A stretch of 64,000 nucleotides of DNA from Eutreptiella sp. 'Long Island Sound 2002'. Lineage: Eukaryota; Protista; Euglenida. A program made the translations under genes and the position numbers. Of this stretch, positions 1 through 64,000 are shown piece after piece. The stretch is taken from contig OZ038378.1 in the NCBI GenBank assembly GCA_964036045.1, positions 17,546,001 through 17,610,000 of the forward strand, in the 5' to 3' direction. Positions within the stretch are counted from its first letter, which is position 1, and each line of letters opens with the position of its first letter. Under the pieces are notes generated by a model. The model saw only the letters and a list, made by a program, of their open reading frames with translations. It did not search any database and was not told where the DNA came from.

Positions 1-5
1 TCCAT

Positions 6-157
6 GGTAAAACTTTTTTGTAAAAATTTTTACTAAGTGTCAAAATTTAGTAAAAAAATGTTTATTTACTAAGTTTTTTCTCTGCGGGTGGGTTTTTCAC
101 GAAGTAAATTACTTAGTAGAAAAAGAAAAAACTTTCTTACTAAGTAAAAAGCTTACC
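6..157. repeat. AT-rich palindromic module (GGTAAAACTT...AAGCTTACC; internal TACTAAG/CTTAGTA)
   Basis: Inverted motifs; related module at 1514-1650. Confidence 0.55.
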
Positions 158-196
158 AATAAAATAAGTTTTTTCCACTTCTGACTGCCACTACTC

Positions 197-380
197 ATTT
201 TGTCCCCCGCCCTGAAGCGTTGGGGACCCCCCAGGCGGCAGGGATTATGTAGCCACCCAGCCCACTTGAGGGCCACTTCTGCTTTTGTCCCCCGCTCTGA
301 AGTGTTGCGGACCCCCCAAGCGGCAGGGTTATGTAGCCACCCGGCCCCCTTGTGAACCATCTATGATTTTGTCCCCCGCT
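197..380 (+). repeat. ~85-bp direct repeat, about 2.3 copies (TTTTGTCCCCCGC...TTATGTAGCCACCC)
   Basis: Seen directly; a related TTATGTAGCCA motif recurs at 10383-10500. Confidence 0.7.
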
Positions 381-1513
381 CTGATTTGGGCAATTTCCAT
401 TGGGTGCTCTGCTTGTTGTTGATTGCCCCAGCTCGCGAGTACATGTGCTCTAAGCTTGACCCCCTGTGTGACCGGCCACACATTGTTGCAGCCAACTGGG
501 AGGAGTTGGCTATTGTGGATTTGATTGCTGGGCGAGAGGGCATTCAACCACAGCAGCGGAAGAAGTGGGCAAAGGTTTTGGATGCTTTCGGTGCCCTTGC
601 ATTTGCAATTGCACCCTTGCATTCCACCTTCATCCGGCAGATTGATGGTGTTAGTTGCCATCCGGCATGTCTCTTGACATTGCATTGTGCCTTGTCTCGA
701 CGCATTGTCAAGGGCATCTTGCAAATGCCACTGGATAGATTGTTTATTGCGTGAAATGGCTGAAGCTACTCCAAGTTGGCCTCCACCCCCAGGACCCGAG
801 CACTGCATTGAGAGGTGGCTCGGATGTACACCAGACCCGGATATGTGGACCCCGTTGACACATGCTTTTCTTGCGATGGCACACCCCACATAGCCTGCCA
901 CAAATGTAAGGTTCTTCAATGTACTTTGCATTGTGTCAATCGGAGATATTTGTTGGATTGCGCCAATTGTGGGCGGCCAACCTCGCTGCTATTGCTATTG
1001 CTTCTACGGTTGTTGTTGCTTCTGCTCTTAACACCCGTCCCGGTGTGTGGATCTGTCGCAAGTGGTATGCGGTGCCTCCTCAATATCCCCAAAATACTGA
1101 TGGTCATCTGAGAAATGACCAAGACTTTTGCACCAAGCTGCAAGGGGAATTGAAAAAGGCTCTGTTTGGGATGTGCACCAATAATCCCATAGAGGGAAAC
1201 CGAGCCATATAGATACCAAGGCCGACTTGATTTTCAAGCGTGTCTCTGTAACTACTTGTAAGTAGTTGGCACAGATGTTGCTAGGCTCAGGACTCTTTTC
1301 TTGAGCCTGATTTTGTTTCTAGTGCCCAATCCCAATTGTGTTTTGTTATGTTGGCCCAGTGCCAACTAATTGGTGTGCATGATGGTTTGGCCTGGGTGGG
1401 CGCCACTAACTCAAGTGGCCGGGGATCGACCCGGGGGCTTTGTGCCCTTAAACAAAAGTACCACCTTCTATCGAAATGTTGACTACCTTGGTTAAAACGG
1501 CCGGTGGTGGGGT

Positions 1514-1650
1514 GGTAAAACTTAGTAGAAACGAGGTGAAACCTAGTAAACAAAAAAATAAAAATAAAACTTCTTCCTAAGTTTCACCACGTTTCTACTA
1601 ATTTTACCAAATTTTGCTAAGTTTTACCTCGTCTGATGCTAAGTTTTACC
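1514..1650. repeat. AT-rich palindromic module with 12-bp perfect terminal inverted repeat GGTAAAACTTAG/CTAAGTTTTACC
   Basis: Also an internal ~27-bp imperfect inverted repeat (GTAAAACTTAGTAGAAACGAGGTGAAAC vs GTTTCACCACGTTTCTACTAATTTTAC). Confidence 0.6.
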
Positions 1651-1734
1651 AAATACCCTCCTCCCGCGCCGAGGACTTGCACTGCCGCTTGGGTGGGGTC
1701 CGCCAGTCCCCTGCCAGCGGGAGTGGGCCCTCTT

Positions 1735-3730
1735 CTAGACCATACATACTCTGACGGGGGTGTGCGTGACAGATGCGGGCCCTCCACCGCTGGTCGTGCT
1801 AGATGCAGCCACCCCCGCAGCGCCCTTGCCGTAGTCTTTGCCTACGCCGCACCAATGCAGTGCCCCTCGTGCGCATGCTGGTTGCAGTGCTCCGAGCCGC
1901 TGCCTGCATGCTACACACGGCGGAGACTGGTGCTTGTGGTAGAGCACCACACCCGGCCACACCTTGGTATCGCCTCCTAGCTCAGCCCCAGGCTCGCTGG
2001 ACCTGCCTCTGGGGCAGGCACTCATACTGGTGCAACGGCACCGCCTCCAGTGCCGCCAGGGGGAAGCAGTCGAGCAGGACATACCTGCTTGCCCCGGCTA
2101 GGCTGCGCCAGCCGGCACATTTGCAGGATGTGGCATTGCTCCTCCGGCCGGCGCACTTGGAACCACATTGCGACCAGCCTTGAGAATTGCAGGCACTCTA
2201 TGCGCCCCATACAGCGGAAGCCCCCATTGAAGACAAAGGTGGTGAACCAAACCTCCTTCCCCTTCAGAGAGGCCCCCGACTGCAGGTGCAGTTGAAGCCT
2301 GTCTAGCACGGACTTCAACACCTGCCCCTTGGTTTTTACGGTCAGTACGGTTCCCCCGCAGGTGGTGGTTGCTCGGCACCGGCAGCGCCTCGAAATCTAG
2401 GGCTGGCTCCACGCACCTGATGTGGGCCTGCCCCAGGACCTAGGTTACTAGGTCAAGACTGCCGCCTAGCATAGGACGCTCTCCACCAGCACCATCCCCC
2501 ATTGCCATGCCGCCGGTAGGATGATCCCCGGGACCCGCGGCGGTGGGGGTAGGGCGGGCGGGGGGGGGGGGGGGGGCACACATGTTGGCGACCCGTCCCC
2601 GAGCTGGGCCCATGAATGCCCCTGCCGCTCATCGGGCAGGGTCGTGCAAGACGCCGCGAAGATTGACGGGTCACGACTGCGTCTTGCCGTGCTGCAACTC
2701 CCACTGCCATCCTAGCCGATGGCACCGCTAGGTACATGCAGTGCATACAATTCAACAACGGGCAGGCCAGATATCCCTCGTCCTGGCCCACCAATGCCGC
2801 CAGGAGCAGTCCCATGGCTTGTAGGTAGAACAGCCACATTGAGAGGATCACCAATGCTGGTAGTTGCTGGGCATCTGCCGGCACCAGCGGGAGCCAGGAG
2901 GCCCAATGCCCCTGCCAGTGCGGGTAGTCCTAGAGTAGCCGGGTCTCCGTCTCCGAACCGCTTGTGCCACCGCATCCAGGAGCCACGGCGGCTCAAGGCC
3001 TTGGTGGCACTAGAGGCACAGTGTCCAACGGCCTTTGGAGGCATGGGGGCGGCGGTGTACCAACCAGCCATAGTGCGCAGGCCCACTGTTGCTACCACGC
3101 AGACGGAGTTTTCGCTCCTGCGTGCATGCGCCGGCCAATGCAACTTGGTCCTAGCCGTCCAAGATGAGGTGAAGGTCACCTGCCTACCATGGCATGCACC
3201 AACACCACCAACCCTCTCTCACCTCTCACCACAGCTACCGCACAGTCTGCAAGGCCTAGCCCATTGACCTGCATGCAGTCGGCCGCTGCTCGGCCCCAGC
3301 ACCGCCTGCACTAGCTTTTGGCCCGCCCCTAGTGTTTGCTCCTATTGCGCTAGCCAGAGCAACCGCACGTGTTGAACCCTCGAAGGTTGGCGACACACGG
3401 TGCCTTGGTGGACAGCACAACCCATAGCACCTCTAGGGCCAAACATGCGCTCGGGCCCATAGCGCCCTAACGGTGGCCGCTTCTAGGCTCGTCAAGTTGC
3501 GGCGGCCCACGTCCACAAGCTCTGCACCGTACACAGCATTGGCCAACGCCAAGGTGCCTATCGCCACCTCCCGCATCTGGAAGGTGAGGAGGCAACCCAC
3601 GCGATAGAGGATCTTCGCCCTGTGCCCAAAGCGCCCCCAAAGCGTGGGGCCCATGCCCCCCCGCGGCGTCCATGCAGATGCGATCCTCCGCCGCTTGAGT
3701 TTGTATTTTGCAACTTTTTGCTCACTCATC
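1735..3730 (-). pseudogene. Degenerate non-LTR retrotransposon (LINE) 3' fragment
   Basis: Broken ORFs with segments resembling the post-RT region (TLALANAVYGAELVDVGRRNLTSLEAATVRALW) and a degenerate C-terminal Zn-knuckle-like stretch (CKC...YVLLDC). Called by pattern recognition only. Confidence 0.4.
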
Positions 3731-4639
3731 TAATGTTGGCACTCAAAAGCCTGTCCTCCAACCCTGGTCTCTCCCTGAATAAGGGACAGCCAGTGGTGTG
3801 GGAACCCATCGCAATGGGTCGGGGTTTTTTTTTTTTTAGCGTTAACACGTCCGGCACACTCCGTAGGGTCACTAGCACCTCGGGGTGGTCGCTCATGCAG
3901 TATGAGTTGGCTGTGCCCACCAGCCATTCTGTTGTGTGATCCACCGTTGCCTGGGTTTCCCACAGCCCCAGATTGTAAAAGACGCCTGCCCTCGGTAATC
4001 GCACACCTGGGGGGTTCGAGGGGACGCACAGCTGGGGGGGGGGGTCCGAGGGGTCAGGGCTTCGGTAACCCATAACCCTACCACTAAGGCCCCTTCCCGG
4101 CCCCAGAGCATCTGGGACTGTAAAAGATGCTTGCCCTCGTTAATTGCACAATCCCTAGCAGTCGTCGGGCCCAAGAGCGTCCAGGTCTATGAAAGACGCC
4201 TGCCCTCATCAATAGTACTGACAAAACACGACATCACACACACACAAAGGCATGCGCACAAAAATGAAGGCCAATACATAGAAACACACCATAGAAGTGA
4301 ATCGGGATACAACAACAACACAACAGAATCACACCACAAAGCCGAACATCCGCCCACATGTGTGCACACAACCCAGGCCGCAACAAACAGACATGCCTTT
4401 GGTCCATGGTGGTGTGGGGTGCCCCCCTCCCGTGAGCCAGGCACAGACCCCTGGAGGCCAGGCACCCTGCCCTCACCTTCATCACCCCACGAAGGCACGC
4501 CGAATGAGGGAGAAGACCCGGCCATGGGCAGCAGGATGCCCAACAACCCCTGAACCACCAGCTGGTGGTGCCCGTCCTGCCCCATTCAAGACAACCACAC
4601 CCACTGCAAACCCTGAAGCACCGGCACGTCCTGCCTCAG

Positions 4640-5591
4640 GCGAGTGTGACAGAATACCTCGAGACAGCAGACAAACGTGCCTTCATAGACCAGACCGCCA
4701 GCTCCTGGTACGCGCATCTCGGAAGCCGTGCAGCAGTGGACAGCTACGACCTTCAAGTGGCTGAAATGCTGGATTCCATCGTGTCCTCCACGAACTTGAC
4801 TATCAAAGGGCTGGAGGGCGTGGGCTGGGCGTATGGCACAATCCTGCGGCGCGAGGCCTTGCCCTCCATCGAGATCTCGCGGAACATCTGGGATGCACTC
4901 CACGGCGGCGGCCCTGAGCCGTCCCCCTCCCCTGCCCCTTCCCCTTCCCCCCGCACCGGGGCCCTTGGCACCCTGAACCTCCACCCCTCGCCCTCGCCCT
5001 CCCTCTCCCCCTCCCTCTCCCCCTCCCTCTCCCCCTCCCTCTCCCCCTCCCCATCCCCCACCGCCGCCTCCGGCACTCTGACCCTGTCCCCGTCCCCCTC
5101 CCCAGTGCCTGCTGCCTCCCCCTCGCCCCCAACGGGTGCCTTGACCTCGTCAGCCTCCGCCTCTCCTTCGGCATCCGCAGAGCCCTCACTTTCTCATTCC
5201 CCTTCCTACTCCCCCTCCCACTCCCCCTCCCCCTCCCCCCCCCCCTCCCTCTCCCTCTCCCCCTCCCCGTCCCCCTCGCTCTCCCATTCCCCCTCCCCCT
5301 CCCCCTCCCCCTCCCTCTCCCCCTCCCTTGCCCCCTCCACCGCGACGGCCGCCGTCAACGCCCGCCGCCCCAAGTACAGCGCCATGGAGTGGGCTCCCGA
5401 GATGTCCAACGGCTTCTCAGACCCGCAGGGTCACAGTGTCTCCGCCCGTGGGCCGCGGGCCGCGACGAGGACCTCCGCGGCGGCGCCGTGGGTCCGTGCC
5501 AAAATGCTGACGGCCCTGAAGCGGAAAGCCCAAACGGCGGTGCTGCGCGATGCCGACTGCATGCGCTCCGACCCCTCGGAGGTGTCTTCAG
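4640..5591 (+). CDS. Large ectodomain exon with Ser-Pro repeat region
   Basis: Part of the 400-aa ORF 4565-5767. Donor TCAG|GTACGT after 5591 (phase 1). Acceptor uncertain: CCTCAG|4640 or TTCAAG|4591. Confidence 0.7.
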
Positions 5592-8500
5592 GTACGTTGG
5601 CTGGTGCCATCGGATGCATCACTGGGGCCATGCGAGGGCCAAAGTGTTTTTGTTTTTTAATTGGTGATGATCCTGCCGCATCCAGCGGAAGCCGTTGGAC
5701 AATGGTTCGGATGAGCAACGGTTGTGCAGCTGCACAGCGGAGGCGGTTGGCGATCCATTTTCGATAGAACAGTTGGCGGCCGGGCAACGTTTGTGCGGTT
5801 GACCTCGGATTCGTGACTCTGTTGAATGCCTGAGGTTGTCAGGCAGGACTGTGTGTGCCAGTGACCACCCCCAATAGAAAGAGCGGCTGGCTGATCGGAC
5901 ATGCACCGACCCGCATGATGCTGAGACCGCCCGGCCTCACGCATGTACTCCTCCCCATATGACACATATTTCAATGTTTCAATCTCATGGGGCGGGTTAT
6001 CACTCCGACAGCACGGGCTCGCAGTGCAGCCTCTCTTTCTATGGACTGAATCGTGACAAAGTTGGAACGAAACGAGGCATAGGGCGGGACCCAAATCAAG
6101 CCCCCGAAGAATGGCAGACCCACACCCGACACCAAACACCTCCGGGGCGAAGAACAAGTGCTCAAAGCCAACAGCCGTGTGCACGGAACCCACGCAGTCA
6201 TGCCCATGCCTTCAGCCAGTGTTTGCGTGATCACTTCCACAGGTCAGCTCTGTTACACGATGTGCACCGTCACCTGCTACAAAGACGAGTTGGGCGCCAA
6301 CTACTCCCGCATCGCGCCGTTGTTCCCGTCGGAAATCGGCCAAGGCGGACTGGTACACCTTTCTCAGTGCACCCTGCCCCATGCCCCTGGGACCCCCGTC
6401 CCACGCGCTGTGACCCTCCCTCCCGCCCCCTGCTGCCCCCCCTAATGCCTCATCAACTTAACTATTGACGTGCACAAACTGGATTTCCCTCGATGCTGGT
6501 GAACCAGCCGCCAAGGAAGCTTGCTCGGGTGTTCCAGTGGGGGACAGCAGAGGTGGGCTCCAGTCTGTGAACCATGTAGCTCGGGTGGGAAGTTCGTGTG
6601 CTGCCAACCCCACCATCAGGGGACTGTGTGATATGCTCATCGGATATTTGGGTCTGATTGGGCACCGGAGCGCCCTGTGCGCCAGCGTGCCCACTCCCCC
6701 TTGCCCACTCCTCATTCCGCACCCGCGGCTCCGACAATCGGCTCCCCTGCAGCCACCCCCCCCCTCCCCCCGTCATCCCCCGCCCCCCAACATGAAGGTG
6801 GGACCTCTTCGCACAGAAACAAACAGGGGCCAATGAAGGAGTGAGTCCCACTTCATCCAAGTGCCCTGACTGGGAAGGAAGGATGATGGGAATAAACCTC
6901 CGGAAACCGGGATTCACCCCCCCCCCCATTAACGGATAGATGTGGTGTGAGCGGCGCCTGCAGAAGCCTCATCTTTACCAAGGCTGCTCCAGGAGACTTG
7001 GAAGCGATTGGGCACGGGTCACGCTTTTGGGGGCTGCACAGAATTGAATGTCGGCGCGTGAAAAGCTTCACGTGGACGTATTAGTGACACCCACCCCTCT
7101 GCATCTCCCGGACCCGCCCCCCCTCTTTGCGCTCCCAGAGGCAGGGACCCGTGGAAGTGTGCTCCCTGGAGATGCTGGGTCCGATAGTGTTTCAATGCCC
7201 GCTACATCCATGACTCTGAAACAAAGGCGGTGGGGGACAGAACATGGGGGGCGGTATGCGGGCCCCAACCCCCATCTGGATGCCCCCACGTACGCCAACT
7301 GGGAGCCATAAAGCCTGGGTGCCACAGGTGCTCCATCACCTCACGGACGCTGCTTGCCAATGCCACAATTTCAGGCCCCCTCCACAAGTAGACCCCCGTG
7401 CCCTCACACCCATAGTCCCCCATAGTAATGACATCCTCCGCTGTAGGGACATACCACTAGGGTGACCTACACTACGGTGAATGGCCACCGGGATCTGGGG
7501 GTCTCCGGACACATTAGTCCAAGCCACTGCGTGCGGGGCGCGTGACTGCTCGCATCCGGTGCTGCCGCACCTCTATGAGCAGGAACGAGGTCTCAACATG
7601 GAAAAGCTGCGGCATTCGACAGACGAACAAGTCAACTGAAAGTCTTGGTTGCAGCATCGGGCCCGTTGTGCAATGGGCCTCCTCCAAAGCCTGCAGCACT
7701 TTCGGCGGGGTGTACATCCAAGCCGTGGGGGCATTGGCATGGGCCCCTGGCTTGTCAACCCAAACCACCTTTCCTAGTTGCCACGAAAGCCCTGTTGACC
7801 GTAGCCCAACGTCCGTGTACGAGGTGCCATCCAGTCTCTGCTCATCCACAGAGTAATGTAACACTGGCGTTGGAGCAGGATGGCAGCACACCGGGGCAGG
7901 CGGGCCGTACATCTTGGGGTGGGCAACTCGGAAATAAAGGCCTGCATTCATCCCAAGGAAGGGCAGCAATTTTGTGCTGCGTTTACCACGTCGGAGCGGC
8001 CTGGTTGTCTCCATATCCTTGGTGGAACCCCCCCCGGTAGCTGAAGTATGCATGCGCTAGTGAATCCAAGCGCCGGTGATTTTTGCGTGTTGCAACTGGG
8101 CACGGGCTTAGCATGTCTTTTCTGCGGTGTGGGACTTTGGCGAGGGAAAGGACGACGAAGTAGTTGGCCCCTTGGAATGTGGGAGAACCAAGACAGACTG
8201 CAAAGACGTGGCTGAGATTTACTCCACCACTGAGACACCCAGTGCCGTGCTGTGCTTTACGGGCCGGGGACGTTTGGGGAGTAGGAACTCCAGGAGCAGC
8301 AGATGGCTGCCTCCTTGGGGGTTTATGGGTCCTCGGGCACTGAAGGCCCTGGGACAGGCGAGAGCGGCCGAAGGTGATGCGGTCACAACACCGTGTCCCG
8401 GTGTTGCGACCGGGATGCGGCGACCGGAGGATGGGGATGCCATGACCCTGCCCATCCCATGCCACCCCCATCACCACCGTCGGAGCGACAGGGCTCCCGC

Positions 8501-11500
8501 ATTTGCCCCAGCCCCCCCCCACCCCCCCCCAGTGCCCTGCACTACGCGGCTGCACTCAGGAGATGCTGCACTGGATCGTTCGGAACGGCGTGTGGCTGGA
8601 TTCCATTCAGAGCCAATTGCCGCAGTTTGTGACCGTTGCCTCGATGCAAATCTATGAGGACTGTAACTTTGAGAAGGTGAAGGAGCACTTGGTGGGGCCG
8701 CTGTGGAGAGTAATGCTGCTGGACGGCGCGACGCGGGACATACTGCCCATTAAGTTGAATGGGTATCAAGTGGTCATGCCTGTGCCTGTGCCTCATCGAG
8801 GACAAGACTGCAAGATAAAGGAAGAGGAGGTCTGCTGCCACCTCCGTGTCACGTCCTTTGCTCCTGTTCCCGCCGCCGCGCGTGTGTCTGCCACTGCCAG
8901 TCCCACGGCCCCCTCCTCGTGCCACTGCCGCTGCACCTGCACCTGCACCAGCGCTCATGTTCCCCGCATCCACCTGCTTCCCCCCTATCGTCGTCACCCT
9001 GAGCCCTCCCCCCCACGTGGTGAGTGGCCGGCCCTGGCCCCTGGCCCCTGGCCCTGCCCCTATTTCTGCTTCTGTCCCCTAGTTCTGCCCATGTCTCAGC
9101 CCCTACCTTTTCCCCTGCCCCTACTCCTGCACCTGCCCATCGTGACCCCAGTGCCCAGCCGTTCCCTATCCCACAGACATACAATGGCCAGCTCGCAACG
9201 CATCAGTGGCGGACGACCCCCCAAAGCAGTCTCAACGGCTTGTGCATGGTCGACAATCTGTTAGGCTGGGCCTCGGCGACCAATCCCGACGTCTTCCCCG
9301 GTGCCAACGACGATCCATTCCCTTGGCTTCTGCTGCTGGCCCTCCTTGTGGCGTTGCTTTTGTTACTGTGCTGTGGTATGCCCGACTGCAGTGCAATGCC
9401 GGCCGTGGGAGAGGGACAGGGGTCTCAGGACCTCAAGCAGTTTGGTATGACACCGTGACAAAGTGGGTACGTGCGGAACATAGGAGGTGGTGTGTAGGCG
9501 AGTTCATTGCGCCGAGGTCTTATCCCAAGAGCAAGAGGCTGGAAATCGAACGCACGACACAAACAATTGTCTGTGTGGAGCTTGGAACACGCGTCAGCAA
9601 ACGAGCGCAATGCGATTGTGCCTGCAACATAGAATGATGGTCACGCCCCTACCGCCACATATGAGCCTAACTGGGTCCCGCGTTGTTGGTTTCTCTTAGT
9701 TTCTCATTTTACTGCCGCCTCAGGCGCGGAGTGATGTGGTGCCACGTTGTGGGGTAAATGTAGTGCCCAGGGCTTTGCATCCGGTGTCTGTGGGGAACAC
9801 TTTTGTGCTACTTGGGTTTGCAGGTCTGGAGATTCTGATTGAAAACCCGAAGACAAAAACTGCGTGCGGCTGTCCAGGCCAATCTGTATTCCAGGAAACT
9901 AGGCAGGAGACAAATGCCCAGAGCCGCCTGCAGCCGGCCTTGGGACACTGCTGCATGTGGTGAGGACTTGAGCTTGGGTTTGGGTGGTCTGGGTTGCGCC
10001 TGCATACGGCATGGATGGAAGGTGGGCAACGTATGGGTGGGGCCTGGGTGGCTGCTGGGGATTGGGTGGGATGCGTCTCGGGCTTGGATGGGGCATGGGG
10101 GAGGGACCTCAATGGGGCATGAAGTTGAGTCTTGTCTAGGGCCTGGGTAAGGTATGGGTCGGCTGTCATTTGGGCATGGGTGGCGCTTGGATGTGGACGT
10201 TGATGGGTGATTGGTTGGGCATGGGTGAAGTCCCATGCCCGTCCTTGGCTTAACCCACCCTTTGCCCCGACAACTGCCTCACCCATGCACCACTCATAAG
10301 CGAAGCAAGCTTCACTCACGGCCCCACCCAAGCCGCACCCAAGCACCATTGGGTGTGGCTTATGGTACCCGATACAGCAATGTTTATGTAGCCATGTCAT
10401 TCCTCTCTACTGTAGGAGACCCCAATATGGCGGAGGTTATGTAGCCACATTATTCCTCTCCGCTCTGGGAGACCCTGATACAGCACAGGTTGCGTAGCCA
10501 CGTGAGGCCTATCCGCTTTGCGAGACCGCGCTGCTGCAGGGGCTTGTAGCCAGATCTGGGCTGGGGTTGGGTGTGGCACAGGTGGGTCTTGGGTGGGGTT
10601 CAAGTGGGGAATCTGTCGAGCACGAGCACGAGGCATAAATATGGGATTGGCAGATTGGGTGTGACCCGCGGGTGTGACCCTCCTTGAACCTTTTTCATAG
10701 AAGCACAAGCCCAGGCTGGCTGTGGCAGGTGCGCACACAGTGGGCACAGCCGTGCGAGACGTGCGCGACGGAGGGCGCGACAAGCATTCCGCTATCACCA
10801 ACAGTCCCCCTCCTGGCCCTCCTCCATCACCTCAACCGAAAAGCAGGTGACATACTGCACTGGTACACCGGTTGCACTACACGGCAGCCGAGCAGCGCTC
10901 GTGGGACCAGCCCCCGTTCAGGCACAAACCTGCCCGTCCCCCGTGAGACCTCATTGTGCCCTCAGGCCTGTGCCTCTGCCTGGCATTGAAAACCTGGAAG
11001 AGACATTTGGACCGGCAGAAGGCCTTGGACGCAAAGCTGCAGACGCTGGAACCTGAAGGCACAGTTGTGCAGGACTTAGTCCCGCCGAAAGTCTTGAGTG
11101 ACGACGATGACGTGTTTGGAGAGGCCGGATCGGCCACTGTGGGTGTGTGCTCATGGGAACTGGCATCGGGAATGGTCTCAGTGCTGCTTCTGGCGAAGGG
11201 TGACGAGCGGTAGGAATGGGAGGCGATCGGTGCAGTACTGCTACTGGCCGTTGCTATGCCGTGGCTGAGGTTGTCATTTTCGCTCTTTGTGTGTGACTAC
11301 TCTGTGCGTGTGCGTGTGCGTGTGCGTGTGCGTGTACGTGTACGTGTGCGTGGCGCAGCCCTGCACATGCCTGCACCACGTACCCTACGCAGGCCTACGA
11401 AGGGGCCTAAGGAGTCGTGACATCACCCCTGCAACACGCAGCCCCACGCGTCTGAGATGTCCGAGCGACACGCAAAACTTCAGGAGGTTGCTTTTGTGGG

Positions 11501-14500
11501 GCATCTGAAATGTGTCCTGTGGCTGGCTGCTCAACCCACGAAAAGTGTGAGCCAACCTGAGACAATGGACCGAGGGGTGGACCACCCCCACTGTTTGCCG
11601 ACCACGGGGATGCCATCAGGGCCATATCAGCGATGGGATTGCCTGCTCAGAGAGGCCAATGATCTCCAAGCATGAGCACTAGCCCGAGCACAAGCCATGC
11701 TGCCCCCCATCACCACACCAACCTCCTGTTTGTGGTTTCAGGGATGTATGGGACTTCCGCAATCATGACACAGAACCGAAAAGCCACTGCAGTCGCCATG
11801 AGAGGCACCCAAAGTGCCCAAGGTCTGATGCGGGTTGGGTTTAGGTTTGCGCTGTGACTGGGGCTGTGTTGTTGGGCAGAGCGGTGCCACCAGCCCCCGG
11901 GTGAAGCATACGCCAGAGCTGTGCCTTGGGCACGGTCAGAGCAACACGGAGGATCCTCTGCGAAAAGGCAACACACATGAATTCATTCAGATGCTTTCAT
12001 CAGCAATCTGTTCAACTCTTCAACCCCGCACTCAGCTGCGGCTGGTGTGAGCCCCGCCCGCTGCGAAGCTGCATTGTATTCCTGTGGTCAAGTAACGTCC
12101 AGAGCCCCAGGGTGGCCGGCTGTACCGGCCCATCGCCTCTACAACGGTCCGCCACCACGGTTGCCGGTTCCTTGAAGGTGGTGGACCGCTGGCTGCAGCG
12201 GGGTGCTGCTCCGGCACTGCACTCTTTCCTCCATCCCACCTCAATCCTGCCTCCAGTCCGCGGTTTTTCAAGGAGACAGGGACGGACTACCGCCCGGAGC
12301 ATGACCCGGGGGTCGGGAGTTGAGGTGGGAACCGCCAGAGCCGGCACCCGTGAACCCTGTGCGTTGAGAGAGCGGCGTGTAGGACTGAGGGGCCCCTGTG
12401 TCTTCCAGTCCACACTTCTTCTACCGCACATGTCCTGTTTTAGTGGTCCACGGTTTCGTCGCGCCGCGCCCGTCGACAGCGTACGCAGGTGTTTGTGCTC
12501 TTGTCTGTGCGCAGTGGGACGGTGCTGCTGTTGCGTATCGCTGCACCCAAAGCCCCTTGAACGTCATGTCGCTCAATCTGTTTGGCATGACCCCTTCCCG
12601 GGCCAGGCGTCACGCGAGCAAAAAAATCTTCCATGGTTTTTCTTGTTTGTTTTTCTAAACGCGTGAGTCACGCGAGCGCTCGTGTAACACACGGGGAAAA
12701 CGTTGTGAGTGTTTTTGCGCATGCAACAACGGAAAGCCATTCAAAAACATTTTTTCCCGTTGTCGGCGTTGGTCACAAACGGCGCTTTCCGCACTCTCGC
12801 CACTGTTTCATTGCAGTTGCAGATGTCGGACAGGCTCCTGTGCACCCCACAGACGATGTGCAATTCATGTCCGTGCTCGGCCCAAACCCTGTGGCCACAG
12901 AAATTCAGAAAGAATCCGTACACGGTATGCCACTCCGGCAGTGGGATCTCCGAAGGGGCAGGGGGAAGGGGGTCAATCGGGGTGTTTCCTTTTTCGCGCG
13001 ACTTTGGGTTTTACATAGCACACAACGCAGGTAACCGCCGGCGTTTGGTGCGGTTGGTGGTCAAGCGACGGTATTTGATGGTCCACTGACGGCGGTTGGC
13101 CTGTCACCTTCAACGCGGCGGGTGTTCTGGCGAGGCTCACTTGACCATTCATCAGCCACGACGCAAATCATTTTTGGGATGGAATTTTGTTGAAAACCTT
13201 TCGCTGATTCCCACGCAAAGTGATGGCGCTTCTCAGTTCTGGGTCCAGGTGATGCCCGGCGCCATGTCGGGAAGGGGTTCCGGATCTGCTCCATTGTCCA
13301 GGACGGGGACTGTGCCAAAGCACGGGGCCTGGACTGTGTAGGGACAGGGGTGACCTGGGCAGAGGGACAAACAATGCGGGTGCCTGATCGCCCGGTGTCA
13401 ACAACCCGAAGACACGAGTCACTGTGGAGTGTCGTGCTTTGTGGGGTGCGTGTTCGGGTGGCAGCCGACGCCGGTTGACCAGAAACCGAAAGGCAGTTTC
13501 TGGTCGTTCTGGGCATTCGAGTCCGGCAAAGTGCTTTTTCGTGGGCCTTAAGAACAGCCTTACGTCCGTTTGCTGCGGGGCATGGCAGTGCTTCGCTGCG
13601 AGTCCAGAGGTGTAGGGCCTGAGCAGGGGCGTTGGGAACTGTGCATTAGTGTGTGCTGGGGTCTGTGAAGAGGAGATCCACGTCTTGTAATGCCCAATTT
13701 AGAGGAAGTGATATGTCACATCAGGTTGGCCCCCGCACAAAGCGACATTGTGTCCAGACAAACCTTGGAGGGACACATCAGCCAACCCGAACCCAAAAAT
13801 AGAAATCACACGATCGTAATACCTCTTCTCTTGACGGGCGCATCTTTTTTCTGCACTGACAGATGCCACTGGTCCTGCTGGACCAAGACCCACCGATGAT
13901 GTTGACATGATGTCTGCCTTCGGCAAACCTCCAGCTGCGGACCTGATGGACAGTGCCCGAGGTATGACTGCTTCCTACTTTGCAGGGTACAAGGGTGCAT
14001 GGTCGCCAAAATCCTGGCGAGCAAGGCCGTTTGCCATACGTGAAGGAACATTTTTTACTATGGGGACGAAGATGGGAAAGTAGATTTGGCGCACAAACCA
14101 GGAACAGGGGGGCGGGGGGTGCAGGAAGTGTGATGAGTTGTACATGTTAATTACCGAGCTGGGTTTACCCTGTCGAGGTTTTACACCACCTTTTAGGGGC
14201 CAAGGCTGAGCAACACGTTTTAGCAAGCAGCAGCAGCAGCAAGCAGCAGCAGCAAGCAGCAGGCGCATAAAAAGTCCTTGCGACCACACCGCGGCTCAAA
14301 ACCGGCACCCAAGTAGCTCAAAACGACCGGGGAGCCAAGGCGCATCACCACAAACAACTTTGGTTGCATTTCGAGCCGTCTAGCCCGTTCTACGGCCGAT
14401 TTAGTGTCCAAAAATGGCCGTTTTTGGGCTGTTTTCGGCTGTTTTCAGGACGATCGTCCTGAAAGTTCAGGACGATCGCCGCTGCGCCAAGCAGGTGTTT

Positions 14501-17500
14501 CCGATGAGGGCCGTTGTTCTTTCATGGCGATTGGGCTATCAAACGATGGCAAATGGGTGTTCAATAAGGCGTGTACCACACCGTGGTGCCACGCGGTGGT
14601 CCATTTTGAGGTGAAAACGAGCCGTTTTTGAGCCGTGTTTCAGGACGATCGTCCTGACTGTGCAGGCAAATCTGCACAGCAAGCGGTCTTTCACCCGCAG
14701 TGATCTCCAAGGCGTTACGCAAGACTAGGACCCAGCTCGGTCCTAGTTCGAGTCTTGATTAGGCTCTTTGTATTTGTGGTGCACTGCAGCCAGCACACGA
14801 CACCCCACGACCACCGTTCTACCATCCTCTATTCCCCATGAGAAATGTCGAATGTTTCTAATCCATGAAGGCAACCTGTATGCCCGCTTACACTTTTTGG
14901 TGGCGGAGACGTTGGCTTTCTTGTCATCTCTAAGGCCCTTTATGATCATCTAAAACACCGACTGCCATTGGCTGCCATTGGGCTTGGGCTCCGAGAAAAC
15001 TGAAAAGGGCCCTGGGGGGCCCTTGGGGCCCCTTTTCTAGATCCCCCTCCCTTGGACAGGGGGCTGCAATGGCAGGCAGCCAATGGTGCCCCTGTTTTTC
15101 CCCAGTGCTAACAGGCGTTCCAAGGGTTGGGTGTTTTTGATGGAGGATCCTGTTTCCTGAATATCTATGGATAAACGCTGTACCTTCCTGAAGGCCTCCA
15201 CATGCCCCCCACTCCTTTGGATGGGGGGGGGGTGCAATGGCAGTTAGCCAATGAAGCCCCCTTTCTTGTACACCCACTATGCTAATATGGTTCCAAGGGT
15301 CTGCTATACCCTCGACATATGTGCATAGATGTTATTTCATGATCGTGCCTCGATGGATGCTGGTATTTTTCCTTTTTTTTGGCTGACTCGAAGTGTTTTG
15401 GCGCAAGTGCTCAAGAAAGTTCTTGGGGAGTGGGTGTCTCACTCATGAGATCCCCATGATGAATCCGGGCACTATGACATAGGCCCATAGCGTATGCGAT
15501 GGATAATGATATTTCTTGCACATCTCTAGGTGGATGAACTTCCTATCTAAAGGCTCTAGATGGATGTTGTTACTTCTCGGCGGGCTTTGGATGCATGTTG
15601 TGGTGTATTGTGATGCATGTTGTTATTCCCTGAAGACCTCTGCAAGCTTTCTATGGTTCTTGTCATTCCTTGGATGAGCACAATGGCTCGGCACATGTTG
15701 TTGTAGATTGCACAGCCTAGATGTGGGGTGCCTCTGCATTCCAGAATTCCTGGTACCGCCCAATCGGGGGCTCATACACATGCCATGGCCGCCTCAACAA
15801 GGACATGGCGATCTCACATTCTGAGAGGCAAGCAGCAGTGCACTAGTTGTCAACTGTCCATGGTGGTATTGGAGCAAGAAGTTGTCAATGCTGCTGCAAG
15901 GATGCACCAATAGGTCCTACAAAGAGGAACAAAGTCATCTCTGACACTCCTCATCGCCTCTTAGAGCACATAACACCATTCTCCACACGAAAGTAACGCC
16001 TATTGAATGAATTTGCAAACACATGACAAATGAAGGCACCCAATGTGGCCCAATCCTTAACAAACACCGGTGAATTGTGTCCTCATCTACATACAGGGGG
16101 AGGAGAATTTTCAGGTGGGGATAATTTCATGGGAAATTTTCGTGTTTCAGGAACGTGGCAAAATTTCCCATGGCGACATTTAGGGGTGTCGGCAGTGCAG
16201 TGAGGATTCCAATGGCACTGCATCCTGTGGGTCTGTAGTTTGGGCAAGTGTTTGGAACTGCAGATTCTTTCATATGTTCGGAACTAAAGCTGCTTTTAGT
16301 GGCCATTTGATTTGCAAACCTTTCTGTCTCTGAACAGGGCATGGGCTTGCACGTGAAGGTGTGCATGAGGCAGTTGGGAGCTTTGGGAATTTCCAAGGGT
16401 GGCGAAATTTTCCCACCACAAAATTGCCGCCAGGGAAATGATCCGTGCACAAAAATTTCCCTCTCTTTGTACAAAATAATGGTACTGTACATGTTGGCTG
16501 CTATGAGGCATCAACTGCTAGAGGCTGCAGCTTAGCAGGCATTGCAAGCAATTCTTTTTTGAAAGGGTGTCCATTGGAAAGCATCATAATGGGAGTAGAG
16601 TCCCTTTTTGTGGGGTGGAAGTGACTGTGGGCTGCGACGTTTTTTGCAGTGGACGTAGAATGGAGGGTCCAATTTGTAATCCACAAGCTCACTTCCTTAG
16701 ACGCCCGCATCCCTACATCAAACTGTTTCCGGATAATGCTACTCCACCCCAATCACCAGCCCACAGCCCCATTTCTTGCACCCCCCCCAATTCCGCCCGC
16801 TTTGCCCTGTTTTCGCTTGTCCAGCCCCCACCCCCCCCTTCTGCCATCCTGTTTCCCCACTCTCTCCCCGTTTCCCCCTGTCACCCCACATCATTTCTTG
16901 CTTTTAGCAACCAAACCCTTTGGTGCTAGCGACTAGGGAGGCCCAATTTAAAGTATACCAGGGCTAGAGGGCTGCCCCTTTTTGCCCCATGTGCCCTGAA
17001 GAGGGTTTTCAGCACCGGTGGTATGAACGTGTTGCAGGACTTGTGATGTTCCAGTGCGGTGCTGACATGGTTAGCCTGGGGATGACTGAGGGCTCTTTGT
17101 TTAGTGCCTTTAAACAGAATTGCCACCGGTGCCAATAATTTCTGGAGCGTTCTGCGGTCTGTAAGCCTATGTAGGCAGTTTTTTCCGGCATTCTGCCATC
17201 CCATTTCACTTGTACACAACCAATCGTGTGCAATGGTGTGAAGTAACGAGGTATGCGTGTGCGTAACCATGCGTCCATATGGGGGGCCAGCGTGCGTCAG
17301 CGTGCGCGCATCGCTACAGCCACAGGTCTTTTGATGTCTATTTCCTCTGTTTAGCTGTGTATCAAGCTACAATCTTTGTGTTTGCTTTGTGGGTTTGGCC
17401 CTTTTCGCGTCTGTGACAGGCGTACCATCACATGAGCCAACTCCACGCCAAAAACAGAAACAAAGCGATGTGATATCTGATCTCTTGACGGAAACATCCC

Positions 17501-18876
17501 TTTTCTCAACTGAGTTTGGTGCGTTTGCGTGATTCAGTATTTGGTGTGCACATGCATTGCTCTCGTGACACCTGCAGATGCCACTGGTCGACCACATAGA
17601 CCCACCGATGATGTTGACATGATGTCTGCCTTCGGCAAACCTCCAGCTGCGGACCTGATGGACGGTGCCCGAGGTATGACTGATCCATGCGTTGCGGGGT
17701 AGCGATGTGTGTGTTCAGGTGTTGTGTGCGTGAGTCGAGCACGTGTTTGTGACTGTGTGTGTCGCATTGTGTTGGTACCTCTGCTTCCTCCCCCGCATCC
17801 CAATGATCCCTCGGGCAAGAGACTGGCGGGCGACGGATGCCTCCCAGCCTCCCTGTCGCAAGCGGAGCCTTCACACGTGCGGTGGTGCACTAGTTCCTCA
17901 CCGTAGAGAGGGCCTCCGTAGGGGGAGGGCTGCGGGGCGCTGCGGGGGAGTGGGACGGTGTATCAGAGACGGGTGGTGAGGGATAGCGGGGCGTGACCCG
18001 ACCAGGCCTGGCCAGGGGTACAATCTCCGGGTGGGAAGAGTCCATGTGCGCAAGGAGCCAGCCTCCCACGCTCGCCTGGATGCAGGCGGGGTTGTGCCCG
18101 AGGGTGTCCAGCTCTGTGGCCCAGTCGCCCAGTGTACGGCTGACAGCATCCAGCCTGGTCTGGATCAACCCCCCTGCCGTGTCCACCAGGAATGCAGACG
18201 AGGAGAAGGGGCCGAACTGTCCGCTGCGAGCACAATCCCTGCATTGAAGGTGCCCACAAATGCAGCCTACAACCATGTCCCCCGGGAGGTTGCAGACAGA
18301 GCACGCCAGCGTCCAAGGGTGGGGCCGTCAATACAATCCTGATTTCCACGCAAGCCCCATGAGAGGGCCGAGAGTCACGCTACTTGACCCCGTACCGGTT
18401 GCAGGGCCTTGCGTACTGTGCGGTAGATGGGTACCTGGCCCAAGGTTGTAGTCCAGGGGTCATTGCGGGCTGCAGGTCCTGACCGGGGAGGGTGCACAAT
18501 TGACAATTAGGGACACCACCCACCCCTGGCGAAACAAGAGGGGGACAAGCACCTCGCTGCATGGGAGGCGGGGATCCCCCGATGGATAAGGTGCACGGTC
18601 CATGCACCACTGCTGTCGGTATCTACTGCCACGCGAGCCGCCGGGGCACACATTTGGTGCGTTTGCGTGATTCACTATTTGGTGTGCACATGCATTGCTC
18701 TCGTCACGTACGCAGATGCCACTGGTCCTGCTGGACCAAGACCACATAGACCCACCGATGATGTTGACATGATGTCTGCCTTCGGCAAACCTCCAGCTGC
18801 GGACCTGATGGACAGTGCCCGAGGTATGACTGATCCATGCGTTGCTGGGTAGCGATGTGTGTGTTCAGGTGCTCTA

Positions 18877-18925
<49 letters not shown>

Positions 18926-21900
18926 AAAGAGACGTGTCCGTCAAGAGAAGAGACATCACGATCATTTTGTTACTGGTTTTGGGTTGAAGCTGGCTGGTGT
19001 GCTCATATGCATGTCACACACGAGCACACAACATGCGTGCCACGAGTGCCACCGGAAACCACCTGCAACCGCCCTTACCCCTTTCAGGCACTCCAATCCA
19101 AAGGCACGTTCAGGACTCCTGTTCCGAGGGCGGAGGGGTGCACCGGACCCCCATTTTACAGAGGGCGGGGCTGGGAAGTGGGGTGTAACGCCTGGCGGCC
19201 TGAGTTGAGCGGTGAGCACGAGCACAGACCAGGTCACGACCTGGGGGGGGGGGGGGATGCGGGAGGGCTGAGACAGACCCAAAGGGCTCGTTGGAGGGTG
19301 GGGTTGAGGCCGTACATGTATGCCGTGAGCAAATCACCAGCTCACCTCGTGGACCCTTGACTGGCTTGTGGACGGGGGAAGAGACTGGCGGGCGACGGAT
19401 GCCTCCCAGCCTCCCTGTCGCAAGCGGAGCCTTCACACGTGTGGTGGTGCACTAGTTCCTCACCGTAGAGAGGGCCTCCGTAGGGGGAGGGCTGCGGGGC
19501 GCTGCGGGGGAGGGGGACGGTGTATCAGAGACGGGTGGTGAGGGATAGCGGGGCGTGACCCGACCAGGCCTGGCCAGGGGTACAATCTCCGGGTGGGAAG
19601 AGTCCATGTGCGCAAGGAGCCAGCCTCCCACGCTCGCCTGGATGCAGGCGGGGTTGTGCCCGAGGGTGTCCAGCTCTGTGGCCCAGTCGCCCAATGTACG
19701 GCTGACAGCATCCAGCCTGGTCTGGATCAACCCCCCTGCCGTGTCCACCAGGAATGCAGACGAGGAGAAGGGGCCGAACTGTCCGCTGCGAGCACAATCC
19801 CTGCATTGAAGGTGCCCACAAATGCAGCCTACAACCATGTCCCCCGGGAGGTTGCAGACAGAGCACGCCAGCGTCCAAGGGTGGGGCCGTCAATACAATC
19901 CTGATTTCCACGCAAGCCCCATGAGAGGGCCGAGAGTCACGCTACTTGACCCCGTACCGGTTGCAGGGCCTTGCGTACTGTGCGGTAGATGGGTACCTGG
20001 CCCAAGGTCGTAGTCCAGGGGTCATTGCGGGCTGCAGGTCCTGACCGGGGAGGGTGCACAATTGACAATTAGGGACACCACCCACCCCTGGCGACACAAG
20101 AGGGGGACAAGCACCTCGCTGCATGGGAGGCGGGGATCCCCCGATGGATAAGGTGCACGGTCCATGCACCACTGCTGTCGGTATCTACTGCCATGCGAGC
20201 CGCCGGGGCACACATTTGGTGCGTTTGCGTGATTCACTATTTGGTGTGCACATGCATTGCTCTCGTCACGTACGCAGATGCCACTGGTCCTGCTGGACCA
20301 AGACCACATAGACCCGGCGGTGATGTTGACATGATGTCTGCCTTTGGCAAACCTCCAGCTGCGGACCTGATGGACAGTGCCCGAGGTATGACTGATCCAT
20401 GCGTTGCCGGGTAGCGATGTGTGTGTTCAGGTGTTGTGTTCGTGAGTCGATCATGTGTTTGTGACTGTGTGTGTCACATTGTGTTGGTACCTCTGCTTCC
20501 TCCCCCGCATTCCAATGATCCCTCGGCTGCTGCACCTGTTGCACCCTTTTCCTCGCTTGTTCACTGGAAGCAGCGCACATCTCATCTTCCTGTGAAGCAC
20601 CGCCACAGGTCGATGTCGTGTGGTCTGACCACCACCCTCACGACCCGCTGGGTGGTCTGTGCCAATCTGCAGGGGGATGTTTTGGGGGGGGGGGTCACTT
20701 TTCTGCAGGCGCTTGTCGCAGGCGACTCCTGGCGCCATCACGGCGCCGAATCAGTGACAAGAGGGTGGTTTGACACACAAAACGGATGTGGACGCCTGAG
20801 CTGGATGTCCCGTCTGGCGATGGGCGCTAGGGCGAGTCGGATTGCGGAAACAAGGGACAGGAACCGGGGGCTAATGGACATGGCCATCAATCAGCCACTC
20901 TGAGGTCTGGAGGCACAGTAGCCGAAAAGAAACGTGTGTGGGATCTCCGTGTTGCGCCCTTCGCACGTTCAGATGGTCCTCATGACGATGACGCCGGGGA
21001 CGACCACGATGAGGATTGGATGTCGCGGATGCGCGACAAGAGAATCACGAGTATACCCGACCTGCCTGATGGTGTTGATATGATGTCTGCATTCGGGAGG
21101 CCTCCTGCTGCGGATTTGATGGATAGCGCTCGAGGTGCGCCAACCATACCACCCTTTGCCTCTACGGCTCATCTAAGATTCAGACTCCTGAGAGACTCCA
21201 CCTGTGTGTGTCAGTGTGTCAGTCTGTGTGTACATGAGAGAGAGAGAGAGAGAGTGAGGGTGTGTGTGAGAGTGTGTCAGTCTGTGTGTATGTGTGTGAG
21301 AGAGAGGGTGTGTGTGTTAGTGTCATGTTTGTGACTCGTTGCACCTTTGTGTAGTAGAGCTGGTGTATAGGCAACGGGCCTTAAAATGACCCCAACAGCT
21401 TTTTGTGGACAGATTTGTTTGCCCTCATGATGAACACCTCAAAACATCATCTGGTAGTCATTTTGCGGTATGGAGGGCCTACCTGTATTGCACACGGGGG
21501 AACGGTCTGGCCGCGACTTGTAGACCTCAGATTTGCAAATTGGAGGAGAGAAATGCGCTCTTTCGGGCCCATTGGCCTTTTGCACGGCACGTGTTATCAC
21601 TATGCCTGTTGCTTGTGCGCAACCCAGACATCCCCTCATGTGCACAGCACCGACAAAATACAAATGGACCTCAAAAACTAAAGCAGTAATGATCATCAGT
21701 TGTCAGGAGCTTAGGTAAGCCACAGCCAGTCCTGGCCAGGGAACAAGGGAAATCCGCAAACCAACGCAACGGGAGGGCCATGGCATGTGATTGCTTGATC
21801 GATTTCAGAACAACCATGACCATCACAATCCATTCGACCTGGACTTCGGCTTTCGTCATTGCTGACAGTGTTGCCGGTCTTCGTGGCGTGTTTCAGGCAT

Positions 21901-23367
21901 CTGCATGACACACCACACACTATGCGCTGGGGGCCGGTTGTAAGCGCTTCTCTGCCGTTTGTACCCTGTACAGCGGTTGTTCATTCTAACCCGATGCCCC
22001 TTTCTGTTGGTCTCTCTGGCTGTCCATGTCCAGACGTGTGGTTATAGCTGTGCATACCAATGAGCAGCAAGAGTGCACAACCGTGCGTTCATGATCTGCA
22101 CAACTATGGGCGACAGTGTGCCCCTTTACAGCAAGTTTTTTCTCGACTGGATGCCCTGTAAGTGCTGGCCACGTCCGATTGTGGTGTTCATTGGTATAAC
22201 ACCGGAGAGCTGCGTTCGGTAGACGCTTCAGGTATTTCCAGTGAAAAATCGCTTGAATCGGAACAATTTGACTGAAACATCAAGATTTTAACGCTGCTGA
22301 AACACACCATAAGAATTTTTATGCCACATGATCCCCAAAGTTGGTGCACATCCACTGTTCCATTACGCTGCCTTGTGGATGTGCCAACTGCTCCTTTTTG
22401 ACTTTTTCTATTGGGAAGTAGTCAAAATACTTTCAAATTTTTGTAGCATGTGTGCACTCGTTCCGGGGTTTCCTTTTGAAGCTCCTAGCGGAGTTGGCAT
22501 GTATAATTATAGAGGTTTTCGTTGCGTGAGAATTTAGTAGCCATCAATTTTTTCAGTACAAGTTTAGAACACGCTGGAACATGCCAATTTAGGACATTCC
22601 AGGGTTTCTGAGTTTGTGGGTGGGAGGTGTTGGTTGGCCTTTGCTTCTTTGTTGACCACCAGTTTTATGTCTCAAAAAGCACCCCAGTACAACAATTGAC
22701 AAGACTCCTCCTCCACTCCACTTGGCAGGTGCCCAAAACTCGCTAGACCCCACTTAATAGGGCAATGCGCCCTCTCATCACGCCACTTCGCTCAGTGGGG
22801 TGCTGACATGGTGATGCTGGACTAGGAATGACTGGGGTCTTAGTTCAGTCCCTTTAAACAGACATGCCACTGGCACCTATTTTTTCTCGGACCATCCGGC
22901 GGTCTGTAGGTAATTGTCTTGCAGGTTTTCCGGCATTTTTCAATTCCAAGTGTACAAGTGTACACAATTGTGCAACTGTGCGTAACTGTGTGAAGCAATT
23001 AGGTGCAAGTGTGCGTGACTGTGCATCCATGTGGTGCACAAGCGTGCATTGGCGTGCACACATGGCTATAATCACATGTCTGCCGCTGTATATTTCCTCT
23101 GTGTAGGTGTCAAGTTACGATCCTTGTGCATGCTTTGTGGGTTTGCTTGTTTCGTGTCTATCTTCTGAGTGGGTGTGCACATGCATTGCTCTCGTCACGT
23201 ACGCAGATGCCACTGGTCCTGCTGGATCAAGACCACATAGACCCACCGATGATGTTGACATGATGTCTGCCTTCGGCAAACCTCCAGCTGCGGACCTGAT
23301 GGACAGTGCCCGAGGTATGACTGATCCATGCGTTGCCGGGTAGCGATGTGTGTGTTCAGGTGCTCTA

Positions 23368-23408
<41 letters not shown>

Positions 23409-26400
23409 AAAGAGACGTGTCCGTCAAGAGAAGAGATATCACGATCATTTTGTCACTGGTTTTGGGTTGAAGCTGGCTGGTGTGCTCATATGCATGTCAC
23501 ACACGAGCACACAACATGCGTGCCACGAGTGCCACCGGAAACCACCTGCAACCGCCCTTACCCCTTTCAGGCACTCCAATCCAAAGGCACGTTCAGGACT
23601 CCTGTTCCGAGGGCGGAGGGGTGCACCGGACCCCCATTTTACAGAGGGCGGGGCTGGGAAGCGGGGTGTAACGCCTGGCGGCCTGAGTTGAGCGGTGAGC
23701 ACGAGCACAGACCAGGTCACGACCTGGGGGGGGGGGGGATGCGGGAGGGCTGAGACAGACCCAAAGGGCTCGTTGGAGGGTGGGGTTGAGGCCGTACACG
23801 TATGCCGTGAGCAAATCACCAGCTCACCTCGTGGACCCTTGACTGGCTTGTGGACGGGGGAAGAGACTGGCGGGCGACGGATGCCTCCCAGCCTCCCTGT
23901 CGCAAGCGGAGCGTTCACACGTGTGGTGGTGCACTAGTTCCTCACCGTAGAGAGGGCCTCCGTAGGGGGAGGGCTGCGGGGCGCTGCGGGGGAGTGGGAC
24001 GGTGTATCAGAGACGGGTGGTGAGGGATAGCGGGGCGTGACCCGACCAGGCCTGGCCAGGGGTACAATCTCCTGGTGGGAAGAGTCCATGTGCGCAAGGA
24101 GCCAGCCTCCCACGCTCGCCTGGATGCAGGCGGGGTTGTGCCCGAGGGTGTCCAGCTCTGTGGCCCAGTCGCCCAGTGTACGGCTGACAGCATCCAGCCT
24201 GGTCTGGATCAACCCCCCTGCCGTGTCCACCAGGAATGCAGACGAGGAGAAGGGGCCGAACTGTCCGCTGCGAGCACAATCCCTGCATTGAAGGTGCCCA
24301 CAAATGCAGCCTACAACCATGTCCCCCGGGAGGTTGCAGACAGAGCACGCCAGCGTCCAAGGGTGGGGCCGTCAATACAATCCTGATTTCCACGCAAGCC
24401 CCATGAAAGGGCCGAGAGTCACGCTACTTGACCCCGTACCGGTTGCAGGGCCTTGCGTACTGTGCGGTAGATGGGTACCTGGCCCAAGGTCGTAGTCCAG
24501 GGGTCATTGCGGGCTGCAGGTCCTGACCGGGGAGGGTGCACAATTGACAATTAGGGACACCACCCACCCCTGGCGACACAAGAGGGGGACAAGCACCTCG
24601 CTGTATGGGAGGCGGGGATCCCCCGATGGATAAGGTGCACGGTCCATGCACCACTGCTGTCGGTATCTACTGCCATGCGAGCCGCCGGGGCACACATTTG
24701 GTGCGTTTGCGTGATTCACTATTTGGTGTGCACATGCATTGCTCTCGTCACGTACGCAGATGCCACTGGTCCTGCTGGACCAAGACCACATAGACCCGGC
24801 GGTGATGTTGACATGATGTCTGCCTTTGGCAAACCTCCAGCTGCGGACCTGATGGACAGTGCCCGAGGTATGACTGATCCATGCGTTGCCGGGTAGCGAT
24901 GTGTGTGTTCAGGTGCTCTATCTGTGTGTGTGTGTGTGTAAAGAGACGTGTCCGTCAAGAGAAGAGATATCACGATCATTTTGTTACTGGTTTTGGGTTG
25001 AAGCTGGCTGGTGTGCTCATATGCATGTCACACACGAGCACACAACATGCGTGCCACGAGTGCCACCGGAAACCACCTGCAACCGCCTTTACCCCTTTCA
25101 GGCACTCCAATCCAAAGGCACGTTCAGGACTCCTGTTCCGAGGGCGGAGGGGTGCACCGGACCCCCATTTTACAGAGGGCGGGGCTGGGAAGCGGGGTGT
25201 AACGCCTGGCGGCCTGAGTTGAGCGGTGAGCACGAGCACAGACCAGGTCACGACCTGGGGGGGGGGGGGATGCGGGAGGGCTGAGACAGACCCAAAGGGC
25301 TCGTTGGAGGGTGGGGTTGAGGCCGTACATGTATGCCGTGAGCAAATCACCAGCTCACCTCGTGGACCCTTGACTGGCTTGTGGACGGGGGAAGAGACTG
25401 GCGGGCGACGGATGCCTCCCAGCCTCCCTGTCGCAAGCGGAGCCTTCACACGTGTGGTGGTGCACTAGTTCCTCACCGTAGAGAGGGCCTCCGTAGGGGG
25501 AGGGCTGCGGGGCGCTGCGGGGGAGGGGGACGGTGTATCAGGGACGGGTGGTGAGAGATAGCGGGGCGTGACCCGACCAGGCCTGGCCAGGGGTACAATC
25601 TCCGGGTGGGAAGAGTCCATGTGCGCAAGGAGCCAGCCTCCCACGCTCGCCTGGATGCAGGCGGGGTTGTGCCCGAGGGTGTCCAGCTCTGTGGCCCAGT
25701 CGCCCAATGTACGGCTGACAGCATCCAGCCTGGTCTGGATCAACCCCCCTGCCGTGTCCACCAGGAATGCAGACGAGGAGAAGGGGCCGAACTGTCCGCT
25801 GCGAGCACAATCCCTGCATTGAAGGTGCCCACAAATGCAGCCTACAACCATGTCCCCCGGGAGGTTGCAGACAGAGCACGCCAGCGTCCAAGGGTGGGGC
25901 CGTCAATACAATCCTGATTTCCACGCAAGCCCCATGAGAGGGCCGAGAGTCACGCTACTTGACCCCGTACCGGTTGCAGGGCCTTGCGTACTGTGCGGTA
26001 GATGGGTACCTGGCCCAAGGTCGTAGTCCAGGGGTCATTGCGGGCTGCAGGTCCTGACCGGGGAGGGTGCACAATTGACAATTAGGGACACCACCCACCC
26101 CTGGCGACACAAGAGGGGGACAAGCACCTCGCTGTATGGGAGGCGGGGATCCCCCGATGGATAAGGTGCACGGTCCATGCACCACTGCTGTCGGTATCTA
26201 CTGCCATGCGAGCCGCCGGGGCACACATTTGGTGCGTTTGCGTGATTCACTATTTGGTGTGCACATGCATTGCTCTCGTCACATCCGCAGATGCCACTGG
26301 TCCTGCTGGACCAAGACCACATAGACCCACCGATGATGTTGACATGATGTCTGCCTTCGGCAAACCTCCAGCTGCGGACCTGATGGACAGTGCCCGAGGT

Positions 26401-26451
26401 ATGACTGATCCATGCGTTGCCGGGTAGCGATGTGTGTGTTCAGGTGCTCTA

Positions 26452-26504
<53 letters not shown>

Positions 26505-28014
26505 AAAGAGACGTGTCCGTCAAGAGAAGAGATATCACGATCATTTTGTTACTGGTTTTGGGTTGAAGCTGGCTGGTGTGCTCATATGCATGTCACACAC
26601 GAGCACACAACATGCGTGCCACGAGTGCCACCGGAAACCACCTGCAACCGCCCTTACCCCTTTCAGGCACTCCAATCCAAAGGCACGTTCAGGACTCCTG
26701 TTCCGAGGGCGGAGGGGTGCACCGGACCCCCATTGTACAGAGGGCGGGGCTGGGAAGCGGGGTGTAACGCCTGGCGGCCTGAGTTGAGCGGTGAGCACGA
26801 GCACAGACCAGGTCACGACCTGGGGGGGGGGGGTGCGGGAGGGCTGAGACAGACCCAAAGGGCTCGTTGGAGGGTGGGGTTGAGGCCGTACATGTATGCC
26901 GTGAGCAAATCACCAGCTCACCTCGTGGACCCTTGACTGGCTTGTGGACGGGGGAAGAGACTGGCGGGCGACGGATGCCTCCCAGCCTCCCTGTTGCAAG
27001 CGGAGCCTTCACACGTGTGGTGGTGCACTAGTTCCTCACCGTAGAGAGGGCCTCCGTAGGGGGAGGGCTGCGGGGCGCTGCGGGGGAGGGGGACGGTGTA
27101 TCAGAGACGGGTGGTGAGGGATAGCGGGGCGTGACCCGACCAGGCCTGGCCAGGGGTACAATCTCCGGGTGGGAAGAGTCCATGTGCGCAAGGAGCCAGC
27201 CTCCCACGCTCGCCTGGATGCAGGCGGGGTTGTGCCCGAGGGTGTCCAGCTCTGTGGCCCAGTCGCCCAATGTACGGCTGACAGCATCCAGCCTGGTCTG
27301 GATCAACCCCCCTGCCGTGTCCACCAGGAATGCAGACGAGGAGAAGGGGCCGAACTGTCCGCTGCGAGCACAATCCCTGCATTGAAGGTGCCCACAAATG
27401 CAGCCTACAACCATGTCCCCCGGGAGGTTGCAGACAGAGCACGCCAGCGTCCAAGGGTGGGGCCGTCAATACAATCCTGATTTCCACGCAAGCCCCATGA
27501 GAGGGCCGAGAGTCACGCTACTTGACCCCATACCGGTTGCAGGGCCTTGCGTACTGTGCGGTAGATGGGTACCTGGCCCAAGGTTGTAGTCCAGGGGTCA
27601 TTGCGGGCTGCAGGTCCTGACCGGGGAGGGTGCACAATTGACAATTAGGGACACCACCCACCCCTGGCGAAACAAGAGGGGGACAAGCACCTCGCTGCAT
27701 GGGAGGCGGGGATCCCCCGATGGATAAGGTGCACGGTCCATGCACCACTGCTGTCGGTATCTACTGCCATGCGAGCCGCCGGGGCACACATTTGGTGCGT
27801 TTGCGTGATTCACTATTTGGTGTGCACATGCATTGCTCTCGTCACGTACGCAGATGCCACTGGTCCTGCTGGACCAAGACCACATAGACCCGGCGATGAT
27901 GTTGACATGATGTCTGCCTTTGGCAAACCTCCAGCTGCGGACCTGATGGACAGTGCCCGAGGTATGACTGATCCATGCGTTGCCGGGTAGCGATGTGTGT
28001 GTTCAGGTGCTCTA

Positions 28015-28053
<39 letters not shown>

Positions 28054-29565
28054 AAAGAGACGTGTCCGTCAAGAGAAGAGACATCACGATCATTTTGTTA
28101 CTGGTTTTGGGTTGAAGCTGGCTGGTGTGCTCATATGCATGTCACACACGAGCACACAACATGCGTGCCACGAGTGCCACCGGAAACCACCTGCAACCGC
28201 CCTTACCCCTTTCAGGCACTCCAATCCAAAGGCACGTTCAGGACTCCTGTTCCGAGGGCGGAGGGGTGCACCGGACCCCCATTTTACAGAGGGCGGGGCT
28301 GGGAAGCGGGGTGTAACGCCTGGCGGCCTGAGTTGAGCGGTGAGCACGAGCACAGACCAGGTCACGACCTGGGGGGGGGGGGGATGCGGGAGGGCTGAGA
28401 CAGACCCAAAGGGCTCGTTGGAGGGTGGGGTTGAGGCCGTACACGTATGCCGTAAGCAAATCACCAGCTCACCTCGTGGACCCTTGACTGGCTTGTGGAC
28501 GGGGGAAGAGACTGGCGGGCGACGGATGCCTCCCAGCCTCCCTGTTGCAAGCGGAGCCTTCACACGTATGGTGGTGCACTAGTTCCTCACCGTAGAGAGG
28601 GCCTCCGTAGGGGGAGGGCTGCGGGGCGCTGCGGGGGAGGGGGACGGTGTATCAGGGACGGGTGGTGAGAGATAGCGGGGCGTGACCCGACCAGGCCTGG
28701 CCAGGGGTACAATCTCCGGGTGGGAAGAGTCCATGTGCGCAAGGAGCCAGCCTCCCACGCTCGCCTGGATGCAGGCGGGGTTGTGCCCGAGGGTGTCCAG
28801 CTCTGTGGCCCAGTCGCCCAATGTACGGCTGACAGCATCCAGCCTGGTCTGGATCAACCCCCCTGCCGTGTCCACCAGGAATGCAGACGAGGAGAAGGGG
28901 CCGGACTGTCCGCTGCGAGCACAATCCCTGCATTGAAGGTGCCCACAAATGCAGCCTACAACCATGTCCCCCGGGAGGTTGCAGACAGAGCACGCCAGCG
29001 TCCAAGGGTGGGGCCGTCAATACAATCCTGATTTCCACGCAAGCCCCATGAGAGGGCCGAGAGTCACGCTACTTGACCCCGTACCGGTTGCAGGGCCTTG
29101 CGTACTGTGCGGTAGATGGGTACCTGGCCCAAGGTCGTAGTCCAGGGGTCATTGCGGGCTGCAGGTCCTGACCGGGGAGGGTGCACAATTGACAATTAGG
29201 GACACCACCCACCCCTGGCGACACAAGAGGGGGACAAGCACCTCGCTGCATGGGAGGCGGGGATCCCCCGATGGATAAGGTGCACGGTCCATGCACCACT
29301 GCTGTCGGTATCTACTGCCATGCGAGCCGCCGGGGCACACATTTGGTGCGTTTGCGTGATTCACTATTTGGTGTGCACATGCATTGCTCTCGTCACATCC
29401 GCAGATGCCACTGGTCCTGCTGGACCAAGACCACATAGACCCACCGATGATGTTGACATGATGTCTGCCTTCGGCAAACCTCCAGCTGCGGACCTGATGG
29501 ACAGTGCCCGAGGTATGACTGATCCATGCGTTGCCGGGTAGCGATGTGTGTGTTCAGGTGCTCTA

Positions 29566-29600
<35 letters not shown>

Positions 29601-31111
29601 AAAGAGACGTGTCCGTCAAGAGAAGAGATATCACGATCATTTTGTTACTGGTTTTGGGTTGAAGCTGGCTGGTGTGCTCATATGCATGTCACACACGAGC
29701 ACACAACATGCGTGCCACGAGTGCCACCGGAAACCACCTGCAACCGCCCTTACCCCTTTCAGGCACTCCAATCCAAAGGCACGTTCAGGACTCCTGTTCC
29801 GAGGGCGGAGGGGTGCACCGGACCCCCATTTTACAGAGGGCGGGGCTGGGAAGCGGGGTGTAACGCCTGGCGGCCTGAGTTGAGCGGTGAGCACGAGCAC
29901 AGACCAGGTCACGACCTGGGGGGGGGGGGGATGCGGGAGGGCTGAGACAGACCCAAAGGGCTCGTTGGAGGGTGGGGTTGAGGCCGTACACGTATGCCGT
30001 GAGCAAATCACCAGCTCACCTCGTGGACCCTTGACTGGCTTGTGGACGGGGGAAGAGACTGGCGGGCGACGGATGCTTCCCAGCCTCCCTGTCGCAAGCG
30101 GAGCGTTCACACGTGTGGTGGTGCACTAGTTCCTCACCGTAGAGAGGGCCTCCGTAGGGGGAGGGCTGCGGGGCGCTGCGGGGGAGGGGGACGGTGTATC
30201 AGGGACGGGTGGTGAGAGATAGCGGGGCGTGACCCGACCAGGCCTGGCCAGGGGTACAATCTCCGGGTGGGAAGAGTCCATGTGCGCAAGGAGCCAGCCT
30301 CCCACGCTCGCCTGGATGCAGGCGGGGTTGTGCCCGAGGGTGTCCAGCTCTGTGGCCCAGTCGCCCAATGTACGGCTGACAGCATCCAGCCTGGTCTGGA
30401 TCAACCCCCCTGCCGTGTCCACCAGGAATGCAGACGAGGAGAAGGGGCCGAACTGTCCGCTGCGAGCACAATCCCTGCATTGAAGGTGCCCACAAATGCA
30501 GCCTACAACCATGTCCCCCGGGAGGTTGCAGACAGAGCACGCCAGCGTCCAAGGGTGGGGCCGTCAATACAATCCTGATTTCCACGCAAGCCCCATGAGA
30601 GGGCCGAGAGTCACGCTACTTGACCCCGTACCGGTTGCAGGGCCTTGCGTACTGTGCGGTAGATGGGTACCTGGCCCAAGGTTGTAGTCCAGGGGTCATT
30701 GCGCCTGCAGGTCCTGACCGGGGAGGGTGCACAATTGACAATTAGGGACACCACCCACCCCTGGCGAAACAAGAGGGGGGCAAGCACCTTGCTGCATGGG
30801 AGGCGGGGATCCCCCGATGGATAAGGTGCACGGTCCATGCACCACTGCTGTCGGTATCTACTGCCATGCGAGCCGCCGGGGCACACATTTGGTGCGTTTG
30901 CGTGATTCACTATTTGGTGTGCACATGCGTTGCTCTCGTCACGTACGCAGATGCCACTGGTCCTGCTGGACCAAGACCACATAGACCCACCGATGATGTT
31001 GACATGATGTCTGCCTTTGGCAAACCTCCAGCTGCGGACCTGATGGACAGTGCCCGAGGTATGACTGATCCATGCGTTGCCGGGTAGCGATGTGTGTGTT
31101 CAGGTGCTCTA

Positions 31112-31146
<35 letters not shown>

Positions 31147-34100
31147 AAAGAGACGTGTCCGTCAAGAGAAGAGATATCACGATCATTTTGTTACTGGTTT
31201 TGGGTTGAAGCTGGCTGGTGTGCTCATATGCATGTCACACACGAGCACACAACATGCGTGCCACGAGTGCCACCGGAAACCACCTGCAACCGCCCTTACC
31301 CCTTTCAGGCACTCCAATCCAAAGGCACGTTCAGGACTCCTGTTCCGAGGGCGGAGGGGTGCACCGGACCCCCATTTTACAGAGGGCGGGGCTGGGAAGC
31401 GGGGTGTAACGCCTGGCGGCCTGAGTTGAGCGGTGAGCACGAGCACAGACCAGGTCACGACCTGGGGGGGGGGGGGATGCGGGAGGGCTGAGACAGACCC
31501 AAAGGGCTCGTTGGAGGGTGGGGTTGAGGCCGTACATGTATGCCGTGAGCAAATCACCAGCTCACCTCGTGGACCCTTGACTGGCTTGTGGACGGGGGAA
31601 GAGACTGGCGGGCGACGGATGCCTCCCAGCCTCCCTGTCGCAAGCGGAGCCTTTACACGTGTGGTGGTGCACTAGTTCCTCACCGTAGAGAGGGCCTCCG
31701 TAGGGGGAGGGCTGCGGGGCGCTGCGGGGGAGGGGGACGGTGTATCAGGGACGGGTGGTGAGGGATAGCGGGGCGTGACCCGACCAGGCCTGGCCAGGGG
31801 TACAATCTCCGGGTGGGAAGAGTCCATGTGCGCAAGGAGCCAGCCTCCCACGCTCGCCTGGATGCAGGCGGGGTTGTGCCCGAGGGTGTCCAGCTCTGTG
31901 GCCCAGTCGCCCAATGTACGGCTGACAGCATCCAGCCTGGTCTGGATCAACCCCCCTGCCGTGTCCACCAGGAATGCAGACGAGGAGAAGGGGCCGAACT
32001 GTCCGCTGCGAGCACAATCCCTGCATTGAAGGTGCCCACAAATGCAGCCTACAACCATGTCCCCCGGGAGGTTGCAGACAGAGCACGCCAGCGTCCAAGG
32101 GTGGGGCCGTCAATACAATCCTGATTTCCACGCAAGCCCCATGAGAGGGCCGAGAGTCACGCTACTTGACCCCGTACCGGTTGCAGGGCCTTGCGTACTG
32201 TGCGGTAGATGGGTACCTGGCCCAAGGTCGTAGTCCAGGGGTCATTGCGGGCTGCAGGTCCTGACCGGGGAGGGTGCACAATTGACAATTAGGGACACCA
32301 CCCACCCCTGGCGACACAAGAGGGGGACAAGCACCTCGCTGCATGGGAGGCGGGGATCCCCCGATGGATAAGGTGCACGGTCCATGCACCACTGCTGTCG
32401 GTATCTACTGCCATGCGAGCCGCCGGGGCACACATTTGGTGCGTTTGCGTGATTCACTATTTGGTGTGCACATGCATTGCTCTCGTCACGTACGCAGATG
32501 CCACTGGTCCTGCTGGACCAAGACCACATAGACCCACCGATGATGTTGACATGATGTCTGCCTTTGGCAAACCTCCAGCTGCGGACCTGATGGACAGTGC
32601 CCGAGGTATGACTGATCCATGCGTTGCCGGGTAGCGATGTGTGTGTTCAGGTGTTGTGTGCGTGAGTCGATCATGTGTTTGTGACTGTGTGTGTCACATT
32701 GTGTTGGTACCTCTGCTTCCTCCCCCGCATTCCAATGATCCCTCGGCTGCTGCACCTGTTGCACCCTTTTCCTCGCTTGTTCACTGGAAGCAGCGCACAT
32801 CTCATCTTCCTGTGAAGCACCGCCACAGGCCCGATGTCGTGTGGTCTGACCACCACCCTCACGACCCGCTGGGTGGTCTGTGCCAATCTGCAGGGGGATG
32901 TTTTGGGGGGGGGGGGTCACTTTTCTGCAGGCGCTTGTCGCAGGCGACTCCTGGCGCCATCGCGGCGCCGAATCAGTGACAAGAGGGTGGTTTGACACAC
33001 AAAACGGATGTGGACGCCTGAGCTGGATGTCCCGTCTGGCGATGGGCGCTAGGGCGAGTCGGATTGCGGAAACAAGGGACAGGAACCGGGGGCTAATGGA
33101 CATGGCCATCAATCAGCCACTCTGAGGTCTGGAGGCACAGTAGCCGAAAAGAAACGTGTGTGGGATCTCCGTGTTGCGCCCTTCGCACGTTCAGATGGTC
33201 CTCATGACGATGACGCCGGGGACGACCACGATGAGGATTGGATGTCGCGGATGCGCGACAAGAGAATCACGAGTATACCCGACCTGCCTGATGGTGTTGA
33301 TATGATGTCTGCATTCGGGAGGCCTCCTGCTGCGGATTTGATGGATAGCGCTCGAGGTGCGCCAACCATACCACCCTTTGCCTCTACGGCTCATCTAAGA
33401 TTCAGACTCCTGAGAGACTCCACCTGTGTGTGTCAGTGTGTCAGTCTGTGTGTACATGAGAGAGAGAGAGAGAGAGTGAGGGTGTGTGTGAGAGGAATGG
33501 TTGATGCGTGGTGCATCGGGCAATGATACAGATTGTCATGCTAGGGCGTGGTATGGGTTGTAGAATGGACACGGGGTGATGGGTTTTGATCTGCTTTCAT
33601 TGACCAGGATGATGTCCCTGTGCGAGTGCGCTGGGCTTTGCATTTGTGTGTCGGAGTGACTGTGCAGACTTGGTAGCGACGTGGCGTACGGGGTAGGGAT
33701 GCATTTTGGTGCTGTGTGGGCAATCGGACAACGGTGGGGCGTGTACATTGGTGCACGTCAGCAGGCGCTGTAGGATGGGGACTGCGGTTATATGATTGTT
33801 TGATGTTGGACGCCACGTCCACGCTTTGCAGTGCTGTGGAACTGCGCGTGCTGTTCCCTGTGTTGCCCTGGAGCGTGTTGTGTGTGTGTAGCGGCCAGTT
33901 GCACTCATCACGGTCCATGTGCAGTCCCGAAGCAAGGTGCGGATGGTCCATCTGGACCGGGCGCTGGCATGCCGCATGACGACGCCATGATGATGTCTGC
34001 ATTCGGTCGAAATCCTCTTGCGGATCTGATGGACAGTGTTGTAGGTTTGAATGCCGCACGCTGCAGTGTGAACGGTGGTCTGATTTGTTGTGCGATGTCA

Positions 34101-37100
34101 TACGTCTCATGCGAGACGCGTGTGCTTTGTTCACACTGTGCAAGGCCCAAGGGGCAGGGGCACATATACACAGGGCAAGGGCATACGGGGTAATAGCACA
34201 TGCATTTATTTGGTGGGGGCGATCAGCACACGATAGTGAGTGGCGGGCGGCTGTGGATGGGCACAACTGTGCAAGTGGGTGCCATATGTGAGGTTGCCCT
34301 GTGCAGGACTGGTTGATGCAGATGGTTTGTGATATTGCATTGCGGGTCCGGTTCGGCGTAGTTGTAGATTGTGGGTCGCTTTGACAACCTCGTCATTGGT
34401 ATTTCCACGTGGCGTGGTGTGTGTACAGGCCCCAGGCAAGGAGCCAATGGTCCAGGTGGCCTTGGAGCCGGCCGGACTCCGGCAGATGATGCTGACATGA
34501 TGTCTGCGTTTGGCAAACCTCCCAATGCGGATCTGATGGACAGCAATCGCGGTATGACCGGTTCATGCATTGTCGCCTGGTGGCGTGCAGGGGCTTGCGT
34601 GTGTGTGATTGCGGTTTTGCGAGTCATAGCGGAATGAGGAAGCATGGGGAATGGTTGATGCGTGATGCATCGGGCAGTGGTACAGATTGTCATGCTAGGG
34701 CGTGGTATGGGTTGTAGAATGGACACGGGGTGATGGGTTTTGATCTGCTTTCATTGACCAGGATGATGTCCCTGTGCGAGTGCGCTGGGCTTTGCATTTG
34801 TGTGTCGGAGTGACTGTGCAGACTTGGTAGCGACGTGGCGTACGGGGTAGGGATGCATTTTGGTGCTGTGTGGGCAATCGGACAACGGTGGGGCGTGTAC
34901 ATTGGTGCACGTCAGCAGGCGCTGTAGGATGGGGACTGCGGTTATATGATTGTTTGATGTTGGACGCCACGTCCACGCTTTGCAGTGCTGTGGAACTGCG
35001 CGTGCTGTTCCCTGTGTTGCCCTGGAGCGTGTTGTGTGTGTGTAGCGGCCAGTTGCACTCATCACGGTCCATGTGCAGTCCCGAAGCAAGGTGCGGATGG
35101 TCCATCTGGACCGGGCGCTGGCATGCCGCATGACGACGCCATGATGATGTCTGCATTCGGTCGAAATCCTCTTGCGGATCTGATGGACAGTGTTGTAGGT
35201 TTGAATGCCGCACGCTGCAGTGTGAACGGTGGTCTGATTTGTTGTGCGATGTCATACGTCTCATGCGAGACGCGTGTGCTTTGTTCACACTGTGCAAGGC
35301 CCAAGGGGCAGGGGCACATATACACAGGGCAAGGGCATACGGGGTAATAGCACATGCATTTATTTGGTGGGGGCGATCAGCACACGATAGTGAGTGGCGG
35401 GCGGCTGTGGATGGGCACAACTGTGCAAGTGGGTGCCATATGTGAGGTTGCCCTGTGCAGGACTGGTTGATGCAGATGGTTTGTGATATTGCATTGCGGG
35501 TCCGGTTCGGCGTAGTTGTAGATTGTGGGTCGCTTTGACGACCTCGTCATTGGTATTTCCACGTGGCGTGGTGTGTGTACAGGCCCCAGGCAAGGAGCCA
35601 ATGGTCCAGGTGGCCTTGGAGCCGGCCGGACTCCGGCAGATGATGCTGACATGATGTCTGCGTTTGGCAAACCTCCCAATGCGGATCTGATGGACAGCAG
35701 TCGCGGTATGACCGGTTCATGCATTGTCGCCTGGTGGCGTGCAGGGGCTTGCGTGTGTGTGATTGCGGTTTTGCGAGTCATAGCGGAATGAGGAAGCATG
35801 CGGAATGGTTGATGCGTGATGCATCGGGCAGTGGTACAGATTGTCATGCTAGGGCGTGGTATGGGTTGTAGAATGGACACGGGGTGATGGGTTTTGATCT
35901 GCTTTCATTGACCAGGATGATGTCCCTGTGCGAGTGCGCTGGGCTTTGCATTTGTGTGTCGGAGTGACTGTGCAGACTTGGTAGCGACGTGGCGTACGGG
36001 GTAGGGATGCATTTTGGTGCTGTGTGGGCAATCGGACAACGGTGGGGCGTGTACATTGGTGCACGTCAGCAGGCGCTGTAGGATGGGGGCTGCGGTTATA
36101 TGATTGTTTGATGTTGGACGCCACGTCCACGCTTTGCAGTGCTGTGGAACTGCGCGTGCTGTTCCCTGTGGTGCCCTGGAGCGTGTTGTGTGTGTGTAGC
36201 GGCCAGTTGCACTCATCACGGTCCATGTGCAGTCCCGAAGCAAGGTGCGGATGGTCCATCTGGACCGGGCGCTGGCATACCGCATGACGACGCCATGATG
36301 ATGTCTGCATTCGGTCGAAATCCTCGTGCGGATCTGATGGACAGTGTTGTAGGTTTGAATGCCGCACGCTGCAGTGTGAACGGTGGTCTGATTTGTTGTG
36401 CGATGTCATACGTCTCATGCGAGATGCGTGTGCCTTGTTCACACTGTGCAAGGCCCAAGGGGCAGGGGCACATATACACAGGGCAAGGGCATACGGGGTA
36501 ATAGTGCATGCATTTATTTGGTGGGGGCGATCAGCACACGATAGTGAGTGGCGGGCGGCTGTGGATGGGCACAACTGTGCAAGTGGGTGCCATATGTGAG
36601 GTTGCCCTGTGCAGGACTGGTTGATGCAGATGGTTTGTGATATTGCATTGCGGGTCCGGTTCGGCGTAGTTGTAGATTGTGGGTCGCTTTGACAACCTCG
36701 TCATTGGTATTTCCACGTGGCGTGGTGTGTGTACAGGCCCCAGGCAAGGAGCCAATGGTCCAGGTGGCCTTGGAGCCGGCCGGACTCCGGCAGATGATGC
36801 TGACATGATGTCTGCGTTTGGCAAACCTCCCAATGCGGATCTGATGGACAGCAGTCGCGGTATGACCGGTTCATGCATTGTCGCCTGGTGGCGTGCAGGG
36901 GCTTGCGTGTGTGTGATTGCGGTTTTGCGAGTCATAGCGGAATGAGGAAGCATGGGGAATGGTTGATGCGTGATGCATCGGGCAGTGGTACAGATTGTCA
37001 TGCTAGGGCGTGGTATGGGTTGTAGAATGGACACGGGGTGATGGGTTTTGATCTGCTTTCATTGACCAGGATGATGTCCCTGTGCGAGTGCGCTGGGCTT

Positions 37101-40100
37101 TGCATTGTGTGTCGTAGTGACTGTGCAGACTTGGTAGCGACGTGGCGTACGGGGTAGGGATGCATTTTGGTGCTGTGTGGGCAATCGGACAACGGTGGGG
37201 CGTGTACATTGGTGCACGTCAGCAGGCGCTGTAGGATGGGGGCTGCGGTTATATGATTGTTTGATGTTGGACGCCACGTCCACGCTTTGCAGTGCTGTGG
37301 AACTGCGCGTGCTGTTCCCTGTGGTGCCCTGGAGCGTGTTGTGTGTGTGTAGCGGCCAGTTGCACTCATCACGGTCCATGTGCAGTCCCGAAGCAAGGTG
37401 TGGATGGTCCATCTGGACCGGGCGCTGGCATACCGCATGACGACGCCATGATGATGTCTGCATTCGGTCGAAATCCTCGTGCGGATCTGATGGACAGTGT
37501 TGTAGGTTTGAATGCCGCACGCTGCAGTGTGAACGGTGGTCTGATTTGTTGTGCGATGTCATACGTCTCATGCGAGATGCGTGTGCCTTGTTCACACTGT
37601 GCAAGGCCCAATGGGCAGGGGCACATATACACAGGGCAAGGGCATACGGGGTAATAGCACATGCATTTATTTGGTGGCGGCGATCAGCACACGATAGTGA
37701 GTGGCGGGCCGCTGTGGGTGGGCACAACTGTGCAAGTGGGTGCCATATGTGAGGTTGCCCTGTGCAGGACTGGTTGATGCAGATGGTTTGTGATATTGCA
37801 TTGCGGGTCCGGTTCGGCGTAGTTGTAGATTGTGGGTCGCTTTGACGACCTCGTCATTGGTATTTCCACGTGGCGTGGTGTGTGTACAGGCCCCAGGCAA
37901 GGAGCCAATGGTCCAGGTGGCCTTGGAGCCGGCCGGACTCCTGCAGATGATGCTGACATGATGTCTGCGTTTGGCAAACCTCCCAATGCGGATCTGATGG
38001 ACAGCAGTCGCGGTATGACCGGTTCATGCATTGTCGCCTGGTGGCGTGCAGGGGCTTGCGTGTGTGTGATTGCGGTTTTGCGAGTCATAGCGGAATGAGG
38101 AAGCATGGGGAATGGTTGATGCGTGATGCATCGGGCAGTGATACAGATTGTCATGCTAGGGCGTGGTATGGGTTGTAGAATGGACACGGGGTGATGGGTT
38201 TTGATCTGCTTTCATTGACCAGGATGATGTCCCTGTGCGAGTGCGCTGGGCTTTGCATTGTGTGTCGGAGTGACTGTGCAGACTTGGTAGCGACGTGGCG
38301 TACGGCGTAGGGATGCAAATTTTATTTCTGGTGCTGTGTGGGCAATCGGACAACGGTGGGGCGTGTACATTGGTGCACGTCAGCAGGCGCTGTAGGATGG
38401 GGGCTGCGGTTATATGATTGTTTGATGTTGGACGCCACGTCCACGCTTTGCAGTGCTGTGGAACTGCGCGTGCAGTTCCCTGTGGTGCCCTGGAGCGTGT
38501 TGTGTGTGTGTAGCGGCCAGTTGCACTCATCACGGTCCATGTGCAGTCCCGAAGCAAGGTGCGGATGGTCCATCTGGACCGGGCGCTGGCATACCGCATG
38601 ACGACGCCATGATGATGTCTGCATTCGGTCGAAATCCTCGTGCGGATCTGATGGACAGTGTTGTAGGTTTGAATGCCGCACGCTGCAGTGTGAACGGTGG
38701 TCTGATTTGTTGCGCGATGTCATACGTCTCATGCGAGACGCGTGTGCTTTGTTCACACTGTGCAAGGCCCAAGGGGCAGGGGCACATATACACAGGGCAA
38801 GGGCATACGGGGTAATAGCACATGCATTTATTTGGTGGGGGCGATCAGCACACGATAGTGAGTGGCGGGCGGCTGTGGATGGGCACAACTGTGCAAGTGG
38901 GTGCCATATGTGAGGTTGCCCTGTGCAGGACTGGTTGATGCAGATGGTTTGTGATATTGCATTGCGGGTCCGGTTCGGCGTAGTTGTAGATTGTGGGTCG
39001 CTTTGACGTCCTCGTCATTGGTATTTCCACGTGGCGTGGTGTGTGTACAGGCCCCAGGCAAGGAGCCAATGGTCCAGGTGGCCTTGGAGCCGGCCGGACT
39101 CCTGCAGATGATGCTGACATGATGTCTGCGTTTGGCAAACCTCCCAATGCGGATCTGATGGACAGCAGTCGCGGTATGACCGGTTCATGCATTGTCGCCT
39201 GGTGGCGTGCAGGGGCTTGCGTGTGTGTGATTGCGGTTTTGTGAGTCATAGCGGAATGAGGAAGCATGGGGAATGATTGATGCGTGATGCATCGGGCAGT
39301 GATACAGATTGTCATGCTAGGGCGTGGTATGGGTTGTAGAATGGACACGGGGTGATGGGTTTTGATCTGCTTTCATTGACCAGGATGATGTCCCTGTGCG
39401 AGTGCGCTGGGCTTTGCATTGTGTGTCGGAGTGACTGTGCAGACTTGGTAGCGACGTTGCGTACAGGGTAGGGATGCATTTTGGTGCTGTGTGGGCAATC
39501 GGACAACGGTGGGGCGTGTACATTGGTGCACGTCAGCAGGCGCTGTAGGATGGGGGCTGCGGTTATATGATTGTTTAATGTTGGACGCCACGTCCACGCT
39601 TTGCAGTGCTGTGGAACTGCGCGTGCTGTTCCCTGTGGTGCCCTGGAGCGTGTTGTGTGTGTGTAGCGGCCAGTTGCACTCATCACGGTCCATGTGCAGT
39701 CCCGAAGCAAGGTGCGGATGGTCCATCTGGACCGGGCGCTGGCATACCGCATGACGACGCCATGATGATGTCTGCATTCGGTCGAAATCCTCTTGCGGAT
39801 CTGATGGACAGTGTTGTAGGTTTGAATGCCGCACGCTGCAGTGTGAACGGTGGTCTGATTTGTTGTGCGATGTCATACGTCTCATGCGAGATGCGTGTGC
39901 CTTGTTCACACTGTGCAAGGCCCAAGGGGCAGGGGCACATATACACAGGGCAAGGGCATACGGGGTAATAGTGCATGCATTTATTTGGTGGGGGCGATCA
40001 GCACACGATAGTGAGTGGCGGGCGGCTGTGGATGGGCACAACTGTGCAAGTGGGTGCCATATGTGAGGTTGCCCTGTGCAGGACTGGTTGATGCAGATGG

Positions 40101-43100
40101 TTTGTGATATTGCATTGCGGGTCCGGTTCGGCGTAGTTGTAGATTGTGGGTCGCTTTGACAACCTCGTCATTGGTATTTCCACGTGGCGTGGTGTGTGTA
40201 CAGGCCCCAGGCAAGGAGCCAATGGTCCAGGTGGCCTTGGAGCCGGCCGGACTCCGGCAGATGATGCTGACATGATGTCTGCGTTTGGCAAACCTCCCAA
40301 TGCGGATCTGATGGACAGCAGTCGCGGTATGACCGGTTCATGCATTGTCGCCTGGTGGCGTGCAGGGGCTTGCGTGTGTGTGATTGCGGTTTTGCGAGTC
40401 ATAGCGGAATGAGGAAGCATGGGGAATGGTTGATGCGTGATGCATCGGGCAGTGGTACAGATTGTCATGCTAGGGAGTGGTATGGGTTGTAGAATGGACA
40501 CGGGGTGATGGGTTTTGATCTGCTTTCATTGACCAGGATGATGTCCCTGTGCGAGTGCGCTGGGCTTTGCATTTGTGTGTCGGAGTGACTGTGCAGACTT
40601 GGTAGCGACGTGGCGTACGGGGTAGGGATGCATTTTGGTGCTGTGTGGGCAATCGGACAACGGTGGGGCGTGTACATTGGTGCACGTCAGCAGGCGCTGT
40701 AGGATGGGGGCTGCGGTTATATGATTGTTTGATGTTGGACGCCACGTCCACGCTTTGCAGTGCTGTGGAACTGCGCGTGCTGTTCCCTGTGTTGCCCTGG
40801 AGCGTGTTGTGTGTGTGTAGTGCCGCCAGTTGCACTCATCACGGTCCATGTGCAGTCCCGAAGCAAGGTGCGGATGGTCCATCTGGACCGGGCGCTGGCA
40901 TACCGCATGACGACGCCATGATGATGTCTGCATTCGGTCGAAATCCTCGTGCGGATCTGATGGACAGTGTTGTAGGTTTGAATGCCGCACGCTGCAGTGT
41001 GAACGGTGGTCTGATTTGTTGTGCGATGGCATACGTCTCATGCGAGACGCATGTGCCTTGTTCACACTGTGCAAGGCCCAAGGAGCAGGGGCACATATAC
41101 ACAGGGCAAGGGCATACGGGGTAATAGTGCATGCATTTATTTGGTGGGGGCGATCAGCACACGATAGTGAGTGGCGGGCGGCTGTGGATGGGCACAACTG
41201 TGCAAGTGGGTGCCATATGTGAGGTTGCCCTGTGCAGGAATGGTTGATGCAGATGGTTTGTGATATTGCATTGCGGGTCCGGTTCGGCGTAGTTGTAGAT
41301 TGTGGGTCGCTTTGACGTCCTCGTCATTGGTATTTCCACGTGGCGTGGTGTGTGTACAGGCCCCAGGCAAGGAGCCAATGGTCCAGGTGGCCTTGGAGCC
41401 GGCCGGACTCCTGCAGATGATGCTGACATGATGTCTGCGTTTGGCAAACCTCCCAATGCGGATCTGATGGACAGCAGTCGCGGTATGACCGGTTCATGCA
41501 TTGTCGCCTGGTGGCGTGCAGGGGCTTGCGTGTGTGTGATTGCGGTTTTGCGAGTCATAGCGGAATGAGGAAGCATGGGGAATGGTTGATGCGTGATGCA
41601 TCGGGCAGTGGTACAGATTGTCATGCTAGGGCGTGGTATGGGTTGTAGAATGGACACGGGGTGATGAGTTTTGATCTGCTTTCATTGACCAGGATGATGT
41701 CCCTGTGCGAGTGCGCTGGGCTTTGCATTTGTGTGTCGGAGTGACTGTGCAGACTTGGTAGCGACGTGGCGTACGGGGTAGGGATGCATTTTGGTGCTGT
41801 GTGGGCAATCGGACAACGGTGGGGCGTGTACATTGGTGCACGTCAGCAGGCGCTGTAGGATGGGGGCTGCGGTTATATGATTGTTTAATGTTGGACGCCA
41901 CGTCCACGCTTTGCAGTGCTGTGGAACTGCGCGTGCAGTTCCCTGTGGTGCCCTGGAGTGTGTTGTGTGTGTGTAGCGGCCAGTTGCACTCATCACGGTC
42001 CATGTGCAGTCCCGAAGCAAGGTGCGGATGGTCCATCTGGACCGGGCGCTGGCATACCGCATGACGACGCCATGATGATGTCTGCATTCGGTCGAAATCC
42101 TCGTGCGGATCTGATGGACAGTGTTGTAGGTTTGAATGCCGCACGCTGCAGTGTGAACGGTGGTCTGATTTGTTGCGCGATGTCATACGTCTCATGCGAG
42201 ACGCGTGTGCTTTGTTCACACTGTGCAAGGCCCAAGGAGCAGGGGCACATACACACAGGGCAAGGGCATACGGGGTAATAGTGCATGCATTTATTTGGTG
42301 GCGGCGATCAGCACACGATAGTGAGTGGCGGGCGGCTGTGGATGGGCACAACTGTGCAAGTGGGTGCCATATGTGAGGTTGCCCTGTGCAGGACTGGTTG
42401 ATGCAGATGGTTTGTGATATTGCATTGCGGGTCCGGTTCGGCGTAGTTGTAGATTGTGGGTCGCTTTGACGACCTCGTCATTGGTATTTCCACGTGGCGT
42501 GGTGTGTGTACAGGCCCCAGGCAAGGAGCCAATGGTCCAGGTGGCCTTGGAGCCGGCCGGACTCCTGCAGATGATGCTGACATGATGTCTGCGTTTGGCA
42601 AACCTCCCAATGCGGATCTGATGGACAGCAGTCGCGGTATGACCGGTTCATGCATTGTCGCCTGGTGGCGTGCAGGGGCTTGCGTGTGTGTGATTGCGGT
42701 TTTGCGAGTCATAGCGGAATGAGGAAGCATGGGGAATGATTGATGCGTGATGCATCGGGCAGTGGTACAGATTGTCATGCTAGGGCGTGGTATGGGTTGT
42801 AGAATGGACACGGGGTGATGAGTTTTGATCTGCTTTCATTGACCAGGATGATGTCCCTGTGCGAGTGCGCTGGGCTTTGCATTTGTGTGTCGGAGTGACT
42901 ATGCAGACTTGGTAGCGACGTGGCGTACGGGGTAGGGATGCATTTTGGTGCTGTGTGGGCAATCGGACAACGGTGGGGCGTGTACATTGGTGCACGTCAG
43001 CAGGCGCTGTAGGATGGGGGCTGCGGTTATATGATTGTTTGATGTTGGACGCCACGTCCACGCTTTGCAGTGCTGTGGAACTGCGCGTGCTGTTCCCTGT

Positions 43101-46100
43101 GGTGCCCTGGAGCGTGTTGTGTGTGTGTAGCGGCCAGTTGCACTCATCACGGTCCATGTGCAGTCCCGAAGCAAGGTGCGGATGGTCCATCTGGACCGGG
43201 CGCTGGCATACCGCATGACGACGCCATGATGATGTCTGCATTCGGTCGAAATCCTCGTGCGGATCTGATGGACAGTGTTGTAGGTTTGAATGCCGCACGC
43301 TGCAGTGTGAACGGTGGTCTGATTTGTTGCGCGATGTCATACGTCTCATGCGAGACGCGTGTGCTTTGTTCACACTGTGCAAGGCCCAAGGGGCAGGGGC
43401 ACATACACACAGGGCAAGGGCATACGGGGTAATAGTGCATGCATTTATTTGGTGGCGGCGATCAGCACACGATAGTGAGTGGCGGGCGGCTGTGGATGGG
43501 CACAACTGTGCAAGTGGGTGCCATATCTCTCGGGGACATTCATAATATGCCAACGCGGAGCAAATTCGTGTATTTTCAGGGTTTTCACCATTTTTCGTCC
43601 AGAGCACCAAAATTTCATTCCGTAGGGGGGCGTATGTGTGTACTTTTTGAAATCTGTGAGAAAAGGCCATTTCAGAAATGCATGGGTTAGGGGGGGGTAG
43701 CTGACGATATTTTTGAGCATCGAGGCCAAACTTTTCGTTGTTTGCACGATTTTCGACCCCAGGTTGCTGCAAAGTCGGCACGCAAACATGCACTGAATGT
43801 TTCACACTTGCTTATTCCGAATCGTCATTTGCGCTGTCTTTTTCAGGCAGGGCTGGGACCCCATTTGGGCAGACATCACCATGCTTATTGTTAGGAACAT
43901 ATTTTTTCAGCTTTTGCCAATCCTGCAACCTGCGGCTCTTTACCGGTACCCACCCTGAATTCAGAGGCATTGCCCAGAGACCATCTGTTGTGAGGTCAAC
44001 ATTCCGTTGCTTGGTCAGCCTCACCTTGCGCCACTCAATGGACTCGCTGTACCCTGCTTTCATCCAGGTAAAACCAGGGTGAGGGGAAAGGCTGCCCTCA
44101 TCAGGGGTGGTGCCAAAATCCAACCACTTGATTTTGTGGTCCCGAATCAACACAGGTTTTTTATGCTGGTCCAAATGGTCGGACGACGATGCGTAGGCAC
44201 CTGCCAGCCAACGGCTGACGTCCCAGAAATCATTTCTGGTCAGGATGCGCAGTTTTCTGACGAATCGTTGTTTGTTGCGCACCACATGCTGGATTGTTAG
44301 GCCAGCCATATCTGTTAGACCATAATAGTAATCCACATTCTGCAGGGCGCGGTCCATGGCACGTGATGCGGCATCGCACAGGTTGTACGAGTGGCCCTTA
44401 ATGAAAATGCACCACGAAACGCGATGGAACCAGCGCCACTGCACTAGTTTTTACAAATAGCTTACAAAAATTCCAATTCAGGAACTCAGAACAACAACCG
44501 TCAGTATGAATAAAAAGGTGGCCAGCCCCAGTGGAGCACCGATACAGCTCCCCAATGAGGGCTGAGGCGGTTTCGTTAAAACCCTTCCCAGCCACGTATT
44601 CTGGCCACACCATCACCGTATCAATGCCAACAGTGGTGCGGTGCACCACCAGGCGGTGGGCCTTCAACTCTGACGTGTACCATTTCTCGCCGACGGGCAG
44701 TTTCAAGAGACTCATTGCTTTGCTGTAGTCCAAAACAATGTGCTCTGCCCGGTCACTGTGGCGAACCCCAGGGGTGGTATACGTCGTCAATTTCGCTGAA
44801 CCCCAGGTCTGCATGCTGTACTGACCATGGTACTTGTTTCGGTCGTATCCCTCGCTGGCCAATCGTAAATGCGTGGCCTGCTGGTGCTGAAGTTTGGCCT
44901 GAAAATGGGCAAAAAACAGCGGCACAGACGAAACAAAAAGAAACGAAAACGGAGGATCGCAGGGGTGGAGCATAACAACCTTCAAAGCAGGTGGGGCTGT
45001 CCGGATTTGAAGGTTGTACAGCTCACACTCGGCACACGTATCCTTCAGCGGTGCTTGGTATCCCAACTTAAACGTTTTCATTGTTCGCTGTGCCGTTTTC
45101 AGTGAAATCTGAGGCTGGAAATCTGCTTTGCCTCGCTTTGCAAACTGGTCCGGCTCCTCGTTTTGCAGCCAGTGGATCCAAACATTATATGGGGAAGCGC
45201 GGCGTCCACCGACCGGGGCCAAATGCACCGTGTCCGTGTTTGCACGTGCGGCGTCGCTGAAACGGTTCTCAGCTTGCGGCAGGCCCTGCAGAAATTTCTC
45301 AAACCTCAATTTGACCGGGGCAGCTCGCCGGGTGTTGACCACAGCCTTTTTCTCTGGACTCCTCATGGGACTCAGGGGGGTGGCAATGGCCGCGGCTGCT
45401 TTGGCTTTGGCCACAGACTCCACAACGATGCGACTGATCTTGAAATAGTGGAGGAACTGGGTCTTACAAATTTGTCGCCGCGACCCACGGTACGTTACAA
45501 AATACGTTGTCTGGTGCCCCCTCTTCCTGGTGTACTTCTGGCGACCTGCATGTTTCACATTTTGCTCCAAAGTGACGTCGATGCAGGTAGCCAGAAATTC
45601 TTGTTGCGAAGCCTTGGTGGGGTGAGTCTTTTTATCCCAAAACTGGGCTGCAAAAGCCGCGGCCTCAGTAGTGGATAAAATGTCGTGCTCTGCGTGGTCG
45701 CATGCAGGCTGCTGTGACCCACCTGTACGAGGCTTTTTGGCGCGCGGGTCAGGCTGCCGGGTCACCCGCACCCAATTTTCACCCGCAGAGCGCGCTCTTT
45801 TTCGCACCAAAGGTTTCAGTGGCGCATCAGGGGAAGCAACAGCACGTTGTGTGAATTTGTATGACGACATGGTGGCTGCCTGTTAACAAAAATAGGCAGC
45901 GGGCAACACAGGCACCGTCCAAAGCGGACAAAAATCTCAAACATGTCGTTAGCACAGCATGCAAACCTGGGGTGTTCCGAATAGCCCTTTTCAAGGGCTT
46001 TCCGAAAATGACCCACATACCCCCCCCAACCGGACACTCAGCGGGCACAAATGAGGCCACAAAGGCACCAACCCCTGAAAACGCTCCGTGTTGGCATGAA

Positions 46101-49100
46101 ACCGGATGTCCCCGAGAGATATGTGAGGTTGCCCTGTGCAGGACTGGTTGATGCAGATGGTTTGTGATATTGCATTGCGGGTCCGGTTCGGCGTAGTTGT
46201 AGATTGTGGGTCGCTTTGACGTCCTCGTCATTGGTATTTCCACGTGGCGTGGTGTGTGTACAGGCCCCAGGCAAGGAGCCAATGGTCCAGGTGGCCTTGG
46301 AGCCGGCCGGACTCCTGCAGATGATGCTGACATGATGTCTGCGTTTGGCAAACCTCCCAATGCGGATCTGATGGACAGCAGTCGCGGTATGACCGGTTCA
46401 TGCATTGTCGCCTGGTGGCGTGCAGGGGCTTGCGTGTGTGTGATTGCGGTTTTGCGAGTCATAGCGGAATGAGGAAGCATGGGGAATGGTTGATGCGTGA
46501 TGCATCGGGCAGTGGTACAGATTGTCATGCTAGGGCGTGGTATGGGTTGTAGAATGGACACGGGGTGATGGGTTTTGATCTGCTTTCATTGACCAGGATG
46601 ATGTCCCTGTGCGAGTGCGCTGGGCTTTGCATTTGTGTGTCGGAGTGACTGTGCAGACTTGGTAGCGACGTGGCGTACGGGGTAGGGATGCATTTTGGTG
46701 CTGTGTGGGCAATCGGACAACGGTGGGGCGTGTACATTGGTGCACGTCAGCAGGCGCTGTAGGATGGGGGCTGCGGTTATATGATTGTTTAATGTTGGAC
46801 GCCACGTCCACGCTTTGCAGTGCTGTGGAACTGCGCGTGCTGTTCCCTGTGGTGCCCTGGAGCGTGTTGTGTGTGTGTAGCGGCCAGTTGCACTCATCAC
46901 GGTCCATGTGCAGTCCCGAAGCAAGGTGCGGATGGTCCATCTGGACCGGGCGCTGGCATACCGCATGACGACGCCATGATGATGTCTGCATTCGGTCGAA
47001 ATCCTCGTGCAGATCTGATGGACAGTGTTGTAGGTTTGAATGCCGCACGCTGCAGTGTGAACGGTGGTCTGATTTGTTGCGCGATGTCATACGTCTCATG
47101 CGAGACGCGTGTGCTTTGTTCACACTGTGCAAGGCCCAAGGGGCAGGGGCACATACACACAGGGCAAGGGCATACGGGGTAATAGCACATGCATTTATTT
47201 GGTGGGGGCGATCAGCGCACGATAGTGAGTGGCGGGCGGCTGTGGATGGGCACAACTGTGCAAGTGGGTGCCATATGTGAGGTTGCCCTGTGCAGGACTG
47301 GTTGATGCAGATGGTTTGTGATATTGCATTGCGGGTCCGGTTCGGCGTAGTTGTAGATTGTGGGTCGCTTTGACGACCTCGTCATTGGTATTTCCACGTG
47401 ACGTGGTGTGTGTACAGGCCCCAGGCAAGGAGCCAATGGTCCAGGTGGCCTTGGAGCCGGCCGGACTCCTGCAGATGATGCTGACATGATGTCTGCGTTT
47501 GGCAAACCTCCCAATGCGGATCTGATGGACAGCAGTCGCGGTATGACCGGTTCATGCATTGTCGCCTGGTGGCGTGCAGGGGCTTGCGTGTGTGTGATTG
47601 CGGTTTTGTGAGTCATAGCGGAATGAGGAAGCATGCGGAATGGTTGATGCGTGATGCATCGGGCAGTGATACAGATTGTCATGCTAGGGCGTGGTATGGG
47701 TTGTAGAATGGACACGGGGTGATGGGTTTTGATCTGCTTTCATTGACCAGGATGATGTCCCTGTGCGAGTGCGCTGGGCTTTGCATTGTGTGTCGGAGTG
47801 ACTGTGCAGACTTGGTAGCGACGTGGCGTACGGGGTAGGGATGCATTTTGGTTCTGTGTGGGCAATCGGACAACGGTGGGGCGTGTACATTGGTGCACGT
47901 CAGCAGGCGCTGTAGGATGGGGACTGCGGTTATATGATTGTTTGATGTTGGACGCCACGTCCACGCTTTGCAGTGCTGTGGAACTGCGCGTGCTGTTCCC
48001 TGTGGTGCCCTGGAGCGTGTTGTGTGTGTGTAGCGGCCAGTTGCACTCATCACGGTCCATGTGCAGTCCCGAAGCAAGGTGCGGATGGTCCATCTGGACC
48101 GGGCGCTGGCATACCGCATGACGACGCCATGATGATGTCTGCATTCGGTCGAAATCCTCGTGCAGATCTGATGGACAGTGTTGTAGGTTTGAATGCCGCA
48201 CGCTGCAGTGTGAACGGTGGTCTGATTTGTTGCGCGATGTCATACGTCTCATGCGAGACGCGTGTGCTTTGTTCACACTGTGCAAGGCCCAAGGGGCAGG
48301 GGCACATACACACAGGGCAAGGGCATACGGGGTAATAGCACATGCATTTATTTGGTGGGGGCGATCAGCGCACGATAGTGAGTGGCGGGCGGCTGTGGAT
48401 GGGCACAACTGTGCAAGTGGGTGCCATATGTGAGGTTGCCCTGTGCAGGACTGGTTGATGCAGATGGTTTGTGATATTGCATTGCGGGTCCGGTTCGGCG
48501 TAGTTGTAGATTGTGGGTCGCTTTGACGACCTCGTCATTGGTATTTCCACGTGGCCTGGTGTGTGTACAGGCCCCAGGCAAGGAGCCAATGGTCCAGGTG
48601 GCCTTGGAGCCGGCCGGACTCCTGCAGATGATGCTGACATGATGTCTGCGTTTGGCAAACCTCCCAATGCGGATCTGATGGACAGCAGTCGCGGTATGAC
48701 CGGTTCATGCATTGTCGCCTGGTGGCGTGCAGGGGCTTGCGTGTGTGTGATTGCGGTTTTGCGAGTCATAGCGGAATGAGGAAGCATGGGGAATGATTGA
48801 TGCGTGATGCATCGGGCAGTGGTACAGATTGTCATGCTAGGGCGTGGTATGGGTTGTAGAATGGACACGGGGTGATGGGTTTTGATCTGCTTTCATTGAC
48901 CAGGATGATGTCCCTGTGCGAGTGCGCTGGGCTTTGCATTTGTGTGTCGGAGTGACTGTGCAGACTTGGTAGCGACGTGGCGTACGGGGTAGGGATGCAT
49001 TTTGGTGCTGTGTGGGCAATCGGACAACGGTGGGGCGTGTACATTGGTGCACGTCAGCAGGCGCTGTAGGATGGGGGCTGCGGTTATATGATTGTTTAAT

Positions 49101-52100
49101 GTTGGACGCCACGTCCACGCTTTGCAGTGCTGTGGAACTGCGCGTGCTGTTCCCTGTGGTGCCCTGGAGCGTGTTGTGTGTGTGTAGCGGCCAGTTGCAC
49201 TCATCACGGTCCATGTGCAGTCCCGAAGCAAGGTGCGGATGGTCCATCTGGACCGGGCGCTGGCATACCGCATGACGACGCCATGATGATGTCTGCATTC
49301 GGTCGAAATCCTCGTTCAGATCTGATGGACAGTGTTGTAGGTTTGAATGCCGCACGCTGCAGTGTGAACGGTGGTCTGATTTGTTGCGCGATGTCATACG
49401 TCTCATGCGAGACGCGTGTGCTTTGTTCACACTGTGCAAGGCCCAAGGGGCAGGGGCACATACACACAGGGCAAGGGCATACGGGGTAATAGCACATGCA
49501 TTTATTTGGTGGGGGCGATCAGCGCACGATAGTGAGTGGCGGGCGGCTGTGGATGGGCACAACTGTGCAAGTGGGTGCCATATGTGAGGTTGCCCTGTGC
49601 AGGACTGGTTGATGCAGATGGTTTGTGATATTGCATTGCGGGTCCGGTTCGGCGTAGTTGTAGATTGTGGGTCGCTTTGACGACCTCGTCATTGGTATTT
49701 CCACGTGGCGTGGTGTGTGTACAGGCCCCAGGCAAGGAGCCAATGGTCCAGGTGGCCTTGGAGCCGGCCGGACTCCTGCAGATGATGCTGACATGATGTC
49801 TGCGTTTGGCAAACCTCCCAATGCGGATCTGATGGACAGCAGTCGCGGTATGACCGGTTCATGCATTGTCGCCTGGTGGCGTGCAGGGGCTTGCGTGTGT
49901 GTGATTGCGGTTTTGCGAGTCATAGCGGAATGAGGAAGCATGGGGAATGGTTGATGCGTGATGCATCGGGCAGTGGTACAGATTGTCATGCTAGGGCGTG
50001 GTATGGGTTGTAGAATGGACACGGGGTGATGGGTTTTGATCTGCTTTCATTGACCAGGATGATGTCCCTGTGCGAGTGCGCTGGGCTTTGCATTTGTGTG
50101 TCGGAGTGACTATGCAGACTTGGTAGCGACGTGGCGTACGGGGTAGGGATGCATTTTGGTTCTGTGTGGGCAATCGGACAACGGTGGGGCGTGTACATTG
50201 GTGCACGTCAGCAGGCGCTGTAGGATGGCGACTGCGGTTATATGATTGTTTGATGTTGGACGCCACGTCCACGCTTTGCAGTGCTGTGGAACTGCGCGTG
50301 CAGTTCCCCGTGGTGCCCTGGAGCGTGTTGTGTGTGTGTAGCGGCCAGTTGCACTCATCACGGTCCATGTGCAGTCCCGAAGCAAGGTGCGGATGGTCCA
50401 TCTGGACCGGGCGCTGGCATACCGCATGACGACGCCATGATGATGTCTGCATTCGGTCGAAATCCTCTTGCGGATCTGATGGACAGTGTTGTAGGTTTGA
50501 ATGCCGCACGCTGCAGTGTGAACGGTGGTCTGATTTGTTGCGCGATGGCATACGTCTCATGCGAGACGCGTGTGCTTTGTTCACACTGTGCAAGGCCCAA
50601 GGGGCAGGGGCACATACACACAGGGCAAGGGCATACGGGGTAATAGCACGTGCATTTATTTGGTCCGTGGGCGATCAGTACACCAGCCTTCCTGATGCCG
50701 TGCTTTATTGCTTCCTCGCTACGTCTGCGTTTTTCACCATCACGTTGTATGCGGCTGTTGTTTCTTGTCGTCACCGCATGTTTTTTATTTGTATTCTCAC
50801 GAAATGCAACTCAGTGTCTCTGGCCAGAGTCACCGGCAGGCGTTAATTGCGGTTGTGCATGCCAGTCGTTGATTTCAATTTCCCACCGCAGTTGACGGTT
50901 GATTCTGTCTCAAACCTGCGGTGTAAAGGCTAGGCTCCCTATTTTGTTTTCTTTTGGACAACCGTCATAGACAAATTCCAGGGACAAGTGCCATGGAGGG
51001 CGTTCCGCTTTCTCTTATGGCCCTCCATCGTCCGCCGATTGATTTCAAGAGATTGGATCGTGTACAATGCACCTGCTCGCGGCCTCCGTCTCCGTACCAC
51101 CTCGTCTATGTGCAGGGCCAAGACAGGTGGACAGCGAGGCGGGTTCAGGCACTGATGCAGAGCTCATGAGGTCCTGTTTCATGGGCTCTCTGCCAAAGAT
51201 ACGCAGAGGTCTGAGGGGTGTGCGTGTACTGGTGCGGCTGGAGGGGCTGGGCGTGTTGCTCGTGTTCGGCACAAGGGCATACGCTGCCTGTGGTGGTTGA
51301 GGGGTTCGGTGCAGGGGAAGTGGGCATATTGGGCTCCTCATAGGACGAGGCTGGCATGAGATTACGGCGTCGTTGATGAAATATTCGAGGGCAAAGGGAT
51401 TTGTTTCATGATCAGGGGTACACGATCATTTGTACTCTCTGGGTACTTTCCACTGTGTTATGCACAGCACCGGTGGAACGGAAGCCGTCCCCGTCAGGCA
51501 TCCGCGAGGGCAGTCAACTGCCTCCTCAATTGATGTCGCACATCAGCCGGGACATCCCCAAGGCGGTCCATATGGATCTATGTATGACGCTGTCCCTCCC
51601 TCCCTCCCTCCCTCCCTCCCTCCCTCCCTCCCTCCCTCCCTCCCTCCCTCCCTCCCTCCCTCCCTCCCTCCCTCCCTCCCTCCCTCCCTCCCTTTTTCTC
51701 TCCCCGCGTGCGTGCGTGTGCGTGTGTGCACCCTCGGTGGGTTTTTTTGTGTGTTTGTGGCAACACGCATTCAAACATGGGCTCGCCACTAACCATCCAA
51801 TGTCATGCCTTTCACACACATGATGTGCATGCACCACCGCTGCCCTGCTGCCGCCATGGGCAGTGCCAATGCTGGTCATAAGCCCTGCAACACATGGTTT
51901 TGCTGCGCATTTTTGGCCGTGGTGACAACTGAAGAGGTAACCAAGTCGCTTTTATGGTTCTGGGTCAGTCCGAACTGACAGGACAATTTCGGGCAAACAC
52001 ATGGAATGCTGCACGCATAGTGTTTTGTTTGTGGCAGCCTGCTCAAGGCAGTGGATGCACAGGTTTTTTTTATGCCGTTGACTCTACAGAGTGACTCTAT

Positions 52101-55100
52101 GACATGATTTTAGGGTGGGGGGAATCGGACCCACCCGCCCTGTTACACCCATCACTGATGGGTGGCTGCTCTGAGGGCCTGGGTGAAGGGGTTCATGGGT
52201 TCATGGGTTTTCATGAGCGGTACGGTTTCGATTTTTCCACATATAATTTCTGTTCTTCTTGGTCGTTTGTCGGGTCAGCCAACGGGGTGCTGATGGCCAA
52301 AGATCTCGACGCGTTCTCCCGCTGTACAGATTCCGATGACCCTTCAGCAGTGCAGGAGGTCCAGCGGCACTCATATGACAGCACTGTGCAAGAGCTGTCT
52401 ATGATCGATGATCCTGATCTGGAAGCCACTATGATGGATAGTATGCCCCATGCCCCAGGCCACGCAATCCCTCGACCTGCCTGAGGGGCATGTGCGTTCA
52501 ATTGCTGGCATCACACCCTCTCGTGGCATTGCATTCTTTTTTACGGGACCCGAGGTCAATTTGCAACGAGGTCACAAGGCTCATCTGTCATAGCACATGA
52601 CGCCTGAACCAAAAGTCGATTTCGTGTCCTACTCCGATCCCCAGGGACACTGAACGGAACCGTGCTCTTGGTAAGCACCCTATACGTCCCACTCTTTTGT
52701 ATTTTGGCAGGAGCAGGGAGCATTCTGGCATCAGTAGAACCCATTGCACTACCAAATATCAGGCTGAGACGTGTTTGCCATTGTATGGGTCCTGTGCAGT
52801 GATCCTTCAAAGATGTCGTCCAGACGGTGCATACAAAGTTATTTCAGCCGTCGGGCGTGCTCGAGTATCCCCGGTGACCCCGTGAGCCGGAAGGGACGGA
52901 TTATGGTTCGCTGGTGCCTGGGGATGGCCCGGGTGTTCCGCCTCCATGGACGCTACAAGAGAGGTTTCTGGACCGTGAGAACACCGCTGGGGCCCAAATT
53001 ATCCCTCACAAAGGCCTGATGTCACATGTGCACAACGCCGGACGTGGCATGTGTCGGGGGCAGAGTGATTTTGAGTGATTTGTGTCCCACATTTGGTCTG
53101 GGTCGAGGCCTTTTATGTCTTTGCGGGGGGCCGCGAGTGGGTGACAGTGGGTGCAAACCGTCCTTCCCACTGGTCCTCAGTCGCTGTTGGACATCAGTCT
53201 ATCGAACAGGACTTGCAACTCTGCCCCAGCGCATGCAAACCCGTCACTCTGTTGGGCCGGCGGGTCATTGAGAGGTGTAAGCACTGTGGAAGAGGCCTGC
53301 CAACGTGCCTATCCGGCACCACTCACCGCCATAAGAGCCCGAGAGGCCACGCATAGCGTTCACAGGTGCGGGGTCTTCTTTGTCATTTTGACCCCCCCCC
53401 CCTCAATGTGCTTTGCATTCTGGATTCCCACCCAGGCAGGTGGATGCCCGCAGCAGTGCGGATGCCCCCAGCAGTGCGGATGCCTGCTTGTCATAGCAGA
53501 AGGTTCAAGGGCGAGAGGCCAATAGGCGCCGCCACAGGCTAACGGAGCCAACCACCAAGGCTTTGTGCCAAACCCCCCCTCAGTGTGCTGTTGAACCACT
53601 CACATCAGCTCTGCGGAGCACAAAACCATATGTCAAAGTATGAAACCTCTGTCTTTGTGCCAGCGATTTTCTTGTGCTGCGCCTTTAGAGACGTCGCTGG
53701 CCGCATCCCGCTGTGCATCACCGATGGGCATATCCCGCAGCACATCACCGGTTCCAGCTCCCCATTCATCATCTCTCGACCACGGTCCCAGCGAATCTAG
53801 AGCCGTATCGGGAGGTATGTGCCATGTCACGTTGTGCATCTGAGGTGCTCTTGTGCTGCTGTCCCTGCTCTGCCTGTGATGAGTGGCCATGGGCTGCAGC
53901 ATGCTCAATAAGAACGAGCCTGGCCAGGAACCTGATTCAATCAGCAAACAGAGTCACAGCCGCAACATCGCATTGTCCCGCACCGCCTCCATTACACTGC
54001 AGACGCCGGAAATGACACACGGGCTCGGCCGATTGAAGGAGGGTATCTACAGAGGCTGCGGGCCCTGCTGCCAGGTGTACCAGGTACCAGCTCTCATCAC
54101 CTATGAGACTTCCGTACCCCGATGCTCTGCTGTATTTTTAGTGTGGCATTGTGTGCGACATATCTCTCGGGGACACCGGATTTCATGCCAACGCGGAGCG
54201 TTTTCAGGGGTTGGTGCCTTTCTTGCCTCATTTGTGCCCGCTGACTGTCCCAAAGGGGGGGGTATGTGGGGTATATTCGAAAAGCCCTTGAAAAGGGCTG
54301 TTTGGAACACCCTGGGTTCGCATGCTGTACTAGCGACATGTTTGAGAGTTTCGTCCGTTTTGGACAGCATGTGTGCAGCCTGCTGCCTCTCTTTGTCAAC
54401 AGGCAGCTACTATGTCTGTATGCAAATTCACGCAACGTGCTGTAGCGTCCCCGGACGCACCACAAAAACCTTTGCTGCGCAAAAGGGCTCGCTCTGGGGG
54501 TGCAGAGTGGGTGCGTGTGATTCGGGGTCCTGCCAAGCAAACCAAGAAGCCTCGTACAGGCGGTTCACAGCAACCTGCATGCGACCACGAGGAGCACCAG
54601 ATTTTTTCCACTTCTGAGGCCGCTGCTTTTGCAGCCCAGTTTTGGGATAAAAAGACTCACCCCGCCTGTTTTGGTCAGAGATGACAAAATGAAATGGTTG
54701 GATTTTGGCAAGACACCGGACCCTGAAAACCTTGAGGCCCATTCCGGTTTTGCCTGGATGAAATCAGGGTACAGTGAGGCCGTTGCATGGCGCAAGGTCC
54801 GGCTGACCAAACAGCGAAATGCGCTCTGTGTGTCCTTCCGTTTACAGCTCTTTGTGCAAAACTGTGACCACCTACCCCCCCCCCCCCAACCCATACATTT
54901 CTGAAACGGCCTTTTCTCACAGATTTCAAAAAGTATACACATACTCCCCCCCCCTATGGGACGAAATTTTAGTGCATTGGACCAAAACGTGAGAAAACCC
55001 TGAAAAATTGCGAATTTGCTCCGTGTTGGCACGTTCTGAATGTCCCCGAGAGATATGGACGGAGGAACTTTATGCATTTCTGTGGTTCCTGCGGTCTCAT

Positions 55101-58100
55101 CTACGCGTGGGCAAGCATGATGTGCGTTGCAGGGCAAGGGTCAGTGTGTTAGGGCTCAGCCTCCAGCTTTTCACGGCCGTAGGCCAAGCCGCAGTTGAGC
55201 TCAATTCGTCTCAGGTTAACGTTGTTGATGTTGTTTGAGAGATGTTATTTGCTGCAGGGCCGCGTCTGTGCTGGGTACGAGTTGTGGCACAGGCCGTATT
55301 GCAACGTTTCGGGGAGGTTTTCAGCGTGCGCTGCTTGTGAGTTGTTCAGCCGCGACGTGTGGCCATTGCACAGGCTGCAGGGGGTATTCAGAGCACTGGC
55401 TCGGTAGTCTCTTGGGATTTGTATGGGAGTTGCATAGGAGACGTATGTGGGCACAGCAAAGCCCCAACGGGCGCAAGGGAGTTTGCATTCACAACGCCTG
55501 TCTACCAAACTCTGCATCACGAAAGCCAAGGGGAGGCATACGAGCTGCCACTTAATGAGTTGTACGGGAGTCGCAGGGGAGTTGCACGAGGGTTGCATAC
55601 AAGTTGCATAGCGACATCTGCGAGTTGCGTGGGGGTTGTATGGGAGTTGCAAGGTGGTGGTCTGGGAGCATTGTGGAGCCGGATGGGGGGGGGGTGGTGG
55701 CTGTTGAAGGGGATTTGCAGTGGTGTTGTATGGGAACACGGAAAGCAGCATAGGATTTGCATCGGAGTGGCCTGACAGAGGCATGGCGCATGTGTAGAGG
55801 AGAGTCCATGGGAGTTGCAATCGTACATCATGTCAGAGGACGCACAAACCGCGGAGCTGGGCGGCATCTTTAAGGATTGGGACAGAATTTATACGAACAT
55901 GATTTGTGGCAACATATCCCTTTCTCCGGACACCCCCCCCCACACACACACACGAACCAGGGTGCGAATGCTTGTCAAAGAGCTTTCTGCGCGTCTTTCG
56001 CGCCCCGTTGAATGTTCACAAACCCGCTACTGGCACTGCCCTGCTTGTCGTTAGGGAGAAAACGCAGCAAAGGAGTACCCCCAGAGAGCGCAGCTGCCAG
56101 CCCACGCACGCCTTCAAATGTGGTCCCCGTGCCTCCCGGATTCAGTATCGCAGATGAACTGTGTATGTTCAGTGGCAAGGTTGAGGGCGCTGGGAGGGTA
56201 GTGGTGGTGGTAGTGGGGGTGTGCACGATCAGGGAGGGCCCGACCACCGTTTTGTTGGGTGTTTGGTGGTTCTTGTGGGGGGTCATCGTGTGCACAGTGC
56301 AGATGCAGTTTGTTTCGAAGGGGATCTCATCTCGTGTAACGCTCTGCTGCGGCTGTCATTTTGGTGAGTCGGTTGCGGCTCATGAGTCTGATTTACGCAG
56401 CCCCCTCCCCTCCATACGGCCAGGGCGTTGCAACACGGCAATCGTTGTGGCGAATGTCTTTTGGATCCGCCGTTGTTGTTGTGATGAGTTTGGCTTTGCA
56501 TTTGTGACCTTTCGTTTGGAGGATGTTTTTGAGTCTGCCCCATAGCGCCAGGTCCCTGCCAGCCCCCGTGTCCACACGTGCAATGTGTTAAGCCTCCATC
56601 CCCTACGCCGTGTGGTGACCTACGTGCCCGCGTCCAGTAGCACATTGGGTCCCGCCGGGGGCACGTGATGGCCGTCCTCTTTCCGCCCTCTCGCGCCCAC
56701 TCTTCAGGGTCTGACGCCGATTTGCCACCGCCTCCGGCACCAAGTCCGGTGCTGATGACGCACGTCGGAGGCCACGCGATGCCGGACGCCACAGTTATGG
56801 ATTTCACACGCCGCGGCCCCGCAGGTGCCATGTGCGTGCCATGGCAGCGCAACGCTGCGATCGGGCCGTACCGCGGACGAGAGACCCCCGGAGAACCCCC
56901 GAATGGAGGGGACGCGCATGGACAATGGCCTCCTCGGTTTGGTGGCTGGCGGGCGGTAGCCAGCGTCCCTATCTCCGGCTGCCACATACGCTCATGCACT
57001 TGTTTTGTGTTGTGCTTCTTCGCTGTGTTTTTCGGGTTGTGTACGGAAGAGTCAGCGTTGTATTTTGTGACCCCCCCGGGGGGCGTTCCCCGTTCCCAAG
57101 GATTCGTGTATGACGGAGGCGCAACAGTGCAGGCGGTGCGTGACAGGGGCCCCCACTGTCTGACGCCGGGAGGGCGGCCCCTGACCCGGACTGGCTCATT
57201 CGCTCGGGACCCGGGCCCGAAGGGAAGGAAAGGACCGCGCGGCGTGTGCAGGATGACGACGGGAGGGAGGGGACCTCCGGGGCATCGCCAACCCATGCCT
57301 CGGGGCACGAAGGGAGTTCACATGACGGGCCAATGCGGCACAGCAGCGGGCTCTCGGGGGTCGGTGTTGTGCTGTGCTGGTGTCAGGCACTGCCACAGGG
57401 AGGCCAGTGGGGTCTGGTCAAGAGGCCATTCCCCTCCCCATCGCGCTCGCCCTTCCCCATGCCCCCGCTGTCCAGGGTCCGGCTCCGAATCTCCGGCACA
57501 AGAGCCGGTGCTAATGACGCAGGTCAGAGGCCACACGATACCGGACGCCACCATTATGGATTTCGCACGCCACCACCCCGCAGGTGCCTGCTTGTCTGCC
57601 ATTGCAGGACAATGTCTGGACAGCAACGACACCCCCATTTACTATGGGACACCACATGCTGTGGCTTGTTGATGATGCCGCCTTTGATACCTCCCCCCCC
57701 CTGCTCTCCCCCGTGTGTGCCAGTGTGGCGGTGTAGAATTGCGGTCGGTGCACATTGCAACACTTTGTCCCTGCGTTTTGTGGATCCGGACTCTAGAAAT
57801 ATGTGTCCAGCGTATCTCCCACAATGCGTAGGTCTGTGCTCTGTGATCATCCCGCGTGTATGGCTGCTTTTCTTCTGCGGCACCCTGTGATCATTGCCTC
57901 GGTGCATGGGGGACGAGGGGGAGGGGGCGCACACGAGGCGCACTGTTGCAGGTGGAGGAGGGGGGGCTGCTGCAAACAAAGCGCATCACGGGGGAGATGG
58001 CTTTGGCGCTGAGGAGGCGCACAAGGGATTTGGCGCTGGGGAGGCGTGTAGTGGCCCCTGAACAGCCCGCGACCCAACCAGCCACCCGCCCCACAAGTGA

Positions 58101-59425
58101 AGACGGGGCTTCGCTTGCAAACAGTTGGACACCCCACGTTCAAGGGCCCCCGGAGGTGCATCGGACTGGACGTCCTGCCGGCCGTCATCCAACAGGTCTG
58201 ACTGCAGTGCCTGTTCATGGGGCCTTGGTCGGCGTGCCCACGACTGTTGCTCCACACCAGCTCCCCCTCGCCACCGCACGGGACCTTGGGAGGCGGGTGC
58301 GACTGCCAGGGACGTGGACATGGAGTTGTCCATGGACCACTGCATGCCCACAGACCAGTGCCATGGGCATGTGCCACGGAGGGCGGACTGCTCCGTTCAT
58401 CCCCCAATGTACAGGACCCCCGTGCTTTTCATGCCCTGCGAACATCGTGTGTCTGTCATCCGTCGCCGGTTTGGTTTGCGCTGGGGGGGGGGGGATTGCG
58501 GTCCGCAATTTACCGCAATTTACCGCAATTTACCGCAATTTTACCGCAATTTTTCAGTGATGCCTCTATTCAAAAATTTCATTTTTCCCCTGAAGAAAAT
58601 TCTTTCCCTACCTTCGCTGTTACTGGGCACACTGTACGTGTTTGTGTTCTCATCTGTCCTGCATTTCATTTGTGTGGCAGGACGCTTTCCGTTTTTGTGT
58701 TCCCAAAATGTCATCCACTCCTGGAGACAGTCCTTCTGGCAATGGTAAAAGGCCAGTGAAACGTGGCAAAGGACAGGGCACGCTATGCCACACAGATTTC
58801 GCGTTTGCATGGTGTGGGGACTGTCTCTGTGGAGCGGTTCTTTTCGTTTTGCAAAGATACTGACACAGACCAGAGGTATTCAATGAGCGACAATGCCCAT
58901 CGTGTGGCTTTCATGGCCCATTGTAATGGTGACAGGGAAGGATGGTTGGATTAGCTGCTTGTGCTGAAAGCTTTGGTGCACCGTGCATGCTATGTGCCGA
59001 AAGGCTCACTATCCTACCAATTGGGTGCATAATTGGTCAAAAAAACCTTTTTGCAAAAAGTCCTGTGCTCCACCGCTGCTCATGGCTGGCATGGAGTCTG
59101 GGGACCGAAAGGAAATGTACCGCAATTTTTACCGCAATTTTACCGCAATTTACCGCAATTTTACCGCAATTTGTTTAGGCTTGGGGGACCGCAATCCCCC
59201 CCAGGTTTGCGTGGACAATCGGTCAACCACCAAATGCTCCCCGTCGTCCGCCGATCGCCGTTCATATCAAGCGATTGGAAGGGTCCTCCCCCTGCGAGGC
59301 CCCCGCCTCCGCACCACCTCGTGTACGCACAGGGGCCTGGCAGTCTGACAGCGAGGCGGGCTCAGACACTGATGCAGACCTCATGAGGTCCTGCTTCATG
59401 AGCTCTCAGCCAAAGATACAGAGAG
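4640..59425 (+). CDS. Giant multi-exon gene (partial): predicted single-pass membrane protein with Ser-Pro stalk ectodomain and a very long repetitive tail built from tandem phase-1 exons
   Basis: Consecutive exons have compatible phases (1-1, 0-0, 0-0, 1-1, then all 1-1) and GT-AG boundaries. TM segment WLLLLALLVALLLLLCCGLCLCLAL is followed by KTWKRHLDRQK. Start codon and last exon were not found. Confidence 0.75.
4912..5340 (+). repeat. Coding low-complexity (Ser-Pro)n repeat
   Basis: CCCTCC/CTCTCC hexamer runs translating as PSPSPSLSPSLSP... Confidence 0.9.
6243..6352 (+). CDS. Ectodomain exon GQLCYTMCTVTCYKDELGANYSRIAPLFPSEIGQGGL
   Basis: CCACAG| acceptor (phase 1) and CTG|GTACAC donor (phase 0); links the 5591 and 8560 exons in frame. 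Confidence 0.6.
8560..8829 (+). CDS. Ectodomain exon EMLHWIVRNG...DCKIKEEE (90 aa)
   Basis: CTCAG| acceptor and GAG|GTCTGC donor, phase 0-0; globular-protein-like composition. Confidence 0.7.
9177..9375 (+). CDS. Exon encoding the start of the transmembrane helix (TYNGQL...DPFPWLLLLALLVALLLLLCC)
   Basis: CCACAG| acceptor (phase 0) and TGTG|GTATGC donor (phase 1); strongly hydrophobic run. Confidence 0.75.
10966..11142 (+). CDS. Juxtamembrane exon GLCLCLALKTWKRHLDRQK...DDDDVFGEAGSATV
   Basis: CCTCAG| acceptor and GTGG|GTGTGT donor, 177 nt, phase 1-1; completes the TM helix and supplies positive-inside residues. Confidence 0.75.
13774..13849 (-). promoter_or_regulatory. Antisense copy of intronic element X abutting the acceptor of the first exon A (candidate RNA-pairing splicing element)
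   Basis: 58/76 positions match the reverse complement of X (e.g. 23409-23484) by manual alignment. Confidence 0.45.
13863..13961 (+). CDS. Repeat exon A, 99-nt variant (DATGPAGPRPTDDVDMMSAFGKPPAADLMDSAR)
   Basis: Pyrimidine tract + GACAG| acceptor; CGAG|GTATGA donor; phase 1-1. Confidence 0.75.
14292..14657. repeat. Small foldback-like element with the palindrome TCAGGACGATCGTCCTGA twice and inverted CGGCTCAAAA/TTTTGAGCCG
   Basis: Seen directly; no TSD identified. Confidence 0.45.
17429..17504 (-). promoter_or_regulatory. Second antisense copy of element X, ~70 nt upstream of exon A 17578
   Basis: Shares AGCCAA..CCAAAAA.AG.AACAAA..GAT.GTGATATCT..TCTCTTGACGG with the reverse complement of X. 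Confidence 0.4.
17578..17673 (+). CDS. Repeat exon A, 96-nt variant
   Basis: CTGCAG| and |GTATGA; in-frame 12-nt deletion relative to the 108-nt copies. Confidence 0.75.
18716..18823 (+). CDS. Repeat exon A (108 nt)
   Basis: GCAG|...|GTATGA, phase 1-1. Confidence 0.75.
20278..20385 (+). CDS. Repeat exon A (108 nt)
   Basis: GCAG|...|GTATGA, phase 1-1. Confidence 0.75.
20722..20904 (+). other. Candidate exon D ending in an in-frame TGA immediately before the donor (terminal, poison or pseudo-exon)
   Basis: GTCGCAG| acceptor, 183 nt, phase 1-1; contains WMSRL and LMD motifs like its neighbours; ends CTC TGA G|GTCTGG. Confidence 0.45.
20973..21134 (+). CDS. Repeat exon C (DGPHDDDAGDDHDEDWMSRM...DGVDMMSAFGRPPAADLMDSAR)
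   Basis: TTCAG| and CGAG|GTGCGC, 162 nt, phase 1-1. Confidence 0.75.
23207..23314 (+). CDS. Repeat exon A
   Basis: 108 nt, phase 1-1, GT-AG. Confidence 0.75.
24760..24867 (+). CDS. Repeat exon A
   Basis: 108 nt, phase 1-1, GT-AG. Confidence 0.75.
26291..26398 (+). CDS. Repeat exon A
   Basis: 108 nt, phase 1-1, GT-AG. Confidence 0.75.
27854..27961 (+). CDS. Repeat exon A
   Basis: 108 nt, phase 1-1, GT-AG. Confidence 0.75.
29405..29512 (+). CDS. Repeat exon A
   Basis: 108 nt, phase 1-1, GT-AG. Confidence 0.75.
30951..31058 (+). CDS. Repeat exon A
   Basis: 108 nt, phase 1-1, GT-AG. Confidence 0.75.
32498..32605 (+). CDS. Repeat exon A
   Basis: 108 nt, phase 1-1, GT-AG. Confidence 0.75.
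32944..33126 (+). other. Second copy of candidate stop-containing exon D
   Basis: Near-identical to 20722-20904, including TGA G|GTCTGG. Confidence 0.45.
33195..33356 (+). CDS. Repeat exon C, second copy
   Basis: Same 54-codon phase 1-1 exon as 20973-21134. Confidence 0.75.
33925..34044 (+). CDS. Repeat exon B1 (VPKQGADGPSGPGAGMPHDDAMMMSAFGRNPLADLMDSVV)
   Basis: GTGCAG| and GTAG|GTTTGA, 120 nt, phase 1-1. Confidence 0.75.
34429..34551 (+). CDS. Repeat exon B2 (GPRQGANGPGGLGAGRTPADDADMMSAFGKPPNADLMDSNR)
   Basis: GTACAG| and CGCG|GTATGA, 123 nt, phase 1-1. Confidence 0.75.
35079..35198 (+). CDS. Repeat exon B1
   Basis: 120 nt, phase 1-1. Confidence 0.7.
35583..35705 (+). CDS. Repeat exon B2
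   Basis: 123 nt, phase 1-1. Confidence 0.7.
36233..36352 (+). CDS. Repeat exon B1
   Basis: 120 nt, phase 1-1. Confidence 0.7.
36737..36859 (+). CDS. Repeat exon B2
   Basis: 123 nt, phase 1-1. Confidence 0.7.
37386..37505 (+). CDS. Repeat exon B1
   Basis: 120 nt, phase 1-1. Confidence 0.7.
37890..38012 (+). CDS. Repeat exon B2
   Basis: 123 nt, phase 1-1. Confidence 0.7.
38547..38666 (+). CDS. Repeat exon B1
   Basis: 120 nt, phase 1-1. Confidence 0.7.
39051..39173 (+). CDS. Repeat exon B2
   Basis: 123 nt, phase 1-1. Confidence 0.7.
39700..39819 (+). CDS. Repeat exon B1
   Basis: 120 nt, phase 1-1. Confidence 0.7.
40204..40326 (+). CDS. Repeat exon B2
   Basis: 123 nt, phase 1-1. Confidence 0.7.
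40856..40975 (+). CDS. Repeat exon B1
   Basis: 120 nt, phase 1-1. Confidence 0.7.
41360..41482 (+). CDS. Repeat exon B2
   Basis: 123 nt, phase 1-1. Confidence 0.7.
42010..42129 (+). CDS. Repeat exon B1
   Basis: 120 nt, phase 1-1. Confidence 0.7.
42514..42636 (+). CDS. Repeat exon B2
   Basis: 123 nt, phase 1-1. Confidence 0.7.
43164..43283 (+). CDS. Repeat exon B1
   Basis: 120 nt, phase 1-1; the following intron holds the Sola insertion. Confidence 0.7.
43527..46117 (-). mobile_element. Sola-type (Sola1-like) DNA transposon, 2591 bp
   Basis: Imperfect ~36-bp TIRs beginning CTCTCGGG(G)ACA. ATAT TSD at 43523-43526 and 46118-46121; sister repeat units show the empty site GCCATATGTGAGG. An AWWT TSD is typical of Sola1. 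Confidence 0.85.
43812..45870 (-). CDS. Sola-like DDD transposase (~660 aa), with one 81-nt intron and one frame disruption
   Basis: Motifs KDTCAEC, VLDYSKAMSLLKLP, WPEYVAGKGFNE, HTDGC and KGHSYNLCD. In-frame GT-AG intron at 44899-44979; frame change near 44448-44452. Confidence 0.75.
46264..46386 (+). CDS. Repeat exon B2
   Basis: 123 nt, phase 1-1. Confidence 0.7.
46914..47033 (+). CDS. Repeat exon B1
   Basis: 120 nt, phase 1-1. Confidence 0.7.
47418..47540 (+). CDS. Repeat exon B2
   Basis: 123 nt, phase 1-1. Confidence 0.7.
48067..48186 (+). CDS. Repeat exon B1
   Basis: 120 nt, phase 1-1. Confidence 0.7.
48571..48693 (+). CDS. Repeat exon B2
   Basis: 123 nt, phase 1-1. Confidence 0.7.
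49221..49340 (+). CDS. Repeat exon B1
   Basis: 120 nt, phase 1-1. Confidence 0.7.
49725..49847 (+). CDS. Repeat exon B2
   Basis: 123 nt, phase 1-1. Confidence 0.7.
50375..50494 (+). CDS. Repeat exon B1 (last copy)
   Basis: 120 nt, phase 1-1. Confidence 0.7.
51116..51208 (+). CDS. Exon E1 (GPRQVDSEAGSGTDAELMRSCFMGSLPKIRR)
   Basis: GTGCAG| and AGAG|GTCTGA, 93 nt, phase 1-1; paralog of 59333-59425. Confidence 0.65.
51593..51692 (+). repeat. (TCCC)n microsatellite
   Basis: Perfect tetranucleotide run. Confidence 0.95.
52330..52440 (+). CDS. Exon F (DSDDPSAVQEVQRHSYDSTVQELSMIDDPDLEATMMD)
   Basis: GTACAG| acceptor (an alternative in-frame acceptor gives start 52279); GATA|GTATGC donor, phase 1. 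Confidence 0.5.
53689..53814 (+). CDS. Exon H, Ser-rich (ETSLAASRCASPMGISRSTSPVPAPHSSSLDHGPSESRAVSG)
   Basis: CTTTAG| and GGAG|GTATGT, 126 nt, phase 1-1. Confidence 0.5.
54164..55052 (+). mobile_element. Internally deleted non-autonomous derivative of the same Sola family (889 bp)
   Basis: Same TIRs, ATAT TSD at 54160-54163 and 55053-55056. The N-terminal coding remnant (...FWDKKTHP) is fused to the C-terminal remnant (PVLVRDDKMKWLDFG...). Confidence 0.85.
56708..56824 (+). CDS. Exon G1 (GSDADLPPPPAPSPVLMTHVGGHAMPDATVMDFTRRGPA)
   Basis: CTTCAG| and GCAG|GTGCCA, 117 nt, phase 1-1. Confidence 0.65.
57476..57583 (+). CDS. Exon G2 (GSGSESPAQEPVLMTQVRGHTIPDATIMDFARHHPA)
   Basis: GTCCAG| and GCAG|GTGCCT, 108 nt, phase 1-1; paralog of G1. 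Confidence 0.65.
58481..59204 (+). mobile_element. Non-autonomous hAT-derived element
   Basis: TIR CTGGGGGGG(G)nATTGCGGTCC / GGACCGCAATCCCCCCCAG; 7-8 bp TSD (G)GTTTGCG; subterminal TTACCGCAATT tandem repeats at both ends. Internal remnant SVERFFSFCKDTDTDQRYSMS resembles the hAT C-terminal dimerisation motif. Confidence 0.7.
59333..59425 (+). CDS. Exon E2 (GAWQSDSEAGSDTDADLMRSCFMSSQPKIQR)
   Basis: GCACAG| and AGAG|GTCTGC, 93 nt, phase 1-1; paralog of E1 including its upstream intron flank. Confidence 0.65.
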
Positions 59426-62400
59426 GTCTGCGGGGCGCCGGGGTTGCATGGGATGGCGAGTGCGTGGACAGGGGGCTCTGATGTGCAGGAGGCGACAACG
59501 GGAAGGTTTGCAGATGTAACATGGCCAGACTGATCAACGGCAGACACCAAACATAAATTCACTGGAATGTAGCGAGGTAGCGTTCTGGCATGACGGCGAA
59601 TGTCTGTCTTGGGCCAAAGTGTGCAGGGGTTTTGGGGTGCTCGGATTTGGGGATTTGGGGGGTTGCTGCAAATCACGGAGGGGCACTAACTCCACGTCTG
59701 CGGTGCTGCTGAGCCTATGGGGCAGCTGGGAGTCAGGGACAGGGATTGGGGTGACCGTGCAGTGAGGGTGATGCTTTTCAGGTTTTCCTATGGGCGCAAA
59801 GAGCGCAGAAGGAAGAGCGTTTGCTGGAGTGTTGTAGCGCGGTTGGAGGGGGGGGGGGGCATGTCTTGGCAGTTGAATAACAATTGCAGGACCGTTGTGG
59901 GTGGACAGATGCGGTTGGGGCGGAACCAGTAGTCCTTCATCCAAAAAGGCCATCCAAAGAGGCGCCATAGCACCTCCAACGGTCTGCTAATTAGCCATTT
60001 ATTTGCCAGGGTTACTACAAGTCTCAAGAACGGCTTGGGGTTTCAAGGGAGGGGAAGGTGACCGACTCCTGTCAGGCCATGAGGTTGACTCAAACCATGG
60101 GTATCCCTGCGCAAGGGGTTCGGACATATTTGTGTGTGGCAAAGATGGTCTCGTGCCCCATGGGATGGTGGTGGTGGTGGAAGGAACAGCAAGGTGGCAA
60201 CAATCCAATTTGTGTGACCTTATGGCACGGAGTGTTGGAGTGCTCGAGACCCTTGGCAGCCCCACCTCCTCCACTCCCTGCATTACCCGTGTCCGTGTGT
60301 GTCTTCACGCAACCTGCCCTTTGTCCCACCGCCCCCACCCTACTCCGTCTGCCCGCCTCCCACCACCCAACACCGCCTCCCAGCACTCCTAGCACCCGCC
60401 ACTTCACCTCACTTTGCCCCCCCCCCCCCTGTCACCTGTGACCACCTACACACCCGTGACCAAATGCAATTCTAAGGATGGGACATCACCGTGCGGTAGA
60501 TGAGACGTCGTCAGAAAATTTTGGCACTGAGGCAGAGTTATCACACCACTTATGCATTAGTGAGTAGAAGTGTCGCCCGGGGGATGGGGGTCTAGGGTTC
60601 GTGCTCAGGCCCCGGTGCAACAGCTCCAAGCACACACCTGTGCACTTCCCGTCCTCATGGTAAGTTTTGTATTGGTAGCTCACTATGTGTCCCTTACCCC
60701 ATCCCCGCCCCTTTTTACTTGCCTCATCAACGAGATTCAGTGTGTTTGGTGGTGATATGCAAGTAGGTCTAACTCCCACCGCTATTAGCCCCTTGCGACA
60801 ATCAGGGCGGATGAACGATCATCCTAGCTTTCAAAATGTAGGTCAGATTCCTAGGCAGTGGCATCACGCCTCCCCCATGTTGGGGGCGCCACGAATCTTT
60901 TTACGATGCAACCAAAACCCTTTGCCTGGGGGCCTGATAAGAGGGGCACAAAGTTTTATGATGTAGAGACGATGCATTAACGCCCCTACACATTCCTCGA
61001 GAAGAGGACTACATCGGGTTGTTGGGGTGCCATGCCCCACGTGTTTCACTAATAGGACATTGGGCGCCTCATGGTTGCCTATCGACATGTTGTTTGTCTG
61101 TTTCCATGGATCCCCGCTGGCCCATTATCCGATGCATACGTTCAAAGCGGTGGCTTGAGGAATGCAGCAATGGAGCACACTTGTGTGCCCTTATTTGCCC
61201 ATGGCCACGCGGCTTGCAAACTTGCTAGTGGCTTCCCTCTTGCACAATTGCTTGCTCACAACTCTCCAAAACCGTTTTTGCAACCAGTTTCTTCGGGCTA
61301 GACGGGCCTTATTCGCTCTCTCCGCACCATGATGGTATTTTTCCTCTCAACATACAGCCGTCCTGCTGAACCACACCAACCTCCATGTGCGGGATATTAT
61401 GCAGCATGGCCTCCTACGATTATGCGAGTTCATGTGGACGTGGCCTTTCTTATTTGGGGCCTTTGCACACCTGCTCTGCTCCCAATGATGACCATTCCAA
61501 GAATTTGGTTTGGTGTCCCTATTTGGGCGTCCGGCTTCATGTGCCATAGCACCCTCTACAGTCTGAGCTCTTGCACTATCCTATGTGCTGTGCGGATCTT
61601 CCGTGGCAGGTTCACGACGTGCACTAGTGGATGGTTGTGCCATATAATTCCTTCCCAAAGGTGGTACGAGCAGGCCGGTCCGCTCGCTTCTGCCCCACAC
61701 GGTATCTTACATTTTTTCCATAGTTTCCTCTGCTCGATTGCCCAAGTCCCCAAGTTTCTCTCACGTACTCCTGCATGTTATTTTCATACAGAACACATCA
61801 TGGTTCCTTTGAGGGTGGATTTTAGGCAATGCCATGGCATTTTCGGATGCCTAGATTAGCCAGTACCATCTCCACCCCAAACACATCCTTTTTTTTTTCC
61901 TGTGATCCCTGCCAACAAGCCGAATTGTGTGTTGTGTGGGTTGTGCTCCGTTCTCAGGTGACTGCACACTGGGACATGTGGCATAGCTGGCCATTAAAGA
62001 CTCACAGCTGTACATCTCAGCATCTGAGTCCCACAATGAGGGCTCCTCCCTTTTTGTCCCATCCCTCTTGCGTGCCTGTCGTGATCTTGTCGAGCATGGT
62101 ACTCTTCGGCACCCGTGTTCACATGTGACGGGGATTTCTTTGGATCGGGTGTTTGATGCGGCGGATGACCTTGCCAAGGAGGTGGCATCCACTTGGCATT
62201 CCCAGGTTGGGTGGGTTCAGGGTCTCCAACCACGGACTGTGGTTCACACCCATGAGGGCCGCTGGAGCGAGGTGTTCTAGGCTTACTGCAGGTTTTGTAC
62301 TCTCCCACGATCCCTTCTCTATGCCTCTTTGAACAAGTGGTTGTATCGCACATAATAAAGTGACGTGTCCATTTTCACGCAGTGGCCATTAGAAAGGGGT

Positions 62401-64000
62401 CGTATCTAGATAAGCATGTTGCCACGTGCTACATGTGTGGGTCGTTAGTCACAGCGCACCACTGCACGATTGTCGACTGTTGAGCTTCTTTCAGATGTCA
62501 TACCATGCTCAAGTGGCGGTGGCCATTTGTGATTTTTGTCTGTGGTGGTCTATCTATGCTATGCATCCCACTGTGCATCCCACTTTACTATTGCCATGAC
62601 CTCTTTGGGATCACCATTGGGCCGTTGGCTATCAATGAGCCCTTGCCATATGTGCATGCGCGCATTGGATTCCCAAGTGAAATCACCGCCTGAAATGTAT
62701 TTTTCAGCTGAATTGTGGCATCGAATCGTGCTCTGCACCTTCTAGGTCTTATCCTACGAGCTGCCCTATTGGTGCCCTTCATGAGGAAAACACAGTGTCT
62801 GTGATGCCCTCGGCGCTTGACTATCAGGCGCTCATGGGCCATGGGGAGCATGTTTTTCTTTGTTGGATACATCCGGCACCAACCATGGTCCTCCCCGCCT
62901 CTTTGCACCGTGGTGCTCCTAGGCTCGTTCCGTAGCCCCACCGTGCCTTGGTGTGGTGCTTCGCTTTTTTTTCCGGTCTCTCAATTTGCATTTACCTCCG
63001 TTTCTCGTGGGCATGTGATAGCCTATGGATCCTCCAAATTTATTCTTTGTAATGGTTGTGATTCTCGGCTATCTTGGATCTACATGCGCCATCGTCTTGC
63101 GAGGCACATGAGAATGTTTGGTTGGCTTGTGTCAGTTGTGGCCACCTCCCTTTGCCCAGTCGGGCCAAGTCATTTGGTCATTGGAGTTTGGATACCTCAG
63201 CGGGTACCCTTTTTAGTGGATATCACCGAAGTCCCATCATCGACACGCCGCCTTATGACACGCTTTTCAGAGGACCTTCACCTTGGTGGGATGTGCGACA
63301 CATAATGCGGATGGTATGGTCGCGTTGCTGGAGGTAGAACTACATCGATGCTCCGCTTGGACCAAGACGCCATGAGCATGATATGCTGATGCCCGTGATT
63401 TCCTCGTTCGCATGCTTTGGTGCGCGCACGGCGCAGATACTCCCCCTTTGTTGGCAACTAGGCATTGGTTGACACATCCCAGACATTGGAGTAGTGTGGC
63501 ACGTATTAATTTTTTTGTCAATGAAAACAATTGTCGCAGTTATACTTGCCAATGTGTCCTTGTATGGTGTGCGTGGAGGCATGCAGCTCGCTGTGTCCAA
63601 TGGGGTAAGTACCACGGGTCAGTGGACTTGATGTTATAGATTTGCCTTGGTCTAGCACTCATCATACCACCAACAGTGGGTTACGGGATCCCCCACCTAG
63701 TATGCTAGCAAGACGTGCCTCATGGCGGCGGGTATGTGCACATTCCGAGGTGCTCTAATGGGAAAACGTAACTTATCTGTGGCGTGTACCTGAGTTTGGA
63801 TGTGCTAGTTTAGGTGCGATATCAGAAGCCACCCACGCACTCGTGACATGAGTCTTGCCAATAGCTATCATTCTAGCACGGGGTGTGCATGGAAAGTCCA
63901 TAGAGTTTCACTGTGCATGCCCCGGGCACATGCGGCATTGACTGGAGCACACCTACACCGCCACGTGCAGTCGTTGGATGCCTTATCCCCATGCTGTCCA

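Follow-up and report, generated by a model that had tools for sequence, protein, structure and literature searches.

Tandem arrays of phase-1 exons probably encode the long repeat tail of a euglenid membrane protein

Titin PEVK, nebulin and the collagens are repetitive proteins with one repeat to each of numerous short symmetric exons, which arose by exon duplication and are mostly old and diverged. In human LPA, the KIV-2 repeat consists of a 5.6-kb unit present in 1-40 units per allele (PMC11462820) and accounts for as much as 70% of the coding sequence (PMC11201333). The exons of Dscam1 are mutually exclusive and encode differing variants of one Ig half-domain (PMC4835542). The locus described here lies in a stretch of 64,000 nt from Eutreptiella sp. 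'Long Island Sound 2002', hereafter the window, and shares features with each of these systems. As in LPA KIV-2, near-identical exon-plus-intron units are repeated in tandem and in frame, the protein grows with copy number, and most of the coding sequence resides in the repeat; successive units are likewise spliced into RNA (A to A, B1 to B2 and B2 to B1 joints), and one type of unit, B, holds two exons. It is unlike LPA KIV-2 in having units of 1.15 and 1.55 kb and three array types in one gene, and in repeating a short linear motif in a predicted disordered cytoplasmic tail rather than a folded extracellular kringle. Unlike the exons of titin PEVK, nebulin and the collagens, most units here are 96-99% identical including their introns; a related gene with diverged introns (L004, see below) is closer to those systems. 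Tandem exons of the same phase and similar length within one gene recall Dscam1, whereas adjacent copies are here joined in RNA and encode near-identical peptides.

We consider it likely that the window contains a single expressed gene on the + strand, encoding a type-I membrane protein with a long multivalent cytoplasmic tail. The gene probably begins upstream of the window. Its first recognizable exons align with residues 1167-1518 of P0003 (40-78% identity), a 2193-aa euglenid transcript product with two VWA domains and an SP-rich stalk ahead of a juxtamembrane domain, the TM helix and a motif-bearing tail; the counterpart of the VWA domains in the present gene would precede the window. The exons leading to and through the TM helix are as follows.

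4646..5623, + strand: ectodomain exon with undefined ends, in open frame 4508-5764, SP-rich stalk at ~4980-5340; tblastn match to P0003 residues 1167-1341, 40-41% identity
6242..6352, + strand: ectodomain exon with approximate ends, Cys-rich segment (CYTMCTVTCYKDEL...); 78% identity to P0003 residues 1331-1367
8560..8832, + strand: juxtamembrane ectodomain exon; 71% identity to P0003 residues 1368-1458, and ~70% by eye to the intronless L003 ORF
9177..9375, + strand: TM exon of 199 nt, phase 0 at its start and phase 1 at its end, carrying the initial half of the TM helix; AG/GT flanks, 49% identity to P0003 residues 1441-1518
10966..11142, + strand: predicted exon J, 177 nt, in phase 1 at each end, completing the TM helix and adding the basic stop-transfer sequence KTWKRHLDRQK and an acidic stretch; collinear with L003 and P0003

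The SP repeats of the stalk are encoded by (CCCCTC)n/(TCCCCC)n tracts. Spliced together, the TM exon and exon J (whose donor was picked by rule) read LLCCG-LCLCLALK, collinear with P0003 and with the uninterrupted L003 sequence LLCCCGLCLWLALR, which bears out the join, and the positive-inside residues KTWKRHLDRQK directly follow the helix. That the TM exon ends in phase 1 agrees with the original prediction, and its linkage to the arrays downstream is predicted from homology. Pfam returned nothing for the ectodomain exons of the window, its tail or ten other ORFs. An AF2 model of the juxtamembrane ectodomain, laid out as helices then strands, was unusable at pLDDT 38.

Tandem Repeats Finder was blind to the A and B arrays, as their periods exceed 500 nt; both were detected by a repeat search together with self-BLAST. 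The A unit is ~1550 nt with one exon each and spans 17.5-20.5 kb and 23-32.6 kb, and the B unit is 1154 nt with two exons each, in 13 copies at 33.6-43.5 kb and 46.2-50.6 kb. Variable columns make up 2-5% among units, and indels among them are confined to introns. The array features, in genomic order, are listed here.

13863..20385, + strand: first A block, four A exons at 13863-13961 (99 nt), 17578-17673 (96 nt), 18716-18823 (108 nt) and 20278-20385 (108 nt); motif search, same exon type as the RNA-supported A exon 32498-32605
20722..20904, + strand: segment D1, 183 nt, AG/GT, candidate exon from sequence whose phase-1 reading closes on a stop
20973..21134, + strand: exon C1, 162 nt, acidic segment then motif; motif search, AG/GT, phase 1
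23207..32605, + strand: second A block, seven 108-nt A exons starting at 23207, 24760, 26291, 27854, 29405, 30951 and 32498, introns of 1423-1455 nt; repeats, motif, and RNA for 32496-32605
32944..33126, + strand: segment D2, a copy of D1 with an equal terminal stop, candidate exon from sequence
33195..33356, + strand: exon C2, 162 nt, peptide identical to that of C1; AG/GT, phase 1
33925..43283, + strand: B array part 1, in which nine 120-nt B1 exons and eight 123-nt B2 exons alternate, separated by introns of 384 nt and 526-534 nt; repeats, RNA joints
43284..46263, + strand: enlarged B1-to-B2 intron, 2980 nt versus the usual 384, with ~2.6 kb of unrelated DNA inserted; repeats, exon spacing
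46264..50494, + strand: B array part 2, four exons each of B2 and B1, closing with the B1 exon 50375-50494; repeats, motif search

Inserted DNA is present in two introns, and a frame at 45106-45675 inside the enlarged B intron had no Pfam match.

Every motif copy lies within a segment bounded by AG and GT and divisible by 3 in length, with 2 nt of a split codon at its start and 1 nt at its end (phase 1). The A type comprises nine exons of 108 nt and one each of 99 and 96 nt, and the C, B1 and B2 types two of 162 nt, thirteen of 120 nt and twelve of 123 nt, respectively. Together these 38 motif exons sum to 4527 nt (1509 aa) and contain neither a stop nor a frameshift, leaving 38 of 38 intact. 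Because all exons are multiples of 3 and in phase 1 at both ends, any copy number stays in frame. Seven additional predicted phase-1 AG/GT exons, each at or close to its position in the original prediction, bring the total to 45 exons and ~1778 aa. Besides exon J, the flanking tail exons are these.

12817..12924, + strand: degenerate motif exon, 108 nt (TDDVQFMSVLGPNPVATE...); HMM match at E 3.5e-4, AG/GT flanks, phase 1
51116..51208, + strand: exon E1, 93 nt, phase 1, half-motif DAELMRSCF; exon-centred block common to E2
52330..52440, + strand: candidate exon F, 111 nt (ELSMIDDPDLEATMMD), the weakest of the exon set; AG/GT flanks, phase 1, motif-like peptide
56708..56824, + strand: exon G, 117 nt, variant motif (PVLMTHVGGHAMPDATVMDF); 83% identity to H, confined to the exon, and like the distal P0003 motifs
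57476..57583, + strand: exon H, 108 nt, variant motif (PVLMTQVRGHTIPDATIMDF); similarity to G
59333..59425, + strand: exon E2, 93 nt, phase 1, with a GT donor at its end; similarity to E1

E1 and E2 share a conserved, exon-centred block (79.6% identity over 186 nt), while their flanks differ. Since E2 finishes at a GT donor, the true last exon of the gene must lie beyond those found. The original prediction had held that satellite-like arrays hide GT-AG-flanked, phase-1 exons with lengths in multiples of 3, as the 38 motif exons and 7 others now bear out. Of its listed exon lengths, we did not find one of 126 nt, and the 183-nt D segments end in a stop.

RNA contigs of X11, a metatranscriptome, and of a second run, X13, were compared with positions 32400-34960. 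In both runs the contigs cover exons only, and the A, B1 and B2 exons are spliced exactly at their predicted AG/GT junctions. The A exon at 32496-32605 is covered, and its donor is joined to an A acceptor, such that the path goes back 108 nt. The B1-to-B2 joint connects 34042/44 to 34427/29, skipping 384 nt bounded by GT..AG, and the B2-to-B1 joint leads from 34550/51 back to 33924/25. Majority-copy variants (I over M, S over N) are carried by these contigs, as are both L and R variants; the RNA therefore stems from copies besides the first. Contig depth was zero over segment D2 and exon C2 in X11 and X13. Two JGI metagenome scans, using the juxtamembrane exon and the motif profile respectively as queries, found nothing and yielded no transcript contig of the gene. 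The spliced RNA, the homology to P0003 and L003, and the positive-inside residues together support the view that the array exons form the cytoplasmic tail of one membrane protein, as the original prediction had proposed.

Splicing of this kind could also be combinatorial or mutually exclusive, as in Dscam, with individual mRNAs taking subsets of the cassettes to give a family of isoforms or a regulated number of motifs. All of the exons are phase-1 symmetric, such that any subset would be in frame, and the two D segments with their terminal stops could serve as exit points. The RNA contigs are circular de Bruijn paths from which rare junctions are dropped, and so cannot rule out rare skipped junctions; what they record is adjacent identical copies being joined, full 38-copy inclusion being beyond their reach. 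However, RNA that joins A to A and alternates B1-B2-B1 is forbidden under mutual exclusion, and the A-to-B contig depth ratios, 0.92 and 0.75, come close to the genomic copy ratio (a weak indication). Each exon type encodes only two to five nearly identical peptides, and choosing among them would alter the number of motifs but not their kind. In addition, the intronless L003 carries more than 57 repeats with no option of skipping, and motifs are serial in the P0003 mRNA. We therefore regard Dscam-like splicing as unlikely. The original prediction had offered either a repeat tail of ~1,800 aa or combinatorial isoforms: the joining of adjacent copies in RNA, the more than 57 repeats of L003 and the ~17 of P0003 favour the long tail, and the isoforms are unsupported.

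The motif itself has the consensus D-D-x-D-MMSAFG-x-x-P-x-ADLMDS, with one copy per exon of 96-162 nt. Motif and HMM searches of the window placed all 38 copies on the + strand and none on the - strand. In the core codons, comparisons between the A, C, B1 and B2 types gave pS of 0.44-0.76 and pN of 0.04-0.24. The motif is thus under purifying selection, which shows up solely when exon types or paralogs are compared; inside the arrays, the variability of exons did not differ significantly from that of introns, and within-array variation therefore provides no evidence of selection. These data bear on whether the arrays are non-coding satellite or transposon-derived DNA, possibly producing non-coding RNA, in which open segments and AG/GT dinucleotides are incidental. 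Superficially they are two macrosatellites with units 96-99% identical, and the similar variability of exons and introns within them is what such DNA would display. Against this stand the exon-only RNA coverage with GT..AG joints, the nearly saturated synonymous change alongside residues that are invariant between exon types, the complete lack of motifs on the - strand, and the presence of the motif in TM protein tails of P0003, L003, L004 and Eutreptiella braarudii. A non-coding origin is accordingly extremely improbable.

Across the family, tails follow the pattern [DE]xxΦMSxΦ...P..A[DE]ΦMD[ST], of which the window has 38 strong copies plus variants. AF2 modelling of the P0003 tail produced the TM helix and, for every motif, two short helices (pLDDT 65-73); the motif is thus predicted, from a low-confidence model of a relative's tail, to form a pair of short amphipathic helices. 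A profile search of the motif against PDB gave no match at E 10, and literature searches for MMSAFG, MMSEFG and MLSAFG found no papers, with euglenid and VWA searches returning nothing relevant. Acidic-dileucine (DxxLL) and clathrin-box motifs bear some likeness to the motif, which does not fit all copies. FG-nucleoporin repeats, which are centred on a conserved FG dipeptide, were ruled out, as FG is replaced by LR, FS, FA or IR across family members; the hydrophobic positions of Φ-M-S-x-Φ and Φ-M-D are kept where FG is lost. FFAT and phospho-FFAT motifs combine an acidic tract with an aromatic second position, D or S/T at the fourth and a small residue (Ala) at the fifth (PMC7610837, PMC7705450). 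A role as an FFAT/VAP tether between ER and plasma membrane was rejected by inspection because neither the aromatic position 2 nor the small position 5 is conserved: most copies have Met or Leu at position 2, and position 5 is A in the window and E, Q, T, K or D in L004, P0002 and P0003. Moreover, an extended strand is expected for FFAT, whereas AF2 gives a helix for the motif.

Look-alikes of the motif tail in an atlas feature search scored only 0.54-0.64 and included CsoS2, EspF and Fn-binding repeat proteins. Like CsoS2, EspF and FnBPA, the tail presents tens of short conserved motifs on flexible linkers, a resemblance that at these scores is a lead only and implies no sequence relationship; unlike them, its motif array is anchored to a membrane receptor. 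AP180/epsin-type tails are also disordered multivalent motif scaffolds.

A profile search with the motif gave 22 matches, and those traced were euglenid or came from one assembly. This metagenome assembly carries three relatives: an intron-split P0003 gene, L004 and L003. The genomic copy of P0003 has an intron of ~9.9 kb at a motif boundary, and mapping its mRNA, with ~17 motifs in series, onto the genome locus recovered two exons within 20 kb. In L004, diverged exons with one motif apiece number at least 25; nearly all measure 114 nt, and they are bounded by cag|CC acceptors and GAG|gt donors. L003 encodes an ectodomain, a TM helix and more than 57 contiguous repeats in an intronless uninterrupted frame. 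The motif also occurs in Eutreptiella braarudii, again within a TM protein tail. The window gene shares the conserved juxtamembrane ectodomain, the TM helix followed by basic residues and the many-motif tail, and P0003, L003 and L004 belong to the same unnamed, euglenid-restricted family with a VWA-TM-motif-tail architecture. This agrees with the earlier statement that no described family matches: Pfam, PDB and the literature gave no match, and the homologs that exist in euglenids are unnamed.

The ectodomain of the family was less readily placed. A Pfam search with P0003 detected PAN below threshold only, and a homologue search with its ectodomain returned only itself, SP-rich words having probably swamped candidates. 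In the atlas feature search the P0003 ectodomain was nearest to REJ and GPS clusters, some of them from Euglenozoa (score 0.80, a lead in feature space), and a large modular ectodomain before a TM helix is also found in the REJ/GPS receptors polycystin-1 and sea-urchin REJ. Unlike those receptors, the protein here has one TM helix, no PLAT domain and no Pfam REJ/GPS match, the REJ (PF02010) and GPS (PF01825) profiles giving no match even at E 10.

The relatives also inform a further alternative, namely that the gene is real, few motifs suffice, and the arrays expanded very recently, either neutrally or at a slight cost, or are in part an assembly artefact. Units that are 96-99% identical, the lack of exon-specific constraint within arrays and the inserted DNA in two introns are each compatible with such an origin. 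High repeat numbers have nevertheless recurred independently in differing gene structures (~17 in P0003, at least 25 in L004 and more than 57 in L003), and 38 of 38 copies are intact. Relative to the two-copy D-C block, counted per copy, the arrays show ~11-fold DNA-run depth, which fits ~11 copies per unit and is, as a rough estimate, near the assembled numbers. A full B unit, ~99% identical, also occurs under a second organism label, X7. A dispensable or artefactual expansion is on this evidence quite improbable.

Returning to the reading of one gene with a long functional tail, we propose that the protein has an ectodomain like that of its relatives (VWA domains, a PAN-like module, an SP-rich stalk and a conserved juxtamembrane domain) followed by a single TM helix and a mostly disordered tail. 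About 45 phase-1-symmetric exons would encode this tail, 38 of them each adding one ~22-residue motif. In each motif an acidic cluster precedes MMSAFG, a Pro turn and ADLMDS, with linkers rich in Gly, Pro and Arg between motifs. The arrays would have arisen via tandem duplication of whole exon-plus-intron units, and their 96-99% identity points to recent amplification or homogenisation. As units are in phase 1 and multiples of 3, unequal crossing-over can vary repeat number with the frame preserved. The exons would be spliced consecutively via ordinary GT-AG introns, and the main mRNA may include all copies. Such a tail could act as a multivalent docking scaffold under the plasma membrane, its tens of identical short linear motifs together binding multiple copies of one cytosolic partner, and repeat number would set its valency or reach.

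More tentatively, the tail might be a length-tunable multivalent tether, its repeat number set over evolution by unequal crossing-over and, within the cell, perhaps by regulated skipping of exons, and determining how many partner copies, or which sub-membrane pellicle structure, it engages; we consider this reading doubtful. If true, it would describe a new euglenid adhesion or signalling system whose paralogs reached a repeat tail both by exon arrays and by an intronless in-exon repeat. In our main reading, an apparent 35 kb of satellite DNA is the larger part of a coding sequence, one that annotation pipelines with repeat masking would probably drop. The new euglenid-restricted receptor family also provides, in its conserved ~22-residue linear motif, absent from Pfam, PDB and the literature, a bait for the partner. 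Its paralogs, with diverged one-motif exons, fresh exon-plus-intron units or an intronless repeat, offer a comparison for the interplay of repeats, introns and retro-processing in euglenid genomes.

Translation of the window revealed 38 copies of a peptide motif, D-D-x-D-MMSAFG-(K/R)-x-P-x-ADLMDS, all on the + strand, and a search with the motif's profile gave no comparable match on the - strand. Every copy sits between (c/t)AG and GT, in a segment that opens with two bases of a split codon and closes with one (phase 1 at both ends). Two macrosatellite-like arrays, A and B, dominate the region against a GC-rich, eukaryotic background, and were missed by Tandem Repeats Finder because their periods exceed 500 nt. 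Introns of the B array measure 384 and about 527 nt, and those of the A array about 1.44 kb.

Arrays and exons of the predicted repeat tail
17.5-20.5 kb and 23-32.6 kb, + strand: A array, unit of about 1550 nt
33.6-43.5 kb and 46.2-50.6 kb, + strand: B array, unit of 1154 nt, 13 copies
A exon, 108 nt: 9 copies
A exon, 99 nt: 1 copy
A exon, 96 nt: 1 copy
C exon, 162 nt: 2 copies
B1 exon, 120 nt: 13 copies
B2 exon, 123 nt: 12 copies
10966-11142, + strand: AG/GT phase-1 exon, 177 nt
12817-12924, + strand: AG/GT phase-1 exon, 108 nt
51116-51208, + strand: E1, AG/GT phase-1 exon, 93 nt
52330-52440, + strand: F, AG/GT phase-1 exon, 111 nt
56708-56824, + strand: G, AG/GT phase-1 exon, 117 nt
57476-57583, + strand: H, AG/GT phase-1 exon, 108 nt
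59333-59425, + strand: E2, AG/GT phase-1 exon, 93 nt

The A, C, B1 and B2 exons sum to 4527 nt, or 1509 codons, with zero stops and zero frameshifts. The tail exons together number 45 and hold about 1778 codons, a recount that bears out the original prediction of some 45 exons and about 1,800 aa; the seven AG/GT phase-1 exons listed individually likewise agree with those it had named. The pairs E1/E2 and G/H are 80-83% conserved across the exon, with diverged flanks. An A-D-C end block occurs twice (20.4-21.4 kb and 32.6-33.6 kb), and its D segments (20722-20904 and 32944-33126; 183 nt, AG/GT), each directly preceding a C exon, carry an in-frame terminal stop in phase 1. Two array introns, 43284-46263 (2980 nt vs the usual 384 nt) and 21135-23206 (2072 nt), are enlarged by unrelated DNA, probably insertions; the sole frame checked in the former, 45106-45675, was without a Pfam match.

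Sequencing runs were compared over 32400-34960, which spans the last A exon, D2, C2 and one B unit. Informative RNA-type data came from two runs, X11, a metatranscriptome from an estuary, and X13, dated 2015 and under another organism label; coverage in both was limited to 32496-32605, 33924-34045 and 34427-34550, with zero intron depth. Contigs from these runs join an A donor to an A acceptor ("goes back 108"), a B1 donor to a B2 acceptor (384 nt skipped, GT..AG ends), and a B2 donor back to a B1 acceptor; spliced sequences at the AG/GT junctions, whose absence would have refuted the original prediction, are present in both. Although back-splicing could in principle produce the "back" joints, it is unnecessary, as this is how linear splicing across successive identical units appears on a single-unit reference. 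The residues in the contigs are those of the majority copies and not of the first B unit, and X11 and X13 differ at an L/R-variable codon; RNA from more than one copy is thus present. The absence of RNA contig coverage at C2 and D2 is uninformative because single-copy exons are expected at about a tenth of the depth.

Two further runs, X3 and X7, show the pattern expected of genomic DNA, with both exons and introns covered. Array depth in X3 was ~5.5x that of the D2-C2 block, which is present twice, giving roughly 11 copies; this is compatible with the assembly, depth not being a copy number. X7, under a second organism label, contains a complete B unit that shows 13 differences over 1152 nt. 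Exons of this gene also occur in the estuary metatranscriptomes (X1, X2, X11, X12). X11, the one compared in detail, matches at 95-100% identity, so the species sequenced here, or one very closely related to it, is active in estuarine water.

A search of 1.84 billion representative proteins with an exon-peptide profile yielded 22 protein matches. The euglenid relative P0003 (2193 aa) is encoded by a 7.5-kb JGI contig, which we read as a transcript; another relative, P0002, derives from Eutreptiella braarudii (MMETSP0810). In P0003, two VWA domains and a sub-threshold PAN module are followed by SP-rich stalks and a conserved juxtamembrane region, then by a TM helix, RRRK, and a tail of 660 aa in which the motif recurs about 17 times (DAQFMSAFGRTPDATLMDS, DAHMLSALRRDHPGDAVLMD and the like). 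The upstream exons of the window align to residues 1167-1518 of P0003, so the gene probably extends upstream of the window.

Identity of upstream exons to P0003
4646-5623: 40-41%
6242-6352: 78%
8560-8832: 71%
9159-9380: 49%

The TM exon (9177-9375) has a phase-0 start and a phase-1 end, and the helix is split: this exon ends ...LLLLLCC + G and 10966-11142 continues GC-LCLCLALKTWKRHLDRQK. The predicted join reads collinearly with both P0003 and the uninterrupted stretch of a paralog, LLLLCCCGLCLWLALRASKKHKDKQK. Homology links TM exon to array; given that link, the basic residues behind the helix and the N-terminal domains of extracellular type put the repeats in the cytoplasm. An atlas lead from the ectodomain to REJ/GPS receptors (score 0.80) found no backing from Pfam and yielded no usable structural model.

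When exon types are compared, synonymous sites of the 22 core codons approach saturation (pS 0.44-0.76) but replacement changes are few (pN 0.04-0.24), and 16 residues of the motif core are invariant; constraint is visible between exon types and between paralogs. Within arrays, variability is equal in exons and introns (2-5% variable columns), so the copies are young or homogenised, and indels alone avoid exons.

Three relevant loci were found in ENA assembly ERZ25074135. L005 is the P0003 gene in its genomic form: two consecutive mRNA stretches lie 9.9 kb apart there, and the break coincides with a motif boundary. Minus-strand ORFs of 1897, 434, 505 and 312 aa lie inside this intron (10200-19871), with no Pfam match on record, and may be a large inserted element. 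L004 (ctg8543, 2900-20500) carries 25 or more motif exons within 20 kb, in phase 1 and almost all 114 nt, with cag|CC acceptors and GAG|gt donors. Its peptides have diverged and its introns range from 130 to 1810 nt; it represents the exon-array design in an older form that has not been homogenised. L003 (ctg6973, 3405-13615) encodes the ectodomain, the TM helix and more than 57 copies of a 37-aa (111-nt) repeat in a frame uninterrupted over about 3400 codons, save one frame break at 10001, and is possibly a retro-processed copy later expanded inside an exon. One motif per phase-1 exon is thus an old family trait, of which the window is the most recently amplified form, and intronless L003 shows that the family does make very long tails of uninterrupted repeats.

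This architecture resembles classical repeat-per-exon genes and works like the coding repeat of human LPA KIV-2, a 5.6-kb unit in 1-40 copies (PMC11462820, PMC11201333). The Dscam-like isoform family offered as an alternative in the original prediction does not fit: unlike in Dscam clusters, neighbouring copies are spliced together and nearly identical. The new elements are the receptor family with its motif and the coexistence of exon-array and intronless versions.

The motif matched no Pfam family, no PDB chain and no paper in a literature search, in line with the earlier view that no described family corresponds. Single-sequence AF2 modelling of P0003 residues 1500-1760 returned the TM helix and, per motif, two short helices, (D)AQFMSAF and DATLMDSV (pLDDT 65-73), joined by low-confidence linkers. 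Both halves follow the pattern D-A-x-Φ-M-(S/D)-x-Φ, variants of which are held by exons E, G and H. Atlas look-alikes of the tail were generic disordered repeat scaffolds alone (scores 0.54-0.64). The tail may present identical amphipathic-helix linear motifs as a multivalent array, spaced by flexible Gly/Pro/Arg linkers, and would recruit many copies of one cytosolic partner below the membrane. An FFAT-like, VAP-binding motif (an ER to plasma-membrane tether) was rejected, as its defining positions 2 and 5 vary across the family.

Short tandem repeats at 197-384 (84-nt unit) and 10367-10527 (53-nt unit) have the core TTATGTAGCCAC in common and are possibly a dispersed element. A perfect (TCCC)25 microsatellite lies at 51593-51693, and CCGCAATTTTA-type short repeats at 58503-58552 and 59114-59172 flank the E2 region.

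Follow-up and report, generated by a model that had tools for sequence, protein, structure and literature searches.

A repeated 22-residue motif in 38 serial exons of a giant adhesin-like gene of Eutreptiella: coding conservation and a possible multivalent docking tail

Gene architecture and the exon array

The 64,000-nucleotide stretch of Eutreptiella sp. DNA analysed here (the window) carries part of a very large gene of roughly 100 kb (at least ~95 kb), whose start lies outside the window, ~44 kb further upstream. By its sequence, it encodes a single-pass adhesin-like membrane protein of this Eutreptiella-type euglenid alga, with the type I assignment based on a hydrophobic helix with basic residues C-terminal to it; a signal peptide was not seen, as the 5′ ends are incomplete. 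From the N-terminal side, two VWA domains are followed by five PAN-like domains, a family-specific ectodomain, a single membrane helix with a basic stop-transfer stretch behind it and, finally, the tail. From the VWA exons through the membrane helix the gene is collinear with the expressed paralog P0003. With the Pfam gathering cutoffs, a VWA domain (PF00092) was detected in an exon ~43.6 kb upstream (E 2.3e-12, 47.9 bits, cutoff 23.8), while the second VWA copy was located by tblastn. One of five repeated upstream exons matches PAN_3 at 22.5 bits, barely above the cutoff of 21.1, and the PAN_1 score of 16.3 bits is under its cutoff (PAN families PF08277/PF00024). In full-length P0003, Pfam finds VWA only, with two domains at E 1.8e-47.

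The helix stretch PFPWLLLL...LCL followed by K/R-rich residues is conserved in the window, in P0003 and in the intronless paralog L031, and a paralog membrane helix was modelled at pLDDT 78–92. The position of the basic stretch, C-terminal to the helix, places the repeat tail on the cytoplasmic side. The context is of the cell-surface type, with Ser-Pro- and Thr-Pro-rich linkers and, in L031, many N-x-S/T sites.

A six-frame scan of the window found exactly 38 cores of the MMSAFG type on the + strand and no copy on the − strand, in agreement with the initial annotation, which had counted 38 motif copies in the same four exon families. The exons divide into A (n = 11), C (n = 2), B1 (n = 13) and B2 (n = 12) (Table 1). 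Exon lengths range from 96 to 162 nt, each divisible by 3: 108 nt in family A, save A1 (99 nt) and A2 (96 nt), 162 nt in C, 120 nt in B1 and 123 nt in B2. All the exons (38/38) are flanked by a CAG acceptor and by a GT donor (GTATGA in 23, GTTTGA in 13, GTGCGC in two) and are symmetric, with phase 1 at both the 5′ and the 3′ boundary. Together they comprise 4527 nt with no stop codon and encode about 1,500 residues of tail. Exons B1 and B2 strictly alternate in the array. The reading frame of the C exons stays open beyond the weak GTGCGC donor, so these exons might be alternative ends. One intron of the array contains an insertion of ~3 kb, and the tentative degenerate copy at 52392–52511 is similar to decayed distal repeats in P0003 and P0001.

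Table 1 Features of the window with their positions and the basis of each assignment
Feature	Position	Strand	Basis
Ectodomain exon, family-specific domain	4646..4906	+	tblastn: 62% to P0003 1167-1254; 55% to L031 ORF
Ectodomain exon after SP-rich linker	5345..5623	+	tblastn to P0003 residues 1257-1341
Ectodomain exon, Cys-rich CYxxCTxxCYKDELG segment	6233..6352	+	78% to P0003 1331-1367; alignment
Membrane-proximal ectodomain exon	8545..8832	+	71% to P0003 1368-1458; alignment
Exon, ectodomain end and membrane helix first half	9159..9380	+	tblastn; alignment
Exon, membrane helix second half and basic stop-transfer (KTWKRH...)	10965..11090	+	tblastn, L031 928-966, P0003 tail start
First, degenerate motif copy (HPTDDVQFMSVLGPNPVA...)	12837..12932	+	HMM E 0.13; tblastn to P0001
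A1 (99 nt)	13863..13961	+	six-frame scan, exon limits
A2 (96 nt; LMDG variant)	17578..17673	+	scan, exon limits
A3 (108 nt)	18716..18823	+	scan, exon limits
A4	20278..20385	+	scan, exon limits
C1 (162 nt; acidic N-terminal part longer)	20973..21134	+	scan, exon limits
A5	23207..23314	+	scan, exon limits
A6	24760..24867	+	scan, exon limits
A7	26291..26398	+	scan, exon limits
A8	27854..27961	+	scan, exon limits
A9	29405..29512	+	scan, exon limits
A10	30951..31058	+	scan, exon limits
A11	32498..32605	+	scan, exon limits
C2	33195..33356	+	scan, exon limits
B1-1 (120 nt)	33925..34044	+	scan, exon limits
B2-1 (123 nt)	34429..34551	+	scan, exon limits
B1-2	35079..35198	+	scan, exon limits
B2-2	35583..35705	+	scan, exon limits
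B1-3	36233..36352	+	scan, exon limits
B2-3	36737..36859	+	scan, exon limits
B1-4	37386..37505	+	scan, exon limits
B2-4	37890..38012	+	scan, exon limits
B1-5	38547..38666	+	scan, exon limits
B2-5	39051..39173	+	scan, exon limits
B1-6	39700..39819	+	scan, exon limits
B2-6	40204..40326	+	scan, exon limits
B1-7	40856..40975	+	scan, exon limits
B2-7	41360..41482	+	scan, exon limits
B1-8	42010..42129	+	scan, exon limits
B2-8	42514..42636	+	scan, exon limits
B1-9	43164..43283	+	scan, exon limits
B2-9 (preceded by 2980-nt intron with insertion)	46264..46386	+	scan, exon limits
B1-10	46914..47033	+	scan, exon limits
B2-10	47418..47540	+	scan, exon limits
B1-11	48067..48186	+	scan, exon limits
B2-11	48571..48693	+	scan, exon limits
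B1-12 (SDLMDS variant)	49221..49340	+	scan, exon limits
B2-12	49725..49847	+	scan, exon limits
B1-13	50375..50494	+	scan, exon limits
Possible degenerate tail copy (...DPDLEATMMDS...), tentative	52392..52511	+	weak HMM match, E 11
Possible degenerate tail copy (...MPDATVMDFTR...), tentative	56752..56871	+	weak HMM match, E 2.1
Possible degenerate tail copy (...IPDATIMDFAR...), tentative	57511..57630	+	weak HMM match, E 12

The repeated motif and its conservation

Each unit consists of a Gly/Pro-rich, mildly basic spacer of 12–18 residues and an acidic 22-residue motif with Met/Phe hydrophobic positions, for which the genome-wide consensus is D-D-A-[QDE]-M-M-S-[EA]-F-G-[RK]-[DPN]-P-[ND]-A-D-[LM]-M-D-[STG]-[TVA]-R. 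About 13 positions across the 22 residues are constrained, and every motif contains 3–4 Met and 5–6 Asp at conserved spacing. Over 60 distinct DNA versions, M6, F9 and P13 are invariant, all four codons are in use at Pro13, Ala3 and Ala15, and Ser20 is encoded both by AGY and by TCN; Phe9, Gly10, Pro13 and Ala15 are conserved as strongly as the Met and Asp positions. The motif as initially formulated for the window is valid in general, with the exception of family C (DG replaces DD), the copies at 17619 (LMDG) and 49286 (SDLMDS), and three A copies with G instead of T/D immediately before the motif.

Purifying selection on the motif had been proposed because the families seemed to differ mostly at synonymous positions, and every codon example then cited can indeed be found in the consensus sequences of the families (Ala GCC/GCG/GCA, Phe TTC/TTT, Gly GGC/GGT/GGG, Pro CCA/CCC/CCT, Asp GAC/GAT, Leu CTG/TTG, Ser AGT/AGC, Arg CGA/CGC). 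The dN/dS values between families are 0.02–0.23 with dS of 0.9–2.5 (Nei–Gojobori; synonymous sites near saturation), which bears the proposal out. Pooled pN/pS between families is 0.25 in frame, and shifting the frame gives 1.10 and 1.06 (Fisher tests: A–C p = 2.7e-7, B1–B2 p = 1.3e-3). In a set of 23 diverged cores, drawn from 11 loci, the reading frame is stop-free with a pN/pS of 0.39; the other frames give values near 1, or 0.59 where wobble positions are shared, and all contain stops. The 67-nt core is 72–82% identical between families (z 8–14), whereas identity in the 100-nt flanks on the intron side does not rise above noise. Indels among units are confined to introns (11 gapped columns in the B introns, 38 in the A introns, none in exons; B unit length 1153–1161 nt), and the A exon lengths of 96, 99 and 108 nt are those noted initially. 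These comparisons show the 38 exons to be coding and the motif to have been kept intact by purifying selection, with divergence at silent sites and in introns.

Copies of one family differ by only ~1%, in exons as much as in introns, which shows that amplification or homogenisation is recent and leaves no selection signal on the recent copies. The split into four families is old, as synonymous sites are saturated between them.

The tail and its relatives in the genome

The tail has a net charge of −68, with 27.5% G+P, 9% Met and 14% Asp. Trp occurs only twice in 1,471 residues, each time in a C exon, and there are 38 FG, one in every unit or one per ~39 residues. A single-sequence AF2 prediction for an intronless paralog tail gave a pLDDT of 46 and no secondary structure. 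The tail is thus probably disordered, and its earlier description as acidic, Gly/Pro-rich and disordered fits the charge, the composition and this model.

A profile search of the 2.28-Gb genome detected at least 150 scored exon-like motif copies (736 candidates) at no fewer than 10 loci; at seven loci an ectodomain homolog precedes the array in the same orientation. No relatives were found beyond this organism's data. The tail belongs to a single-pass VWA/PAN adhesin-like membrane protein and is one member of a genome-wide family, which is new information. The P0003 transcript contig (L041) maps at 98–100% identity to G000:C25:5349764-5413873, and its cDNA includes 16 consecutive one-motif tail exons, each bounded cag|...|gt, showing that exons of this type are spliced consecutively in an expressed paralog. 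A Eutreptiella braarudii transcript peptide (P0002) spans two adjacent exons of locus L040 at 100% identity. The intronless paralogs L031 and L042 contain 20 to >50 units head to tail within a single ORF, with the Ala at the unit junction being the residue expected from splicing paralog exon arrays such as L036/L038. In the paralogs, the DLM position is often occupied by E-M-M or T-M-M.

Possible functions of the tail

Multivalent docking is the most reasonable role to infer for the tail, and we consider it somewhat probable that the exon series encodes the cytoplasmic tail of a giant adhesin-like protein which docks through its repeated motif. If the exons are included in series, the product would have a disordered tail in which dozens of identical sites each recruit one copy of a putative cytosolic or cortical partner. 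The adhesive ectodomain would then be linked with high avidity to a submembrane component, for instance pellicle, cytoskeleton or trafficking machinery. Due to the one-unit-per-exon symmetry, unequal crossing-over could alter the copy number with the frame kept.

The arrays may instead be a menu, with variable-valency or mutually exclusive splicing in which RNA pairing loops out blocks of exons, although we regard this as unlikely; it concerns the use of the array and is compatible with a docking function. Such splicing usually acts on tandem homologous exons that share a phase, and an inverted 76-nt element at 13774–13849, before the first A exon, is 75–76% complementary to an element ~105 nt downstream of seven A exons, as is a 34–39-nt element at 17470–17508 (82–85%) to the same sites, which could mean regulated block skipping instead of inclusion of all 38 exons. 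However, complementarity of 75% is weak and the element could be an inverted fragment of the intronic repeat, joint inclusion keeps the frame, and the strict B1/B2 alternation is that of a duplicated two-exon unit. The presence of 16/16 tail exons in the P0003 cDNA argues against exclusivity of the Dscam type, where one exon of a cluster is used per mRNA; the units of the intronless paralogs are likewise serial. Still less likely is a high-capacity ion or metal buffer in which the Asp/Met-rich tail directly binds Ca2+ or soft metals such as Cu(I), with coordination geometry, and not a protein partner, accounting for the conservation of the motif. The composition, the charge and the regular spacing of Met and Asp would suit this role, but coordination leaves the conservation of Phe9, Gly10, Pro13 and Ala15 unexplained, and no EF-hand or other metal-binding family was matched in the domain search. 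Cu(I) sites built on Met are typically found in oxidising compartments; this tail, by contrast, is put in the cytosol by the basic stretch that follows the membrane helix.

The initial annotation was right about a coding, selected motif in a probably disordered repeat tail, but its comparison with the DAF/DLF-DLL repeats of AP180-type tails is not supported. An endocytic platform whose units recruit clathrin or AP-2 through SAF and DLM elements is very improbable: the resemblance is a loose one, limited to an acidic, disordered, multivalent tail with DLM near DLL/DLF. A scan for endocytic patterns (DLL/DLF, DPF/W, FxDxF, NPF, clathrin-box, acidic dileucine, gamma-ear) gave no matches in the 38 exons and 0–1 in the L031, L042 and P0003 tails. 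Pfam finds no ANTH domain but VWA in P0003 and VWA with PAN_3 in the upstream exons of the window gene, the substitutions at the DLM position weaken the likeness, and the core is much longer than endocytic motifs. AP180/CALM (DLL/DLF) and Eps15 (DPF repeats) do share disordered acidic Gly/Pro regions with many short elements, in which weak sites sum to avidity, yet they are soluble, with motifs of 3–6 residues, while the tail here is part of a membrane protein. The least probable reading, to which we give hardly any weight, is a non-functional repeat: the units would be pseudo-exons carried by a satellite or transposon, or the window gene a dead member of its family. Copies within a family are ~99% identical, introns too, one intron has the large insertion, and a transcript of the window gene was not found in collection scans, which possibly did not cover this organism's records; against this stand the stop-free frame, the 38 intact splice-site pairs, the frame-specific constraint between families and the intact, collinear ectodomain exons upstream.

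Among known systems, the gliding adhesins of the TRAP/MIC2 type and the micronemal PAN/apple adhesins, compared here by domains and sequence, are similar in being type I proteins with extracellular VWA (A/I) and/or PAN/apple domains. They also have a single membrane helix and, on the cytoplasmic side, an acidic tail, which in their case couples the adhesin to submembrane machinery. They differ in having TSR, of which Pfam finds none in P0003, and a short tail with a sub-terminal Trp instead of >1,500 residues of repeats almost devoid of Trp; they are apicomplexan rather than euglenid, and the tails have no sequence relationship. A more speculative extension of docking, which we think rather doubtful, is an adhesion-to-cortex coupling of Eutreptiella's own, in which at least 10 giant VWA/PAN adhesins carry tails with a private 22-residue docking motif at extreme multivalency. 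If so, tails with few to >70 motif copies would act in the manner of apicomplexan TRAP/MIC2–glideosome connectors or integrin–talin links, and valency would be tunable in evolution by exon-unit crossing-over and perhaps per transcript by RNA-pairing-guided block skipping.

As a general resemblance only, centrin-binding Sfi1 and nebulin with its 35-residue actin-binding repeats may also be compared: they too have dozens of ~33–41-residue units with a conserved core, repeat number sets valency or length, and arrays grow by unit duplication, but their repeats are helical and basic with known partners, while those described here are acidic and predicted to be disordered. FG-repeat nucleoporins likewise possess a disordered region in which an (S)xFG element recurs at regular intervals. 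The present protein differs from them by its sparse FG, by conservation extending far beyond FG, and by VWA/PAN domains, Ser-Pro- and Thr-Pro-rich linkers and (in L031) N-x-S/T sites typical of the cell surface and not of the nuclear pore.

Motif exons and conservation of the core

A six-frame scan of the window found 38 MMSAFG-type cores, and both reading of the DNA and a splice-site search place each core inside a short exon, preceded by CAG and followed by GT. The introns are all in phase 1: the split codon leaves its first base in the upstream exon and its other two in the downstream one. The exons fall into four families, which follow each other along the gene as four A exons, one C, seven A, the second C, twelve alternations of B1 and B2 and a last B1 (see the table). 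Together they comprise 4527 nt free of stop codons, and the product, containing 14% Ala, 14% Gly, 14% Asp, 13% Pro and 9% Met, has a net charge of -68. The counts, coordinates, exon lengths and codon examples of the initial annotation were all correct.

The same annotation had proposed purifying selection on the motif, which was borne out by the Nei-Gojobori pairwise comparison of the consensus cores (22 codons) of the four families, where dS was 0.9-2.5, dN 0.04-0.29 and dN/dS 0.02-0.23, whereas the pooled ratios in the two shifted frames of the same alignments were 1.10 and 1.06. Fisher tests for the two independent pairs gave p=2.7e-7 (A-C) and p=1.3e-3 (B1-B2). Neither a dN/dS near 1 nor equal conservation in another frame or strand, named at the outset as evidence against selection, was found: among 23 cores with pairwise differences of at least 8 nt, the reading frame showed a pN/pS of 0.39 and zero stops, while stops occurred in all the other five frames, with ratios near 1 save for the wobble-sharing antisense frame (0.59).

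Between families, identity is 72-82% in the final 67 nt of each exon (z 8-14 versus shuffles) and at or near noise in the 100 nt of intron on each side (z mostly 0-3), which indicates that the families are old and that the coding core alone has been held. Within a family, exon diversity is about equal to intron diversity (about 1%) and indels are confined to introns; this comparison gave no selection signal among the recent copies, and the equal diversity indicates that the present copy number results from recent tandem amplification or homogenisation.

A profile built from the exon translations and searched against the same 2.28-Gb assembly (G000) gave at least 150 scored matches out of 736 first-look candidates, with arrays on several contigs. 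In the core set of 117 cores from 11 loci, representing 60 distinct DNA versions, M6, F9 and P13 are invariant and M5, S7, A15, M18 and D19 nearly so, while all four codons are in use for Pro13, Ala3 and Ala15, and both the AGY and TCN sets for Ser20. This is a clean natural case of a long linear motif kept constant over hundreds of copies with saturated silent sites, and such constancy appears to mark the motif as a functional binding element.

Features of the window gene and related loci (window coordinates unless an assembly contig is given)
Feature	Location	Number or size	Details
VWA exons	about -43.6 to -40.7 kb; -34.6 to -32.6 kb		
PAN_3-like exons	-29 to -26.3 kb	five	
Ectodomain exons	-19 kb to +9.4 kb		
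Ser-Pro repeat coding DNA	4984-5338		CCCCTC/TCCCCC hexamer arrays within ectodomain ORF 4565-5767
Membrane helix	9159-9380 and 10965-11090		split
First unit	12.85 kb		degenerate; ahead of the 38 exons
Motif cores	13.9-50.5 kb	38	all on plus strand
Family A exons		11 copies, 108 nt	except one of 99 nt and one of 96 nt
Family C exons		2 copies, 162 nt	
Family B1 exons		13 copies, 120 nt	
Family B2 exons		12 copies, 123 nt	
Element just upstream of first A exon	13774-13849	76 nt	75-76% complementary to the element downstream of seven A exons
Element upstream of second A exon	17470-17508		complementarity within 75-85% to the same downstream elements
Complementary elements after A exons	18926-19001, 23409-23484, 24940-25015, 26505-26580, 28054-28129, 29601-29676, 31147-31222		about 105 nt downstream of the exon, behind a (GT)n run
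Exon C and stop-carrying 'exon D'	20658-21559		
Rearranged copy of exon C/D block (L037)	G000:C1:180378001-183000		73-84% identical; 163 Mb distant, same contig
Intron behind first C exon	21135-23206	about 2 kb	
Long B1-to-B2 intron	43284-46263	2980 nt	usual length 384 nt
Minus-strand ORFs in long intron	44398-45870; 43812-44444	490 aa; 210 aa	
Weak decayed motif copies	52.4, 56.8, 57.5 kb		
Motif arrays	C25		at least 74 units (largest array, see below)
Motif arrays	C10		three places
Motif arrays	C6; C26		
Motif arrays	C13; C11		intronless
Largest array seen	G000:C25:15915371-15947356 (minus)	at least 74 scored motif exons	period about 435 nt; variant DD[VI]NMMSQFGKPPGADMMDT
Family ectodomain upstream of largest array	C25, about 15.966-15.971 Mb		
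Locus of transcript contig L041	G000:C25:5349764-5413873		
Paralog L031	G000:C13:14694001-14704000		ectodomain and tail intron-free
Paralog L042/L050	G000:C11:~68.357 Mb		ectodomain and tail intron-free

Architecture of the gene and its relatives

The expressed paralog P0003, a 2193-residue ORF encoded by the 7.5-kb JGI transcript contig L041, carries, in this order, two VWA domains (Pfam E 1.8e-47) and Ser-Pro linkers, then a PAN-like segment containing Cys and an ectodomain specific to the family, and after a single membrane helix the motif repeats, which decay toward the C-terminus. The window gene is collinear with it and is at least about 95 kb long. The decayed copies suggest that the tail extends beyond the 38 exons; the distal tails are so diverged that homology mapping did not locate the C-terminus of the window gene. 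Basic residues after the helix would place the repeats in the cytosol, with the VWA and PAN domains and the glycosylation-type linkers on the opposite side of the membrane. The Ser-Pro stretch, which the paralogs also have, forms a hydroxyproline-glycoprotein-like linker. The AF2 model of the membrane-proximal ectodomain was poor (pLDDT 42).

In the intronless paralog L031, a hydrophobic helix and a basic stretch close a 985-residue ORF, and downstream of this ORF lies one of 1278 residues made up of motif units arranged head to tail. One intronless member has a run of over 50 near-perfect units, each 36 residues long, with a single frameshift near L042:6000. All the remaining family members have one intron per unit in the identical codon phase, which points either to retroposition as the cause of intron loss or to co-duplication of introns on a massive scale. 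Phase-symmetric one-unit-per-exon genes beside intronless sisters make a good system for studying repeat-protein expansion and intron loss or copying.

Database searches used single window-gene exons, intronless paralogs and paralog cDNA as inputs; across the junctions of the window gene, the computation covered the one codon that each intron splits. A search of 1.84 billion representative proteins with the profile gave only 20 hits, and all those whose source was checked belong to this organism's data, with no relatives beyond it: besides P0003, they include P0002, a Eutreptiella braarudii MMETSP0810 transcript peptide, and P0001, lying on an ENA contig 100% identical to C11. Most others are short ORFs on ENA contigs that resemble a long-read assembly from this organism. 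A word-based protein search yielded four hits for a 250-residue paralog tail, all of them ENA records apparently of the same organism's assembly, and none for the 985-residue ectodomain ORF, where low-complexity words probably swamped the query. In metagenome contigs, a collection which may omit this organism's records, the exact-pattern scan for window-type exons gave zero hits and the profile-guided scan no confirmed relative, negatives of little weight. There was no match above chance in the ESM Atlas, no Pfam family for the tail ORFs or the family-specific ectodomain, and no relevant paper in a full-text literature search for the motif strings.

With respect to the literature, Pfam and source-checked proteins searched, the motif, the family and its scale appear to be new, although the kind is familiar, namely an adhesion receptor with a disordered multivalent tail whose repeats expand through symmetric exons. 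The genes form a previously unreported family of giant euglenid receptors of adhesin-like type, apparently restricted to this lineage; the surface and pellicle of euglenids are poorly known in their molecular biology.

Probable serial use of the exons and proposed role of the tail

In the expressed paralog the exons are used in series, as the L041 transcript maps onto its locus at 98-100% identity and all 16 consecutive tail exons there (mostly 96 nt), each with cag before and gt after it, are present in the cDNA. P0002 likewise joins two consecutive exons of locus L040 at 100% identity, and the intronless L031 and L042 carry from 20 to more than 50 units within single ORFs, where the junction residue Ala (TR-A-R) is the one expected from splicing of exon arrays such as L036 and L038. 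No transcript of the window gene was found, and serial inclusion in it would follow from homology to the paralog and the frame-preserving exon design. Regulated exon choice is given lower weight: the elements upstream of the first two A exons are complementary to those downstream of seven A exons and could form an RNA-pairing device for skipping or choosing exon blocks, but they may be simply inverted fragments of an intronic repeat.

The conserved positions form two hydrophobic clusters, M5-M6-x-x-F9 and [LM]17-M18, with G-[RK]-x-P between them and Asp around, a pattern which suggests an element folding on binding rather than a classic motif of 3-6 residues. The AF2 model of 250 residues of the L031 tail had a pLDDT of 46 and zero secondary structure, which is weak evidence as a single sequence was used. 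The disordered tail proposed in the initial annotation agrees with this model and with the acidic Gly/Pro-rich composition, and the best-supported reading is an adhesin-like receptor whose cytoplasmic tail is a multivalent docking array; the speculative analogy with AP180-type clathrin/AP2-binding tails is unsupported because none of the AP180-defining endocytic motifs occurs in these tails. An ion-buffer role of the tail and a dead gene are both retained at lower weight. The transposon or satellite, FG-nucleoporin and peptide-precursor readings were set aside as unlikely; in the peptide-precursor case, dibasic flanks are seen in some paralogs and are absent from the window gene. The motif peptide is a ready bait for components under the euglenid membrane.

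Irregular introns and exon C

The extra DNA in the long B1-to-B2 intron lacks the GC skew of the DNA around it, and its two minus-strand ORFs match no Pfam family; a mobile element has probably inserted here. The long intron behind the first C exon is AT-richer than its surroundings and differs from the other A introns. The ORF of exon C runs about 40 codons beyond a weak GTGCGC donor, and exon C could therefore be an alternative terminal exon. The likeness of the exon C/D block to its rearranged copy reaches into the flanks of exon C, which indicates that the block was moved or copied as DNA.
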